Shown in pieces: positions 1-64,000 of a stretch of DNA of 64,000 nt; the first letter of the stretch is position 1; each line of letters begins with the position of its first letter. Below the pieces are notes generated by a model that was given only the letters and a program-made list of their open reading frames with translations, was not told the origin of the DNA and ran no database searches. The stretch comes from Diplonema japonicum (taxonomy: Eukaryota; Protista; Euglenozoa: Diplonemea), in contig OZ025756.1 of NCBI GenBank assembly GCA_964019335.1, positions 160,868 through 224,867 on the forward strand, in the 5' to 3' direction. The position numbers and the translations under genes are program-made.

Positions 1-596
1 GTGAAGTAGAAGTCGAGGAGGAAGATGGAAAGCTGTGTTAAGGTATTTTCTAAAGTAGCCAAGTACTGTGCCTTGCAAGGTAGGTTGGAGCATGATACGA
101 CCTCACGGCGCTGCTGTTGAGTGGAGAGAATTGATAGGTCGAAGAGGCCAAAGCGGTTGGTCTGCTCGACGTAAAGGATGGTGAACCAGACCACCAGGCC
201 GATGATAATGTTTATGGGAACACGCTTAGGAAGGCGGCAGACAAGGCAGATGTCTATGAGCATGACAAAAAAGGGCCACGCTCTGCTGTCACCGCCCAGT
301 GAAATATCATACAAATCACCTAAGATGAAGGAAACACTGATACTGTAAAGAATGAACTCTAGCACTACGCTTTCAAACCTGCGAACGACAAACAGCTGGT
401 ACAACTGTGGTAACACAGAAACAATGCCAACAACGCTGAACACAATCTGGACTTCAATCGGGTCGTTGAGTAGGACCATGCTATACCCAATTAAAATGCC
501 CATCGAACCCATCAGCAGAATCTTCTTAATGAATACTATATGCCTCTCGTCGCCCGGCCGTATAATATAGCTCAGCAACTTGTCTGCGAACATCAT
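1..596 (-). CDS. Receptor adenylate cyclase paralog, 5' part (membrane sensor region); continues beyond the window edge
   Basis: Translates as MMFADKLLSYIIRPGDERHIVFIKK...RAWPFFVMLIDICLVCRLP...RFGLFDL...LLDFYF, a close duplicate of 2403-2998. Absent from the ORF track because it has no stop in the window. Confidence 0.9.
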   Translation of the reverse strand, partial: MMFADKLLSYIIRPGDERHIVFIKKILLMGSMGILIGYSMVLLNDPIEVQIVFSVVGIVSVLPQLYQLFVVRRFESVVLEFILYSISVSFILGDLYDISLGGDSRAWPFFVMLIDICLVCRLPKRVPINIIIGLVVWFTILYVEQTNRFGLFDLSILSTQQQRREVVSCSNLPCKAQYLATLENTLTQLSIFLLDFYF

Positions 597-832
597 TGTA
601 TCCAATGCCCTGTAGATGAAAAGTGAGATGGAATGTGGAAAAAGGAGTACAACGGAAAATAGTTTTACGACGCATATATATTTTTCATCTATTGCGTGAA
701 GGACAGGTTCAAGACACCAGATATTCTGACATTGCTCACATTAGAAAAGCAACCTTTATCCTACGGGTACATAATGCATGAAAAAACTCAAGATTAACCA
801 TTGTTGGAAAACAAAGCTCAAAGAACAGAACA

Positions 833-2998
833 CTAATTCAATGAACCGAACCTTTTGACCTGAGTCATCATTTCCACTTCCAGCAAGCGAAGTGAAGTCC
901 CATCAGGTGCGCTACATGTACCCTTTTCAATGAGGTTGATATTTTCTATCACAGAAATCTCAGAAAGAGAGCAGGCATAGTAGCACAGAACACCACATGA
1001 AACAGCATCGCTGCACAGTGAACTGCTCACCACCACACCAGTTCCAAGAACAGTCATGAATTTCTGCCTCTTGTCCCCCACTGTCCCGTGAAAAATGGTG
1101 CTCGTCGACATCCCCGCATGGATCGAGGCTGCACCCCCAAGGCCAGCGGACACTCCAAGCATCTTCACAAACACCAACGAGTTCTCAACATGTGTGGGGC
1201 ATGGTTTCATGCAGTTCCAGCAGACAGCAACCCTGTTCCCCTGAAGTGACACCACTGCTCCGTGTGACCTCTCCGTGCATGTCAGTATCTTCGAAAGCCC
1301 GACATTCATGGTGAAACCCACTTCGCCGCCTGACCCGTAGCCCCCAAGTACAAATTCCGCATGGCTAACAGTGGCGGAGTTGCTGTGCTGAAGGAGCTTC
1401 CGAACGCCTGACTGGTGGCTGATGGCGCTGTCCTCGGTATCACATCTTGCGGAGGAGCGCATAGTTGATGATGAGTTGGGTGCCTCATCGCTAATACATG
1501 TCCTGTCCTCCCTCTTCAGGAGGAGCTGTTCTTTCAAAAAGACTGTCCTCCCAAGAAGGGAATGGGGAAGGAGAAGGAAGGGGTTCAGTGAGTCACCCAC
1601 ACCCTTCAGTTCAGTCTGCCCCATCGGGATGACAGAGACAGAGTCAAGGGGACCAACAGCCTCCATCACCTCAGGAGTGACAGCAACAGCCCCACCCACA
1701 CAAGCCCCTTCCATCCGAGCCGCCTTGTTCACAGTGTTCCCAAAGTAGTCGTACCTCCCTGTCAGGGTGTTCAGTTGTACCGAAACATCACCACAGTGAA
1801 CACCCACACGAACCCTGAGACCACACCAAGGGCCTTCAGCATCCCACGAACAGTGGTCAACAGTGTCCAAGAGCTCCTCAGGCCACACACTCTTCACAAG
1901 CCTCTCCTGAACAGACAGACCAAACCACACCGCATCAGAAGCACTCTCAAAGGCCACCATGAAAGCATCCCCAATGGTCTTCACCTCGTACCCATTGTGC
2001 TCAGCGATGCAGTCCCGTATTGCCTTGTTGTGAACCTGAAGTCCCTCCTTCATCCCTCCTGGACATGCCTCCCATGTTGCCGTCGATCCTTGGATGTCGG
2101 TGAAGACAAGGGCTGCTCTCTCAGATTGAAGACCAGGTGGTGGGACTTCAGAGTACCGCCTTTTGCCCTCGCTGTGCATGCTGTGGAAGAGTGCATCGGG
2201 GAGGTAGGGGCGGTACATCTCAAGGTTTTCAAGTATGCTGCTGAAAGCGTCGTAAAGGGGAGGGGGAAGGGAGGCTGTTGAAAGGATAGCTTCGGCTGAG
2301 ACAAGGTCGAAGTGGGAGAGGGAGGTCGCGATGTACTCTGTGGCGGCGATCACTTTGTTCATCTTGTCGTGTTCTTTGTGCAGTTCAGAAGCAAAGCCTC
2401 GGGTGAAGTAGAAGTCGAGGAGGAAGATGGAAAGCTGTGTTAAGGTGACCACAAGGGAGTCGGCGTACTGTGTCTTGCAAGGTAGGGTGGAGCATGATGT
2501 AAACTCACGGCGCTGCTGCTGAGTGGCGAGAATTGAGAGGTCGAAGAGGCCAAAGCGGTTGGTCTGCTCGACGAAAAGGATGGTGAACCAGACAACCAGG
2601 CCGATGATAATGTTTATAGAAGCACGCTTAGGAAGGCGGCAGACAAGGCAGATGTCTATGAGTATGACAAAAAAGGGCCACGCTCTGCTGTCACCGCCCA
2701 GTGAAATATCATGCAAATCACCAAAGAAGAAGGAAACACCGATACAGTAAAGAAGGATCTCTTGAGTAACCGCGTGATATCTGCGAATTACAAACAGCTG
2801 GTACAACTGTGGTAACACAGAAACAAGGCCCATAATGCCTATCAGCACCTGGATCGCAATCGGGTCATTGAGAAGCACCATGCTGTATGAAAGTACAATA
2901 ACTATCGAACCCATCAGCTGAATCTTCTTGATGAATACTATATGTCTCTCGTCGCCCGGCTGTATAATATAGCTCAGCAACTTGTCTACGAACATCAT
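833..2998 (-). CDS. Multi-TM receptor adenylate cyclase (active class III domain + degenerate second cyclase-like domain)
   Basis: Motifs FTDIQGST, EVKTIGDAFM, LRVRVGVHCG, YDYFGNTVNKAARME; hydrophobic N-terminus. Start moved from 3121 to MMF at 2998 by comparison with the paralog starting at 596 and a pyrimidine tract + AG just upstream. Confidence 0.92.
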   Translation of the reverse strand: MMFVDKLLSYIIQPGDERHIVFIKKIQLMGSIVIVLSYSMVLLNDPIAIQVLIGIMGLVSVLPQLYQLFVIRRYHAVTQEILLYCIGVSFFFGDLHDISLGGDSRAWPFFVILIDICLVCRLPKRASINIIIGLVVWFTILFVEQTNRFGLFDLSILATQQQRREFTSCSTLPCKTQYADSLVVTLTQLSIFLLDFYFTRGFASELHKEHDKMNKVIAATEYIATSLSHFDLVSAEAILSTASLPPPLYDAFSSILENLEMYRPYLPDALFHSMHSEGKRRYSEVPPPGLQSERAALVFTDIQGSTATWEACPGGMKEGLQVHNKAIRDCIAEHNGYEVKTIGDAFMVAFESASDAVWFGLSVQERLVKSVWPEELLDTVDHCSWDAEGPWCGLRVRVGVHCGDVSVQLNTLTGRYDYFGNTVNKAARMEGACVGGAVAVTPEVMEAVGPLDSVSVIPMGQTELKGVGDSLNPFLLLPHSLLGRTVFLKEQLLLKREDRTCISDEAPNSSSTMRSSARCDTEDSAISHQSGVRKLLQHSNSATVSHAEFVLGGYGSGGEVGFTMNVGLSKILTCTERSHGAVVSLQGNRVAVCWNCMKPCPTHVENSLVFVKMLGVSAGLGGAASIHAGMSTSTIFHGTVGDKRQKFMTVLGTGVVVSSSLCSDAVSCGVLCYYACSLSEISVIENINLIEKGTCSAPDGTSLRLLEVEMMTQVKRFGSLN

Positions 2999-3317
2999 TG
3001 TGCCCAATGCCCTGTAGAAAAAAAGTACAGTGGAAAATGTGGCTCTATCACCACGACGCTGCTTGTTGGAATCAAGGTTCGAGAGCAAAGCACACCGTAC
3101 GGAACGCATCGCAACATCCAATTAGGCTGATGTCTTTAGATGTCTCAGGTAAGAGGGCAGGCACAGGCACAGTAAGAGAGTAGAGTGAATCATCGACATA
3201 CCCCCAAGGTCAGCGGACACCCCCTGCATCTTCACAAACACCATGGGGCGGTTATAACAAGATCAAGGCGGTGAAGGTGCCACGTCAGTTACGCCAAGTT
3301 CGAGAAGAAACAAAAAC

Positions 3318-3491
3318 AAACTCAAATTAACATGCAAACTCCTAAAGCGAAAGCCGCATGCCCTAAAAAGGGGGTATGGTCAGTACTAGGTATCTCTCAG
3401 TTTCGATCTAATCTTGCGACTCCTCCAAGTGCTGATCTCTTCAGGCAAGTAGCACCCTTCATTGGCTCCGGAGAGTACGTTTCCCGACCAC
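3318..3491. repeat. Structured ~175-195 bp dispersed repeat, copy 1
   Basis: Near-identical to 48299-48493 (aaactcaaatta..catgcaaactcctaaagcgaaagccgcatgccc...ttcccgaccac). Confidence 0.85.
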
Positions 3492-4099
3492 AAACAAAAG
3501 AAGGGAGAAACCCCGGCTCGCTGGAAAACAAGCTCAAGAAAATGGAGATGGAAAGAAGAAAAAAGACTTCTGTGATAAATGAACCGCCTAGCGTACGAGC
3601 AACTACTCATCCACTCCAGTGGGTGTTGCTTCTGCTCTGAAGGTAGGGTGGTCCGCGACAAAGAGAAAAGAAAGAAGAAGGGTGTAAAAAAAAAAGGGAG
3701 GGAGAAAAAGAGGGGAAAAAAAAAAAAAAAAAAAAAGGCGAAGGTATCAAGATAAACCATCAGGGAATTAACAAGAAAACTCGATCCTCTATGTTAGAAA
3801 ACATCAGAATAGAATACTCGTTTTTTTTTTTTTTTAAAGGGAAAAACACTGTTCACGGTAAGCAAATAACTTTTTTCCGCCGTTTCCTTAAACCTAAAAT
3901 CTTTTTTCTGCTAAGTACGGCAACCTGTAACCACAACTTTTTTTCCACCGTTACTGTAACCACCAGGTATTTTCCTTATGCAACTAACAAACTTTTTTTC
4001 CACCATCCACGGTAACCTGTATCATTATTATGCCGATTAGGGTTTGGGAAAGAACCGGCATTTTTATGCCTGATTAGGGTTTGGAACTTTGAGGAGTGA

Positions 4100-4384
4100 C
4101 TAACCCCACCACCCACCAGTTGAGAAATGGGGGTTCCTGCAGGTTGCAGCATTATGCCCGACCTTTCTGCAGTTGCTGCACATTCTTCCCCTCTCCCTTT
4201 TCGCCGGCTTGCCTATTTGTGACATTGTCACGATTGGTGGCCTGAGGCCATCCTTCCCGTTTTCACAGGCATAGGGCGGGGGGGTGGAGAAGTACATCAG
4301 ACGCCATGCAGAGACCTTGAGGTTGACGTGTCGTTTGAAAACCTTGCGGGCCACAGCGCAGATGTGGGCACAAGGTATACCCAA
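4100..4384 (-). pseudogene. MULE transposase C-terminal fragment (SWIM zinc finger + CCHC knuckle)
   Basis: GIPCAHICAVA ... CSNCRKVGHNAATC. Confidence 0.7.
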
Positions 4385-4575
4385 ACCGAAAATGCAAAAA
4401 AAATCCGAAATTTCGAAAAACTAAAAATGGGAAGGTTACTAAGAATAGGAAGGTTTCATGGGAGGGTGGAAAGAAAGTTATGGGCTACCGTACTTGGTTG
4501 GAAAAAAAGTTCCAACATACATGGTTTAGTGGAAATAAGATTAGGTTACCGTGGATGGTGGAAACTTTATTAAAA

Positions 4576-6624
4576 GAGATGAGATAAAGGAGGTTCTTGT
4601 CTTGGAACGTCCCCCTTGTCTCTACTTATCTACCTTTCTCCCTTCTGGGGCCTCGGCCTTTCTTTCTTTTTTGGCTGTGTTGCCTTTCTCAAAGTATCCT
4701 CTCTTTCTTCTTGCCACTTCCTGCCCAGTTTCTTAAGGTCCTTCTTGGTTTTCTCTGATGCAAAAACTGGCCTTCTGTTCCATCCCAGACTGATGGTTCT
4801 AAGCGCGTGGTTCTTCTGGCTCTCCGCTGGGAAAATCCGCTTGCCTCTGACCTTCTTCTGTATGCGTGTTGTGTCCCACCCTTCTTGGATTCTTTCCAGT
4901 AGGCCGTGGAAACTCCGCGCCTTCTTCTGTATCATGGCTAGATCACCCTTCTCACCCTTCTTCCCCGTGATCGGCTCGACGCCCAGCGTGTTCTCGAAGT
5001 CTAGTACGAGTTCCATCGTGGTGACTGTCGTCTTCCTCGGTCCATCGTACCACTTCAGCTTTCTGAGCCACTTGACGGTGTCTCCGTGCTTCATCATCAG
5101 GCTCCCGCTCACATGCTTCCTCAGCTCCTTCCATTCAGGTGGCGCATGAGCGTTTCCTTCCGTTATCTGTTCCCAGGGGTGCGTCGTGTACGTTTCTAGC
5201 ATTCTCTTGTCCTGGAGAAGCTGGTCTCGTTTTGCCACCACTTCCAGCAGGTAGTCCTGCGTCTTCCTCAGCAGGTGTTGGTGTGATCGGTGACCACGCG
5301 GAGCGTTCCATGTAGCTGCATGCAGATTGGCATTTCCGTCTTGTTGGCCACTACTTATGCATGTACTTCCTTCTGTTGCACCTCTTTCGCCACACTGCGT
5401 TCCCATAGTGCGTGTCGTAGCATGTTGCTCTCGTCCTCTTCCGCACCGCACGCGTCGCATGTGACCTCGTCTGTTGTTGGTCTCTTGTTCACACGCTCGT
5501 GTGTCTCGTCCCCTTCCTCTTCCGAGCTGTCCTCGCTTTCGCTCTGCTCGCCCTCTGGGGGACCCGTCTGGTGATGTTGTCCTGGTAGCACGCCTTTGGG
5601 TGGATGTAGAAAACCCCTCCCGCCACGATCCTCCGGAGGTCTCTCGCTGCCATTGCTCCTTGTGGTCCGAGTCTCCTCAGCTCTCGCCACAGGTCGTTCG
5701 TGCGTGGGTCTGCGCCCCGGTCTAGCCCCTCCATCGAGCGTCTTCTGTCTTGTATGTGCTCCGCACGTCCCGACCTTAGCTTTTCTCGCACTATATGTGC
5801 GAATTTGTCCTTGTTCTCAGCTAGCATTTCGGTGAACTGCCCCCAGTTCGTGCTGATCTTCGCGATCCACCGCTTCATCGCGTTGCCTATCGGGCCCAAA
5901 GGTGTCGTTCTTGTCGGGTCCTGGTACCCTTTGGCAAGTCTCTGGCACCGCTCCCACACCTCTCCCAGTTTTTGTCTCGTTCTGTATATGGCTGCTAGTG
6001 CTCTGTAGGGCGCTGCTACCTCTGGGTCGTGTGTACAGGTTTGACAGCACCGCCGCTGGTGATCTTGTTCTGTACCTCGGTCCCCACAAGGCGTATGTCG
6101 CGGTTGATGTGAGTGATTTGAGGTATCCTTCCGACGGCGGCGCGAATGCAACATCATACAGACAGCTGGGTAGCACCGTCGTTCTCAGGACTTCCGCTTT
6201 CTGCCAGAACGAGAGCTGAGTGGTCGCGAGCCTCCGCAGCGTGTCGCCCGCCGCCCTGGCCCTGATGTTGTCCGTCTGCGTCTGACCATCCGTGCGTATC
6301 CTCGCCCCCAGGATCTTGATCTTGTTCGTAGACCGCAGCTGCCTTCCTGCTACCTTTATCTCTGGTGCCTTCCCTCCTGCTGCGAAGACTTCTTCGTGTT
6401 GAGCTCCATGCCAACTATGTCGCAGAACGCGGATGCACTGTCCGTGGCTTTTTGTAGTACTTCTGCTAATTTCGCCAACAGGTATGCGTCGTCAGCATAC
6501 GACAGAGTCTCCGCTCCCGTTCGTTCCTCCACGCTCCTCATCAAGACCGCTAGTGGAGCGTTGATCATGATCATGATGATGGAGATTGCAGGATTCCGTT
6601 CGTGGTTGTGAACTCCTCGCCTAC
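4576..6624 (-). mobile_element. 5'-truncated, frameshifted non-LTR retrotransposon (LINE)
   Basis: RT motifs LSYADDAYLLA and GMELNTKKS (6356-6574), upstream TTTNGILQ remnant, C-terminal CDAC...HALWE finger; ORF split over several frames; flanked by TATTAAAA at 4568-4575 and 6625-6632. Confidence 0.85.
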
Positions 6625-6795
6625 TATTAAAAAAAAATCGTTTTGGTAGAAAAAAAGTTGTGATTACCGTACTTGGTGGAAAAAAAGTTCCAAGTTACCG
6701 TGAACAGAGGTAAAAATTCTGCTTACAGTACTTGGTGGAAAAAAGTTATTTGCTTACCGTGAACGGTGTTTTTCTCTTTTTTTTATCATGTTTGA

Positions 6796-8919
6796 CTAAA
6801 AAACACCAGTTGCATTCACATCTATGTCCACATCTATGTCCAGTAGGCGCAGCTTAGTACCGTCAGTTTCATAGAAACCCGTATCTAGGATTCTGAGCCC
6901 CTCCATCCTTGCCTCTGTGGGGAAGGGAGTAGCATAGTAGCACAGAACACCATGTGATTCAGCACGACAGCAAAGTGAACTGCTCACCACCACACCAGTT
7001 CCAAGAACAGTCACAAACAGCTGCCTTTTGTTGCCCACCGTCCCGTGAAACATGGTGCTCGTCGACATCCCCACATGGATCGAGGCATCATCCCCAAGGT
7101 CAGCAGACACCCCAAGTGTCTTCACAAACACCAACGAGTTCTCAACATGTGTGGGGCATGGTTTGGTGCAGTTCCAGCTGACGGCGATCCTGTTCCCTTG
7201 AAGTGACACCACTGCTCCGTGTGACCTCTCCGTGCACGTCAGTGTCTTCGAAAGCCAGGTATTCATCGCACTACCCACTTCGCTGCCTGACTTGTAACGC
7301 ATAAGCACAATCTCAACCTTCGCAACAGTTGCGCAGGTGCTCGCCAGCGTCGGGTCATCGTTATGAAAACTATATAAGCTACCAGGCTGCGATTGCCTTT
7401 CGGGCTCGTCATAAACCTTAGACCCCAGTTTCCTGTCCCGTCTTTTGAGGAGAAGCTGCTGCTCAATAAATAACCTCCTTTCACGGTGTGCTTCGGGGAG
7501 GAGCATAGACGGGTAAACCATGCTGGCTACACCCTTCAGTTCAGTCTGCCCCATCGGGATGACAGAGACAGAGTCAAGGGGACCAACAGCCTCCATCACC
7601 TCAGGAGTGACAGCAACAGCCCCACCCACACAGACCCCTTCCATCCGAGCAGCCTTGTTCACAGTGTTCCCAAAGTAGTCGTACCTCCCTGTCAGGTTGT
7701 TCAGTTGTACCGAAACATCACCACAGTGAACACCCACACGAACCCTGAGACCACACCAAGGGCCTTCAGCATCCCACGAACAGTGGTCAACAGTGTCCAA
7801 GAGCTCCTCAGGCCACACACTGTTCACAAGCCTCTCCTGAACAGACAGACCGAACCACACCGCATCAGAAGCACTCTCAAAGGCCACCATGAAGGAGTCC
7901 CCAATGGTCTTCACCTCGTACCCATTGTGCTCAGCGATGCAGTCCCGTATTGCCTGGTTGTGAACCTGAAGTCCCTCCTTCATCCCTTCTGGACATGCCT
8001 CCCATGTTGCCGTCGATCCTTGGATGTCGGTGAAGACAAGGGTTGCCTTCTCGGATTTAAGACCAGGTGCGGTGACCTCAGAGTAGCGCCTTTTGCCCTC
8101 GCTGTGCATGCTGTGGAAGAGTGCATCGGGGAGGTAAGGGCGGTACATCTCAAGGTTTTCAAGTATGCTGCTGAAGGCGTCGTAAAGGGGAGGGGGGAGG
8201 GAGGAGGTTGAAAGGATAGCCTCGGCTACTTCAAGGTCGAAGCGGGAGAGGGAGGTCGCGATGTCCTCTGTGGTAACAATCACCTTGTTCATCTTGTCGT
8301 GCTCCCGTCTGAGGTTGCTGGAAAAGCTGCGGGTGAAGTAGAAGTCGAGGAGGAAGACCATACATTGGTCTGCATACATGGTGAGTGAGCTGCCCAAGTA
8401 CAGGGGGCAGGGCAGAGTGGCGCAATCTACAACGGCGCGACGGTCTTCCTGTGGAGTAAGGAAGGCAAGATCGAAGAGGCCAAAACGGTAGGTGCCTTCA
8501 AAAGCCAGACAGCCAAGCCACATCATTAAGCAAACCACAATATAGTTCGTAACGCGTGTGGGCAGGTGACAGACTAGACACAAATCTATAAGAATGACAA
8601 AGAAAGGCCACGCGCGTCCACCCTTCATGGAAGTTACCATCATGAGGTCAGACATAAGGAACAGTGCACTCAAGACGTACATCAAGATCTCAACCAGCCC
8701 ATAGCGCACCTTCTTTTCCACCATCAGCTGGAAGAATAAAAGCAACGAGCTCGTCATGACAGCTAGACGCCTCAGCTGCAGCACCGGAGGGCCTCCGATG
8801 AAGAGATAGAAGGCACAGATCACGATGTTGACCACACCCCCTGCGGTGAGGATCTTCTTGACATAGACAGTGTGTGAGTCATCGGTGGGTAGAATAAGTC
8901 GTAGTGCCTTGCATTGCAT
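6796..8919 (-). CDS. Multi-TM receptor adenylate cyclase paralog
   Basis: 707 aa; same sensor, cyclase and degenerate cyclase motifs. Confidence 0.92.
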   Translation of the reverse strand: MQCKALRLILPTDDSHTVYVKKILTAGGVVNIVICAFYLFIGGPPVLQLRRLAVMTSSLLLFFQLMVEKKVRYGLVEILMYVLSALFLMSDLMMVTSMKGGRAWPFFVILIDLCLVCHLPTRVTNYIVVCLMMWLGCLAFEGTYRFGLFDLAFLTPQEDRRAVVDCATLPCPLYLGSSLTMYADQCMVFLLDFYFTRSFSSNLRREHDKMNKVIVTTEDIATSLSRFDLEVAEAILSTSSLPPPLYDAFSSILENLEMYRPYLPDALFHSMHSEGKRRYSEVTAPGLKSEKATLVFTDIQGSTATWEACPEGMKEGLQVHNQAIRDCIAEHNGYEVKTIGDSFMVAFESASDAVWFGLSVQERLVNSVWPEELLDTVDHCSWDAEGPWCGLRVRVGVHCGDVSVQLNNLTGRYDYFGNTVNKAARMEGVCVGGAVAVTPEVMEAVGPLDSVSVIPMGQTELKGVASMVYPSMLLPEAHRERRLFIEQQLLLKRRDRKLGSKVYDEPERQSQPGSLYSFHNDDPTLASTCATVAKVEIVLMRYKSGSEVGSAMNTWLSKTLTCTERSHGAVVSLQGNRIAVSWNCTKPCPTHVENSLVFVKTLGVSADLGDDASIHVGMSTSTMFHGTVGNKRQLFVTVLGTGVVVSSSLCCRAESHGVLCYYATPFPTEARMEGLRILDTGFYETDGTKLRLLDIDVDIDVNATGVF

Positions 8920-9117
8920 TGTTCCCCCCCCCCCCCCCCTAGGCCTGAGTATGGGTTTATGTCATGGGGGGGAGGGGGGGGGGGGGGGGGGTAATAAATA
9001 AAAGAAAGCAGTCCGTAGAAAAAAGGATAAATCACATATTTTCATTACCTTCTTATTTTCTTTTTTTTCTTTTTTTTCTTTTTTAGAGGAACGAGGGAGC
9101 GGCATATAAAACGTTCG

Positions 9118-10794
9118 TTAGTTGTGGCCCACTTTTAAATGAACATGGGTAACAAGACCACATTCTAATTTCTTTCCCTCCCCATTTCTTTTTTTTTTAA
9201 AAAAAGCTTCGAGATGTAAAGCAGCATGCATTGTCGAGGTGCTTGAGAGAGATGCTTCATCACAAGCACATCTCTTGTCCGTAACCCATAGCTTCCTGTC
9301 CTCCCTCTTCAGGAGGAGCTGCTGCTCCACAAAGGACTTCCTCCCAAGAAGGGATCGGGGGAGGAGAAGGAAGGGGCTTGTCACACCACCCACACCCTTC
9401 AGTTCAGTCTGCCCCATCGGGATGACAGAGACAGAGTCAAGGGGACCAACAGCCTCCATCACCTCAGGAGTGACAGCAACAGCCCCACCCACACAGACCC
9501 CTTCCATCCGAGCCGCCTTGTTCACAGTGTTCCCAAAGTAGTCGTACCTCCCTGTCAGGTTGTTCAGTTGTACCGAAACATCACCACAGTGAACACCCAC
9601 ACGAACCCTGAGACCACACCAAGGGCCTTCAGCATCCCACGAACAGTGGTCAACAGTGTCCAAGAGCTCCTCAGGCCACACACTGTTCACAAGCCTCTCC
9701 TGAACAGACAGACCGAACCACACCGCATCAGAAGTACTCTCGAAGGCCACCATGAAAGCATCCCCAATGGTCTTCACCTCGTACCCATTGTGCTCAGCGA
9801 TGCAGTCCCGTATTGCCTGGTTGTGAACTTGAAGTCCCTCCTTCATTCCTCCTGGACATGCCTCCCATGTTGCCGTCGATCCTTGGATGTCGGTGAAGAC
9901 AAGGGCTGCTCTCTCAGATTGAAGACCAGGTGTTGCCACCACGCCATGCGTCGGGCTGCTGCAGGTGTGCATGCTGTGGAAGAGTGCATCGGGGAGGTAG
10001 GGGCGGTAGTCCTTCAGGTTTTCAAGAATCTTGTCGAAAGACTCGTAAAGGGGAGGGGGGAGGGAGGCTGTTGAGATGATGGCCTCGGCTGCTTCAAGGT
10101 CGAAGTGGGAGAGGGAGGTCGCGATGTCCTCTGTGGCGGCGATCACCTTGTTCATCTTGTCGTGTTCTTTACGAAGGCCGTGCGCGAAGCCTCGGGTGAA
10201 GTAGAAGTCGAGGAGGATGATAAGGAGCTGAGCCACTGTGGTTTCACCACCAAGTGTGATGTCCCGAGTGCAAGGGAGGGAGGAGCAGATCACAAGTTCA
10301 CGACGGTCTGCCTGAGAAGGGAGGAGGGGGAGGTCAAACAGCCCGAATCTGGTGGTAATCTCAATCAGAAGTAACAAAAGCCACATAGACAAAGCGGCAA
10401 TGAGGTTTGTGGTGATTCGTGGGGGCAAATTACACACAAGGCAAATATCAATCAGAATCACGAAAAGAGGCCACGATCGGTCCCCGTTGCTGTAGGAGAT
10501 ATCATGCAAATCCCCCAATAGAAAGGCTACCGCAAACAAGTAAAGGCCTGCTTCAACCGACGGTCCTTGGACCCGCTTCTGCACGAGAAGTTGAAAGAGG
10601 ACGAAGCAAGCTGCTGCGATGCCGACGAAGGCCCCTATGACCTGCAAGGTCCACCCCCACTTCACAAATACCAGCGCGTAGCCTATGAGAGCACCACCAC
10701 CTATGGTCAGCAGCACTTTTTTCGCGAAGGTGGTATCAAGGTCATCGCTAGGTAATACCACATAACCAAAGGCGAGACGCAGCCAGCCCCACAT
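9118..10794 (-). CDS. Receptor adenylate cyclase paralog, C-terminally truncated (lacks the degenerate second domain); possibly a pseudogene
   Basis: Likely start MWGWLRLAF at 10794 (the ORF extension to 11310 reads through poly-A and a MITE). Catalytic domain intact; homology ends near 9210 and runs into low-complexity sequence. Confidence 0.8.
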   Translation of the reverse strand: MWGWLRLAFGYVVLPSDDLDTTFAKKVLLTIGGGALIGYALVFVKWGWTLQVIGAFVGIAAACFVLFQLLVQKRVQGPSVEAGLYLFAVAFLLGDLHDISYSNGDRSWPLFVILIDICLVCNLPPRITTNLIAALSMWLLLLLIEITTRFGLFDLPLLPSQADRRELVICSSLPCTRDITLGGETTVAQLLIILLDFYFTRGFAHGLRKEHDKMNKVIAATEDIATSLSHFDLEAAEAIISTASLPPPLYESFDKILENLKDYRPYLPDALFHSMHTCSSPTHGVVATPGLQSERAALVFTDIQGSTATWEACPGGMKEGLQVHNQAIRDCIAEHNGYEVKTIGDAFMVAFESTSDAVWFGLSVQERLVNSVWPEELLDTVDHCSWDAEGPWCGLRVRVGVHCGDVSVQLNNLTGRYDYFGNTVNKAARMEGVCVGGAVAVTPEVMEAVGPLDSVSVIPMGQTELKGVGGVTSPFLLLPRSLLGRKSFVEQQLLLKREDRKLWVTDKRCACDEASLSSTSTMHAALHLEAFFKKKRNGEGKKLECGLVTHVHLKVGHN

Positions 10795-11131
10795 GATGGG
10801 ACCTGTGTGGGATATATTATAACGGAACAGAAAAATGGTAGAAGAAGAAGTGTGGGGGTGTTGGCTCGCTACAAAAATATGGTAGGCGGCCCACCAGTTT
10901 AAAAGAAGTTTTTTTTTTCTCTCTTTTTTTTTTTTTTCCTTTCTGACAAATACCAAAAGATACTTATTATCGTGCTCTGGTCGGGAATTAATTTTATCTT
11001 TTTTTTTTCTTTTTTTTTTTTTCCCGTACTCTACTACCGGCATCTTTAGCCATTTGAGGACGTTTTTCAAATGGAAAGTCAGAACCTCGTTCGACCTCAG
11101 CATGTGTTGCACCCCCCCCCTCCCCCCCCCC

Positions 11132-11315
11132 CTATGCTGGCATGGAAACGCGTTTCCATGCATTTTTTGAAAAAAAGGGAAACGGAAACGGAAACGGAAA
11201 CGTTTCCTTATGTTTCCTTTAGAAGGAAGCCGTTTCCATAAGAATTTTGAAAAGTATGGAAACGGAAACGGGAACGGAAACGGAAACGTTTCCGCGTTTC
11301 CTGCCAGCATAGCCC
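11132..11315. mobile_element. MITE-like element A1
   Basis: TIR CTATGCTGGCATGGAAACGCG ... CGCGTTTCCTGCCAGCATAG with internal (GGAAAC)n. Confidence 0.7.
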
Positions 11316-11321
11316 CCCCCA

Positions 11322-11483
11322 GGGCTATGCTGGCAAGAAACTGGGAAACGTGTTTCCGTATCTGTTTCCTTATTTTTCAAGTACTGAAACGGCCCAAAAT
11401 AAGGAAATGTTTCCGTTTTCCTTATTTTCAAAAAAGAAAAAAGGAAAAAAGCTTGGAAACGCGTTTCCTTGCCAGCATAGCCC
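11322..11483. mobile_element. MITE-like element A2
   Basis: TIR GGGCTATGCTGGCAAG ... CTTGCCAGCATAGCCC. Confidence 0.75.
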
Positions 11484-11485
11484 TA

Positions 11486-12169
11486 GGCATAGTGGTGAAA
11501 CAACTCGCATGCGAGAATGCGAGGACGATTCTCGCACCAAATCCTCGCACATTCTCGCATGCGAGAATGATGCGAGAATCTTTTTTGGCTGAAAACTTCA
11601 ACAGGGAACCTGGTAACCAGTGCCCGAGTGTCAAAAATCTTCGAAGGACCTCAACAGGCAGTGCTTTGCCCCGTGGTGGGGCAGGAGTTCATAGCGGGTG
11701 GGCGATGTCGTGTTTGGTCGCAGGCACCACTAACCACCAAGCAGCAAACACGCCTTCCCAGCATCCCATTGGTGGAGCTCGCGCACATGAAGATACCGAC
11801 ACCAGACACGCTGCTGGCAAAGGGGCCCGGATTCGAGAAGGAGACAAGGGCTCGAGAAGAGTAAAATAAAGCATCGAAAAGACCCTGTTGCCGTTAAGCA
11901 CAGACGCCACCAGTGCCAAACATTTCTGGGCTGGTCGGATACTCAGAGGAGCCCCTCCTCCCCCTGGACATCAAGGAGGGTGAATCACACACGGGGGCGG
12001 ACGTGAACGCACTGATCGCGTTAGTTCGAGGGGGGTTATTTTTGACACATGCACACCTGAAGTGCACACTAGCATGTGTGAGAATCGTGCGAGAATGCGA
12101 CGTCGTTTTGCGAGAATTTCGGCTCAGATTTTTTTTGTGCGAGAATGCGACTCACTTCACTACTATGCC
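11486..12169. mobile_element. Non-autonomous TIR element B (684 bp)
   Basis: TIR GGCATAGTGGTGAA ... TTCACTACTATGCC, flanked by TA on both sides; subterminal GCGAGAAT repeats at both ends. Confidence 0.75.
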
Positions 12170-12189
12170 TAGAGGGGTCATAAGGGGGT

Positions 12190-12236
<47 letters not shown>

Positions 12237-12262
12237 CATTTTTCAGTTTTTTTGCTAAGGGC

Positions 12263-12409
12263 ATTTTGGGCCCTTAAAAAACTCTAACCACCCCCAAAAG
12301 ACGACAACGGGGCCCCCAAAAATTAGAACATCCTGGTCCTGAAAACCATGGGGAAACGGGGGTTTGGGTGAGCACTTTTGGGGTTAGAGTTTTTTTAAGG
12401 GCCTAAAAT
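12263..12409. repeat. Inverted repeat (MITE-like remnant)
   Basis: ATTTTGGGCCCTTAAAAAACTCTAACC...CCAAAAG versus CTTTTGGGGTTAGAGTTTTTTTAAGGGCCTAAAAT. Confidence 0.6.
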
Positions 12410-12970
12410 ACGCCATTGCGAAAAAGAAATTCGATAAAGTTTCAGTGCATGGGGGGTGCTTACTGTTCAAGTAGATAAAAGAAACGTCACCCCTTGATGC
12501 CGACCAAGGGAAGCTTTGAACTTTTTTTTGGGGGGGGGAAGACTAACCGGCCAGCAGTAACAGACCAACATCCTGGAGCGAAATGAGAAATACGAAAGGA
12601 GAAGGGTTCAAAAAAGAAGAAAAAAAAAAAAATAAAAAGAGTCTTAATCCATCTCTTCAGGCTGTTCTATCCTTGAAAATATTGAATTTTCTTTTCTCCT
12701 CCCTCCCAAAAAAAAAAAAAACCGGACTACGAAAAGAGGGGGGGGGGGGGGGGGGGGGGGTGTCACCTCATACTATTTTAAGTAGGAATTTTGCACAAAT
12801 GAGAAAATGTGTATAAAAGTGAATACAATCACTCCCCCTCACCCATAAAAAGCCAAAAAGCTGCTTCTTGTAACACCTTGGTGTTCATGGCACTTTTTTG
12901 ACCGAGTCGAGAAATAAAAGAGCCACCAAATCATCCCAGCTCCAGTGGTATTATAAGTGCAACCCCACCT

Positions 12971-15121
12971 TCAAGCAGAACCAAAGGATGCAATCGAAGT
13001 TCTAGTCGTCTCTGCGACACAGCTCACTTGCTGTAGATACAACGCCGTCCCATTAGGGGCCTCCTGTGTGTCTTCTTCTGTAATACTTAGTCCCTCCATC
13101 TCAGAAACAAGGAAGGGGGATATATAGTAGCACAGAACGTCCTTCGCCACGGCATCGCTGCACAGTGAACTGCTCACCACCACACCAGTTCCAAGAACAG
13201 TCACAAACTTCTGCCTCTTGTCCCCCACTGTCCCGTGAAAAATGGTGCTCGTCGACATCCCCACATGGATCGAGGCCTCACCCCCAAGGCCAGCAGACAC
13301 CCCAAGCATCTTCACAAACACCAACGAGTTCTCAACATGTGTGGGGCATGGTTTGGTGCAGTTCCAGCAGACAGCAACCCTGTTCCCCTGAAGCGACACC
13401 ACTGCTCCGTGTGACCTCTCCGTGCACGTCAGTATCCTTGCAAGCCCGTTGTTCACAATGGCACCGACTTCGCTGCCTGACTCGTAGCTCTTTAACGCAA
13501 CCTCAACCTTCCCTACAGTGGCACAGGTGCTCACCTGCAGGGTTGGTGTGCCTGCATTTGAAGTATTGGAGTGCCAACTTTTAAAACTTGAAGTTATTGA
13601 CAAGGCATTTTTAGTACTAACGAACGTCCTGTCCTCCATTTTCAGGAGGAGCTGCTGCTCCACAAAGTCCTTCCTCCCAAGAAGCTCGTACGGCAGCAGA
13701 ATGAAGGGGTTTACAAAGCCTCTCACACCCTTCAGTTCGGTTGGACCCATCGGGATAGAGGCTACACGCTCAAGAGGGCCTACTTCATGCAAGACCTCAG
13801 GAGTGACAGCAACAGCCCCACCCACACAGACCCCTTCCATCCGAGCCGCCTTGTTCACAGTGTTCCCAAAGTAGTCGTACCTCCCTGTCAGGTTGTTCAG
13901 TTGTACCGAAACATCACCACAGTGAACACCCACACGAACCCTGAGACCACACCAAGGGCCTTTGAGTCTCCACGAACAGCATTCTAGTGACAGCAGGTCT
14001 GCAGGCCACACACTGTCGAGAAGCCTCTCCTGAACAGACAGACCGAACCACACCGCATCAGAAGTACTCTCAAAGGCCACCATGAAGGAGTCCCCAATGG
14101 TCTTCACCTCGTACCCATTGTGCTCAGCGATGCAGTCCCGTATTGCCTTGTTGTGAATCTGAAGTCCCTCTTGCATCCCTTCTGGACATGCCTCCCATGT
14201 TGCCGTCGATCCTTGGATGTCGGTGAAGACAAGGCTTGCTCGTTGTGAATTGAGCCCGGGGACAGGGGTGCTCTGAGGTTGCCCTTCGGTGCTGGAGTCG
14301 CTGTGCATGCTGTGGAAGAGTGCATCGGGGATGTAGGGGCGGTAGCCTTTCAAGTTGTCAAGAATCTTGCTGAAGGCGTCGTAAAGGGGAGGGGGGAGGG
14401 AGGCGGTTGAGATGATGTCCTCGGCTGCCTCAAGGTCGAAGCGGGAGAGGGAGGTCGCGATGTCCTCTGTGGCGGTGACCACATTGTTCATCTTTTCATG
14501 CTCCGCGTAAAGCTCGTACGCAAAGCGGCGAGTGAAGTAGAAGTCGAGGAGGATGATAATGATTTGACCCTGTGTGTTCTCAAAGGACTCGGCCAGATCT
14601 AACCTGCAGGGGAGTGTGGGACACGTGACTAATTTCAATCTGTCCTCTTGTGAAGAGAGGTACCGTATGTCGTAGAGGCCAAAACGGTAGGTAGATTCGA
14701 CTAAAATAAGCAGCAGCCACAGCACAAGCATGATGATTAAGTTCCTCGCAACACGAGACGGCATTCTGCACACAAGGCAGACGTCAATCATGATCACAAA
14801 GAAGGGCCACGCCCTGTCCCCCGTACCATATGACACGTCAAAAAGATCAGCAGCAAGAAGCCCTGCAGCCAGAAAGTATATGGACACCTCCGCTATCCTC
14901 AGCCGGAGCCGTTTTTCTATTATTAACTGCGCGAAGACCGAGAAGAGTGCGATCATGGCCACCACGGCCCCCATCATCTCGAGGTCCCATTTCAGCAGCA
15001 TCACGGTGAAGATATAACCGATGAAGGCCACAATTGAGCCGAGCACCAACACCTTTTTGATGAATATTGTTTTCGAATCGTCTGTTTTGAGGATCACGTG
15101 CGAAAATAAAAAGAATTGCAT
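12971..15121 (-). CDS. Multi-TM receptor adenylate cyclase paralog
   Basis: 716 aa; all catalytic motifs present. Confidence 0.92.
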   Translation of the reverse strand: MQFFLFSHVILKTDDSKTIFIKKVLVLGSIVAFIGYIFTVMLLKWDLEMMGAVVAMIALFSVFAQLIIEKRLRLRIAEVSIYFLAAGLLAADLFDVSYGTGDRAWPFFVIMIDVCLVCRMPSRVARNLIIMLVLWLLLILVESTYRFGLYDIRYLSSQEDRLKLVTCPTLPCRLDLAESFENTQGQIIIILLDFYFTRRFAYELYAEHEKMNNVVTATEDIATSLSRFDLEAAEDIISTASLPPPLYDAFSKILDNLKGYRPYIPDALFHSMHSDSSTEGQPQSTPVPGLNSQRASLVFTDIQGSTATWEACPEGMQEGLQIHNKAIRDCIAEHNGYEVKTIGDSFMVAFESTSDAVWFGLSVQERLLDSVWPADLLSLECCSWRLKGPWCGLRVRVGVHCGDVSVQLNNLTGRYDYFGNTVNKAARMEGVCVGGAVAVTPEVLHEVGPLERVASIPMGPTELKGVRGFVNPFILLPYELLGRKDFVEQQLLLKMEDRTFVSTKNALSITSSFKSWHSNTSNAGTPTLQVSTCATVGKVEVALKSYESGSEVGAIVNNGLARILTCTERSHGAVVSLQGNRVAVCWNCTKPCPTHVENSLVFVKMLGVSAGLGGEASIHVGMSTSTIFHGTVGDKRQKFVTVLGTGVVVSSSLCSDAVAKDVLCYYISPFLVSEMEGLSITEEDTQEAPNGTALYLQQVSCVAETTRTSIASFGSA

Positions 15122-15454
15122 CTTTTTGATGAAAGCCGGGCTGGAGCCCCCACCTTTCCCCCCCTGTGGTGAATGGGTTTACGTTTTTTTTTTTTTTTTT
15201 TTTTTTTCTTTTTTTTTTTTGTTGTCGGAGCCGTGATGTTCGGAATAAAGATCACATGAGGGCTTTGCTGGAAAGCAAAATGTTTATATGTGCGAGAGAC
15301 TAACTTCAGCCTCTTGTCAAACACCAACGTGTTTCGCAATCTCTTCTCGATCATGATCTGCACGGAGAAGTCGAGGAGCCACGCAACCATACTTACAACC
15401 CTTTTATTCGTCTCCCGGTACACAAAGAATTGAAACAACATAGAAGAATTGTCT

Positions 15455-15500
<46 letters not shown>

Positions 15501-15647
15501 GCGGTTTTTTAATGAGGGGGCAAAAGTCAACAAATATGAGTTGCAAAGTGAACAGGGAGTGTAAACAAGGCCACTACTACTGGAGAACACGAGCAAGTAG
15601 GGAATACACCTAAGAAGATGAGGCCGTTGTCTTTACGTATCCCATCA

Positions 15648-15680
<33 letters not shown>

Positions 15681-15722
15681 AAGAAAGAAAACAAAGAAGC
15701 AAACACACCGGAAGGTGTGAAG

Positions 15723-17867
15723 TTATTGTTCGCTATTAAATGGGAGGACTAGCTGGGCCTTGTCATCAGAGCTCACAAGATATGCCTTCTGCATGGACAC
15801 CTCGCCAGGTACTTCGAAGGTACTTTCCCGCAGTATGCTGAGACCATCGATGCCGAATAGCTCGTAGGGTGAAGCATAACAGCACAGAACACCACTGGAT
15901 ATAGCATCACAGCAAAGTGAACTGCTCACCACCACACCAGTTCCAAGAACAGTCACAAACAGCTGCCTTTTGCTGCCCACCGTCCCATGAAACATGGTGC
16001 TCGTCGACATCCCCACATGGATCGAGGCCTCACCCCCAAAGTCAGCGGACACCCCAAGCATCTTCACAAACACCAACGAGTTCTCAACATGTGTGGGGCA
16101 TGGTTTGGTGCAGTTCCAGCAGACAGCAACCCTGTTCCCCTGAAGCGACACCACTGCTCCGTGTGACCTCTCCGTGCACGTCAGTATCTTCGACATGCAG
16201 ATATTCATTGTGCTCCCAATAAGGTGAGCCTCGTAGCTCCTAAGCACAATCTCAACCTTCCCAACAGTGGCAGTGCTCTGTTGCAGAATATTTGCAAAAC
16301 TCCAGGAGCCATTGTACGACGGACTGGAGCTGGCAGTGTCGGAGACTAAGTTGTTGGGAATGTCAGTTGATACTTCTAACTTCCTGTCCTCCCTCTTCAG
16401 GAGGAGCTGCTGCTCAACAAAGGACTTCCGTTTGATTAGATTTTGAGGGACAAGAAGGAAGGGGTTTATCACACCACCCACACCCTTCAGCTCAGTCTGC
16501 CCCATCGGGATGACAGAGACAGAGTCAAGAGGACCAACAGCCCCCATCACCTCAGGAGTGACAGCAACAGCCCCACCCACACAAGCCCCTTCCATCCGAG
16601 CCGCCTTGTTCACAGTGTTCCCAAAGTAGTCGTACCTCCCTGTCAAGTTGTTCAGTTGTACCGAAACATCACCACAGTGAACACCCACACGAACCCTGAG
16701 ACCACACCAAGGGCCTTCAGCATCCCACGAACAGTGGTCAACAGTGTCCAAGAGCTCCTCAGGCCACACACTGTTCACAAGCCTCTCCTGAACAGACAGA
16801 CCGAACCACACCGCATCAGAAGTACTCTCGAAGGCCACCATGAAGGAGTCCCCAATGGTCTTCACCTCGTACCCATTGTGCTCAGCGATGCAGTCCCGTA
16901 TTGCCTGGTTATGAACTTGAAGTCCCTCCTTCATTCCTTCTGGACATGCCTCCCATGTTGCCGTCGATCCTTGGATGTCGGTGAAGACAAGGCTTGCTTG
17001 TCTTGTCGTCAATCCCGGTGCTGGTGCCTCTCTGGGTGTGCGCACTTCGCTGTGGAGCTCGTGGAAGAGTGCATCGGGGAGGTAGGGGCGATACATCTCA
17101 AGGTTGGTGAGGATCTCGCAGAAAGCGTTATAAAGGGGAGGGGGGAGGGAGGCGGTTGAGATGATGTCCTCGGCTGCCTCAAGGTCGAAGCGGGAGAGGG
17201 AGGTCGCGATTTCCTCTGTGGCGGCGATCACCTTGTTCATCTTCTCGTGTTGTACATGAAGGCCGTTCGCGAAGCCTCGGGTGAAGTAGAAGTCGAGGAG
17301 GAAAATTAAAAGCTGTCCAACAAAAATCCGGACGCTACGTGAAATCGACACGGGGCAGGGGAGGTGGGAGCATTCACAGGACTCTCGGCGCTGCTCTTGG
17401 GAGCTGAGGAACCAAATGTCGTAAAGGCCAAAACGATACACGTTTTCCAGCGATAGGAAGCAAAACCAGCTAGTCAAGAGGATCACTAAAGTAGTGGCAA
17501 CACGATTGTCCACCCGGCATACAAGGCAGAGATCGACTAAGACGACGAAGTAGGGCCACGACCTGTCGTGGTTTTGCACCACCAGAAGCAAGTCAGACAG
17601 CAACAGGGAAACACCCATAAATAATATCCAGGCTACCATTATGCGCCGCCGAAGCTTCTTTTCGATTAGCATCTGCAGGAAAAAAGCGAAGGACAAAACG
17701 GCCGTCACTACTCTGTGAACTCGCAACGACGGGTTGCCGCGAGCCAAGGATACTGCACCATAATATGCCGAGGCGGATGCGCTGGCCACCAACATCACTT
17801 TTTTACTAAAGGCAATCGAGGGGTCGTCCGTTGGCAGCACAACACGCTCGAACGGAAAGAGTAGCAT
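15723..17867 (-). CDS. Multi-TM receptor adenylate cyclase paralog
   Basis: 714 aa; all catalytic motifs present. Confidence 0.92.
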   Translation of the reverse strand: MLLFPFERVVLPTDDPSIAFSKKVMLVASASASAYYGAVSLARGNPSLRVHRVVTAVLSFAFFLQMLIEKKLRRRIMVAWILFMGVSLLLSDLLLVVQNHDRSWPYFVVLVDLCLVCRVDNRVATTLVILLTSWFCFLSLENVYRFGLYDIWFLSSQEQRRESCECSHLPCPVSISRSVRIFVGQLLIFLLDFYFTRGFANGLHVQHEKMNKVIAATEEIATSLSRFDLEAAEDIISTASLPPPLYNAFCEILTNLEMYRPYLPDALFHELHSEVRTPREAPAPGLTTRQASLVFTDIQGSTATWEACPEGMKEGLQVHNQAIRDCIAEHNGYEVKTIGDSFMVAFESTSDAVWFGLSVQERLVNSVWPEELLDTVDHCSWDAEGPWCGLRVRVGVHCGDVSVQLNNLTGRYDYFGNTVNKAARMEGACVGGAVAVTPEVMGAVGPLDSVSVIPMGQTELKGVGGVINPFLLVPQNLIKRKSFVEQQLLLKREDRKLEVSTDIPNNLVSDTASSSPSYNGSWSFANILQQSTATVGKVEIVLRSYEAHLIGSTMNICMSKILTCTERSHGAVVSLQGNRVAVCWNCTKPCPTHVENSLVFVKMLGVSADFGGEASIHVGMSTSTMFHGTVGSKRQLFVTVLGTGVVVSSSLCCDAISSGVLCCYASPYELFGIDGLSILRESTFEVPGEVSMQKAYLVSSDDKAQLVLPFNSEQ

Positions 17868-17968
17868 TTTCTTTTTTTCCTTTTGTTTCGTTGAAAAATA
17901 GTCTTAACCAGACAGAAACGGAGACATATGAAGCATCATGGCTGTAAAGCTATGTTGGGTTCAGCAAA

Positions 17969-20113
17969 CTAAGTAAACTGACGAACAGAAATCGTCTCAT
18001 CGCACTGCAGTTCTATATGCACCAGATGCATCATTGCCCCATTAGGTGCCTCCTGGTTCCCTTGTTTCGACATGTTTAGCCCCTCTAGATCTGTCAGATC
18101 GAAGGGAGTGGCAAAATAGCACAAAACACAACAACGAATGGCATCGCTGCACAGTGAACTGCTCACCACCACACCAGTTCCAAGAACAGTCACAAACTTC
18201 TGCCTCTTGTCCCCCACCGTCCCGTGAAACATGGTGCTCGTCGACATCCCCACATGGATCGAGGCTGCACCCCCAAGGTCAGACACCCCAAGCATCCTCA
18301 CAAACACCAACGAGTTCTCAACATGTGTGGGGCATGGTTTGGTGCAGTTCCAGCTGACGGCGATCCTGTTCCCCTGAAGCGACACCACTGCTCCGTGTGA
18401 CCTCTCCGTGCATGTCAGTATCTTAGCAAGCCCAGTATGCATCGTATAACTCACTTCGCTGCCTGACTCGTAGCTCCCAAGTACAAATTCCGCATGGCTA
18501 ACAGTGGCGGAGATGCTGTGCTGAAGGGGAGTAAGTTTCCACGAGTGGTAGGTTATAGAGCTGTCCTCGGTATCACATCTTGCGGAGGAGTGCACAGTTG
18601 ATGCTGGTGAGTGGGGTGCCTCATTGCTACATGTCCTGTCCTCCCTCTTCAGCTTAAGTTGTTGCTCCACAAAGGACTTCCTCTCAAGAAGGGAACGGGG
18701 GAGAAGAAGGGAGGGGTATATCACACCACCCACACCCTTCAGTTCAGTCGCCCCCATCGGGATGACAGAGACAGAGTCAAGGGGACCAACAGCCTCCATC
18801 ACCTCAGAAGTGACAGCAACAGCCCCACCCACACAGACCCCTTCCATCCGAGCCGCCTTGTTCACAGTGTTCCCAAAGTAGTCGTACCTCCCTGTCAGGG
18901 TGTTCAGTTGTACCGAAACATCACCACAGTGAACACCCACACGAACCCTGAGACCACACCAAGGGCCTTCAGGCCGCCACGTACAGTGTTCGAGTGTCAG
19001 AAGCTCCTCAGGCCACACACTGTTCACAAGCCTCTCCTGAACAGACAGACCGAACCACACCGCATCAGAAGCACTCTCAAAGGCCACCATGAAGGAGTCC
19101 CCAATGGTCTTCACCTCGTACCCATTGTGCTCAGCGATGCAGTCCCGTATTGCCTGGTTGTGAACCTGAAGTCCCTCCTTCATCCCTTCTGGACATGCCT
19201 CCCATGTTGCCGTCGATCCTTGGATGTCGGTGAAGACAAGGGTTACCCTTTCGGACTTCAGTCCAGGAACGGGAACGTCTAGTTCAGGTGGGCCCTCGCT
19301 GTGCATGTTGTGGAAGAGTGCATCGGGGAGGTAGGGGCGGTAAATCTCAAGGTTTTCAAGAATCTTGTTGAAAGACTCGTAAAGGGGAGGGGGGAGGGAG
19401 GCTGTTGAGATGATGGCCTCGGCTGAGACAAGGTCGAAGCGGGAGAGGGAGGTCGCGATGTCCTCTGTGGCGGCGATCACTTTGTTCATCTTGTCGTGTT
19501 CTGTGTGAAGACCAACAGCGAAGCCTCGGGTGAAGTAGAAGTCGAGGAGGAAGACCAGAACCTGCCCAAAGTAGGCAGGTACAGCTGTGGTATACCCCAC
19601 AGGGCAAGGAAGGGTGACGCAGTCGCAAGCCTCTCGGCGGTTTTCCTGCGAGTCAAAGAAGGGTAGGTCGAAGATGCCGAAGCGATGGGTGGTTTCGAAG
19701 AAGAGAATGGTCAGCCAGACAATCAAAGATATTATTAAAGCAGTGGCAACCCGGCTGTCAAGGCGGCAGACAAGGCAGATGTCTATGAGGACGACAAAGA
19801 AGGGCCACGACCTGTTGCCTTGGTTCTGCGCTGCAAGGTATGCGTCAGCCGACAAGAACATTGCACCTAAAAACCCCAACCAAGCCACCATCACAGCGTG
19901 CCGAAGCTTTCTTTCAACCACAATCTGCACGAGGAAAAAAAGCGATAGAAAAGTGATTCCGAACCTCCGCCACCAGATGTACTGTGCAGCAGGGATAAGC
20001 AGCGACAATCCATAGTACGTAGAACACGACACACACGAAATGATAACAACCTTCCTTCGAAAAGCAGTCAGCGAATTGTCAGACTCTCTCCAAAGCTCCT
20101 TTAACAAAGGCAT
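17969..20113 (-). CDS. Multi-TM receptor adenylate cyclase paralog
   Basis: Likely start MPLLKELW at 20113 (the upstream extension is poly-A derived); catalytic motifs intact. Confidence 0.9.
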   Translation of the reverse strand: MPLLKELWRESDNSLTAFRRKVVIISCVSCSTYYGLSLLIPAAQYIWWRRFGITFLSLFFLVQIVVERKLRHAVMVAWLGFLGAMFLSADAYLAAQNQGNRSWPFFVVLIDICLVCRLDSRVATALIISLIVWLTILFFETTHRFGIFDLPFFDSQENRREACDCVTLPCPVGYTTAVPAYFGQVLVFLLDFYFTRGFAVGLHTEHDKMNKVIAATEDIATSLSRFDLVSAEAIISTASLPPPLYESFNKILENLEIYRPYLPDALFHNMHSEGPPELDVPVPGLKSERVTLVFTDIQGSTATWEACPEGMKEGLQVHNQAIRDCIAEHNGYEVKTIGDSFMVAFESASDAVWFGLSVQERLVNSVWPEELLTLEHCTWRPEGPWCGLRVRVGVHCGDVSVQLNTLTGRYDYFGNTVNKAARMEGVCVGGAVAVTSEVMEAVGPLDSVSVIPMGATELKGVGGVIYPSLLLPRSLLERKSFVEQQLKLKREDRTCSNEAPHSPASTVHSSARCDTEDSSITYHSWKLTPLQHSISATVSHAEFVLGSYESGSEVSYTMHTGLAKILTCTERSHGAVVSLQGNRIAVSWNCTKPCPTHVENSLVFVRMLGVSDLGGAASIHVGMSTSTMFHGTVGDKRQKFVTVLGTGVVVSSSLCSDAIRCCVLCYFATPFDLTDLEGLNMSKQGNQEAPNGAMMHLVHIELQCDETISVRQFT

Positions 20114-20252
20114 TTTCTTTTTTTTTTTTTTTTTTCTTTTCTTTTCTTCCTTCTTGGGTTGTGGCGACATCTGAAGAAGGAACAAATACACAAATAGGGC
20201 GTAGCTGGGAAGGAGGAATTCTCGCACCTACCCACACCCGCACATAATGGTA

Positions 20253-22448
20253 TTAAAAATTAAAAGAATTGCTGGAAAGCAACTCACCCCCACTATTCTG
20301 TGTTAAGTCTGCGTTCATCTCCTCGACACTATCGAATACTTGGACTACTGTTATGATGGACTCCGCAGCACACATTGGGAACGCATCAACCTCCCAGCAA
20401 CATCGAGGTCCGTCAGGTGCCTCGTGGCTACCTTTTGCTGTGATTTTGACTCCAACAGGTACTTTCGTTAGCTCGAAGGGGGAAGCATAGTAGCACAGAA
20501 CACCACTGCATACAGCAGCGCTACACATTTTGTTACTCACCACCACATCAATCCCAAGAACGGTTACAAACTTCTGTCTGTTGTCCCCCACCGTCCCGTG
20601 AAACATGGTGCTCGTCGACATCCCCACATGGATCGAGGCCTCACCCCCAAGGTCAGACACCCCAAGCATCCTCACAAACACCAACGAGTTCTCAACATGT
20701 GTGGTGCATGGTCTCATACAGTTCCAGCTTATTTGTACCAGGTTCCCCTGAAGCGACACCACTGCTCCGTGTGACCTCTCCGTGCACGTCAGTATCTTCG
20801 CAAGCCCGGTATTCATCGCACTACCCACTTCGCTGCCTGACTCGTAGCTCCCAAGCAGAATTTCAACCTTTCCAACAGTGCCTGAAGTGCTTTGCAGCAC
20901 ATCAGCCGATGTGGCAATACCGCAGCATGTTGCTTGAGATGGTTTCGGTCTTCTTATTCTCTTCACATCGAACCCCCTATCCCCTCTGTCTAACAATAGT
21001 TGCTGTTTGGCAAATAGTTTCCTCCCAAGAAGGGAACAGGGGAGAAGAAGTGAGGGGCTTATCACACCACCCACACCCTTCAGTTTAGTCCCCATCGGGA
21101 TGACAGAGACAGAGTCAAGGGGACCAACAGCCTCCATCACCTCAGGAGTGACAGCAACAGCCCCACCCACACAAGCCCCTTCCATCCGAGCCGCCTTGTT
21201 CACAGTGTTCCCAAAGTAGTCGTACCTCCCTGTCAGGTTGTTCAGTTGTACCGAAACATCACCACAGTGAACACCCACACGAACCCTGAGACCACACCAA
21301 GGGCCTTCAGCATCCCACCAACAGCAGTTCAGTGTCAGAAGCTCTTCGGGCCACACACTCTTCAGAAGCCTCTCCTGAACAGACAGACCAAACCACACCG
21401 CATCAGAAGTACTCTCGAAGGCCACCATGAAGGAGTCCCCAATGGTCTTCACCTCGTACCCATTGTGCTCAGCGATGCAGTCCCGTATTGCCTTGTTGTG
21501 AACCTGAAGTCCCTCCTTCATCCCTTCTGGACATGCCTCCCATGTTGCCGTCGATCCTTGGATGTCGGTGAAGACAAGGGTTGCTTGTCTTGTCGTCAAT
21601 CCCGGTGCTGGTGCCTCTCTGGGTGTGCGCACTTCGCTGTGGAGCTCGTGGAAGAGTGCATCGGGGAGGTAGGGGCGGTATATCTCAAGGTTGGTGAGAA
21701 TTCTGCTGAAGGCATCGTAAAGGGGAGGGGGGAGGGAGGCCGTTGAGATGATGGCCTTGGCTGAGACGAGGTCGAAGCGGGAGAGGGAGGTCGCGATGTC
21801 CTCTGTGGTAACAATCACCTTGTTCATCTTGTCGTGTTCTTTGTAAAAACCGACAGCGAAGAAGCGGGTGAAGTACAAATCGAAGAGGATGACTGCAGCT
21901 TGACTAACGAAAGTTTGAAGGTTTCGCGCAAAGCTCACAGGGCAAGGGAGGTCGGCACAGTTAACAGTAGAACGACGATCTTCCTGTGACTCAAGGAAGG
22001 AGAGGTCGTAGAGGCCAAAACGGTACCTGTTCTCGAGGAAGAGAACGAATAGCCAAGTGCACACGGTTGTGACAAGGCATGTGAACACATGGCTGTCGAG
22101 ACGGCAGACGAAACTAAGATCAATTAGGAGGACGAATACCGGCCAAGCCCTTCCAAGGCCACCAGTGACAAGGAAAAGGTCCGCAACAAGAACCATGACA
22201 CCCCATAAAACAATCCACGCACCAACGAAGACCGACCGCAGCTTCCTCTCAATCAAGATCTGCAAGAAGACCGGCAGTGACACGACAGACACAAGCAGCC
22301 TGTAGGGCAACGCGATGTTTGAAGCCACTAAAAACAACAACGAGAAAGCAACACTTATTAGAGACGCAATAAGTAAGACCCGCTTGCTGAGGGCTGTCAT
22401 TCGGTCATCCGTCGGAAGCACAGCGTGTGTGAACAGGAAGCATCGCAT
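20253..22448 (-). CDS. Multi-TM receptor adenylate cyclase paralog
   Basis: 731 aa; one-codon deletion (MGTKLKG versus MGQTELKG). Confidence 0.92.
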   Translation of the reverse strand: MRCFLFTHAVLPTDDRMTALSKRVLLIASLISVAFSLLFLVASNIALPYRLLVSVVSLPVFLQILIERKLRSVFVGAWIVLWGVMVLVADLFLVTGGLGRAWPVFVLLIDLSFVCRLDSHVFTCLVTTVCTWLFVLFLENRYRFGLYDLSFLESQEDRRSTVNCADLPCPVSFARNLQTFVSQAAVILFDLYFTRFFAVGFYKEHDKMNKVIVTTEDIATSLSRFDLVSAKAIISTASLPPPLYDAFSRILTNLEIYRPYLPDALFHELHSEVRTPREAPAPGLTTRQATLVFTDIQGSTATWEACPEGMKEGLQVHNKAIRDCIAEHNGYEVKTIGDSFMVAFESTSDAVWFGLSVQERLLKSVWPEELLTLNCCWWDAEGPWCGLRVRVGVHCGDVSVQLNNLTGRYDYFGNTVNKAARMEGACVGGAVAVTPEVMEAVGPLDSVSVIPMGTKLKGVGGVISPSLLLPCSLLGRKLFAKQQLLLDRGDRGFDVKRIRRPKPSQATCCGIATSADVLQSTSGTVGKVEILLGSYESGSEVGSAMNTGLAKILTCTERSHGAVVSLQGNLVQISWNCMRPCTTHVENSLVFVRMLGVSDLGGEASIHVGMSTSTMFHGTVGDNRQKFVTVLGIDVVVSNKMCSAAVCSGVLCYYASPFELTKVPVGVKITAKGSHEAPDGPRCCWEVDAFPMCAAESIITVVQVFDSVEEMNADLTQNSGGELLSSNSFNF

Positions 22449-22549
22449 GTTTAGCCCTCAATTTCTTTGTTTACATGTAGATAACATCATGATTGGGTGG
22501 GGTAAAAATGTCGTTTATTACACAAAGTGGCGCTAGAAAGCTACCTGCC

Positions 22550-24703
22550 CTATTGGCCAGAGAGAGAGCGTACAAGCGTTGAAGCATCGTCATACACCGC
22601 GAGCTCTACCCGCTTCATGTGTGTGCCGTCGGGAGTTGCATAAGGACTGCTATTCTTCATGGATAGCCCTTGCATCTCTGCGAGGTCAAAGACAGAGGCA
22701 TAGTAGCACAGAACGTTATTGGCAACGGCATCGCTGCACAGTGAACTGCTCACCACCACACCAGTTCCAAGAACAGTCATGAACTTCTGTCGATTGCCCC
22801 CTACCGTCCCGTGGTAAACTTTGCTCGTCGAGATCCCCATGGAGATCATTGCCTCACTCCAAGAAGAAACCCCAAGCATCTTCACAAACACAAACGCATT
22901 CTCAACATGTGTGGAACATGGTTTGGTGCAGTTCCAGCTCACCTGTACCTGGTTCCCCTGAAGCGACACCACTGCTCCGTGTGACCTCTCCGTGCACGTC
23001 AGTATCTTAGCAAGCCCAGCATTCATTACCATAGCTACACTTGCGGACGAATCGTAACTCCCAAGCACTACCTCAACTTTCCCGATTGTAGCGGAAGTGC
23101 TCTGTTGAAAGAGATTGAGCATTGAGGTGCTGCTCCCTTGGCTTGAGATCGTCTGTTCTGATCCGTGCATGGAGACTATTCTCGGAAGAAGGGTATTATC
23201 CGACACGCATAACTTGCCTTCAGTTCGGTTTAACAAGTGCTGCTCCACAAAGGACGTCCTCCCAAGAAGGGAACGGGGGAGGAGAAGGAAGGGGTTTATT
23301 GAGCCACCCACACCCTTCAGTTCAGTCTGCCCCATCGGGATGACAGAGACAGAGTCAAGGGGACCAGCTGCCTCCATCACCTCAGGAGTGACAGCAACAG
23401 CCCCACCCACACAAGCCCCTTCCATCCGAGCCGCCTTGTTCACAGTGTTCCCAAAGTAGTCGTACCTCCCTGTCAGGTTGTTCAGTTGTACCGAAACATC
23501 ACCACAGTGAACACCCACACGAACCCTGAGACCACACCAAGGGCCTTCGGACTTCCGCTTACAGGACTCGAGATCTAAAAGCTCCTCAGGCCACACACTG
23601 TTCACAAGCCTCTCCTGAACAGACAGACCAAACCACACCGCATCAGAAGTACTCTCGAAGGCCACCATGAAAGCATCCCCAATGGTCTTCACCTCGTACC
23701 CATTGTGCTCAGCGATGCAGTCCCGTATTGCCTGGTTGTGAACCTGAAGTCCCTCCTTCATCCCTTCTGGACATGCCTCCCATGTTGCCGTCGATCCTTG
23801 GATGTCGGTGAAGACGAGGGAAGCGTTCTGTGACTGTAACCCGGGTGCCGGGATGTCCTTTCTATGTGCGTAACTCTCGCTGTGCATGCTGTGGAAGAGT
23901 GCATCGGGGAGGTAGGGGCGGTAGTCCTTCAGATTTTCAAGGATTGTGCTGAAGGCATCGTAAAGGGGAGGGGGGAGGGAGGCGGTTGAGATGATGGCCT
24001 TGGCTGAGACAAGGTCGAAGCGGGAGAGGGAGGTCGCGATGTCCTCTGTGGCGGCGATCACCTTGTTCATCTTGTCGTGTTCTTTACGAAGGCCATGCGC
24101 GAAGCCTCGGGTGAAGTAGAAGTCGAGGAGAAACACAGCTACTTGCCCTGCGAACAACTCCGTACTGAGTGAGAAACCAATAGCGCAGGGGATCTCGGCA
24201 CAGTCGACTCTCGAGCGACGATCTTCCTGTGACTCGAGGAAGGAGAGGTCGTAGAGGCCAAAGCGGTAGGCGTTCTCGAAGAAGGTAATGAACAACCAAG
24301 TAACTATCATGAAGATGAGACCGGTAGCCACGCGGCTATCGAGCCGGCTGACAAGGCAGATATCGACCAGAAGGACGAAACTGGGCCACGTCCGTGTGTG
24401 GTTGCCCTCTACGATCAAATCCAAGTCAGACACAACTAGCACAGCACCCATTAAATACATCCACACACTGATTACACCTGTGCGCAGCCGCCGCTCCAGC
24501 ATCATCTGCAAGAAGACTACGAGCGACACGACGCTGATGAACAGCCTTCTCCACCACACGTGCGGGAGGGAATCGTGCAGAAGCAGGAAAGAGTCAACTA
24601 TGAAGATGCACAGAGTTGCAATCACCATGATCTTCTTGCTGAAAACTGTATGCGCGTCGTCCGTTGGTACTACTGCGCGTGTGAACAGGAAACACGGAGG
24701 CAT
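22550..24703 (-). CDS. Multi-TM receptor adenylate cyclase paralog
   Basis: 717 aa; catalytic motifs intact. Confidence 0.92.
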   Translation of the reverse strand: MPPCFLFTRAVVPTDDAHTVFSKKIMVIATLCIFIVDSFLLLHDSLPHVWWRRLFISVVSLVVFLQMMLERRLRTGVISVWMYLMGAVLVVSDLDLIVEGNHTRTWPSFVLLVDICLVSRLDSRVATGLIFMIVTWLFITFFENAYRFGLYDLSFLESQEDRRSRVDCAEIPCAIGFSLSTELFAGQVAVFLLDFYFTRGFAHGLRKEHDKMNKVIAATEDIATSLSRFDLVSAKAIISTASLPPPLYDAFSTILENLKDYRPYLPDALFHSMHSESYAHRKDIPAPGLQSQNASLVFTDIQGSTATWEACPEGMKEGLQVHNQAIRDCIAEHNGYEVKTIGDAFMVAFESTSDAVWFGLSVQERLVNSVWPEELLDLESCKRKSEGPWCGLRVRVGVHCGDVSVQLNNLTGRYDYFGNTVNKAARMEGACVGGAVAVTPEVMEAAGPLDSVSVIPMGQTELKGVGGSINPFLLLPRSLLGRTSFVEQHLLNRTEGKLCVSDNTLLPRIVSMHGSEQTISSQGSSTSMLNLFQQSTSATIGKVEVVLGSYDSSASVAMVMNAGLAKILTCTERSHGAVVSLQGNQVQVSWNCTKPCSTHVENAFVFVKMLGVSSWSEAMISMGISTSKVYHGTVGGNRQKFMTVLGTGVVVSSSLCSDAVANNVLCYYASVFDLAEMQGLSMKNSSPYATPDGTHMKRVELAVYDDASTLVRSLSGQ

Positions 24704-25313
24704 GGGTTGCGTTGGCTTTTTTCTTTCTTTTTTTTTTTTCTTTTCCTTTTTTTTTTTTTTAAAAAAGCTAGTTTTGGAAGTTCGTTGTGATGTTTTTTGT
24801 GTCGCAGCTCAAAGCCAAGTACTGTAAACAATAAAGTATCGGGGGTACAAACTTTTGTCTTCCGGGCGTTTTGGGCTCCCTGGTATATTTTCCTTCCGGA
24901 ATTAATTATTTTGCAGTATTCAAAAAAAAAAAAAAGGAAAGAAAAAAAAGAAGAAGAAGAAAGGTAACGTGTTGAAAGTATCAATTTCTTTTTTTGCAAA
25001 AAGGGGTTCCTAAAAGGGATCTTCTTGCTGATGATCAGCGGGCGGGTTTGTCTCGACATTATAAAAAGAAGAGGGGGCGGGGGGATCAAAATAGAAGGAA
25101 CCGATTCAATAGCTTTCTCATTCCGGAGTAAAGTGCCTGGCGAAAACAAAACAAAACAACGAAAAAGCAGCGTTAAATTGGATAGAGCGGAGGCATAGTA
25201 AACTCGGATGTTTAAGAAAAGAAGAAAAAAAAAAAAAAAAAAGAGAGAGAGAAAAGAAAAACAAGGAAAAGGGAGAGGAAGGAAAGACAGCTTTTATGTT
25301 TCTCATATCTTTA

Positions 25314-25344
<31 letters not shown>

Positions 25345-25426
25345 CGTCGCCTCAGAAATGGGGACAGGTGTAAGCAACAACCCAACGCACAAAAAAAAAA
25401 ACCCCCCAGCGTGTTGTTCAGCGTAT

Positions 25427-26482
25427 TTACATCAAAGCGCATTCACACGAAGATCCCCCGAGCATATTTTTGGCCGAAGAACTCGAAGCCGTCTGTCTGG
25501 CTGTCTGGCCATTGTTGTTCTTTGCCTTGCGGTTCGCGTTGTGTGAGATGAGGAAGCGAAGCATTGCCACCGCATTGCTACGAGCTGCATGGTGCAGGGC
25601 CGTGTCCCCATTCCCGTCCTTGCGGTCGACATCGTCCCCTAGGCTTAATAACACCTGCACCGTGCTGACGTTCTTGTCATCCTGCACAGCGTAGTGAATG
25701 GCGCATTTCCCGCACCTGCTGCGTGTCTCAAGCTGTTCCCTGCCACCCACAGACACGATGGCCCGCAAGGCTTCAGGGGCGTTATACTCAGCAGCTACAT
25801 GAACAGCCTGCTGGCCCCAGTTGTAGCCGTCCAGTCCGTTGACCGACTTAGGGTTGGCTGTCAGCATAGTGCGGACGACAGAGCTCACTGCCTCCTTGTT
25901 GTTGGTGGTGGTGAGCACTCTGCTGAGCATCTCAGAGGTTGAGAACTTCATCGCTGTTTGTGGCGGTGCGTAGTTAAGGGGTGTCTGCTTCCCACCGTTT
26001 GTAAAGCTAACCAGCGCTCCGTAGGTACTTGTGTGGCCTTCGACCATCATGTTGATGATGTTCAAGGCACCCGCCTTGAACGCTTCGAGCAAGGGCGGCG
26101 TGTCCGTGATGCCCATCATACCCTTTCTCGCAAACCAGTATTCGCTGAGCGTTGTATCCCCTCTATACGGCCTGTGGATGTGGTCTTTGAACTTTGCCAG
26201 GTTGTCCGTCCGCATGATGTCCAGCGCTTCCGTCTCCATGCTGGCGTCGCGTTCCGTCCCTCGTGCGACTCCTTCCAGACGTCGGTTTTCCTGGTCTTCT
26301 AGAAACTTGTCTTTCCTGTCTTCCTGTTCTTGACGTTTAAGCAGGTGTTTCCGGAGTTCCTCCGCCGCCTGAGCCGCCCTGAATGAGGCTTCTTTCGACT
26401 CTCTGTGAAGCTTTGCTTGATCTTCCTTCTGCTTTCGTTTCATCCGCTCCCATTTCTCGTCGTTGTTCGGAAACGATACCAT
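25427..26482 (-). CDS. Coiled-coil + ankyrin-repeat protein with C-terminal CaaX box
   Basis: Ankyrin motifs GQQAVHVAAE, GKCAIHYAV, GDTALHHAA; ends CECALM; likely start MVSFPNN at 26482. Confidence 0.85.
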   Translation of the reverse strand: MVSFPNNDEKWERMKRKQKEDQAKLHRESKEASFRAAQAAEELRKHLLKRQEQEDRKDKFLEDQENRRLEGVARGTERDASMETEALDIMRTDNLAKFKDHIHRPYRGDTTLSEYWFARKGMMGITDTPPLLEAFKAGALNIINMMVEGHTSTYGALVSFTNGGKQTPLNYAPPQTAMKFSTSEMLSRVLTTTNNKEAVSSVVRTMLTANPKSVNGLDGYNWGQQAVHVAAEYNAPEALRAIVSVGGREQLETRSRCGKCAIHYAVQDDKNVSTVQVLLSLGDDVDRKDGNGDTALHHAARSNAVAMLRFLISHNANRKAKNNNGQTARQTASSSSAKNMLGGSSCECALM

Positions 26483-26631
26483 TGTGTGTGTGTGTGTGCG
26501 TGTGTTTTTTTTTTTTTTTTTCTTTCCCACTTTTTTTCTTTTTTTTTTTTTCCGGTTGAGGCAGAGTCTAAACTACGACAAGGGGGGGGGGGGGGGGGGG
26601 GGGGGGGAAGAGAAAAAAAACTACGTTCGCA

Positions 26632-27522
26632 TCACTCCACGCCGCTGGGGTCCCACGTGACACGCAGGTTGGAGTGCCACCCGTCGATCTCCCGCATGTG
26701 CTTGTCAGAGATCTCAAAGTCGAAGACGTTTCTGTTCTGCACCGCGCGTGCAGGGTTTGTCGTCTTGGGGATCGTGACGGCACCATGCTGCAGCGCCCAC
26801 CGAATCAACAGCTGTGCGGGTGCCACAGGAGCCCCGTCTGCGTGGCTGTGCAGCCCGGCAAGGGAGGCAAGCTTCGTGTCGCTGAGAACCTGCGCCTTGG
26901 CGAGGGGAGAGTACCCCTCAACCACAATTCCGTGATCCTTGCAGAACGAGACAAGACTTTCGGGGCGCTGCCAAGGGTTCAGCTCGAATTGATTGAGTGC
27001 AGGGGGGGTCGCCACTTCACCAGAGTGGAGAAGGTCTTCCAAGTGGGGTATTAAAAAGTTTGACACCCCTATGGACCGTGTAAGCCCTGCGTCAAGCATG
27101 CGCTCCATGGAACGCCAGACTGCCACACGGTGCTCCGAGGCAGTGCGTGATGAAGGATCGTCGCTAGAAAGGCTTGGCCAGTGTACGAGGTAGAGGTCTG
27201 TGCTGTCCCTCCCTAAGTTGCTGAGGCTTGTTTTAAGAGCAGATTCTATTCTGCCCGCGTCGGCAGGCCACAGCTTTGTCGTGACGAAGACTTCATCATA
27301 AGGTACCTTCGCTCGCTGAACGGCTGACTTCACCACCCCCTCCGTGCCGTACCTAGCCGCGGTGTCAAGCAGTCGGCACCCGTCTTTCAGTGCGGCCACC
27401 ACAGCATCTTCACAGTCCCCTCCATTGTGGCTCATCCCAAACCCGAGCATTGGCATCCTAACCTTGCCATGCAGATCCACAGAACTGTCATTCGAGAGAA
27501 GGTCCTCTCTACCTCTCTTCAT
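26632..27522 (-). CDS. Aldo-keto reductase
   Basis: MPMLGFG, LLDTAARYGTE, VFVTTKLWP, DLYLVHWP, SIGVSNF, IPKT; likely start MKRGRED at 27522. Confidence 0.93.
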   Translation of the reverse strand: MKRGREDLLSNDSSVDLHGKVRMPMLGFGMSHNGGDCEDAVVAALKDGCRLLDTAARYGTEGVVKSAVQRAKVPYDEVFVTTKLWPADAGRIESALKTSLSNLGRDSTDLYLVHWPSLSSDDPSSRTASEHRVAVWRSMERMLDAGLTRSIGVSNFLIPHLEDLLHSGEVATPPALNQFELNPWQRPESLVSFCKDHGIVVEGYSPLAKAQVLSDTKLASLAGLHSHADGAPVAPAQLLIRWALQHGAVTIPKTTNPARAVQNRNVFDFEISDKHMREIDGWHSNLRVTWDPSGVE

Positions 27523-28008
27523 TTTGTTGCTGCGGTGTTTTGATGATAAAGGGTGTGCTGTTTGCGAAAAGTAAAAAAGAGTATAAAAAGAAGGAAAAAA
27601 AAAAAAGAAAAGGCCCTGTGGAAACAGAGGCGGTCTTAGACAAGACGAAAGAAAAAAAGGGGGGGGGGGGAGGAGGGGGGAGGGGGGGAGGAGAGGCAGG
27701 AAATGTGAGGCGACGCCAACTCCAGATATTTGGCCTCCGAAACTACCGGTGGCCTCGAGCATAAATAGCGAAACAGCGGGATACCAGCAAAAATAAGAGA
27801 TCAAATCTTTGAGAGAGAAGCGAAAATATTTTGAAAAAAAAAAAAAAGAAAAAAAGAAAAAGCTGTTTTTATCAGTCAAATTCGCGGGGGGGTCGATGAA
27901 CAAGCCAAAGGATTTTAGTCAAGAAAAACAGAGACAACGGTTAAAATCAGCCCCATCGTCATCGTGGGTTTAGGTTTTAGAAGGGGAGAAAAATATAAAA
28001 TAATATAT

Positions 28009-28329
28009 GAGTTAAAGGAGGCCGGTGTTGGCGGCGCCCTGCACAAGAACTGTCTACTTGATTACAGGGGGCGCGCCGCGGCCGAGTTGTAGCTTCTTCT
28101 GCGTTCCGCGTCGTGTCCTTAATGCGTGCGGTGTACAGCTCAACCCCAGCCGGGGCGTCCCGGGTAACCAAGATTCTGCGCTCGTGCAGTTTGCTGCCTG
28201 TTCGTCACCCTGAGCATCTGCGTTACGTTCTTCCACTCGGGTGCTACCGGTGATGACCGACGAGGAGGTCAACAGTGAACAACACATCTGATGTTTTTCT
28301 TATATTTTCATGTTATCCCCACCACCAAA
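28009..28329 (-). mobile_element. SINE-like repeat, full copy
   Basis: ~320-bp GC-rich non-coding unit repeated at 28333, 34809, 43456, 45106, 48503, 55369 and 59385. Strand inferred from the shared terminus with the LINE. Confidence 0.8.
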
Positions 28330-28332
28330 TAA

Positions 28333-28589
28333 GAGTTAAAGGAGGCCGGTGTTGGCGGCGCCCTGCACACGAACTGTCTACGACTACAGGGGGCGCACCG
28401 CAGGGGGCCGAGTTGTAGTACTTCTGCGCTCCGCGCCGTGTCCTTAATGCGTCTAGCCGGGGCGTCCCGGGTAACCAAGATTCTGCGCTCGTGCAGTTTG
28501 CTGCCTGTTCGTTACCCGTTATGTTCTTCCACTCGGGCGCTACCGGTGATGACCGACCGAGGAGGTCAACAGCGAACAACACATCTGAT
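28333..28589 (-). mobile_element. SINE-like repeat, tandem second copy with internal deletions
   Basis: Same unit immediately adjacent to the previous copy. Confidence 0.8.
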
Positions 28590-28721
28590 CAGCTGGAAAA
28601 AAAAGAAAAAAAAAATTCACTATGATAGGAACGAAGTGGTTAGCAACGGCCGCGGTGGCGTGCCTACCTTATGATTCTCCCCTTTTGGGGTCGTTCCCTG
28701 CTACCCACTGTAGTGCCTAGC

Positions 28722-28756
<35 letters not shown>

Positions 28757-29462
28757 AGAAGAAAGAAGAAGAATAATGACCAGTTTACTTCAGGGGCAGG
28801 CCACCTGGTAAACTACCGATCTGTGTCGGCTTAAACCATATTGGTCTCGAACGCATGCACGCGAGCTCCATAGTGGCTCCCAAACGGTGAAACGGGGGCT
28901 TGTAAGAAGAGGAAGTTACGGGCTGCACACCTTTACCCAGCGGTGTGGCAGTGTCTACCGCAGGGTCCGGAGGACCCTTTGCAGTAACACTGGCCCGACA
29001 TTTTAAGAAGACCAGGGTAATGGGATGCCGGCGGTTGGGGAGTGTAATAGCCAACGCCCCACACCCTGCATAATCTTGTCTCGTGACATCAACACAAGGA
29101 ATTCCCAAGCAACTTGCTTAATTTGCGTGTCAGCCAGGGGTCCTGCGGAATCCTTAAAAAAGAAAAACGCGAAAAAGGGAGACTGTGGTAACAGCCTTTG
29201 CTTTTTTTTTTTTTTTTTTCGTTTCTTCCTTTTTTTTTTTTATTTTTTTTTTTTTTTTTTTAAAATAATTCTGGGCAGCTCTCTTAAAGAACATAGGCTA
29301 GAAAGAATAAAAATCTAAATAAAGTATCTGATTTTTTTTCCCCCCCCTCGTGGGCAGAAACCAAAGGAAACAGGCAAAAATCCAAAAGTGGCAGAGAAGC
29401 GAGCCAAGGGCATCAGCCTTGAAAAAGTGGCCGAAACAGTGATGGAAGGACAACAAGGCGGG

Positions 29463-31262
29463 TCACCATCTTAGAGAAGATTTGTGTCCGAAGTCAGGCT
29501 GGTGGGAATGGTTTTCTTCCTTGGTATCTTTCTTGTAGCTCGTCGGTGCGAAGGACGTAGCATAGACCCAGACAGGGCCGTTCAGTACAATGAGCCTTTC
29601 TAGCTGCGCCTCTGCGAGAGCAACCCCCGCCGGGCAGTTCTGTGTGACGTGTAGCATGCGTTGTGCCTCTTTGGTTCGTCCCTGAAGGTACATCTTGCCT
29701 GCATCATTGTATGTTTCCCAGGGCATCTCCTCCAGCTGGTACATCCACTCCTCATGGTTACTTGTCTCGTTCACTGTTAGCCCATCGCGCACTGACAATT
29801 CGTAAACCAAACACTCCTCAGCGACATGGGAGTTGGAAATAGACACCTTTCCCAAGATGATCTTCATCACGAAAGCAAAAGACACCTCCCCGTACACATG
29901 CTCACTGCACACGACCTTGTACCCGACGTTCCTCGCAAAGTCTTGCAGCACCGCTGCGGTCACTGCAGGTCTCCCTATCATTGCGACAGACATCAGTGCG
30001 GAGCACCCGAACGAGCCGCAGAAGGCCGTCCCGCTTGCCACGCCTGTAGTCACGTGGATTCCTTTGGCCTCCAAAGCCACGTGCAGTTCTGAGGCGCCTT
30101 GTACAGCACTCTTCACGTGGCTTGAACACCTTTTCGTAGCGTTGAAGGAAGCGTGCACATGGTCACCCACGACAACACCCACAACACCCGCCACACGGGA
30201 GTAGTACGTGAGCACCTCTTCCATGAAGATCTTAAACCTGTCTTGGTACGCTGCGAGGTCTTTCGATATCTCCTTGTGCGAGCCGATCATGTTCGTCACT
30301 GTGTACGCACACCGCCTCTTCGCGTTCGGCTGCAGCATCGAGTGCCCCGAGCTGGACAGGTCGCTGTCCGTGCTCCATGCGTCGGACGTCCTGCCAGCCC
30401 CATCAGAGGAGAACCTCTTCTCTATCCCCGCGAACTCCTCCCCGTACAGACAGGACTGCGGGAGGTAAGGGCGGTACATGTCAAGGTTCAACAGGATCTT
30501 GTTGAAGGAGTCGTAAAGGGGAGGGGGGAGGGAGGCTGTTGAGATGATGGCCTCGGCTGCCTCAAGGTCGAAGCGGGAGAGGGAGGTCGCGATGTCCTCT
30601 GTGGCGGCGATCACTTTGTTCATCTTCTCGTGCTCCTTTTGAAGACGGTTGGCAAACCCCCTTGTGAGGTAGAAGTCAAGGAGGAAGATGAGCAGCTGCG
30701 TGTAGGTTATCTGCATAGCCTGCCCGATGGTCTGAGCACAGGGGAGGTTGGCACACCGCACGCGGCTGTGACGCTCACTCTGCGGTGGGAGGAAGGAAAA
30801 GTCGTAAAGGCCGAAGCGGGTGATGTTCTCGAAAAAAAGAAGCCACAACCACACAACGAGCATGGCAATGAGATTCCTAGCAACACGAGGAGGAAGGCGG
30901 CACACAAGACAGACATCTATAAGGAGAACGAAGTAGGGCCACGACCTTTCGCCCGAGAGCACAACTAGCTTGTACAAGTCATTGGTAATGAGTGAGAAGG
31001 AGACGCAGTAGATAGCCGCCTCCACAACCTCATGCCTCAATTTCTTTTCAATAAGCAATTGCACGAACAGCCCCACAGACCCTGTGAAGCCACTCGCAGC
31101 CGGCCACATACTCTGCGCGCCATCACCAGCTCTTGCAATCAGTATTATAGTGAACGCCACAGTACTGGCCATAGATGAGACCACTAGCAGTTTCTTGCAG
31201 TAAATAGTCCGTGCATCGTCTTCTGGCGTCATGAAGTACAAGAACAAGAAACACTCAAACAT
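29463..31262 (-). CDS. Multi-TM receptor with only a degenerate (pseudo) cyclase domain
   Basis: Same sensor and YRPYLP hinge as the array, then TVTNMIGS / VGDHVHASFNA / GRPAVTAAVL / EWMYQL; lacks FTD and NxAAR. Confidence 0.85.
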   Translation of the reverse strand: MFECFLFLYFMTPEDDARTIYCKKLLVVSSMASTVAFTIILIARAGDGAQSMWPAASGFTGSVGLFVQLLIEKKLRHEVVEAAIYCVSFSLITNDLYKLVVLSGERSWPYFVLLIDVCLVCRLPPRVARNLIAMLVVWLWLLFFENITRFGLYDFSFLPPQSERHSRVRCANLPCAQTIGQAMQITYTQLLIFLLDFYLTRGFANRLQKEHEKMNKVIAATEDIATSLSRFDLEAAEAIISTASLPPPLYDSFNKILLNLDMYRPYLPQSCLYGEEFAGIEKRFSSDGAGRTSDAWSTDSDLSSSGHSMLQPNAKRRCAYTVTNMIGSHKEISKDLAAYQDRFKIFMEEVLTYYSRVAGVVGVVVGDHVHASFNATKRCSSHVKSAVQGASELHVALEAKGIHVTTGVASGTAFCGSFGCSALMSVAMIGRPAVTAAVLQDFARNVGYKVVCSEHVYGEVSFAFVMKIILGKVSISNSHVAEECLVYELSVRDGLTVNETSNHEEWMYQLEEMPWETYNDAGKMYLQGRTKEAQRMLHVTQNCPAGVALAEAQLERLIVLNGPVWVYATSFAPTSYKKDTKEENHSHQPDFGHKSSLRW

Positions 31263-32015
31263 AGTTGTTGCTTCTCCCCTCCTCCCTTGCGCCCTAACCT
31301 GTTTTTTTTTTTTTTTTTTTTTTGTTGTTGTTGTTCTTTTTTAAAGGATTCTGAATGCGTTAGAAAGAAGAAGAAAGGGAAACAAAAAAAAGGAAGAAGG
31401 AAGAAAGAAAAGGAAGGATGTTCAAGTTCCAGATTTTTTTTTTTTTTTGATTGCACACCTCCAAGAGAAGAAAAGAATAATAAAAGAAAACTGTAAAGAC
31501 TCGGTGGTCAACTGAAGTTCTTCGATCTCAGGTGGTCAGCTGCTGCCTCTTTTTTTATTTTCTTCTTAAGCCGGAAATTGAGGGTCACATCGAGAACGTG
31601 GAGGGGGGAACAAACAAAAGCTAGGAATAAGCACAAAAGGGAATGAAATGAAGTAAAAAAAAAAAAGAAAAAAGAAAAAAGAAAAAAAAAAAAGAAAAGG
31701 GAGAACAGAAAAAGAAAAATACATGAGCTCGTTCGCTTGGAAATGTCACCCTTCCCCCCTCCCCTATATCGGTAAGAACGGGAAACATCTTCGTTTCCGT
31801 TTCCTTATTTTCAGATATTTGGGGGAAGAGATTTCCTTAAATATCTCAAGGAAACGACCTCAAAAATAAGGAAACATTTATAGGGAACTCCATATGAAGC
31901 AAATAGGCCAAAGTTGAAGTAAAAAAAAGAGAAAAAAAAAATTTAAAAAAATGAAGCAAATAGCTTCACTTTACTTCGGCTCACTTCGTGAATTCCACCC
32001 TAAATTGAACGGTGT

Positions 32016-32050
<35 letters not shown>

Positions 32051-32341
32051 GAAGGGGAAAAAAAAGGGGGGGGGGATCATAGTTTTTTTTTCAGGGGAAA
32101 TCCTGCTTACTTGGAGAAGACATCAGACCCTTCGCACCTACGAAATGCTCCAATCTAAAAAGTCTAGAGGGGGGCTGATGGAAAACAAAAAATCGTAATT
32201 GCAAAAAAAAAAAGGAATGGGGGACCAAAGTACGGGATGTCGAGAAGGTGAATTTTTTTTTTAATGCAAAATTTTTACCTACCCCCCTCAGACCTTTTCA
32301 AGGGCATTACTATTATTTTTTTTTATTGCTCTATGCAGAGC

Positions 32342-32377
<36 letters not shown>

Positions 32378-32604
32378 GGGGGTGGGGGGGAAGGGGGCTA
32401 TGTTAAAACCCAACATAGCTGGGGGGGGGGCTTTTTTTTTCTCCTTTTTATGTGAATATATGGAATAAATCAAACATGTTTTTTCGGGGGGGGGGGGAGC
32501 CGTTGCTACCACTTCGTTTCCTATCGTTGTGAATTTCTTTTCTTTCTCTCTTTTTTCCTTAATTAACCAGAGAAAACGGTGAATAAAAAGAAGAGTATCT
32601 TCCT

Positions 32605-32643
<39 letters not shown>

Positions 32644-33250
32644 AACGGCGGATAGGTGAGGAGGAGAACAGGAGAGGGCGAAGAGAAAAAAGAAAAGAAA
32701 AATACCCAGCGTTACAAGGCGGCTTAACTTATAACTCTAAAAGAAATTCGAAGACGGTAGTTCCCCCCCCCCCCCCTTCCCCTACCATAGGTTAGAAAAG
32801 GGAAAAGGGGGTGTGGTGTGGGGTCATTAGTTGTGCGAATGCATCGTAATAAAAGACCCTCCCTAAAAGGAAATGGAAAAAAAAAAAAAAGAAACTTAAA
32901 ACACAATAACATCATGGGTGCTAGGGAATTCGAGTGGCGAAAAAAGAGACGGGGGCGGGGGGGGGGGGGGGGGGAGCATGAAAAGACCACTTTTTAGTGC
33001 CTCATCTCGTCTCCCCATCCCCCCCCCCCCCGCTGTTTTTAAAGACTCGTGTTTAGTTAGTAAGATTGGCAAGAAGAAGTAAAAGAGAAAAAAAAAGAAA
33101 AAAAGCTAAAGTCAAGAATACACATTCTCAACTGAGGAAAAAAAAAGGGGGGGGTTATTTTTTTCCGGTAAATCTTTATTCGATTATCGAAACTATGGGT
33201 GCTTGACGGATTTTAGAGACTTGAAGAATAGAAAAAAGGCCGCCGGAATC

Positions 33251-33450
33251 NNNNNNNNNNNNNNNNNNNNNNNNNNNNNNNNNNNNNNNNNNNNNNNNNN
33301 NNNNNNNNNNNNNNNNNNNNNNNNNNNNNNNNNNNNNNNNNNNNNNNNNNNNNNNNNNNNNNNNNNNNNNNNNNNNNNNNNNNNNNNNNNNNNNNNNNNN
33401 NNNNNNNNNNNNNNNNNNNNNNNNNNNNNNNNNNNNNNNNNNNNNNNNNN
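33251..33450. other. Assembly gap (200 N)
   Basis: Run of n. Confidence 1.
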
Positions 33451-33546
33451 CCCCCCCCCCCCTCCTCATGCCACGGAAACAAAGAAGAAAAGAGAAGGGA
33501 GAAAGAGAAAAAAAAAGTGTTCGAAGGGCTCCCCTAACGGCAGTCA

Positions 33547-34656
33547 TCACTCTCTGTGGGTATAGTCAAAATTGGAGAAAAGCTCCTCCTCCTCAGAACT
33601 TATAGCCCGTGCCCTGTACTGGTCTTGAAAAGGAATGGATATGGACCGCTGCACGGATTCTGGAAGAAACGCCTGCGAAAAAGGGGGAGAAGCAGCTCCC
33701 TTGGAGATCTCAGCCACACCAGGGCCCGATTTCTTGACCCAGGGGTGCGTGAGGACGAAATGACCAGTCATCCGCTTCGCAGGAGATACATTAAGCAGAC
33801 ATGTTATCAGATCCTTGCAAGATTCCGACAGGCTTGGCGAGACAGGGTAATCCACGGGCCGATCGAACATTTCATCCAGCAACTCTTTAGGGTTCCTTCC
33901 TTGGTAAGGGTTGCAGCCTGTTGCCATGTTGTAAAGGGTGACCCCCAACGCCCACCAATCAATGGGGTAACTATACCCATCATCATTTTGCTGTAATATC
34001 TCGGGGGCCATGTAATGCAGGGTCCCAACCATGGCGTGGCAGCGCCCGTCCTCTGGGACGAAACACGACAGGCCGAAATCGGCGATCTTCAGGTTTCCAT
34101 TTAAATCGAGCAAACAGTTCTCTGGTTTCAGGTCCCTATACACAATGCCGTGTGAGTGGATATGTTGCAGCCCGAGGGTGAGCTGTATAGTATAGTACCG
34201 TGCGAGCTGTTCAGTGAGATGCCCCGACGGGAGGTGGGTTGTGATGAGAGCATGTAAGTCGTTGCCCTTCATATATTCTAATATGAAGACTGCGTTGTAC
34301 GGGGTGTGGAAGGCCTCCCACAGGCGGAGAATGAACTTGTTGTCCTTGTTCTGCAGAGACGCCATGATGTCTCGCTCGTTCTCGACACTCTGCATGTTCT
34401 TAAGCAAAGACCACTTGGGCATCACTTTCAGTGCGCGCAGGGCGTTCGTCTTCTTTTCCCTCCCCACATGGACGGTCGAAGTGGCCCCGCGTCCCAGTAC
34501 CCCCAGGCTTACGTAGGCGCCAAGGGTCTTCTTCTCTCTGTAATCTATCAGCTCCCAGCCTTCGTCTTCTGACATGTGGACGAATCCTTCAACGGGCTCT
34601 TGCGATCCGCGCTTTGTTTTCATCATAAGCGTCTTGAGGCTTAGTTTGAGCCCCAT
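33547..34656 (-). CDS. AGC-group Ser/Thr protein kinase
   Basis: LGRGATSTV, ALK, YRDLKPEN, DFG, GTLHYMAPE, DWWALG, and a C-terminal FSNFDY hydrophobic motif. Confidence 0.93.
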   Translation of the reverse strand: MGLKLSLKTLMMKTKRGSQEPVEGFVHMSEDEGWELIDYREKKTLGAYVSLGVLGRGATSTVHVGREKKTNALRALKVMPKWSLLKNMQSVENERDIMASLQNKDNKFILRLWEAFHTPYNAVFILEYMKGNDLHALITTHLPSGHLTEQLARYYTIQLTLGLQHIHSHGIVYRDLKPENCLLDLNGNLKIADFGLSCFVPEDGRCHAMVGTLHYMAPEILQQNDDGYSYPIDWWALGVTLYNMATGCNPYQGRNPKELLDEMFDRPVDYPVSPSLSESCKDLITCLLNVSPAKRMTGHFVLTHPWVKKSGPGVAEISKGAASPPFSQAFLPESVQRSISIPFQDQYRARAISSEEEELFSNFDYTHRE

Positions 34657-34702
34657 TTTTCTTTTTATTATGAAACCTTCCAGGATTGAAATTTTGGCTC
34701 AG

Positions 34703-34733
<31 letters not shown>

Positions 34734-34808
34734 AGAGAGAGAGAGAGAGAAATATAGAAGAAGAAGAATGACTTTGGTTGCTTATAAACCACCTGGCGTA
34801 CAAGCAAC

Positions 34809-34888
34809 TGATTACAGGGGGCGCACCGCGGCCGGGCAATAGCTTCTTCTGCGTTCCGTGTCGTGTCCATAATGTGTGTGCGGTGTGC
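34809..34888 (-). mobile_element. SINE-like repeat fragment
   Basis: tgattacagggggcgcaccgcggccg...gcggtgt. Confidence 0.7.
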
Positions 34889-34983
34889 AAGGGCCTTTGC
34901 TAACAACCTAGGGCTGCAGGGAAGCGATCCGATTTTGCTAAGGTCGCTAAAATAGGAGGGGGGAAACTTGTTGGAAAACAAGC

Positions 34984-37101
34984 TCAAAGATCTGCGGGTG
35001 ATATAGATGTCGTGCAGCTTAGCACCACCTGCTGCACTGTTGACCCTGCTGCGGTTGGTGTCGCTCTCTCTGTGATGGTGAGCCCTTCGGTGGCATCGAT
35101 CTCGAAGGGGGAAGTATAGTAGCACAGCACGTCCTTCGCCACAGCATCGCTGCACAGTGAACTGCTCACCACCACACCAGTTCCAAGAACAGTCACAAAC
35201 AGTTGTTTTTTGTTGCCCACCGTCCCATGAAACATGGTGCTCGTCGACATCCCCACATGGATCGAGGCCTCACCCCCAAAGTCAGCGGACACCCCAAGCA
35301 TCTTCACAAACACCAACGAGTTCTCAACATGTGTGGGGCATGGTTTGGTGCAGTTCCAGCAGACAGCAACCCTGTTCCCCTGAAGCGACACCACTGCTCC
35401 GTGTGACCTCTCCGTGCATGTCAGTATCTTCGCAAGCCTGTTGTTAAAGATGCCACTTATCTCGCTCTCTGTCTCGTATCTCTCAAGTACAACCTCCACA
35501 TGGCTCGCGGTGGCGGAAGTGCTGTTAGCCATCGTAGGCCGGGCATTTGATGGCCCTGCTGTTTGAGAACGGCTATGGCTCGTCGGCGTCGAGATGGACT
35601 GGCACGATGTCTTCATGCCTGCCTGCAGCTGCCGCTGTACATAGGCCTTCCTCCCAAGAAGCGAAGAAGGGAGGAGCAGATATGGCTGTACAGCTCCTAT
35701 CCCCTTCAGCTGTATTTCTCCCATTTTTAAGCTGGTAGCACCCAAAGCGAAGACAGCATCCTTCACGTCATTCATCACCTCAGGAGTGACAGCAACAGCC
35801 CCACCCACACAGACCCCTTCCATCCGAGCCGCCTTGTTCACAGTGTTCCCAAAGTAGTCGTACCTCCCTGTCAGGTTGTTCAGTTGTACCGAAACATCAC
35901 CACAGTGAACACCCACACGAACCCTGAGACCACACCAAGGGCCTTCAGCATCCCACGAACAGTGGTCAACAGTGTCCAAGAGCTCCTCAGGCCACACACT
36001 GTTCACAAGCCTCTCCTGAACAGACAGACCGAACCACACCGCATCAGAAGTACTCTCAAAGGCCACCATGAAGGAGTCCCCAATGGTCTTCACCTCGTAC
36101 CCATTGTGCTCAGCGATGCAGTCCCGTATTGCCTGGTTGTGAACCTGAAGTCCCTCCTTCATCCCTTCTGGACATGCCTCCCATGTTGCCGTCGATCCTT
36201 GGATGTCGGTGAAGACAAGGGTTGCCTGCTCGGACTGCAACCCAGGTACCGGGATGTCCTTTCCATGTATTTGACCCTCGCTGTGCATGTTGTGGAAGAG
36301 TGCATCAGGGAGGTAGGGGCGGTAGTCCTTCAGGTTTTCAAGGATTTTGCTGAAAGAGTCGTAAAGGGGAGGGGGGAGGGAGGCCGTTGAGATGATGGCC
36401 TCGGCTGCTTCAAGGTCGAAGCGAGAGAAGGAGGTCGCGATGTCCTCTGTGGCGGCGATCACTTTGTTCATCTTGTCGTGCTCCTCACGAAGGTCGCGGG
36501 CGAAGCCTCGGGTGAAGTAGAAGTCGAGGAGGAAGACGAGGATTTGTCCTGAAGATATGTTGATGGCGAGGTTGATGTCCAGCTTGCAAGGCAGGGCACT
36601 GCAGGTGACTCTCTCTAGACGCTTATCTTGAGATACGAGGAACCAAAGGTCGAAGAGGCCAAAGCGGTAAACTGACTCGAGAAAAATCACAAACAGCCAC
36701 AAAAGGACCATGATGATGATGTTCCTGGAGACATGTCGAGGGAGGCGGCAGACAAGGCATAAATCAATGATGAGTACAAAGTAGGGCCACGATCTTGCAC
36801 CAGTTACAGCAGACATCTCCATCAGGTCAGAATAAGTCAACGAAAAAGTGAGGGTGTACATAACTATCTCGACGAAGCCCTCACGTATCCTACGTTCCAC
36901 TAGCAACTGTGTAGCTAGAGCCGCTCCCCCGAGCATGGCAGCGACGACGCCCGGGAGATCACTCTGATTGTGCAGTGTCACTATAACACTCAAATAGCTA
37001 ACGAAGCCCACAGCCCCTGCCAGGAATAATATCTTTTTGCTAAATATTACTTGCTTGTCGTCCGTGGGCAGAACAATGCGCTCGAATAGCCAACACTTCA
37101 T
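34984..37101 (-). CDS. Multi-TM receptor adenylate cyclase paralog
   Basis: 705 aa; catalytic motifs intact. Confidence 0.92.
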   Translation of the reverse strand: MKCWLFERIVLPTDDKQVIFSKKILFLAGAVGFVSYLSVIVTLHNQSDLPGVVAAMLGGAALATQLLVERRIREGFVEIVMYTLTFSLTYSDLMEMSAVTGARSWPYFVLIIDLCLVCRLPRHVSRNIIIMVLLWLFVIFLESVYRFGLFDLWFLVSQDKRLERVTCSALPCKLDINLAINISSGQILVFLLDFYFTRGFARDLREEHDKMNKVIAATEDIATSFSRFDLEAAEAIISTASLPPPLYDSFSKILENLKDYRPYLPDALFHNMHSEGQIHGKDIPVPGLQSEQATLVFTDIQGSTATWEACPEGMKEGLQVHNQAIRDCIAEHNGYEVKTIGDSFMVAFESTSDAVWFGLSVQERLVNSVWPEELLDTVDHCSWDAEGPWCGLRVRVGVHCGDVSVQLNNLTGRYDYFGNTVNKAARMEGVCVGGAVAVTPEVMNDVKDAVFALGATSLKMGEIQLKGIGAVQPYLLLPSSLLGRKAYVQRQLQAGMKTSCQSISTPTSHSRSQTAGPSNARPTMANSTSATASHVEVVLERYETESEISGIFNNRLAKILTCTERSHGAVVSLQGNRVAVCWNCTKPCPTHVENSLVFVKMLGVSADFGGEASIHVGMSTSTMFHGTVGNKKQLFVTVLGTGVVVSSSLCSDAVAKDVLCYYTSPFEIDATEGLTITERATPTAAGSTVQQVVLSCTTSISPADL

Positions 37102-37415
37102 TTTGTTTTTATTTCGTCCTTTATAGCTCAGCGTGATTGAGGGGACAAAAGATATTAAGAGGGGGTGTATACGTCCGTCGTAAAAGGGGTTTTGGTCTTC
37201 TAAAATAATAGTATCCCTATTAAAAATTATACATAGTCTGATTGTTAATTGTAAAGAAATAGGATGCAGAGACCATACTAATTAATAGTAATAGTTAGTT
37301 TGGCTCTCGGCTTACTGTCCAAAACGAAGGGGATAGTACCAAGGTAATGTGACCTTGTGTATTTCACCTGAAGTAGGGGTACTCCATTGGCGTGACAAAC
37401 CCCACAGCAAAGATG

Positions 37416-37760
37416 TCACCCTTCTTGTTCTGGAAAGCCTCGAACGAAGTGTGGGGTATCACCCTGCCATAAAAGAGCACTTCGTGGTTGTTCTCGTGAA
37501 GAATCAGGCTCAAAGGCGGTGACCATTGCACCCCCGGACGTCATCACCCAGCTGCAGGTACCGATGTTCCCACCCACGTCGACCACTGTGAGCAAGGTGG
37601 GCAAACATCCGTGGGGCGGGGGCAGATGTAGGAAGGGGAACTGTTGCTGGAATAGGCACAGAAGCCGCTGCAGGTGCCGGTTGTGGGAACGTAGTTGTCG
37701 GGGCGACAAAACGAGTACACGGGGAGTAACACCGGTGCAACAAGGGGAGGTGAGGGGTCA
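37416..37760 (-). pseudogene. Deletion-collapsed FkbM methyltransferase pseudogene
   Basis: LTVVDVGGNIGTCSWVMTSGGAMVTAFEP matches the 43699-44877 gene and is joined directly to ILHENN and FQNKKG remnants. Confidence 0.85.
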
Positions 37761-38050
37761 CTTTTTGAGAAGATGAGGCAACGTCGTTTCAGGGGGGATC
37801 ACTGTCACTCGTGGTGCAATCGCAGCTAGCCTCGAGACGTGACAGTTAGCAGTCTCTCTGTTTTATCTTCTATACCAGCTTCCCTTTTCTATCAAGTCCA
37901 GCAGCGTCATCGCTAGCACAAGTACAAGCCCAAGCCTTAAAATTGTGTAAATCTGTAAAAGTGTGCTTGCAATGCCGAAGAGAAAAAAAAAAGGGGAGGG
38001 CAAGAAAAGCAGATAGAAGAAGACCATTACTGGAAAGCAACGGTTGCCCT

Positions 38051-40171
38051 TCAAGAACTCTCAAAGCAAGTAGTTGGTGCGCAGCAAACAGTCACTTGTT
38101 GCAAGTGCAGACTCCCGATGGTCAGGTGGCTGTCCAACGTTTCAATGTAGAGGCCTTTCATTTTTCCAAGCTTGAAGGGGGACGCAAAATAGCAAAACGC
38201 GGCATCCTTGACAGCATCATTGCACAATGAACTGCTTATCAACGCACCGACCCCAAGAACAGTCACGAACTTCTGTCGCTTACTTCCGACCGTCCCGTGA
38301 TAAATGCCGCTTGACGACATCCCAATGCAAACTGGCAACCGATTACCTAGTTCAGCGGACACCCCAAGCATCTTCACAAACACCAACGAGTTCTCAACAT
38401 GTGTGGGGCATGGTTTGGTGCAGTTCCAGCTCACCTGTACCTGGTTCCCCTGAAGCGACACCACTGCCCCCTGTGACCTCTCTGTGCACGTCAGCACCCT
38501 TATCAACTCACTGCTCATCACGCTGCCTACTTCATTGGTATAGCTCTTAAGCACAATTTCTACCCTCCCAACAGTTGCAGAGACGCTGTAGGTTAAGGAT
38601 TCATTTGTGGCAGGTATTTTTCTTGAATCGCTGGATAGACTAGTCACTGACTTTGCCCGATCGCTGCCGGTGCCGAACTTCCTGTCTTCCCTCTTCAAAA
38701 GGAGTTGCTGTTCAATGAAAGACTTCCTTCCCTGCAGCGGTCGAGGTAAAAGAAGGAACGGCTGAAGTTGGCCACCCACACCCTTCAGTTCAGTCGCCCC
38801 CATCGGGATGACAGAGACAGAGTCAAGGGGACCAACAGCCTCCATCACCTCAGGAGTGACAGCAACAGCCCCACCCACACAAGCCCCTTCCATCCGAGCC
38901 GCCTTGTTCACAGTGTTCCCAAAGTAGTCGTACCTCCCTGTCAGGTTGTTCAGTTGTACCGAAACATCACCACAGTGAACACCCACACGAACCCTGAGAC
39001 CACACCAAGGGCCTTCAGCATCCCACGAACAGTGGTCAACAGTGTCCAAGAGCTCCTCAGGCCACACACTGTTCAGAAGCCTCTCCTGAGCAGACAGACC
39101 AAACCACACCGCATCAGAAGTACTCTCAAAGGCCACCATGAAAGCATCCCCAATGGTCTTCACCTCGTACCCATTGTGCTCAGCGATGCAGTCCCGTATT
39201 GCCTTGTTGTGAACCTGAAGTCCCTCCTTCATCCCTTCTGGACATGCCTCCCATGTTGCCGTCGATCCTTGGATGTCGGTGAAGACAAGGGTTGCCTGCT
39301 CGGACTGCAACCCAGGTACCGGAATGTCCTTTCCATGTATTTGACTCTCGCTGTGCATGCTGTGGAAGAGTGCATCGGGGAGGTAGGGGCGGTAGTCCTT
39401 CAGATTTTCAAGGATTGTGCTGAAGGCATCGTAAAGGGGAGGGGGGAGGGAGGCTGTTGAGATGATGGCCTCGGCTGAGACAAGGTCGAAGCGGGAGAGG
39501 GAGGTCGCGATGCGCTCTGCTGCGAGAATCACATTGTTCATTTTCTCATGCTCTTTATAAAAATCGCTGGCGAATTTCTTGGTGAAGTAGAAGTCGAGGA
39601 GGAAGACGACTATCTGGCTAGTGCTGACTAGATAGGTCAATAGAAACGGGGTGCGGCAGGGGAGAGCTGAGCAGTCGACACGTTCAAGGCGGTCACTCTG
39701 CGAGGGCAGAAAGGAAAGGTCGTAGAGCCCAAAGCGCGTTGTCTTCTCGACAGCGTTGACTGCAATCCAGCAGAACAGTATGGCACAAAGGTTGCGCGAG
39801 ACACGGGAGGGGGCCTTGCAAACGAGGCACATGTCAACAAGCAAGATGAAGAAAGGCCATGACCTTGCGCTGCTCCCTTCTGCTGAATAGATCAGATCCC
39901 CCAGCAGAAAGGTCAGCCCATAGCCATAGAACATCAACTCGATGGTGCCGTACCTCAACTTCCTTTCGATCAACAGTTGTGTGCATCCCAAAATTGAAGT
40001 TGCGAATCCGCTGATGGCACGCAGCCTGACCGATACATTGTACGAGGAATACAAAGCAAGTGAGTACATCACCACACCTATCAGCCCTGCTGTGAGCAGC
40101 ACCTTCTTCGCACTTTTAGTCGTCGGGTCGTCCGAGTGACGTATTACATATGAGAACGGCCAACAAGGCAT
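38051..40171 (-). CDS. Multi-TM receptor adenylate cyclase paralog
   Basis: 706 aa; catalytic motifs intact. Confidence 0.92.
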   Translation of the reverse strand: MPCWPFSYVIRHSDDPTTKSAKKVLLTAGLIGVVMYSLALYSSYNVSVRLRAISGFATSILGCTQLLIERKLRYGTIELMFYGYGLTFLLGDLIYSAEGSSARSWPFFILLVDMCLVCKAPSRVSRNLCAILFCWIAVNAVEKTTRFGLYDLSFLPSQSDRLERVDCSALPCRTPFLLTYLVSTSQIVVFLLDFYFTKKFASDFYKEHEKMNNVILAAERIATSLSRFDLVSAEAIISTASLPPPLYDAFSTILENLKDYRPYLPDALFHSMHSESQIHGKDIPVPGLQSEQATLVFTDIQGSTATWEACPEGMKEGLQVHNKAIRDCIAEHNGYEVKTIGDAFMVAFESTSDAVWFGLSAQERLLNSVWPEELLDTVDHCSWDAEGPWCGLRVRVGVHCGDVSVQLNNLTGRYDYFGNTVNKAARMEGACVGGAVAVTPEVMEAVGPLDSVSVIPMGATELKGVGGQLQPFLLLPRPLQGRKSFIEQQLLLKREDRKFGTGSDRAKSVTSLSSDSRKIPATNESLTYSVSATVGRVEIVLKSYTNEVGSVMSSELIRVLTCTERSQGAVVSLQGNQVQVSWNCTKPCPTHVENSLVFVKMLGVSAELGNRLPVCIGMSSSGIYHGTVGSKRQKFVTVLGVGALISSSLCNDAVKDAAFCYFASPFKLGKMKGLYIETLDSHLTIGSLHLQQVTVCCAPTTCFESS

Positions 40172-40307
40172 TCTTGTAGACCTAAGCTAAGAAAGTCAAT
40201 TCCCCCCGTTTTTCCATTTTAGAAAAATAACATTAAAAAAAAGGGGGTTGGTGGCACTTCACACTGGACTGAGGCACATAAAACGTTAGTTAGGCGGGTG
40301 CCTGGGT

Positions 40308-41753
40308 TCAGTGGGGGTACTCACGGTTGAAGACGAAGGAGTTGATCATCACTGATGCGGGGGCAGGCTTGTTGAGAGGGACCATGTGGCCCGAGCCGCG
40401 GATACTAATGTGGGACACAGCACGGTCGGCCCACTCCATAGCATACCCTGCGGCGAAGGCGCCCTTTTTGCCGTCAAGGGTCCACGGGCGCCAAGTCTGG
40501 GTGCGCTGCAGACCGATGGAGGGCCAGAACTGCACATATGTGTCCTGGAGGAAGCCCATCGATGATAGCCCACAGGCGTCGGAATCGCCTTCGTAAGTTA
40601 GCACGCGGAGGCCTTTTTCGACAGCCTTCTTGTGGAAAGGCCTGACGTCTGGGCAGTTCGACAGGTATGTGAAACCGTTGCCGTTGTCGGCGTTGAAAAA
40701 GTAGCTATCGGCAGGGACAGCAAGGGCAGCACGCACATCGGACCTGGCGAGCCAGTCAGTCATCGCGGTGCCTGAGCACGCGTAGTCGAGCAGGTCCTGA
40801 GAGTCGTACTTGCTGAGCCACTTCCTTCCCTTCCCCATTAGGCGTGACTTGGCGTCGCTGATCATGTTCGTTGGGCAGTCATCGTACAAGTCGTACACGA
40901 AGTACCCGCCCAGTGCGTCTTGCATCTGCCCAACAAGGTTCTTGCAGTGCGCGGTCATGTCCCCAGACTTCAGGTCTGCCTCAGGACAGTTCCTTCTGAT
41001 GTTCATGAACAGCTCGTTGCTCACCTGGCCGTGTCCCCCAAAGAACATGATGTCGTAGTAAGGGCCTGGTGGGCCGACGTTGAAGCCCATGCAGCCGTCG
41101 CCGACAGCGTACCCCTTGAGGTTGAGGCCCTGCAGGTCGTCCAGCAGCTCGTTGATAAGGCCAGGGATGTAGATCCCGGCATAGCTCTCACCCGTGATGT
41201 ACAACTCGTTCTTTTTAAGCTCCGGGAAGATGTTGTTGATGAGCGATGTGACAACTTTGTGGTTGGCTTTGAAGACGGAGGTGTCGTTCCACGGGCCGCA
41301 CGAGGTGCCGGTGCCTGTGGGGCCGTGCTCTGTGCAGTAGGAGAAGCCGACAGGGGCAGGTGAGTCAAGGGCGAAGAGGTTGAAGTTCTTCGACCACGTG
41401 AAGGGGTTGTACTGCGGCTCAGGGATACGGGTCTTGTTGTACTCCGGACCTTGCTCCGACAGCACATTTAGGAAGAGAGGGCCTAGCTCTTGGAACATCC
41501 CGAACAGGCTGGAGGCACCAGGCCCACCGTTGTACCAGAAGACCGTTGGTGCGTTGGCTGGGTCGTTCTCCGCCTCGAACATCACATAGTGGAAGTACAT
41601 CTCACCTTTCCCTGAAGGGGGCATCCCTGCATCGACGAACCCTGAGTACATCTTCGATGGCAGTGGCCCTGTCCACCCCGGCAGCGATGTCACCTCGTGC
41701 CTTGCAACAGGTGCAGCCAGTACTGCAGCAGCTGCAAACAGTAACGAAGCCAT
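40308..41753 (-). CDS. Serine carboxypeptidase (peptidase family S10), secreted/lysosomal
   Basis: WYNGGPGASS, DSPAPVGFSY, ITGESYAG, GDSD, GSGHMVP; signal peptide from MASLLFAAAAVLA at 41753. Confidence 0.93.
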   Translation of the reverse strand: MASLLFAAAAVLAAPVARHEVTSLPGWTGPLPSKMYSGFVDAGMPPSGKGEMYFHYVMFEAENDPANAPTVFWYNGGPGASSLFGMFQELGPLFLNVLSEQGPEYNKTRIPEPQYNPFTWSKNFNLFALDSPAPVGFSYCTEHGPTGTGTSCGPWNDTSVFKANHKVVTSLINNIFPELKKNELYITGESYAGIYIPGLINELLDDLQGLNLKGYAVGDGCMGFNVGPPGPYYDIMFFGGHGQVSNELFMNIRRNCPEADLKSGDMTAHCKNLVGQMQDALGGYFVYDLYDDCPTNMISDAKSRLMGKGRKWLSKYDSQDLLDYACSGTAMTDWLARSDVRAALAVPADSYFFNADNGNGFTYLSNCPDVRPFHKKAVEKGLRVLTYEGDSDACGLSSMGFLQDTYVQFWPSIGLQRTQTWRPWTLDGKKGAFAAGYAMEWADRAVSHISIRGSGHMVPLNKPAPASVMINSFVFNREYPH

Positions 41754-42250
41754 TGTTAACACCTTGGTACGACCGGTAGCTGGTAGGCAACTGGTCAAAA
41801 TGAAAAACAAAAAAGGAACGAATTACGGGGGAGGGAGGGGGGCAAAAAGAGGTGGTAAAAGAAAGTATGTGTATTTTCTTTTCTCCATTTTTTTTTTTTG
41901 TTCTTTTTCTTTTTTTTAATTTCCACATTGCATTGAAAAGATACCCCTCCCAACAGAAGAAGAAGGGAGGGGTGTTTTTTTTTTTTTTCGTATTTTCTTC
42001 CTCAGCGGAACAGAGTTTCAAGTACAATGTGAATGCGCACTCAGAATTAATATTTCCTTTTTAACAGCGGTTCACTGTCTCTGAATAATAAAAAGGGAGG
42101 GCTCCCTAAATCACTCTCTCTCTGTTCGTTTATCTCATTGATTTTATTCATTTCGTGACCTCAGGGATGAGGTTTACATTTTTTTAATTTTTTTCTTCTT
42201 TTTCCATGCTGGGGCTGTACCTAGCACCTAGCGGCTTTTTCCGTTTGTTC

Positions 42251-42288
<38 letters not shown>

Positions 42289-43160
42289 AAGAAGAAAAAA
42301 AAAGGGAAAAAAAACCACAATAGATATAGTCCGTGGCCCTATTCAACCCTATGGCTTGACCAATTTTTCCAGTCGCGGGTAGTTTTGAGGGACTCAGAAC
42401 CGCCGCCCCCGACCGGAAAAACCATTCGGGCAGCGGTACTAATGATTTCTCTTTTTTTTTTTTACTTATTTATTTTTTTTTTTCTTTATTTTTTTTCTAT
42501 ATAACTCCAGTCAGATTTTTTAACTTGTGGGGAGTGAATATAATATTTCACATTATTATCACGCTTCACTTTATTTTCACGGCAGATTTGCAGGCTTGTT
42601 TGGGAGAAAAACAAGGGGCAGGAATGAAATTGAAAATTACTTTATGAGTGAATACAACGTACTTTTATATTCACGCCAGTCCTATTTTCACTCCGGGGGG
42701 TGCAAACACGGAAAAGAAATCATCCAAACTTTTTACGTCAAGGATCTGGTCGCCTCTCTCAACAGAAAATAAGAAAGGTGGGCTTGGCAAGCCAGCAGCG
42801 GTGACAACAACAGTCGCTAGTGGGGCAACCTCAGCAGCCCTACAGGTCCAAATCGTGGTCCTGTCAGCACCCATGGACGCACAGCCCCACACAGGATATA
42901 CCTTGACAATCAATATCAACGTCAACTATAAGCACCCCCCAGTAAAATTCGTAACTTGTAATACCCCCACACTTTCAAATCTGACTGACGTTAAATAAAA
43001 CAACGTGGAAAAAGAAAATAGATCCGATTTTTCACTTGTGGTGGCATGTTTAACTCGTTGATGTTGCTTCACTCGCTTCGCTTGTGAAGTCATATACCCA
43101 CTCGTTAAACCACTGCCACCACGCGTGAAAAGCATACGATCTTATTTTCACTAAATAAAT

Positions 43161-43195
<35 letters not shown>

Positions 43196-43455
43196 CCATC
43201 GTATTTGTTCCCAGTAGTTTCGGGTTCTATATAGTTCACTGTCAAAATATTAAAATGTTCAAAGGAAATAAGGGAGGGGGAAGGGGGGGGAGGAAAAAGA
43301 GGAGGAAGCGAGAGAAGTGCCAAAAAGGGCACGTTTTTTTTTTCATGTAAAATTAAGAGTAAATCATTTGCCCCTGTCCCTGGTTTGTTGCATAGACAGA
43401 AAAGAAAAGAAAAGAAGAAACGGAAGGGGGAAAAGAAGAAGAAAAAAATATACAA

Positions 43456-43489
43456 GAGATAAAGGAGGCCGGTGTTGGCGGCGCCCTGC
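43456..43489 (-). mobile_element. SINE-like repeat, 3'-terminal 34 bp only
   Basis: gagataaaggaggccggtgttggcggcgccctgc. Confidence 0.65.
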
Positions 43490-43629
43490 TGGAAAAAAAA
43501 AACCCCCCTCGTTGTGATATCTTATAGCTTTTTTTTTTTTTTTTTTCAGGTGAGCACCCACCCGCACACCGAAATTTATCAAATTTTTTTTTTCTTTTTT
43601 TTTTTTTTTCTCTTTTTTTTTCTTCTATG

Positions 43630-43662
<33 letters not shown>

Positions 43663-43698
43663 CCAGACAACAAGCAGCATCACAAGGGAAGCGCTTAT

Positions 43699-43730
43699 CT
43701 AAGGTTGTAGTACTCCGTTTGGGGTATTCT

Positions 43731-43779
<49 letters not shown>

Positions 43780-44873
43780 TCCATACAATCCCTTCTTCAC
43801 AGCAAAGATATCCCCCTTCTTGTTCTTCTGGAAAATCTCGAAAGTGGACGGTGGCACAACTCGACCGTTGAAGAGCACCTCGTAGTTGTTCTCATGAAGA
43901 ATGTCAAGAAGCTCGCGTGCCTTGTGCCCAGAGGACACCAAGAAATCTGTGAAGAACTCCGCCTTAATGACATCGACCCCATGCGTCTTGAGGAGCGTCG
44001 TCGCCCCGAGCAGCGCCTCGATCTCATGCCCCTGGCAGTCCATCTTCATGAAGTGGACATGCGTGTGGATCTCACTGTCGAGCGTGGTGATCTCAATATT
44101 GATTGTGTCCTCCCAGGACACCCTGCGCCCCTCAGTAAGGATGTTCAAGTGGGAGGAGGCCTTGTGGGTCGTGATCACAGAGTTCCCCATGTTCCCCTTC
44201 TCAGATCTCATAGTTGCGGTGCTTTTGGCCTTCCCGCACCCCTTGTTGTGCAGGGTGATCCTGTCGCCGTACTTTACTTTGTTCAGTTCGTTTGACTTAG
44301 CGAACACCGCGTAGTTCTTGTAGACAGGCTCGAAGGCGGTGACCATTGCACCCTCGGACGCCATCACCCAGCTGCAGGTCCCGATGTTCCCACCCACGTC
44401 GACCACTGTGAGCATCGTGTCAGGGGGCATGCCAAGGCTTTTCCTGATGCTACGGATGACCCTCTCTAGCGGTGTGCAGTCGAACCAAAACCCGCGCACA
44501 ATGAAAGCAGCACTGACATGGACGTCGGCCCTGCCGTGCGTGCAGAGGTAGAAGGGGTTCGAGGTCACTCGCGACACGTACACCTTTGGGTCGTCGCCAG
44601 GACACGGCCCCATCCCAGGTGTCACAGTCAGTGGTGAAGTCTTCGGAGGGAGGGCTGCAGGTATCGGGAGTACTTGATTGTAGGTGGGCACGCGTTGGGC
44701 CGGTATTATCGAAGTCTGTTGTGTGGGCAGTGCGGGTTGCACTGGAACAGGGACAGGGACAGGGACGGGAACAGGAACAGGGATGAACACCTTTTTCGGG
44801 TCAGGTTTCCAACCTACAGCCGCGAGCAGGAGAAGAGTCGCCACAACGGCACACTGGACCACGCCTGCTTTGA

Positions 44874-44877
<4 letters not shown>
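43699..44877 (-). CDS. FkbM-family SAM-dependent methyltransferase with N-terminal signal anchor and Pro-rich stem
   Basis: VVDVGGNIG, AFEP, TTLD, MKMDCQGHE; (PV)n stalk; the C-terminal poly-Lys comes from a homopolymer run. Confidence 0.88.
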
Positions 44878-44921
<44 letters not shown>

Positions 44922-45105
44922 GAACCTATTTTGAGCGTTACAAAAATGCGGGTATTTCATTTTTATTTTTTTACTCGCAACAAAAAAATTTGCAAGACAA
45001 ACTATCCTTGGAAAAGGGGCAACATTGTCTTAGATAAAAAGAAAAAAAATGGGGCTTTAATTGCAACACTAGGTGGCGTTAAGTGTGCAACGAAGCACGA
45101 ACTAC

Positions 45106-45376
45106 CTACTTGATTACGGGGGCGCTCCTCGGCCGAGTTGTAGCTTCTTCTGCGTTCCGCGTCGTGTCTTTAATGCGTGCGGTGTGCTCAACCCTAGCCG
45201 GGGCGTCCCGGGTAACCAAGATTCTGCACTCGTGCAGTTTGCTGCCTGTTCGTCACCCTGAGCATCTGCGTTACGTTCTTCCACTCCGGCGCTACCGGTG
45301 ATGACCGACGAGGAGGTCAACAGCGAACAACACATCTGATGTACTTCTTATATTTCCATGTTATCCCCACCACCAA
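45106..45376 (-). mobile_element. SINE-like repeat copy lacking the 3' tail
   Basis: Matches the 28009 copy from ctacttgattac onward. Confidence 0.8.
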
Positions 45377-45654
45377 AAAAAACAAAACAAAAAAAAAAAA
45401 GAAAGAAAGGAAACGAAAGGGGAAAGAAGAGAGGGAAAAAAAAAGGGGGGGAGGGGTTGTTTTCTGTTTCCCTTCATCGGCTATGCTCTGGGGTGCAAAA
45501 AAAAAAAAAACTCGATAAAATTTCAGTGTGCATGGGGGTGCTCACTGAAAAAAAAAAGAAGAAATCTTTGTGAGGATAGAGGGGGGCGGGGGGGTGGGGG
45601 GGGGTTGCTTTTCAAGCCATCGAAAAAGAATCATAAGAAACTGAAACAACGCCG

Positions 45655-45685
<31 letters not shown>

Positions 45686-45771
45686 CTCTACCCCCCTGCG
45701 CCACTACAGAATGGCACCACTTACATACTCACAATAAAATATTTTCCCCGCTCACCTCGAGTACATAAATC

Positions 45772-47892
45772 TCAATCGCTCCCGCACTGGGACGTACTTT
45801 CGAGGACAACAGTAGATGTGAAGTCTGGTGTGCACGACACGATGTAGGTGTTGAAATCTGCGGCGATGTCCTTTCTGGTGTTCTCGATCTTCTTGAGATG
45901 CATGCAATCAAGGACTACGCTGGTGCTCATGGAGCCGTACATGCAGAAGAAGTCACCCTTCGTTGCGTCTGCGCACAGCGAAGAGCTGAGGTCCACACAG
46001 CGACCAACCACTGCGACGTACCTCTGCTTATTGCCCCCAACAGTCCCGTAATTAACTACACCGCTTGCCAGCCCTATATGTGTCTTGTCTCCTGTGATCC
46101 CTTTTGCCACTGTTTTTTGCAGCATCCCCGCGAAGGCGAATGCGTTTTCTACGTGTGTTGCGTTCGCTTTCGACGTGTTCCACGCAACAGCCACTCTGCA
46201 CCCTTGCAGGGACAACACCACTCCCTGCGACCTGTCAGTGCATATCAGCACTTTTGCCAGCAAGTCGTTCAGCGATCCAGCAACATAAGCTTCGTAGGCC
46301 ACACGTAGATCCACATGCGCCACGCTCCCAATTCCCTGCATCAGGGTGTCCCTGTTCAGCGTCACGCTCACTGTGCTCTCTGGTGTTTCAAAGTTGACTA
46401 ACACCCTGTTCGTCCTGTCGCGCTTGAGCTGCTTCTCTACGTATAACTTTCTTCCTTGCAGCACCTGGGATAACAATAAGAATGGGTAAAGAGGCCCACC
46501 CACGCCCTTCAGTTCTGTTTTCCCCATCGAAATGGTCCGCACAGAGTCAAGGGAACCAACAGCCTCCATCACCTCAGGAGTGACAGCAACAGCCCCACCC
46601 ACACAAGCCCCTTCCATCCGAGCCGCCTTGTTCACAGTGCTCCCAAAGTAGTCGTACCTCCCTGTCAGGTTGTTCAGCTGTGCATCCACCTCACCACAGT
46701 GAACACCCACACGAACCCTGAGACCACACCAAGGGCCGTCTATGTCGTAAGCACAGTGACCGAGTGCCAGAAGCTTCTCAGGCCACACACTCTTCAGAAG
46801 CCTCTCCTGAACAGACAGACCGAACCACACCGCATCAGAAGTACTCTCGAAGGCCACCATGAAAGCATCCCCAATGGTCTTCACCTCGTACCCATTGTGC
46901 TCAGCGATGCAGTCCCGTATTACCTTGTTGTGAACCTGAAGTCCCTCCTTCATCCCTTCTGGACATGCCTCCCATGTTGCCGTCGATCCTTGGATGTCGG
47001 TGAAGACAAGGGTTGCTTGTCTTGTCGTCAATCCCGGTGCTGGTACCTCTCTGGGTGTGCGCACTTCGCTGTGGAGCTCGTGGAAGAGTGCATCGGGGAG
47101 GTAGGGGCGGTATATCTCAAGGTTGGTGAGAATTCTGCTGAAGGCATCGTAAAGGGGAGGGGGGAGGGAGGCGGTTGAGATGATGGCCTCGGCTGCTTCA
47201 AGGTCGAAGCGGGAGAGGGAGGTCGCAATATGCTGTGCTGCGTCGATAGCTTGGTTCATCTTCTCGTGCTCCTTTTGAAGGTCGTGGGCGAAGCCTCGGG
47301 TGAAGTAGAAGTCGAGGAGGAAAATAGAAGCAACGCTTCCGTAGTTGCTGACAGCAGAGAGGACGGGACTGGCACAGGGGGGCTTGGGGCAGTCCGTGAC
47401 CTCGCGCCGCTCACTGTATGAAGGGAGGGGGGAGAAGTCGTAGAGGCCGAACCGGAAAGCCGACTCAATGCTTGTGAGAAGGAGCCAAGTGAGCACCATA
47501 GCAATCAGGCAGCGTGTGGACCTGCTCCCAATCTGAAGGACCAAGCAGACATCGATGAGGATGACGAAGGCGACCCAGTACCTTGTGTTGTTCATTACAA
47601 CTGCTTGGTAGTCGTAAAGCAGGAGAACTACCCCAACTATGTACATTATCGCCTCCACGAAGCTGGGCACAATGGCTTTCGTGATCAACAGCTGCGTAAA
47701 CAGGGCGGCAGAGGCAACCAGCCCTAGTGTGACCTGCACGAGCTGCAGCGGTGAATCTGGGTCAACAGTGCTCAACGAGAAGCCGTACATCAATGATCCC
47801 ACTGCGCCGCTATAAAACAATATTTTCTTGCCGAATATTACTTTCTTGCAGTCTTCAGGTCGCACCACACGGCTGAACGCTGCACATCGCAT
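45772..47892 (-). CDS. Multi-TM receptor adenylate cyclase paralog (most diverged C-terminal domain)
   Basis: 706 aa; catalytic core near-identical to the array, second domain diverged. Confidence 0.92.
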   Translation of the reverse strand: MRCAAFSRVVRPEDCKKVIFGKKILFYSGAVGSLMYGFSLSTVDPDSPLQLVQVTLGLVASAALFTQLLITKAIVPSFVEAIMYIVGVVLLLYDYQAVVMNNTRYWVAFVILIDVCLVLQIGSRSTRCLIAMVLTWLLLTSIESAFRFGLYDFSPLPSYSERREVTDCPKPPCASPVLSAVSNYGSVASIFLLDFYFTRGFAHDLQKEHEKMNQAIDAAQHIATSLSRFDLEAAEAIISTASLPPPLYDAFSRILTNLEIYRPYLPDALFHELHSEVRTPREVPAPGLTTRQATLVFTDIQGSTATWEACPEGMKEGLQVHNKVIRDCIAEHNGYEVKTIGDAFMVAFESTSDAVWFGLSVQERLLKSVWPEKLLALGHCAYDIDGPWCGLRVRVGVHCGEVDAQLNNLTGRYDYFGSTVNKAARMEGACVGGAVAVTPEVMEAVGSLDSVRTISMGKTELKGVGGPLYPFLLLSQVLQGRKLYVEKQLKRDRTNRVLVNFETPESTVSVTLNRDTLMQGIGSVAHVDLRVAYEAYVAGSLNDLLAKVLICTDRSQGVVLSLQGCRVAVAWNTSKANATHVENAFAFAGMLQKTVAKGITGDKTHIGLASGVVNYGTVGGNKQRYVAVVGRCVDLSSSLCADATKGDFFCMYGSMSTSVVLDCMHLKKIENTRKDIAADFNTYIVSCTPDFTSTVVLESTSQCGSD

Positions 47893-47947
47893 CAGACTGT
47901 GACCTATTTCCTATCCCTTTTTGGTGGTTTGTGTGTGTGTTTTTTTT

Positions 47948-47990
<43 letters not shown>

Positions 47991-48133
47991 AAGATGAAAA
48001 AGAACAACAGCAGAATATGAAATGGGAAGGCAGCAAAAAAAAGGGGGGGGGGGAGAAGAAGTTTCTGTGGGAAGGCATCATACTCCAAAGAAGACCCTTT
48101 CTTTGCTGTGCAATAGATCAAAAATGTTTTTCA

Positions 48134-48175
<42 letters not shown>

Positions 48176-48298
48176 GGGGGGGGGGGGTTCCAAGAAAAAA
48201 AGGTTAATTTATGCTCCTTGTAGAATGAAAACAAAAAGAAAAACCAAATTCCTGAAACTGTTGATACAAGTCCTCTGAAAAGAAAAAGGGAAAAAGAT

Positions 48299-48493
48299 AA
48301 ACTCAAATTATCATGCAAACTCCTAAAGCGAAAGCCGCATGCCCTAAAAAGGGGGTATGGTCAGTACTAGGTATCTCTCAGTTTCGATCTAATCTTGCGA
48401 CTCTTCCAAGTGCTGATCTCTTCAGGCAAGTAGCACCCTTCATTGGCTCCCACTAGCGTCCCAGCAGGTATGGAGAGTACTTTTCCCGACCAC
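48299..48493. repeat. Structured dispersed repeat, copy 2
   Basis: Matches 3318-3491 with an extra 21 bp (48451-48471). Confidence 0.85.
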
Positions 48494-48502
48494 GATAAAT
48501 AA

Positions 48503-48642
48503 GAGATAAAGGAGGCCAGTGTTGGTGGCACCCTGCACAAGAACTGTCTACTTCATTACAGGCGTACCTGAGCTTCTTCTGCGTTCCGCATCGTGTCCTT
48601 AATGTGTGCATTCTTATATTTCCATGTTATCTCACCACCAAA
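48503..48642 (-). mobile_element. SINE-like repeat, internally deleted copy
   Basis: Both ends of the unit present, middle missing; partial CpG loss. Confidence 0.7.
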
Positions 48643-49713
48643 AGGATAACCACAATCAACACATCTAGTGTTTGACCCCTTCTGTCGTGGTGGTGCCTTT
48701 GGCCCAAGTGGATGGCCCTCGAAGTGGCTGTGAAATTTCCTGTACCCAGGTGGGCCTGTCTAGGAGGCCGAGGTAGCTAGTCAAAAAAGGGGGTAAGAAA
48801 TCAGTAAAATAGTTCTCTGCTCACGTTTCCAACATGAACTTTTTTTTTTTTAAAAAATAAACCTCTTTTTTTTTAGGCTGGCCAGACCATTCTCTCTTCT
48901 TTCTTTTTCCCTCCTCCCAGCCAGGGGGGTGGGTGGGGGAAAGGGAAAACAGAAATCAAAGAGTCAAAAAAAAAGAAGAACACAAGCAAATCATAGCTTG
49001 CTAGTTTTTAACGGGTGCTCTCTCACCTTTTGGACAACTAGACCACAAATTATAAGCTTTTTTTTTCGCGATAATAGCAGTAAAAAAGAAAAAAAGGAGA
49101 GAGAGAAAGAAAACCATAATGAACAGAACTAAAAAAAGGGGGGGGTTAAAAAAAGACAACAAAAACTCCTTAAAAAGAACCACACCCCCCCCAAAAAAAA
49201 GGAAGAAAAGAAAAAAAGAAAGAAAAAACCGACATTGCTGGCATGATCTGGTGAGGGTTTCGCGAGAGAGAGAGAAAAAAAAAAAGAAGACTGGGCTTAA
49301 ATGGCCCAACCCGCTTTGGGTGTTTGCGCCTTTCAGGCATTTTATGAATGCTAATCTGGCTGTAAAACAGGAAATGAAAGTGGTGTTCGGATTAAAAAGA
49401 AAAAAAGAAGTTACGTCCCTAGCAGCGAGAAGGAGGAGCCAAGGGCCCTTCAAGTACACGGGGTAGCATCAGAAAACTGAAGAATTTTTTGTAAGACTGC
49501 CCGCATTGCTGAGTACAAGAGAATCGAGGGTCAAAGGTTAGAGCTAGGCTTTTGCGCCCTCCCAACGCGGAGCGCGATAACAAAAACACCGCCAAGAATA
49601 TGGTTCAGTATTTTACCATCGAGGGCTTCAATAGCAGCGCGAACCACGTGGGTCATGATAAAGTTGAGGGAAACGAGCCTCCCTGGAAAGGGAGGTGTAT
49701 TCTCTTCTTCTTT

Positions 49714-52254
49714 TTAAAAATACTTCAAAACATGGAACTCAACGCACTCGTTCTCGATGCAGACCTCGGCATCGATGAACTGCTTCATTTCATTCAGCGT
49801 TGCGTCGGGGACCACCTTGAGAAGAAGGGCAGCCGTGCCCCATTGTTCCTTCATGAGGGAAGACGCGACGCTATTCCAGTTAGCGTAGAGAGAGGTTTTG
49901 CTCACCTGTTCCACTTGGTACATCCACTCTTGGGTGATGACTGCTTGTGTTTCTTCCCCAAGATGGTAAAGCAGTTGTTTAGAATGCCGAAGTCGTGGGT
50001 ACTCTGCAAAGCAGACAACCGGGCACTCATAATGCACCCCTGCGGACTCATGAATAGACTCATCAAGAAGGCAGCCTGTTTCGAGCACCTCTTTGGCGAT
50101 CCTCTCTATTCCTTGGCACCACTGGAAGACGCGTGATATCAACGAGAACCTCTTCATCCCAGAGCATCCCATGTTCCCTACGTACGTCTCGCCGCATGCC
50201 ACACCGCAGGTGACTTGAGCCGACTGTGTCGCTTGGGAAATAGCAAGCGTTCGTATGTATCCCCGCACAGTAGTGCAGGCAGTGACCCTGTGGGTGGGGA
50301 CAGAGAGAGACGCGTTGAAAGAAGCCACCAACCTGTCTCCTGAGAACACTTCCGACATGCCCTTCCGCTCTGCCACACATGCTATAAGGTGCTGGATCAC
50401 TTCGCCGTGATATCTCTGGATATCAACAAGCCCCTTGGCATCCAGTGTTTTGTGGAAGTCGCGTATGTTGAATGCCACAAAGGTGACCATCCTCTTGCGC
50501 AGCTCCATGTCCCCCGTTGGGCACACAGGCTCCATCACGGTGCTGTCGCAGTGACGGGAAACCACCTCCAGCGATGACGAAGTCTGCTTCGCGATGGAGT
50601 CCTCTGTCAAGATGCCCGTGAACTCGTCGTCTCGTATACCATCATCGTCGCGCACGAGAACAGACTGCGGCATGTACTCTCTATACGCAATGAGGTTCTG
50701 CACCATGACGCCAAAGGCGAGCTGCATGCGGTGGATTTCTGTAAGCCGGGAGTCTGTTTTTCTGCTAGAGCTTTCGAGCTGCATGTGCGACACGGCAGTC
50801 ATCTCGCTCTCAAGCATCCTGAGCGGCCCCACCATGATGTGCACGATGATGGCAGTTATGCCAACGGAGACAAGTACGATCGACGATACGGCGAAGAGGG
50901 AACTCTCGAACGCTGTGCTGCGGTCGTCCCTCGCGGTGGCAAGTGTGGCTCGCATGAGCTTTGACGTGTTCCGCAGCACAGCCTCGACGTCGCCTGAGAT
51001 GGACTCACGAGGGACAATGAGGTTGAAGTACCATATCGTTGTGCCACTGCGTTTGACAGGCACGCTCATCGTGATGTAGTCCTCGCCAGCAACAGTAAGG
51101 TGCAGGACTTGGTTAGTCGCCGAGTCGTTCCACACCCCGCCCTTGGTCAACTCCATGTGGTGCGCACGAATCACAGTGTGATCATACTCATATATCTGAA
51201 TGGGGCGGGTGGTGAGGCTTATCTCCCCGACAACATCCCCCACGTTAGTCCCGATCAGTGTTGACACCTCACCTGTCCACGGGTTATTTTCCAAACAATA
51301 GAAAATTGACGCATCGGGCAAAGAGTCGTTCATCTGCTGGATGGACGCGGTAAGCTGGCGCAGCCGAATGCCAACGAGTACGATTCCCAAATTGTGACTA
51401 GGTGGCGGCATCAGCGCACTCGTTAGTCTTACATAGGAAAATATAGTAACGTGTCCAACAGTGGGCACCGCAGGGCTGGACCTGACTACGTTGGGGAGTG
51501 CTGCCTCTGCGTGGTTAAGAACTTCGCCTACCCCACCGGAAAGAAAGAGGGCTTCAGAAAGCAGGCAGACACCGTCTTCAATGGTGACAAGCGGGGCCAA
51601 CTCAGGCATGAAGAAACATTGTGCATGTCGGTCGATGGTGACAGATTCGGGTACGATGCGCCCGAACCCAAACCGCGACGGCACCCCGCCGTGGTACTGG
51701 CCTGTCTCGTTTAGCGTCTCTGCCATGTAGTAGATACGATCAAAGTCCTGGCCCTCCGTCATAACCACAGTAACGCCACCCCACTGGCCATCGCCCTCTG
51801 GCAATGGTCCGTGGCCTTGTTGGACGGCCTCCGGTGCTGTATTGGCCAGCTTTAGAGCATAAATAGAAATCCCGAGATCCTGCGAAGTGCGGAGCTTTGC
51901 GAACAGCGTCTTCTTGAAGACTTCACGAACGATACGGGGGTTGGTCGCATCCCCTATGCTGTAAGACCGCAGCATGTTCACCATCTCCATCACGTGAGTG
52001 TTGACGGTGTCGAGGTAACCGCTCAGCTCGCACTCTAGCTTGCCAATGATTTCCATCATCAGCATGCTCACAAGCTTCTCAGATGCCGCGGCGCTGCCAC
52101 GCATGCACACGTCCACCGTGTCCACTGTTGACCCCTCCATGTCCTTCAGCGATTCCTCCCAGCTGTGTATCAAGATGTTCGTCACCAACGCGCACGACGC
52201 TGCTATCGTCACCCCACACACCAAAATCAGCAGCGTCCGCACTGAAACCTTCAT
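49714..52254 (-). CDS. Two-TM receptor with large extracellular domain, HAMP-like linker and degenerate cyclase domain
   Basis: Likely start MKVSVRTLLILVC at 52254; second TM then PLRMLESEMTAVSHM...SRLTEIHRMQLAFGVM (HAMP-like), YREYMPQS, FSGDRLVASFNA, EWMYQV. Confidence 0.8.
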   Translation of the reverse strand: MKVSVRTLLILVCGVTIAASCALVTNILIHSWEESLKDMEGSTVDTVDVCMRGSAAASEKLVSMLMMEIIGKLECELSGYLDTVNTHVMEMVNMLRSYSIGDATNPRIVREVFKKTLFAKLRTSQDLGISIYALKLANTAPEAVQQGHGPLPEGDGQWGGVTVVMTEGQDFDRIYYMAETLNETGQYHGGVPSRFGFGRIVPESVTIDRHAQCFFMPELAPLVTIEDGVCLLSEALFLSGGVGEVLNHAEAALPNVVRSSPAVPTVGHVTIFSYVRLTSALMPPPSHNLGIVLVGIRLRQLTASIQQMNDSLPDASIFYCLENNPWTGEVSTLIGTNVGDVVGEISLTTRPIQIYEYDHTVIRAHHMELTKGGVWNDSATNQVLHLTVAGEDYITMSVPVKRSGTTIWYFNLIVPRESISGDVEAVLRNTSKLMRATLATARDDRSTAFESSLFAVSSIVLVSVGITAIIVHIMVGPLRMLESEMTAVSHMQLESSSRKTDSRLTEIHRMQLAFGVMVQNLIAYREYMPQSVLVRDDDGIRDDEFTGILTEDSIAKQTSSSLEVVSRHCDSTVMEPVCPTGDMELRKRMVTFVAFNIRDFHKTLDAKGLVDIQRYHGEVIQHLIACVAERKGMSEVFSGDRLVASFNASLSVPTHRVTACTTVRGYIRTLAISQATQSAQVTCGVACGETYVGNMGCSGMKRFSLISRVFQWCQGIERIAKEVLETGCLLDESIHESAGVHYECPVVCFAEYPRLRHSKQLLYHLGEETQAVITQEWMYQVEQVSKTSLYANWNSVASSLMKEQWGTAALLLKVVPDATLNEMKQFIDAEVCIENECVEFHVLKYF

Positions 52255-53156
52255 CACTCTCCTGTGGTAGTGCAGGTGGTACGAATACAAAAATAAAAAG
52301 AAGGAAAGATGGCGCAAGGTGTAACGGGTCAACCGGCTGCTCGACTTCGGAGCAGCGCAGGAAAGCAGCTCTATGACAGCAGAGAGACGCCAACTGATAG
52401 CTGCCATGTGAAGGTATGTCACTACTAGGGGTGGGGGGTGGAGGGTCGTCCAAAGGTGATCAGCTGGAAACACAGGCAGAGCATTGCCAAGTGAATTGTG
52501 GGTTGCCCATCCTTCTTGCTTGATCAGATTTTATGTGTTCTCTTTTTTTTTCCTTCTATGTCTCGCACACTCATTCTTTCTACCCTCCAACTACCTTCTA
52601 TAACTACACATGCCTCGCTCATCCACGAAAGAGGTCGATCACATCCTGCCGTATCCTGAATAGAATTCTTTTGAATTTTTTAGTGGAAAGGAAAAAAAGA
52701 AAGAAGGGTGGAGAGGAGGGAAAAGAAGGGAGGGAGGGGACTTCGTGGAGGTGAAAGGAAAAGGGGAAGAGAGGAGAGGGGAGGAATCTGGTCATTGTAT
52801 TTCTCTTATAATATACCTTCTTCTTTGCCCACCCTTCATTTCCCCCTTTCTCTGCTGTGTTTTATTTTTTATTGTTTTTTCTTCTTCTTTTAAAATATTC
52901 AAATGCCTCCAGGATGGTCATAACGATGGAGCGCTGCTTTTTTTTTTTTTTTTTTTTTTTTTTTTTCTTTTTCTTTTTTTTTCTTTTTGTCATCTCTCTC
53001 ACTTGAACTCTCTTTCACTTCCCCCTTTTTTTATTTGTTTCATTTGGTTTACACTCGAAAAAAAAAAAAAAAAAAAAAAAAAAAGAAGGAAAAAAAAAAG
53101 AACGAAGGAAAAAAGAAGAAAAAAGAAGGGGGGGGAAAGAGGAACAAAAAAAAATC

Positions 53157-54755
53157 TCAAAGAAACTCGACAATGTTGGCAAGAGCCTCAGGGGCCTCCT
53201 TGGAGATCCTGCCAAGGGCGGAGGACCTGCGTGCAGACATGCAGACAGCCATCCTTCTTCTGTACCACAGGGCGTTACTGCCGACAGGGAGGACATCGGC
53301 GACACGTACCCCTGCAAGGGGCATGGGGGACTGGAAGTCAATCATGATGGGCTCAAGCTGGGTAACGGGGACAGCGTGGTTCATGGTGATGTTGATGGAG
53401 GCCTGTGGGCGGTCAGCGTTGATGGTCCCGATGTTCCACACGAGGTGCGATCCGGTGTTCTCACACTCGTCAGCCTCCTCAACGACAGGGTCCGCCACAG
53501 CAGGCAGTGTGATGACGGCGTTGACGTACGTTCTGCTCTCGTCGTTGAGCTCGTACTGCACAAGGATGTTCTCGTCGTCACCCCAGATGGACACCGTCAG
53601 CGGGACATCCAGCGAACCACCGCCCGCCTTCACACCCCACTTCAAGATCTGCATAGGCTGCCCAGCAGGGAACGCTGCCTTGTTGTCCGGCTTTGACCTC
53701 AACAAGCACGTTGGGCCGTCGAAGGTCTTGGCATCCAGCTTTGGGTGTGGGCGGAAGTCGAACGTCCTCTTCTGCAGCGTCTTCCTGTCGAACTGCACCT
53801 CGAAGTACCCATACTCGGGCGACGGCACCGTCAGGGACAAGGAACCCTTCACCTTCGGTGCTTCCACCACGTTCCCTTCCGAGTCGTAGCCGACTGTGAT
53901 CTGCTCCTTCACCACCACTACTGCCTCTGCAGTGTCCGATACACCACCCTTGCGCCTCGCAACTGCGGACACGGGGGCTCCTGGTGCGGCTGCTCCTGCT
54001 GCTGCCTTCACGCCGTCCTCTGCAAGGACTGCCGCTGCGGTGTCCCTCTTCTTCTTGACACCCATCTTCATCCCTGTTCCTGTCTTCCTCACGGGTGCTG
54101 CAGCAGTTGGGGCAACAGGCGCCGCCACCTCCTCGTGTGTCGGGGAGACGATTTCCGGTTCGCCCATGTCCTGAGGCGCGTCGTACACCTCTTCGTTGTC
54201 CGTCTTCAGCTTGTTGATCCTCTTGGCCTCCTGCCTGGCCTTAGCCTTCGCGTCCTTCACCTTCTTGATCTCGATCTCCTTCGCGTGATCCTCCTCCTGC
54301 GACTTCATCGAGAGTGCCGTGTGCACGCCCTCCACAGTGACGTGGTTCCTGTACCCGATCGAGAGCAACTCGTCCATCGCAAACATGATCTCGTACGCTA
54401 CGCTGCTGACCTCGACCTCGGTCCGCGCTGAGCCTGCACCCAGATCCTGCGAGGGGGGCACAAGGTCGTTCATCACCCTTCCGAGCATACGCAGGGTGTC
54501 CAAGTCATCAACAATGTTACTGCCTTTGTTCGTCACAACCGTCAGCAGCATGCCCTCGAAGGGCTGGTACAGATAACGCACGCTCTCTGTCTCGATGAAC
54601 GTGTGCTGCGATCCCGAACTCATCAGCCTTGGGAGCGCTGCCAGAAGCCCCTCGATTCTGATACGTGACATCTCCACGTACTGCCTTGCGAGGATCACCT
54701 TCGGTGACTTGTTCGCCGTCGCATTTGTAAGCACTGCTGCTGCAAGGACCACCAT
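53157..54755 (-). CDS. ARCN1: Coatomer subunit delta (delta-COP)
   Basis: MVVLAAAV...ARQYVEMSRIRIEGLLAALPRLM...QHTFIETESVRYLYQP...NKGSNIVDDLDTLR longin domain, followed by a mu-homology domain. Confidence 0.93.
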   Translation of the reverse strand: MVVLAAAVLTNATANKSPKVILARQYVEMSRIRIEGLLAALPRLMSSGSQHTFIETESVRYLYQPFEGMLLTVVTNKGSNIVDDLDTLRMLGRVMNDLVPPSQDLGAGSARTEVEVSSVAYEIMFAMDELLSIGYRNHVTVEGVHTALSMKSQEEDHAKEIEIKKVKDAKAKARQEAKRINKLKTDNEEVYDAPQDMGEPEIVSPTHEEVAAPVAPTAAAPVRKTGTGMKMGVKKKRDTAAAVLAEDGVKAAAGAAAPGAPVSAVARRKGGVSDTAEAVVVVKEQITVGYDSEGNVVEAPKVKGSLSLTVPSPEYGYFEVQFDRKTLQKRTFDFRPHPKLDAKTFDGPTCLLRSKPDNKAAFPAGQPMQILKWGVKAGGGSLDVPLTVSIWGDDENILVQYELNDESRTYVNAVITLPAVADPVVEEADECENTGSHLVWNIGTINADRPQASINITMNHAVPVTQLEPIMIDFQSPMPLAGVRVADVLPVGSNALWYRRRMAVCMSARRSSALGRISKEAPEALANIVEFL

Positions 54756-55206
54756 TTTCTTTGGTTCCCGTTCCTATAGGTGTTGTGTTAGGGGTGGTAA
54801 TAAGATGGTTATAAAAAGCTAGTACTGGTAAAGGGAAGGGGGAAGGTTTCAATAAAAAAAGGAAAGGGGGGAAAGGTTTTTCATCAGTTAATCCAAATCA
54901 GTACTGCAGTAGGAGTGGCGTGTTGGTTGCGCGACAGCTCTTCTTGCACAAGGGAAGGGAATACGAATGTAAATATGGTAGTGCTCTGAAAAAGAAAGTG
55001 CCAGGAAGGTTTCCTTCAGTTGCACCTGTTGGTGACTGTCTTTGTCTTTGGAGCCACTTAAAAGGGAAAACAATAAATCAAGTCAGGCAAAGGTGTAGGC
55101 AGCGATTACATAGTCCACGTGCTTTTTTCCCCCCTAACCCCTTCCTTTACTCCCTCCCTACCCGAGGCTAGGGAGGGAGAAAAGGAAAGGAGAGGGCTTG
55201 GCCAGC

Positions 55207-55242
<36 letters not shown>

Positions 55243-55368
55243 TTTATTTTAAAAAAAAGTAAAAGTAAAATAAAAAGGCTGTGGGTAAAAAAAAGTAGAG
55301 TAAAAAAAAAAAAAAAAAAAAAAAAAAGGTTTTTCCGAAGTGAAGGCACGACACGACAAATAATATAT

Positions 55369-55548
55369 GAGTTAAAGGAGGCCGGTGTTGGCGGCGCCCT
55401 GCACAAGAACTGTCTACTTGATTACAGGGGGTGCGCCGCGGCCGAGTTGTAGCTTCTTCTGCGTTCCGCGTTGTGTCCTTAATGCGTGCGGTGTACAGCT
55501 CAACCCCAGCCGGTGCGTCCCAGGTAACCAAGATTCTGCACTCGTGCA
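55369..55548 (-). mobile_element. SINE-like repeat, 5'-truncated copy
   Basis: Matches 28009-28188. Confidence 0.8.
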
Positions 55549-55639
55549 ACAAGCTTGTACATACAACAGAATAAATGGGAAGCTCGCTCGGTCTGTGTTG
55601 CGGGTTGCCTTTGTAAAAAGGCATAGAGGTGGGTCAGAG

Positions 55640-58132
55640 TTAGTATGGCTGCCCTTTCCTTGCTTCCTCCTCTTCTGTTTTGCTACCAATCCATTTGTAG
55701 ATGCAGAACCCAACAACTGCGCATAGCAGAAGTACACCAGTGATAGGGAGCACGTAGTAAAGGTAGGTATTCGAAGAGCTGTTGTCATCGTCTTTCGCGC
55801 AGGTATCGTGCTGTGTAGCAGCTTCCCTGGACAGGGTGTACCCAGCGAAGCACCTAAGTGCAACACATGCCGTGCCAAGACGTGTGGTCACATTCGCACC
55901 CTCTATGTCGCATGCTGTGCTCGCAACTGTTGTCGCCACCACAGCAAAGGACGACCCCACAACGCTGGCAAGCGCATTGTGCGTTCCTGCAAGCCTGCTT
56001 CCAATCTGTGTGCTTACGTCCCCAGGCACATTGGCTGCTGGCACAGAGAAATGCAAAGACCCGCAGCCATAAGAGGCTGCCACTGTCGCTTCCCCTAGCA
56101 CCTGTGCAAGCATGTCGTTCAGCATCGCGATGAGCGTTGCTTCTGCCAAAAACTGCCTGCAGCTTGCATTGTGGAACACTCCTTGCAGGACGGCCGTGCC
56201 ACTGACAGACTCCGAAGGAACCACAGGCACCACTACTGGCACAATCTCCGGGACTGCTTGTGGTGGTGCCTGTGGCACACCAGCACCAGGGACCACTTGC
56301 AGGGTGGCTTGGGGCATCGCTTGTGGTATAATCTCAGGAATTGCAAGCGGGGTAATCTGAGGCGTTGCTTGTGGGGCAACTTGGGGCATTGCCAGTGGGA
56401 TAATCTCAGGTGCTGCTTTAGGCACAGGTAAAGCTTCTGGGGCCGCCACAGGAAGCCTGCCACTCTCAGGGGCTGCCATTGGTGAATCTTTAGGAATTGT
56501 TTCTAATACTGCCTGCGGCATTGTCTCTGGCACCACTTCTGGCTGTGCAGGTAGTGCTTGGGGCACAGCTTCTGGCTGCGCAGGTAGTGCTTGGGGCACA
56601 GCTTCTGGAACACCCACAGGCACGGCCATGGGTGTTGTAACAGGGACTGCCTCAGGGACTGCCTCAGGTTCTACTTCAGGAATCATCTCCACTTCAGGTG
56701 CTTCATCGCAAGACCATTTGACTGCAAAACCTGTTGCTCTAAAACTCGAATCAGAGATAAATTGGAGCATCACTTCACCTGTATCCAGTTGCAAACTCTG
56801 AGCACCCTGCCCCGTGAGCGTATGTGTCGGAAGGTCTCTGACATGCACGAAGAGGTAGTCGCTCCGGTTCTCTAAGTTAACCCTCGAGAACTCTAGAGTG
56901 ATGTTATTCACACACGTAATTTCCCAGCATAGAAACTCACCATTGTCATACAACCCGCTGGCTGGGTGGACAAGGCTACCGCTGCCCGTTAAGGAAGTAT
57001 AAGAGCCATAACAGTTGTGCATGTGGTCGTTGCTGCTAACAGCACCGCTGCAGGGTACATGGAGGAGCATATCAGTGGTGGTGGCAGTTTTGTGACCCTG
57101 CACGGCGCCTGTGAGGCTCGTGTCATTGAGGACAGAGACGAGGCTCATGTACGATGGAGTCATGCCAAGGGAGAGGTAGTTCGCAAGCACGCCTGAGACA
57201 TGTGGGGCTGCCATTGAGGTACCGCTCTTCAGTGTCAGCGATGTATCATCGAGATTTGAGGCAGACCTGATGAACATTCCAGGGGCATGCACGTTGATGC
57301 ATTGCCCATAGTTGGAGCTAGCAGAGGGGAAGTATCCCTTGCTGCCGAAGCCTACGTTCCCCACATTAATAACATTAGCAGCTGTACCTGGAGAGAAGTC
57401 ACAGGAATCCATGTTGTCGTTACCCGAAGCACCTACGATGATGGCAGGGTCAGTGATACGCTCCAGCGCAGCGTTCACTACAACAGACTTGGAGCCGCCT
57501 AGTGAGAGGTTGATGACAGCTGGGAGCCCATGCTGGGCCATGTCGAGGAGTGCCCACTCCAGGCCTTGCAGGACGTTGTACCAGCTGCCTTCACCATTAT
57601 CGCCAAGGACTTTGATGGATTTGATTGTTGCATTTTTCGCAATGCTTATCACGGTGCCGGCCACGTGAGTGCCATGCCCATTAACATCCTGCTGCAGGGA
57701 GTCTTGTGCGAAGTTGGCTGCCCACTCACACTTCTGTTCCGGGAAAGCTGCATGGCTGCATCTCACACCAGTGTCCAGTATGTACACTACAACGCCTGTG
57801 CCAGCCTTCGCATGGTGCATGTATGCCTCTGCAAGATGGTCAGTACTTCCACTGATGGAACGAGCACCCCAGGCCGCCGTCCGGTCTTCTGCACCGCACA
57901 TTTCGGGTGTCGTCTGGAACAACCTCACCTTTCGATTTGTGATATCTTCATAATAAGCGATTGAGCTACCTCCCACTGTTGTGTGCACTTCAGGCAAGGT
58001 GGTGAACTCCATCACCATGAACCCATTGATGTCCACTACACCTGCTGTGTGCTTCTTCGCCCCTTCAAGTACCGCTAAGTACTCTGCACCTACTGCGTCT
58101 AGCATCATTAGCAGTATCAGACATCTTGACAT
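55640..58132 (-). CDS. Membrane-anchored subtilisin-like protease (S8, proteinase K-like) with CUB domain and Pro/Ala/Val/Glu stalk
   Basis: YILDTG, HGTHVAG, GTSMAAPHV triad; CUB motifs (CWEITC, DYLFV, FISDSS..ATGF); C-terminal TM segment. Confidence 0.92.
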   Translation of the reverse strand: MSRCLILLMMLDAVGAEYLAVLEGAKKHTAGVVDINGFMVMEFTTLPEVHTTVGGSSIAYYEDITNRKVRLFQTTPEMCGAEDRTAAWGARSISGSTDHLAEAYMHHAKAGTGVVVYILDTGVRCSHAAFPEQKCEWAANFAQDSLQQDVNGHGTHVAGTVISIAKNATIKSIKVLGDNGEGSWYNVLQGLEWALLDMAQHGLPAVINLSLGGSKSVVVNAALERITDPAIIVGASGNDNMDSCDFSPGTAANVINVGNVGFGSKGYFPSASSNYGQCINVHAPGMFIRSASNLDDTSLTLKSGTSMAAPHVSGVLANYLSLGMTPSYMSLVSVLNDTSLTGAVQGHKTATTTDMLLHVPCSGAVSSNDHMHNCYGSYTSLTGSGSLVHPASGLYDNGEFLCWEITCVNNITLEFSRVNLENRSDYLFVHVRDLPTHTLTGQGAQSLQLDTGEVMLQFISDSSFRATGFAVKWSCDEAPEVEMIPEVEPEAVPEAVPVTTPMAVPVGVPEAVPQALPAQPEAVPQALPAQPEVVPETMPQAVLETIPKDSPMAAPESGRLPVAAPEALPVPKAAPEIIPLAMPQVAPQATPQITPLAIPEIIPQAMPQATLQVVPGAGVPQAPPQAVPEIVPVVVPVVPSESVSGTAVLQGVFHNASCRQFLAEATLIAMLNDMLAQVLGEATVAASYGCGSLHFSVPAANVPGDVSTQIGSRLAGTHNALASVVGSSFAVVATTVASTACDIEGANVTTRLGTACVALRCFAGYTLSREAATQHDTCAKDDDNSSSNTYLYYVLPITGVLLLCAVVGFCIYKWIGSKTEEEEARKGQPY

Positions 58133-59384
58133 ATTTGTATCTGCCCATGCAGCAGGCTTTTTTTTCTTGCTTTTCCTTTTTTTTTTTTTTTTTTTTCATA
58201 CAAATATTTATCTTTCAAAAAATAATTTTATAAGAATGAAGGGGTGAAACAAAAGAGTGAAAAAAGAAAAGAAGAAAAAAACTAATGAAATAAGTCTATG
58301 CACATTTGTTAACCTGTTTGACAGAGGAAAACTCTCCTCAAACACCAGAGTGGCTTGACCTTTTGGGGAGGGGGGGTGAGTACTCATACCACAAAATTGT
58401 GGGTCCTTTATCTACAAGTATTTGCCAAGTTGATAAGAGAAAAGAGAAACAAGCAGGGAGGAGGGGGAGGGGGATCGACAGGACTATTAGATAGAGTGCA
58501 GGTTGGTATGAAAAGAAGATAAAAAAACAAGGTTCCGATTTACGAACGTGGGCGGCTGAAGGAGCTGTTGCCAATGGAGTGCTGGATGCTGTGATGGCTA
58601 CCCATGGACACCATGACCCATGCTGTGTTGAGGTAGTCAGGCTGGGCCTTCAAGCCACTCTATCCGTTGTTCAATCCTGCGATCATCTCCTTCAGTGCGA
58701 TTTTTTAAGCTTTGTCACGAACTGCAAGATGGGGTCGATGTGGTTCTCTCTATTTGGCTTATTCTTCTCCTTCAGTCGCTGGTTTAGCCGAAGCAAGTCC
58801 AAGGTGGACTCTGCAAGTTTGCATGGCCCTTTTGGTTGCTTGCATTTGAAGTGAGGATTACCATCAGTAAGATGTGGGTTGGCACATCACTGAGGAACTC
58901 ATACTTCAGGAGCTCAAGAGTGGAGATAGTCTACATCCTGATGATCAGAAATGAAGTCCGATCCACTCTCTTTCCTCTGCACCCGAACAATCACAAGGAC
59001 AGCATCTGGCAGTGCAGTTAGCTCTAGTTGAACCATCACCTGACAGGAAGTTATACTGGGCATTTTGTCCAGCGATAATTTCTGGACAACAAGCAACTTC
59101 GCTATCAAAGTCTTGTACCATTTAGACTGTAAACACGTTACCCTGTAGTGGACGCGCATTTTAAAAAGAAGGAAGTAATGATGTGACTAATTCATTATAA
59201 AAAAAAAAAACACTACAGACTGCAGTGAGCCATATCTCTTGCTAAGTGAATCCCTTACATCGAAAAAGTAAACCTGTGGCAACTACTACTTTGCAATAGA
59301 AGTAAATCTTTCATGAAAGGCAATCAAACTCATTTCAAAGTTCACTGCAGTGATAAAAATTTCAAGAAAAAATAAAAAATATAT

Positions 59385-59669
59385 GAGTTAAAGGAGGCTG
59401 GTGTTGGTGGTGCCCTGCACAAGAACTGTCTACTTGATTACAGGGGGTGCACCACGGCCGAGTTGTAGCTTCTTCTGTGTTCCACGTCGTGTCCTTAATG
59501 TGTGCGGTGTACAGCTCAACCCAGCTGGGACATCCCAGGTAACCAAGATTCTGCACTTGTGCAGTTTGCTGCCTGTTTGTCACCCTGAGCATCTGCGTTT
59601 CGTTCTTCCACTTGGGCACTACCAGTGATGACCGACAAGGAGGTCAACAGTGAACAACACATCTGATGT
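59385..59669 (-). mobile_element. SINE-like repeat, CpG-decayed copy
   Basis: Colinear with the 28009 copy, with many CG>TG/CA changes. Confidence 0.85.
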
Positions 59670-59762
59670 TAAAAAAAAGTTTTAAAAATAAAACAAGTCC
59701 ACTGATGATAAATTAAACCCAGGAGGAAGGAGTGGGTTTTTTTTTTTTTTTTTTTTTTTTCT

Positions 59763-60018
59763 GAGAAAAACAACATACACAGTAACCAAATAACTTTTTT
59801 CCACTCAAGTCTGCAAGCAGAATTTCCACCACTGTTTACAGTAACCCATAACTTTTTTTCCACTCTCCATGGTAACTTACAACTTTTTTTCCACTCAAAT
59901 GGTTTTTTGTAAAAATTTTCCACTCCACGGTAACCTATTTTTATTTCCACTAAACCATGTAAGTAATAACTTTTTTTCCACTGTCCATGGAAACCCACAA
60001 CTTTTTTCCAATGTCCAT
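59763..60018. mobile_element. Solo TIR of the MULE family at 3839-6776
   Basis: GAGAAAAACAAC...AAATAACTTTTTTCCAC...TATTTCCACTAAACCATGTA, the inverse of 4480-4570 plus 6630-6776. Confidence 0.7.
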
Positions 60019-60968
60019 GGTGGAAGTAGGCACAGCCAGGGCTCAAAAAAGACACCAAGAATTTCTCTTGGAAGTTGGTAAGGGTGATTTCCAAAGACGA
60101 TTTAAAGCCAAAGCCGAGGCATCTGGCGTCTGATGTACTTCTCCACCCCTCACCCCCCTGCCTGTGAATATGCCAAGGATGACCTCAAGCCCCTGTTGTC
60201 ATGAAGTCACAGATAGGTAGGCCAGCAAAGAGGAAGCGAAGTGAGAGAGAAGGGGAAAATAAATGCAGCAACTTGTAAGAACCTTTATTACTCAACTGCA
60301 GCACCACAACCACAATCACTCCTTGAAGTGCTGTCCCAGTTTTAGTCCCAGCCTTCAGGGTAGTCACCTGTTTCTCTTAAAAGGTCTCTTTTCCTTTTCT
60401 TTTGCTATGACATCATGTTTTGCCCCCCTTGCTACATTTCATACCAAACCCCAATGAAACATAAAAATGTCAGAGGCTACCATGGACGTTGTTTTTCTTT
60501 TTTTTTTTTTTTTTTTTTAATTTTGTTTGGGAAAGGGGGTGGAGAAGAAGAGGCAAATTCAAAAACAAACTAGGGAGGAAAGAGTGGGGTGGGGGGTAAA
60601 ATTTAGGAGGGGGAAAGAGGGAGAAAGAGGGAGAAAGCAAAAAGGGGGAAGGGGGCAGAGTGACCAATGTCCATGCGAAAAAGTAGTGGGGGAAGAAGAA
60701 AATCAAAAACAGGAAAACCACATCAAGAACATAAAAAAAAACAAACCGCAGCTGTTGACCAAGGCGGTTCTGCTTCAAAAAAAAAAAAGAAAATCAGGGA
60801 TGGGATCTTGGGATTCTGATTAAATCACAAGTGCCTCAGCCACCTTCTGATCAGCATACTACTTCAGCAGGTTAGATGGTTGTTGTGGAGTTGTTGTGGA
60901 GGGGGCAGGTCCCCAGTGTCTTCGAGGTATTGGATTGCTTTCTGTTGGTTTTTCCACAAAGATGTTTC

Positions 60969-61499
60969 TCAGTGCCAGACTGTTTTGATTCTAAAATGTT
61001 CCTCCTTTTTTTTCCCCCCTTCTTTTTTTTTTCCCCCCTTCTCAACATCGACTTTTCTTTTTTTCTTTTTTAAAGATTTTCCACCAATGTAAGAAAGATT
61101 GGTCATCACATTCAAGTCAATGGGTTCTAGTTTTTCGCACCCACCCAAGAAGCGATTACCAATGGAAGAAAGATTGGTCATCGCATTCAGGTCGATGGTT
61201 TCTAGTTTTTTGCACTGACACAAGAAGCGATCACAAATGGAAGAAAGATTGGTCATCACATTCAAGTTGATGGTTTCTAGGTTTTCGCACATCAATAAAA
61301 AGTCATGATCAATGGTGGAAACATTGGGGAGGATGAGATCAACAGACATCAGGTGGTCACACTCTTGAAGAAACCCAGTGTCTATTCCTGTAACACAGCC
61401 TGTGGAGTCGGTGACAATGAGGAACCAAAGTCCAGAAGGAAGGCCTGTCCTCTTCAGGGACAAGACTTTGACAGCTGGCAAGTTCCCCACCTCCACCAC
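60969..61499 (-). pseudogene. Leucine-rich repeat (BspA-like) gene fragment
   Basis: Three 75-bp/25-aa repeats of LETIDLNAMTNLSSIGNRFLGGCEK type; ends in low-complexity sequence. Confidence 0.6.
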
Positions 61500-62454
61500 C
61501 AGAACCAGCCAGGGTCAGCTGTCACAAGCTCCTGAAGCTCTGAAACTACTTCTGAGATCTCAAGCTCCTCCAGCTGAACGGTTCTCATCTTCACCTCCAC
61601 ATGGCAGTGTTGGTCCAGACCCTTGAGGGACTCAGGGGACTCCAAGCAGGACAGGAGTCCCCTGAAATTTTCAGGGGTCTGGAGGGGACTCAGGGGACTC
61701 TTGGGACCAAAAAATTTCTTTGTGTTTTTTGTGTCACAAAGGCCCAAATTTAGGCTGGGGCTTGCATTTTTTTGGTACTTTTGGTTTCAAAAGTTCAAAA
61801 AAAGAGGTCCTAGGTTTGGGTGGGATCTTAGGCAAGGCTCATACTACCTTGTTGTGACTATGTAAAAAAAATTTTTTTAGGGCGTCTCACAAAGACTCCC
61901 TTCAATTCATATATCTTTTATTTTCTTTTTATTTTTCTTTTCTTTATTTTCTTTCTCCCAACCCTACCCCCCCTCGAAAAAAAAAAGAAAAGAAAAGAAA
62001 AGATTCATTCCTCCCTAGTTTATTATATTTTGCATCAGGTTTGCCGAGAAAATAAAAGGAAAAACAAGGAAAGAGAACGGCAACCAAATTTTAAATTTTT
62101 ATTTTATCATCAAAGGAGGTTTGAAAAAGAGAAAAATTAAAGAGAAGAAAGAGACCTTTTTCTCCTCTATCGATAAGTGATTCATGAACTCGAATCTTTA
62201 TCACCACTTTTTTGTGCATGCCAGATTTTTTTTTTTTTCTCCCGCCTTGTTAGAGAAGTTTTAATTTACTAGTAAAAAAAATAAAAAAAGTGAAAAGAGG
62301 AGTAGAAGACGATCCGGTGGGGGGCATGGGAACCATAAACCGTGTCTTCCATCGCGATCGGCAAGGCGGGGGCTTTTCCGTCCCATGGGTGAAAAGAGGC
62401 GGATAAAACCACTATTCCGGATCCCCCCCAACACTGAGCATGCACTTTTTCCCC

Positions 62455-62498
<44 letters not shown>

Positions 62499-63050
62499 AA
62501 AAAAAATGTTTTGGGGTTTGGGGACCAGCTTTGAAAAAAAAAATATTAAAAAGAGGCTTGCAAGAAAAGTACAATGCAAAAAAAAAAAAAAAAGACCTGG
62601 CATGTATTCCTTATCATGACAAAAGTACAACACAAATTATGTAAAAAAAAAAAAAAAAGAAGAAGAAAAAATCTAACTTTCAGTTATGAAAGGGTAGCCC
62701 TTCTGGGAGTTTTTTTTAGAAATTTCGACACAGAAAATATTTTATACACTGTATGGTACAATATAAAACGACACTTTGGTGTGTTGTGTTGTGTTACTTC
62801 ACATTTTTTGTGTCAAGTGAATGAAATGTGAACAGAAAACACATCATGTTGCTTCACATTGTGTTGCATTGCTGTCAGAGTCGATGTGTATTTATACAGT
62901 ATTTAGCCTTTGTTTATCATTTTCTTTGTATTATTTTTTACAATTAACAGATAAAATGATTGTGGTACTTGTTCTGCTTCTGTTCTTCGTTCCTGACACC
63001 GAAGCTGTGCCAAGTAGTGAAGAAGGTGAAAGGGGTGCAGAGGGTGCAGA

Positions 63051-63998
63051 ACCCGCAAACCCGCAAACCCGCAAACCCGCAAACCCGCAAACCCGCAAAC
63101 CCGCAAACCCGCAAACCCGCAAACCCGCAAACCCGCAAACCCGCAAACCCGCAAACCCGCAAACCCGCAAACCCGCAAACCCGCAAACCCGCAAACCCGC
63201 AAACCCGCAAACCCGCAAACCCGCAAACCCGCAAACCCGCAAACCCGCAAACCCGCAAACCCGCAAACCCGCAAACCCGCAAACCCGCAAACCCGCAAAC
63301 CCGCAAACCCGCAAACCCGCAAACCCGCAAACCCGCAAACCCGCAAACCCGCAAACCCGCAAACCCGCAAACCCGCAAACCCGCAACCGCAAACCCGCAA
63401 ACCCGCAAACCCGCAAACCCGCAAACCCGCAAACCCGCAAACCCGCAAACCCGCAAACCCGCAAACCCGCAAACCCGCAAACCCGCAAACCCGCAAACCC
63501 GCAAACCCGCAAACCCGCAAACCCGCAAACCCGCAAACCCGCAAACCCGCAAACCCGCAAACCCGCAAACCCGCAAACCCGCAAACCCGCAAACCCGCAA
63601 ACCCGCAAACCCGCAAACCCGCAAACCCGCAAACCCGCAAACCCGCAAACCCGCAAACCCGCAAACCCGCAAACCCGCAAACCCGCAAACCCGCAAACCC
63701 GCAAACCCGCAAACCCGCAAACCCGCAAACCCGCAAACCCGCAAACCCGCAAACCCGCAAACCCGCAAACCCGCAAACCCGCAAACCCGCAAACCCGCAA
63801 ACCCGCAAACCCGCAAACCCGCAAACCCGCAAACCCGCAAACCCGCAAACCCGCAAACCCGCAAACCCGCAAACCCGCAAACCCGCAAACCCGCAAACCC
63901 GCAAACCCGCAAACCCGCAAACCCGCAAACCCGCAAACCCGCAAACCCGCAAACCCGCAAACCCGCAAACCCGCAAACCCGCAAACCCGCAAACCCGC
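63051..63998. repeat. (AAACCCGC)n octamer satellite, ~118 copies
   Basis: Near-perfect 8-mer array with one shortened unit near 63385. Confidence 0.98.
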
Positions 63999-64000
63999 CC

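Follow-up and report, generated by a model that had tools for sequence, protein, structure and literature searches.

Introduction

The function of the six-helix membrane domains of adenylyl cyclases has been in question since 1989, and in recent work they are argued to be receptors for lipids (PMC12414865, PMC11606603, PMC12505454). Among the mammalian isoforms the membrane domains are strongly divergent while the catalytic domains are alike, and class IIIa cyclases carry a cyclase-transducer element with an SxL/MP centre immediately ahead of the catalytic domain (PMC9552081). In the mycobacterial enzyme Rv1625c/Cya, the conserved dimer interface consists of TM4-6, conservation is poor in TM1-3, and activity is under the control of an acidic site on the extracellular side; the published superposition of Cya with AC9 has an rmsd of 3.4 over 112 residues (PMC9433096). 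The receptor cyclases of trypanosomatids are built differently, combining a single TM helix with a large extracellular domain (PMC7719234).

Here we analysed a 64,000-nt stretch of the Diplonema japonicum genome (hereafter the window) that encodes a series of membrane cyclases. An initial annotation, made from the letters alone, had read them as a distinct family of one-component receptors with a diversified membrane sensor and a constant catalyst, and had supposed the family to be uncharacterised. Indeed, a literature search found no paper describing a diplonemid 6TM cyclase family. We propose, with a probability of about 0.7, that the products of these genes are "half" membrane adenylate cyclases, built to the Rv1625c/Cya design and elaborated in diplonemids.

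Cyclase Paralogs in the Window and in the Genome

The window contained 13 paralogs, as the initial annotation had counted, and every one lay on the minus strand. Twelve lay wholly inside it and one was cut by the window start; the full gene of the latter is G000:C109:159346-161445, and its remainder precedes the window. The features are as follows, with the evidence in brackets.

1-596, minus strand: partial paralog, N-terminal 198 aa of the 6TM module (translation and genome match)
833-2998, minus strand: full paralog, 721 aa from MMFVDK, with 6TM module, linker, CHD1 and putatively dead CHD2 (alignment)
6796-8919, minus strand: full paralog, 707 aa (PF00211 E 2.7e-30, alignment)
9118-10794, minus strand: paralog with 6TM module and CHD1 that ends after the spacer, without CHD2 (alignment)
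12971-15121, minus strand: reference paralog for the models, 716 aa (Pfam, AlphaFold, structure alignment)
15723-17867, minus strand: full paralog, 714 aa (alignment, trees)
17969-20113, minus strand: full paralog, 714 aa from MPLLKE (alignment)
20253-22448, minus strand: full paralog, 731 aa (alignment)
22550-24703, minus strand: full paralog, 717 aa (alignment)
29463-31262, minus strand: paralog, 599 aa, with 6TM module, linker and putatively dead cyclase-like domain, without the catalytic CHD1 (alignment)
33251-33450, no strand: assembly gap, homopolymer-rich low-complexity intergenic DNA
33547-34656, strand not given: kinase gene, flanking the gap on the side away from 29463-31262
34984-37101, minus strand: full paralog, 705 aa (alignment)
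38051-40171, minus strand: full paralog, 706 aa (alignment)
45772-47892, minus strand: full paralog, 706 aa, the most divergent (Pfam, alignment, tree)

The gap lies between the gene at 29463-31262 and the kinase gene and overlaps no paralog reading frame. The layout that had been described for all copies held for most of them, the exceptions being 29463-31262, which has no catalytic domain, and 9118-10794, which has no C-terminal one. The 570-600 aa architecture of the former, with a 6TM module and the putatively dead domain only, is frequent among relatives.

The genome-wide count that had been suggested as a check was also carried out. The signature motif of the module occurred at least 137 times in the D. 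japonicum genome, compared to 0 for a control pattern, and at least 62 copies were full-length. A total of 846 representative clusters contained the 6TM module, and all relatives that carry names were diplonemids; the 6TM module of the most divergent paralog clustered with Diplonema ambulator transcripts in the tree. The genes stand in tandem arrays, and the expansion is lineage-specific and very large.

Domain Layout of the Proteins

In each protein a 6TM bundle is followed by a long helical linker, which leads to a complete class III cyclase domain (CHD1); after a variable spacer comes a second, putatively dead domain (CHD2). In the reference paralog the parts are placed as follows.

14507-15121, minus strand: 6TM module, aa 1-205 (AlphaFold, fold matches, entropy, positive-inside rule)
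14252-14506, minus strand: helical linker, aa 206-290 (DSSP on models, alignment)
13688-14251, minus strand: CHD1, complete class III catalytic domain, aa 291-478 (Pfam, sequence and fold matches)
13019-13537, minus strand: CHD2, cyclase fold, aa 529-701 (fold match, sub-threshold Pfam match, alignment)

No hydrophobic segment was found past residue 205, hence there is no second 6TM bundle. According to DSSP on the models, the linker of about 85 aa comprises four helices, namely the extension of TM6 and three more, which include YRPYIPDALF (260-269). PYLP, at 262-265, lies in a conserved helix about 30 residues ahead of strand 1 of CHD1 in the model, with a low-confidence stretch between them. 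The full-length AlphaFold model is a monomer with a pTM of 0.48.

The Catalytic Domain and Its Putatively Dead Partner

Three paralogs scored 105-112 bits (E about 1e-30) with PF00211, whose cut-off is 21.9. Class III cyclases use two metal-binding Asp residues, a Lys and an Asp that specify adenine, and an Asn and an Arg that act on the transition state. By alignment to the GRESAG4 domains together with this established knowledge, the full set was assigned in CHD1: the metal Asp residues in FTD and IGD, Lys in EVK, Asp in YDY, and Asn and Arg in NKAAR. The corresponding motifs VFTDI, YEVKTIGD, RYDYFG and VNKAARME were present in 11 of the 11 copies with CHD1. The nearest solved relatives were Trypanosoma brucei GRESAG4.1 and GRESAG4.3 (1fx2 and 1fx4; E about 3e-25 by sequence), and the fold of CHD1 matched the T. 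brucei cyclase with a Z of 26.0 and an rmsd of 2.6 over 208 residues at 34% identity, compared to a Z of 18.4 for the Rv1625c catalytic domain. The complete catalytic residues, the likeness to ESAG4/GRESAG4 and the departure from their single-TM, ectodomain-bearing architecture had all been read correctly from the sequence.

CHD2 also adopted a cyclase fold in the model (Z 18.0 to 5m27_A across model residues 523-705), while its match to PF00211 was sub-threshold (E 0.039). Comparison of CHD2 with CHD1 by hhalign, using profiles from the paralog alignments that were too shallow, gave no match. In the alignment the catalytic positions of CHD2 were occupied by Ser, Asn, Thr, Val and Ser, so that every catalytic residue was replaced. 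Judged by these residues, CHD2 is a predicted catalytically dead second cyclase-fold domain, and it would therefore be unable to complement CHD1 as C2 complements C1.

Topology and Fold of the Membrane Module

The AlphaFold model of the 6TM module had a pLDDT of 93.6 and contained six helices, in the reference paralog TM1 16-42, TM2 47-69, TM3 74-98, TM4 106-119 with its AlphaFold helix at 106-117, TM5 122-145 and TM6 from 176, with C167 and C172 in the external loop 146-175 (ECL3). TM6 runs on as a single 51-residue helix (176-226) into the cytosolic part according to AlphaFold and DSSP. The count of Lys plus Arg was 7.1 in the short cytosolic loops versus 1.5 in the short external ones, which by the positive-inside rule fits an N-in/C-in topology. 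The multi-pass character first noted is thus retained, with the earlier figure of five to six hydrophobic segments settled at six.

The structural check that had been recommended for this module yielded, besides the confident model, no significant Foldseek match in the PDB; its rows (GPCR, rhodopsin) had E above 0.4 and were taken as noise. With VIA-align, the top four natural matches were all cyclase anchors, aligned end to end, at Z 9.0-9.4, which is within the range of helical-bundle noise stated for the tool (up to about 13) and is also reached by designed helical proteins.

8sl3_A, human AC5: Z 9.4, rmsd 3.6 over 168 residues
6r3q_A, bovine AC9: Z 9.3
8wcn_B, Pseudomonas aeruginosa ImcA: Z 9.3, rmsd 3.9 over 161 residues
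7yzi_A, Mycobacterium tuberculosis Rv1625c/Cya: Z 9.0

Moreover, the full-length model aligned collinearly with Cya (model residues 15-478, Z 17.3) and with AC9 (11-700). Searched with a profile of the module, the PDB gave no sequence match up to E 10, and the Pfam scan at E up to 10 gave nothing over threshold (DUF2818 scored 24.2 bits, under its cut-off); the likeness to Cya-type anchors is therefore one of fold and layout only, with common descent no more than a possibility. A word-based homolog search confined to residues 1-215 was empty and uninformative. These results suggest that the module is not a distinct design and resembles the anchors of class III membrane cyclases in modelled fold and layout. 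The claim of a distinct one-component receptor family is accordingly divided: a large family of one-polypeptide membrane cyclases is real, but its membrane module is probably not distinct, since its best natural fold matches are the anchors of AC5, AC9, ImcA and Rv1625c/Cya and it shares with them the continuity of TM6 with the helical domain.

Two other identities were considered for the module. The ESM Atlas gave a lead to MASE7/MASE11-like domains (0.91-0.92), and this reading as a bacterial MASE-type sensor was rejected, with no MASE family in the Pfam scan at E up to 10. Ion-channel cyclases occur in ciliates and Plasmodium, and six helices with the conserved intramembrane acidic residues D113 and D193 would suit a cyclase joined to a channel or a transporter. 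However, no channel or transporter was among the top fold matches, the TM5-TM6 loop has no pore-type G[YF]G motif, the Pfam scan at E up to 10 shows no channel, and the equivalent pockets of Cya are discontinuous (PMC9433096). This reading was rejected on the fold matches, the pore motif and the Pfam result, and we consider it highly improbable.

Conservation Across the Module

Entropy was 2.5-2.65 bits in TM1-3, compared to 1.23 in TM4, 1.44 in ECL3 and 1.72 in TM6. Fifteen columns were invariant in 41 paralogs, including D92, W105, D113, E142, R146, F147, G148, R161, C167, P171 and C172, and D151 was kept in at least 90% of them. Of the motifs that the initial annotation had listed, RFG[LI]xD, Cxx[LIP]PC and YRPY[LI]P were each present in 12 of 12 copies, but the strict form RxWPxFVxxxDxCLVC was exact in only eight of the 12, with close variants in the other four. 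In the model, TM4 starts at the outer side with RxWP and contains D113, E142-x3-RFGLxD marks the outer end of TM5, external loop 3 holds the Cys pair, and TM6 carries LLDFYFT at its inner end.

The module had been taken for a diversified ligand sensor. Instead, the invariant residues occupy the outer face (ECL3, the start of TM4 and the end of TM5), the external loops are short apart from a single long one that is the most conserved part, and the variable portion is the membrane-embedded TM1-3. Such a pattern is expected where a variable periphery surrounds a conserved dimer core, and not where an outward-facing binding site has diversified.

Gene Conversion and Selection

Third-codon-position identity between paralogs was 0.93-0.97 in the core of CHD1 versus 0.3-0.4 in the membrane part, and identical tracts reached 285 nt. 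The dS of CHD1 was 0.107 within arrays compared to 0.966 between arrays, while the amino-acid identity of the TM part was 0.39 within and 0.35 between arrays, which means that the membrane modules were equally diverged in both. In sister pairs dS fell from 0.60 in TM1-3 to 0.25 in TM4-6, 0.11 in the linker and 0.04 in CHD1. Trees built with FastTree conflicted by domain: the 6TM module of 15723-17867 was nearest to copies on contig C67, and its CHD1 was nearest to its neighbours in the window. In public contigs, with RNA and DNA not distinguished and flanking repeats skipped, the CHD1 core had a k-mer depth exceeding that of the unique TM-coding part by a factor of 16-115, consistent with many near-identical copies of CHD1. 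On the negative side, GC3 gave no clear signal of GC-biased conversion (0.58 in TM1-3 versus 0.60 in CHD1). Apart from GC3, these results indicated that the constant catalyst is largely the product of gene conversion, i.e., concerted evolution. The contrast between a variable sensor and a constant catalyst, as drawn in the earlier reading, is mostly an outcome of this process.

That reading holds that each 6TM variant serves its own ligand, with selection keeping the sensors diverse and the output standardised. The very large expansion in tandem arrays agrees with it, as does the escape of the membrane part from the homogenisation of the adjoining sequence, although sequence divergence that simply blocks recombination could produce the same escape. 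Cyclase 6TM anchors have been reported as lipid receptors (PMC4821796, PMC11606603, PMC12505454). Pfam annotation of relatives furthermore showed the diplonemid cyclase domain of the same type fused elsewhere to clear sensor or transporter modules (Amt, Kelch and Bmp-type binding domains). Young duplicates had dN/dS of 0.5-1.0, high for an entire domain. However, the per-domain comparison that had been proposed detected no domain-wide positive selection and no amino-acid excess in the membrane module: dN/dS in sister pairs was about 0.5 throughout (0.48 in TM1-3, 0.45 in the linker and 0.57 in CHD1), and that of old pairs was 0.3 or less. With values of about 0.5 in both TM1-3 and CHD1 of young duplicates, the membrane module therefore diverges neither neutrally nor with any detectable sign of adaptation. 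Taking also the short external loops and the conservation of the sole long one, we regard a chemosensory repertoire as a tentative possibility.

The same values bear on the opposite view, in which the 6TM bundle is a passive anchor and dimerisation scaffold that only holds the enzyme at the membrane and pairs it, weakly constrained TM1-3 are free to drift, and the family expanded for dosage, differential expression or targeting and not for ligand diversity. Such a role would fit variable positions in TM1-3 that stay hydrophobic (mean Kyte-Doolittle +1.2 to +1.5), a dN/dS alike in all domains and a conservation that is densest at the site of the Cya dimer interface. But a dN/dS of 0.3-0.5, well below 1, and more than 130 intact frames argue for constraint on the whole 205-aa module, and a simple tether would have no obvious use for the invariant acidic and Cys residues of the outer face. 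Moreover, Cya activity falls when the analogous acidic site is neutralised (PMC9433096). We find a purely passive anchor rather doubtful.

Discussion

In the preferred reading of "half" cyclases, each chain would provide half of every catalytic site, and two chains would therefore have to pair. Activity would arise at a CHD1:CHD1 interface, and, by analogy with Cya, TM4-6 together with the helical domain would steer the pairing. The fixed motifs may make up three elements, namely the conserved core of the dimer, a charged site that faces outward and is braced by a disulfide, and the end of TM6 that transmits the signal, with TM1-3 as the variable periphery; the linker would end in the transducer-like segment YRPYLPDALF. 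At the level of the genes, recurrent conversion in the tandem arrays peaks over CHD1 and weakens toward the 5' end, purifying selection adds to it, and the membrane modules retain old, array-independent lineages. As has been reported for Rv1625c and the mammalian cyclases, the variable TM1-3 may plausibly tune how lipids, or other ligands soluble in the membrane, are bound. Dimerisation, enzyme activity and localisation of the paralogs are here inferred.

A further elaboration would be a combinatorial receptor system, in which any two of the >130 paralogs could pair through linkers and CHD1 domains kept interchangeable by conversion and through the conserved TM4-6, including 6TM partners that have the dead domain only. 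Each pair would then be a mammalian-like pseudoheterodimer with two bundles, the faces of TM1-3 would set the specificity for a ligand (lipid), and the dead-only partners would silence or modulate. We hold this to be unlikely.

Whichever role the bundle has, the family is a natural experiment: gene conversion has kept the catalytic and linker parts of dozens of its enzymes near-identical, while their 6TM bundles are 50-65% different. Such natural chimeras are a test set for whether the anchor alone sets regulation, i.e., whether anchors are receptors. They are also a clear example of domain-limited concerted evolution. If the "half" cyclase reading is right, Rv1625c-like enzymes are present and expanded in eukaryotes. 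The family also fits a wider view of diplonemids, which are abundant ocean flagellates, as having an unusually large and modular input layer of cAMP signalling.

Comparison With Known Cyclases

The trypanosomatid ESAG4/GRESAG4 enzymes share with the diplonemid proteins the nearest solved catalytic domain (1fx2/1fx4) and the occurrence as a large multigene family in a euglenozoan. In contrast to them, the diplonemid proteins have six helices starting at residue 16, no ectodomain and an additional, putatively dead second cyclase domain.

With mammalian AC1-9, which are built of 2 x 6TM and a C1/C2 pseudoheterodimer, the family shares two cyclase-fold domains per chain and membrane parts that diverge while the catalytic domains remain alike; AC5 and AC9 are among the best natural fold matches of its modelled TM bundle, at scores (Z 9.4 and 9.3) within the helical-bundle noise range. 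The diplonemid chain, however, has one 6TM bundle only, its second cyclase domain is without any catalytic residue, and there is no evidence of G-protein regulation for the family.

Rv1625c/Cya consists of a 6TM bundle, a helical domain and one cyclase domain and acts as a homodimer, a state that the diplonemid enzymes would share by inference. Its transducer adjoins the catalytic domain, whereas YRPYLP of the diplonemid proteins lies about 30 residues before strand 1 of CHD1. The TM part of Cya has no detectable sequence similarity to the diplonemid module, and the diplonemid linker is longer, with about 85 aa and four helices. Furthermore, the diplonemid catalytic domain is of the trypanosome type and is followed by the extra C-terminal cyclase domain, predicted to be dead; its host is a eukaryote, and more than 130 genes make up the expanded family. 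Nevertheless, both designs have one hexahelical bundle per chain with TM6 continued as a cytosolic helix, one catalytic domain with the full set of catalytic residues, and a conserved TM4-6 and acidic outer site beside a variable TM1-3.

Layout of the array and its neighbours

All long reading frames in the window were on the minus strand and free of introns, and 12 of them formed a single family that could be aligned from end to end. Together with one copy cut by the window start, these are the 13 paralogs counted in the initial annotation. In the reference paralog (12971-15121, 716 aa), a six-helix membrane module (aa 1-205) is followed by a linker (206-290), a class III catalytic domain (CHD1, 291-478) and a second cyclase-fold domain (CHD2, 529-701). 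The motifs RxW[PV]xF...D, RFG[LI]xD, Cxx[LIP]PC and YRPY[LI]P were present in 12/12 paralogs. The motifs previously described as fixed were found, but the strict form RxWPxFVxxxDxCLVC occurred in only 8 of 12. The catalytic signatures VFTDI, YEVKTIGD, RYDYFG and VNKAARME were complete in the 11 copies having a catalytic domain, as had been claimed. The exceptional copies and the assembly gap, which interrupted no paralog, were as follows:

1-596, minus strand: partial 13th paralog, first 198 aa; the full gene is C109:159346-161445
9118-10794, minus strand: atypical paralog, truncated after the spacer in the alignment
29463-31262, minus strand: atypical paralog, membrane module and linker kept, with only a degenerate cyclase-like domain
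33251-33450: assembly gap in homopolymer-rich intergenic DNA, between 29463-31262 and the kinase gene 33547-34656

Other features were also observed in the window:

7486-8211, 16443-17159, 18611-19282, 35884-36390, 38768-39460 and 46699-47178, plus strand: antisense open frames of 160-240 aa, recurring opposite each paralog's homogenised CHD1
3121-6796: 3.7-kb insertion between two paralogs, with basic ORFs at 4630-5460 and 5489-6157 (minus strand)
25427-27903, 33547-34656, 40308-41810, 43699-44877 and 53157-58132, minus strand: unrelated genes within the array
63050-63998: the 8-nt unit AACCCGCA, repeated about 119 times in tandem (99% matches)

The simplest reading of the antisense frames is that they arise as a side effect of conservation on the sense strand, rather than being genes in their own right. 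The insertion looks like a retroelement; its two ORFs matched no Pfam family, except for one weak zinc-finger match. The 8-nt repeat runs up to the end of contig C109, which is also the window end, and gives rise in three frames to spurious ORFs, each about 350 aa long; it may be a chromosome-end repeat. The interspersed genes share one strand, as in a polycistronic unit. Their products included a subtilase (PF00082, E 8.4e-26) and an adaptor mu-like subunit (sub-threshold, 26.2 bits against a cut-off of 31.6), and the labels of the others, read from translations without a Pfam run, would be ankyrin-like, aldo-keto-reductase-like, Ser/Thr kinase, serine-carboxypeptidase-like and methyltransferase-like.

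Homogenisation of the catalytic domain

The contrast between a variable membrane part and a constant catalyst held among the window paralogs, with median amino acid identities of 0.38 and 0.89 (CHD1), respectively. Third-position identity was 0.29-0.51 in the membrane part, stepped up sharply where TM6 ends and was 0.93-0.97 in the CHD1 core, and identical tracts of up to 285 nt were shared between non-adjacent copies. For comparison between tandem arrays, 29 more paralogs from other arrays were added. The dS of CHD1 was 0.107 within arrays compared to 0.966 between arrays, while the amino acid identity of the membrane part was 0.39 and 0.35. In 8 sister pairs, dS was 0.60 in TM1-3, 0.25 in TM4-6, 0.11 in the linker, 0.04 in CHD1 and 0.09 in CHD2 (dN/dS 0.48, 0.47, 0.45, 0.57 and 0.44, respectively). 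Moreover, the domain trees were in conflict. The membrane module of the copy at 15723-17867 was closest to copies on contig C67 (50-51% identity), and its CHD1 had a dS of 0.97 to those copies and of 0.11-0.26 to its window neighbours. These results indicated that the genes evolve in concert inside arrays via gene conversion or unequal exchange, which is centred on CHD1 and weakens toward the 5' end.

In comparisons of different arrays, ordinary purifying selection was seen on CHD1 (dN 0.186, dS 0.966). Constraint on the membrane part is moderate: dN/dS was at most 0.3 in old pairs and 0.5-1.0 in the youngest. Taken by domain, dN/dS gave no sign of positive selection on any domain as a whole. 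TM1-3 could have escaped homogenisation through selection for diversity, and equally through sequence divergence blocking recombination, two causes that these data cannot separate.

The membrane module as a probable cyclase anchor

The membrane module was modelled by AlphaFold from a 59-sequence alignment (residues 1-275, pLDDT 93.6). The 5-6 hydrophobic segments of the initial annotation became six helices in the model (16-42, 47-69, 74-98, 106-117, 122-145 and 176 onward), of which TM6 continued unbroken up to residue 226. Short cytosolic loops contained on average 7.1 Lys+Arg compared to 1.5 in short external loops, giving an N-in/C-in topology in which the 30-residue TM5-TM6 loop with its two invariant cysteines lies outside. 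Column entropy among 41 paralogs averaged 2.5-2.65 bits for TM1-3, against 1.23 for TM4, 1.44 for the external loop and 1.72 for TM6. Invariant residues included D92, W105, D113, E142, R146-F147-G148, R161 and C167/P171/C172, and D151 was kept in at least 90% of copies.

The module matched no Pfam family at threshold, its profile found no PDB sequence at E up to 10, and Foldseek returned nothing significant. The top matches of a second structural search, independent of Foldseek, were designed helical proteins together with four natural ones. All four natural proteins were membrane cyclase anchors aligned over the whole bundle: human AC5 (8sl3_A, Z 9.4, rmsd 3.6 over 168 residues, model 12-207 against chain 231-406), bovine AC9 (6r3q_A, Z 9.3), Pseudomonas aeruginosa ImcA (8wcn_B, Z 9.3, rmsd 3.9 over 161 residues) and the Mycobacterium tuberculosis half-cyclase Cya, or Rv1625c (7yzi_A, Z 9.0); since helical bundles can reach Z 13 from arrangement alone, these scores are suggestive and not proof. 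Three points add weight to the match. The published superposition of Cya and AC9, accepted relatives, is no tighter (rmsd 3.4 over 112 residues; PMC9433096). The full-length model was collinear with Cya (15-478 against 41-424, Z 17.3) and with AC9 over model residues 11-700. Furthermore, the entropies and invariant residues given above follow the pattern published for Cya, where TM4-6 are conserved and make up the dimer interface, TM1-3 show little conservation and activity is controlled by an acidic cleft on the extracellular side (PMC9433096). We therefore read the modelled module as a probable hexahelical cyclase anchor, akin in fold and layout to those of Rv1625c and the mammalian enzymes, a resemblance that need not reflect common ancestry; the initial inference of a distinct receptor family was only partly supported.

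Cytosolic domains and proposed mechanism

The sole Pfam domain found in the paralogs was PF00211, at about residues 290-470. CHD1 matched the Trypanosoma brucei cyclase 1fx4_A (Z 26.0, rmsd 2.6 over 208 residues, 34% identity), in line with the trypanosomatid resemblance proposed earlier. Residues 523-705 matched the bacterial cyclase catalytic domain 5m27_A (Z 18.0, rmsd 3.7 over 171 residues), and Pfam gave a single sub-threshold match for CHD2 (E 0.039). The catalytic Asp/Lys/Asp/Asp/Asn/Arg of CHD1 aligned to Glu/Ser/Asn/Thr/Val/Ser, so CHD2 is a dead cyclase fold. It was homologous to the C-terminal domain of 29463-31262 (E 5e-6), which was in turn homologous to that of a neighbouring gene (E 1e-9):

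49714-52473, minus strand: 919 aa, large and probably extracellular N-terminal region, one TM helix, dead cyclase-like domain

This neighbour has the layout of a trypanosomatid receptor cyclase but lacks catalytic residues and a Pfam match; its AYREYMPQSVL segment resembles YRPYLPDALF of the paralogs.

The active site of class III cyclases lies between two catalytic domains (PMC9552081). Because both halves of the site are present in CHD1 and neither in CHD2, activity would need a CHD1:CHD1 pair from two chains; judging from the alignment, CHD1 paired with CHD2 inside one chain would be inactive. By analogy with Cya and the cyclase-transducer element, pairing and transmission likely involve the conserved TM4-6, the helix linked to TM6 and the YRPYLPDALF segment. 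The full-length model (pLDDT 87, pTM 0.48) placed the domains unreliably relative to each other.

Family size and range

The 62.5-Mb assembly (132 contigs), in which the window spans C109:160868-224867, yielded 62 scored copies from 449 first-look candidates in a full-length search, and a degenerate DNA pattern for E-x3-RFG[LF][YF]D gave 137 matches compared to 0 for the reversed control. The membrane-module profile matched 846 representative clusters with E of at most 0.001, 687 of them below 1e-10. All named relatives were diplonemid (D. japonicum, D. ambulator, D. papillatum and Lacrimia lanifica), and labels suggest Rhynchopus and Sulcionema as well. Catalytic motifs were present in 117 of 218 retrieved module-bearing proteins (median 756 aa) and absent in 101 (median 588 aa); in the short proteins sampled, a Pfam cyclase domain was absent or at threshold level only. 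Such proteins, 29463-31262 and relatives P0121-P0126 among them, form a large sub-family of about 570-600 aa that keeps the membrane module and linker with only a dead cyclase fold. They may serve the active paralogs as partners without catalytic function.

The D. japonicum transcriptome protein P0001 (EukProt EP01064) was identical to the contig C61 copy over 718 aa, indicating that at least this copy is transcribed. In contigs from 4 public runs, with RNA and DNA not distinguished, summed k-mer depth over the CHD1 core (13764-14248) was 16-115 times that over the gene's unique TM-coding part (14540-15121), a ratio that varied between runs. The excess fits many near-identical CHD1 copies.

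Possible receptor role and comparison with known systems

A receptor role for the six-helix bundle is plausible by analogy: Rv1625c chimeras are regulated by ligand (PMC4821796), and lipids regulate mammalian cyclases through their membrane domains (PMC11606603) as well as Rv1625c itself (PMC12505454). Diplonemid cyclase domains belonging to this family are also found after evident sensor or transporter modules, for example Amt, Kelch and Bmp-type binding domains. These parallels, published and fusion alike, do not show ligand binding by these particular bundles.

The text of the main diplonemid genome and comparative papers did not mention cyclases, and a literature search on diplonemids and cyclases found nothing relevant. 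A survey of trypanosomatid cyclases described ectodomain and oxygen-sensing classes only, and the published Euglena gracilis cyclases differ in layout from the diplonemid family, as they combine several TM helices with HAMP and Cache domains. We rate the family as a eukaryotic half-cyclase in which a Cya-like anchor is joined to a catalytic domain of the trypanosome type, with a dead cyclase domain as an addition; its expansion has been massive, and domain-limited gene conversion has shaped it.
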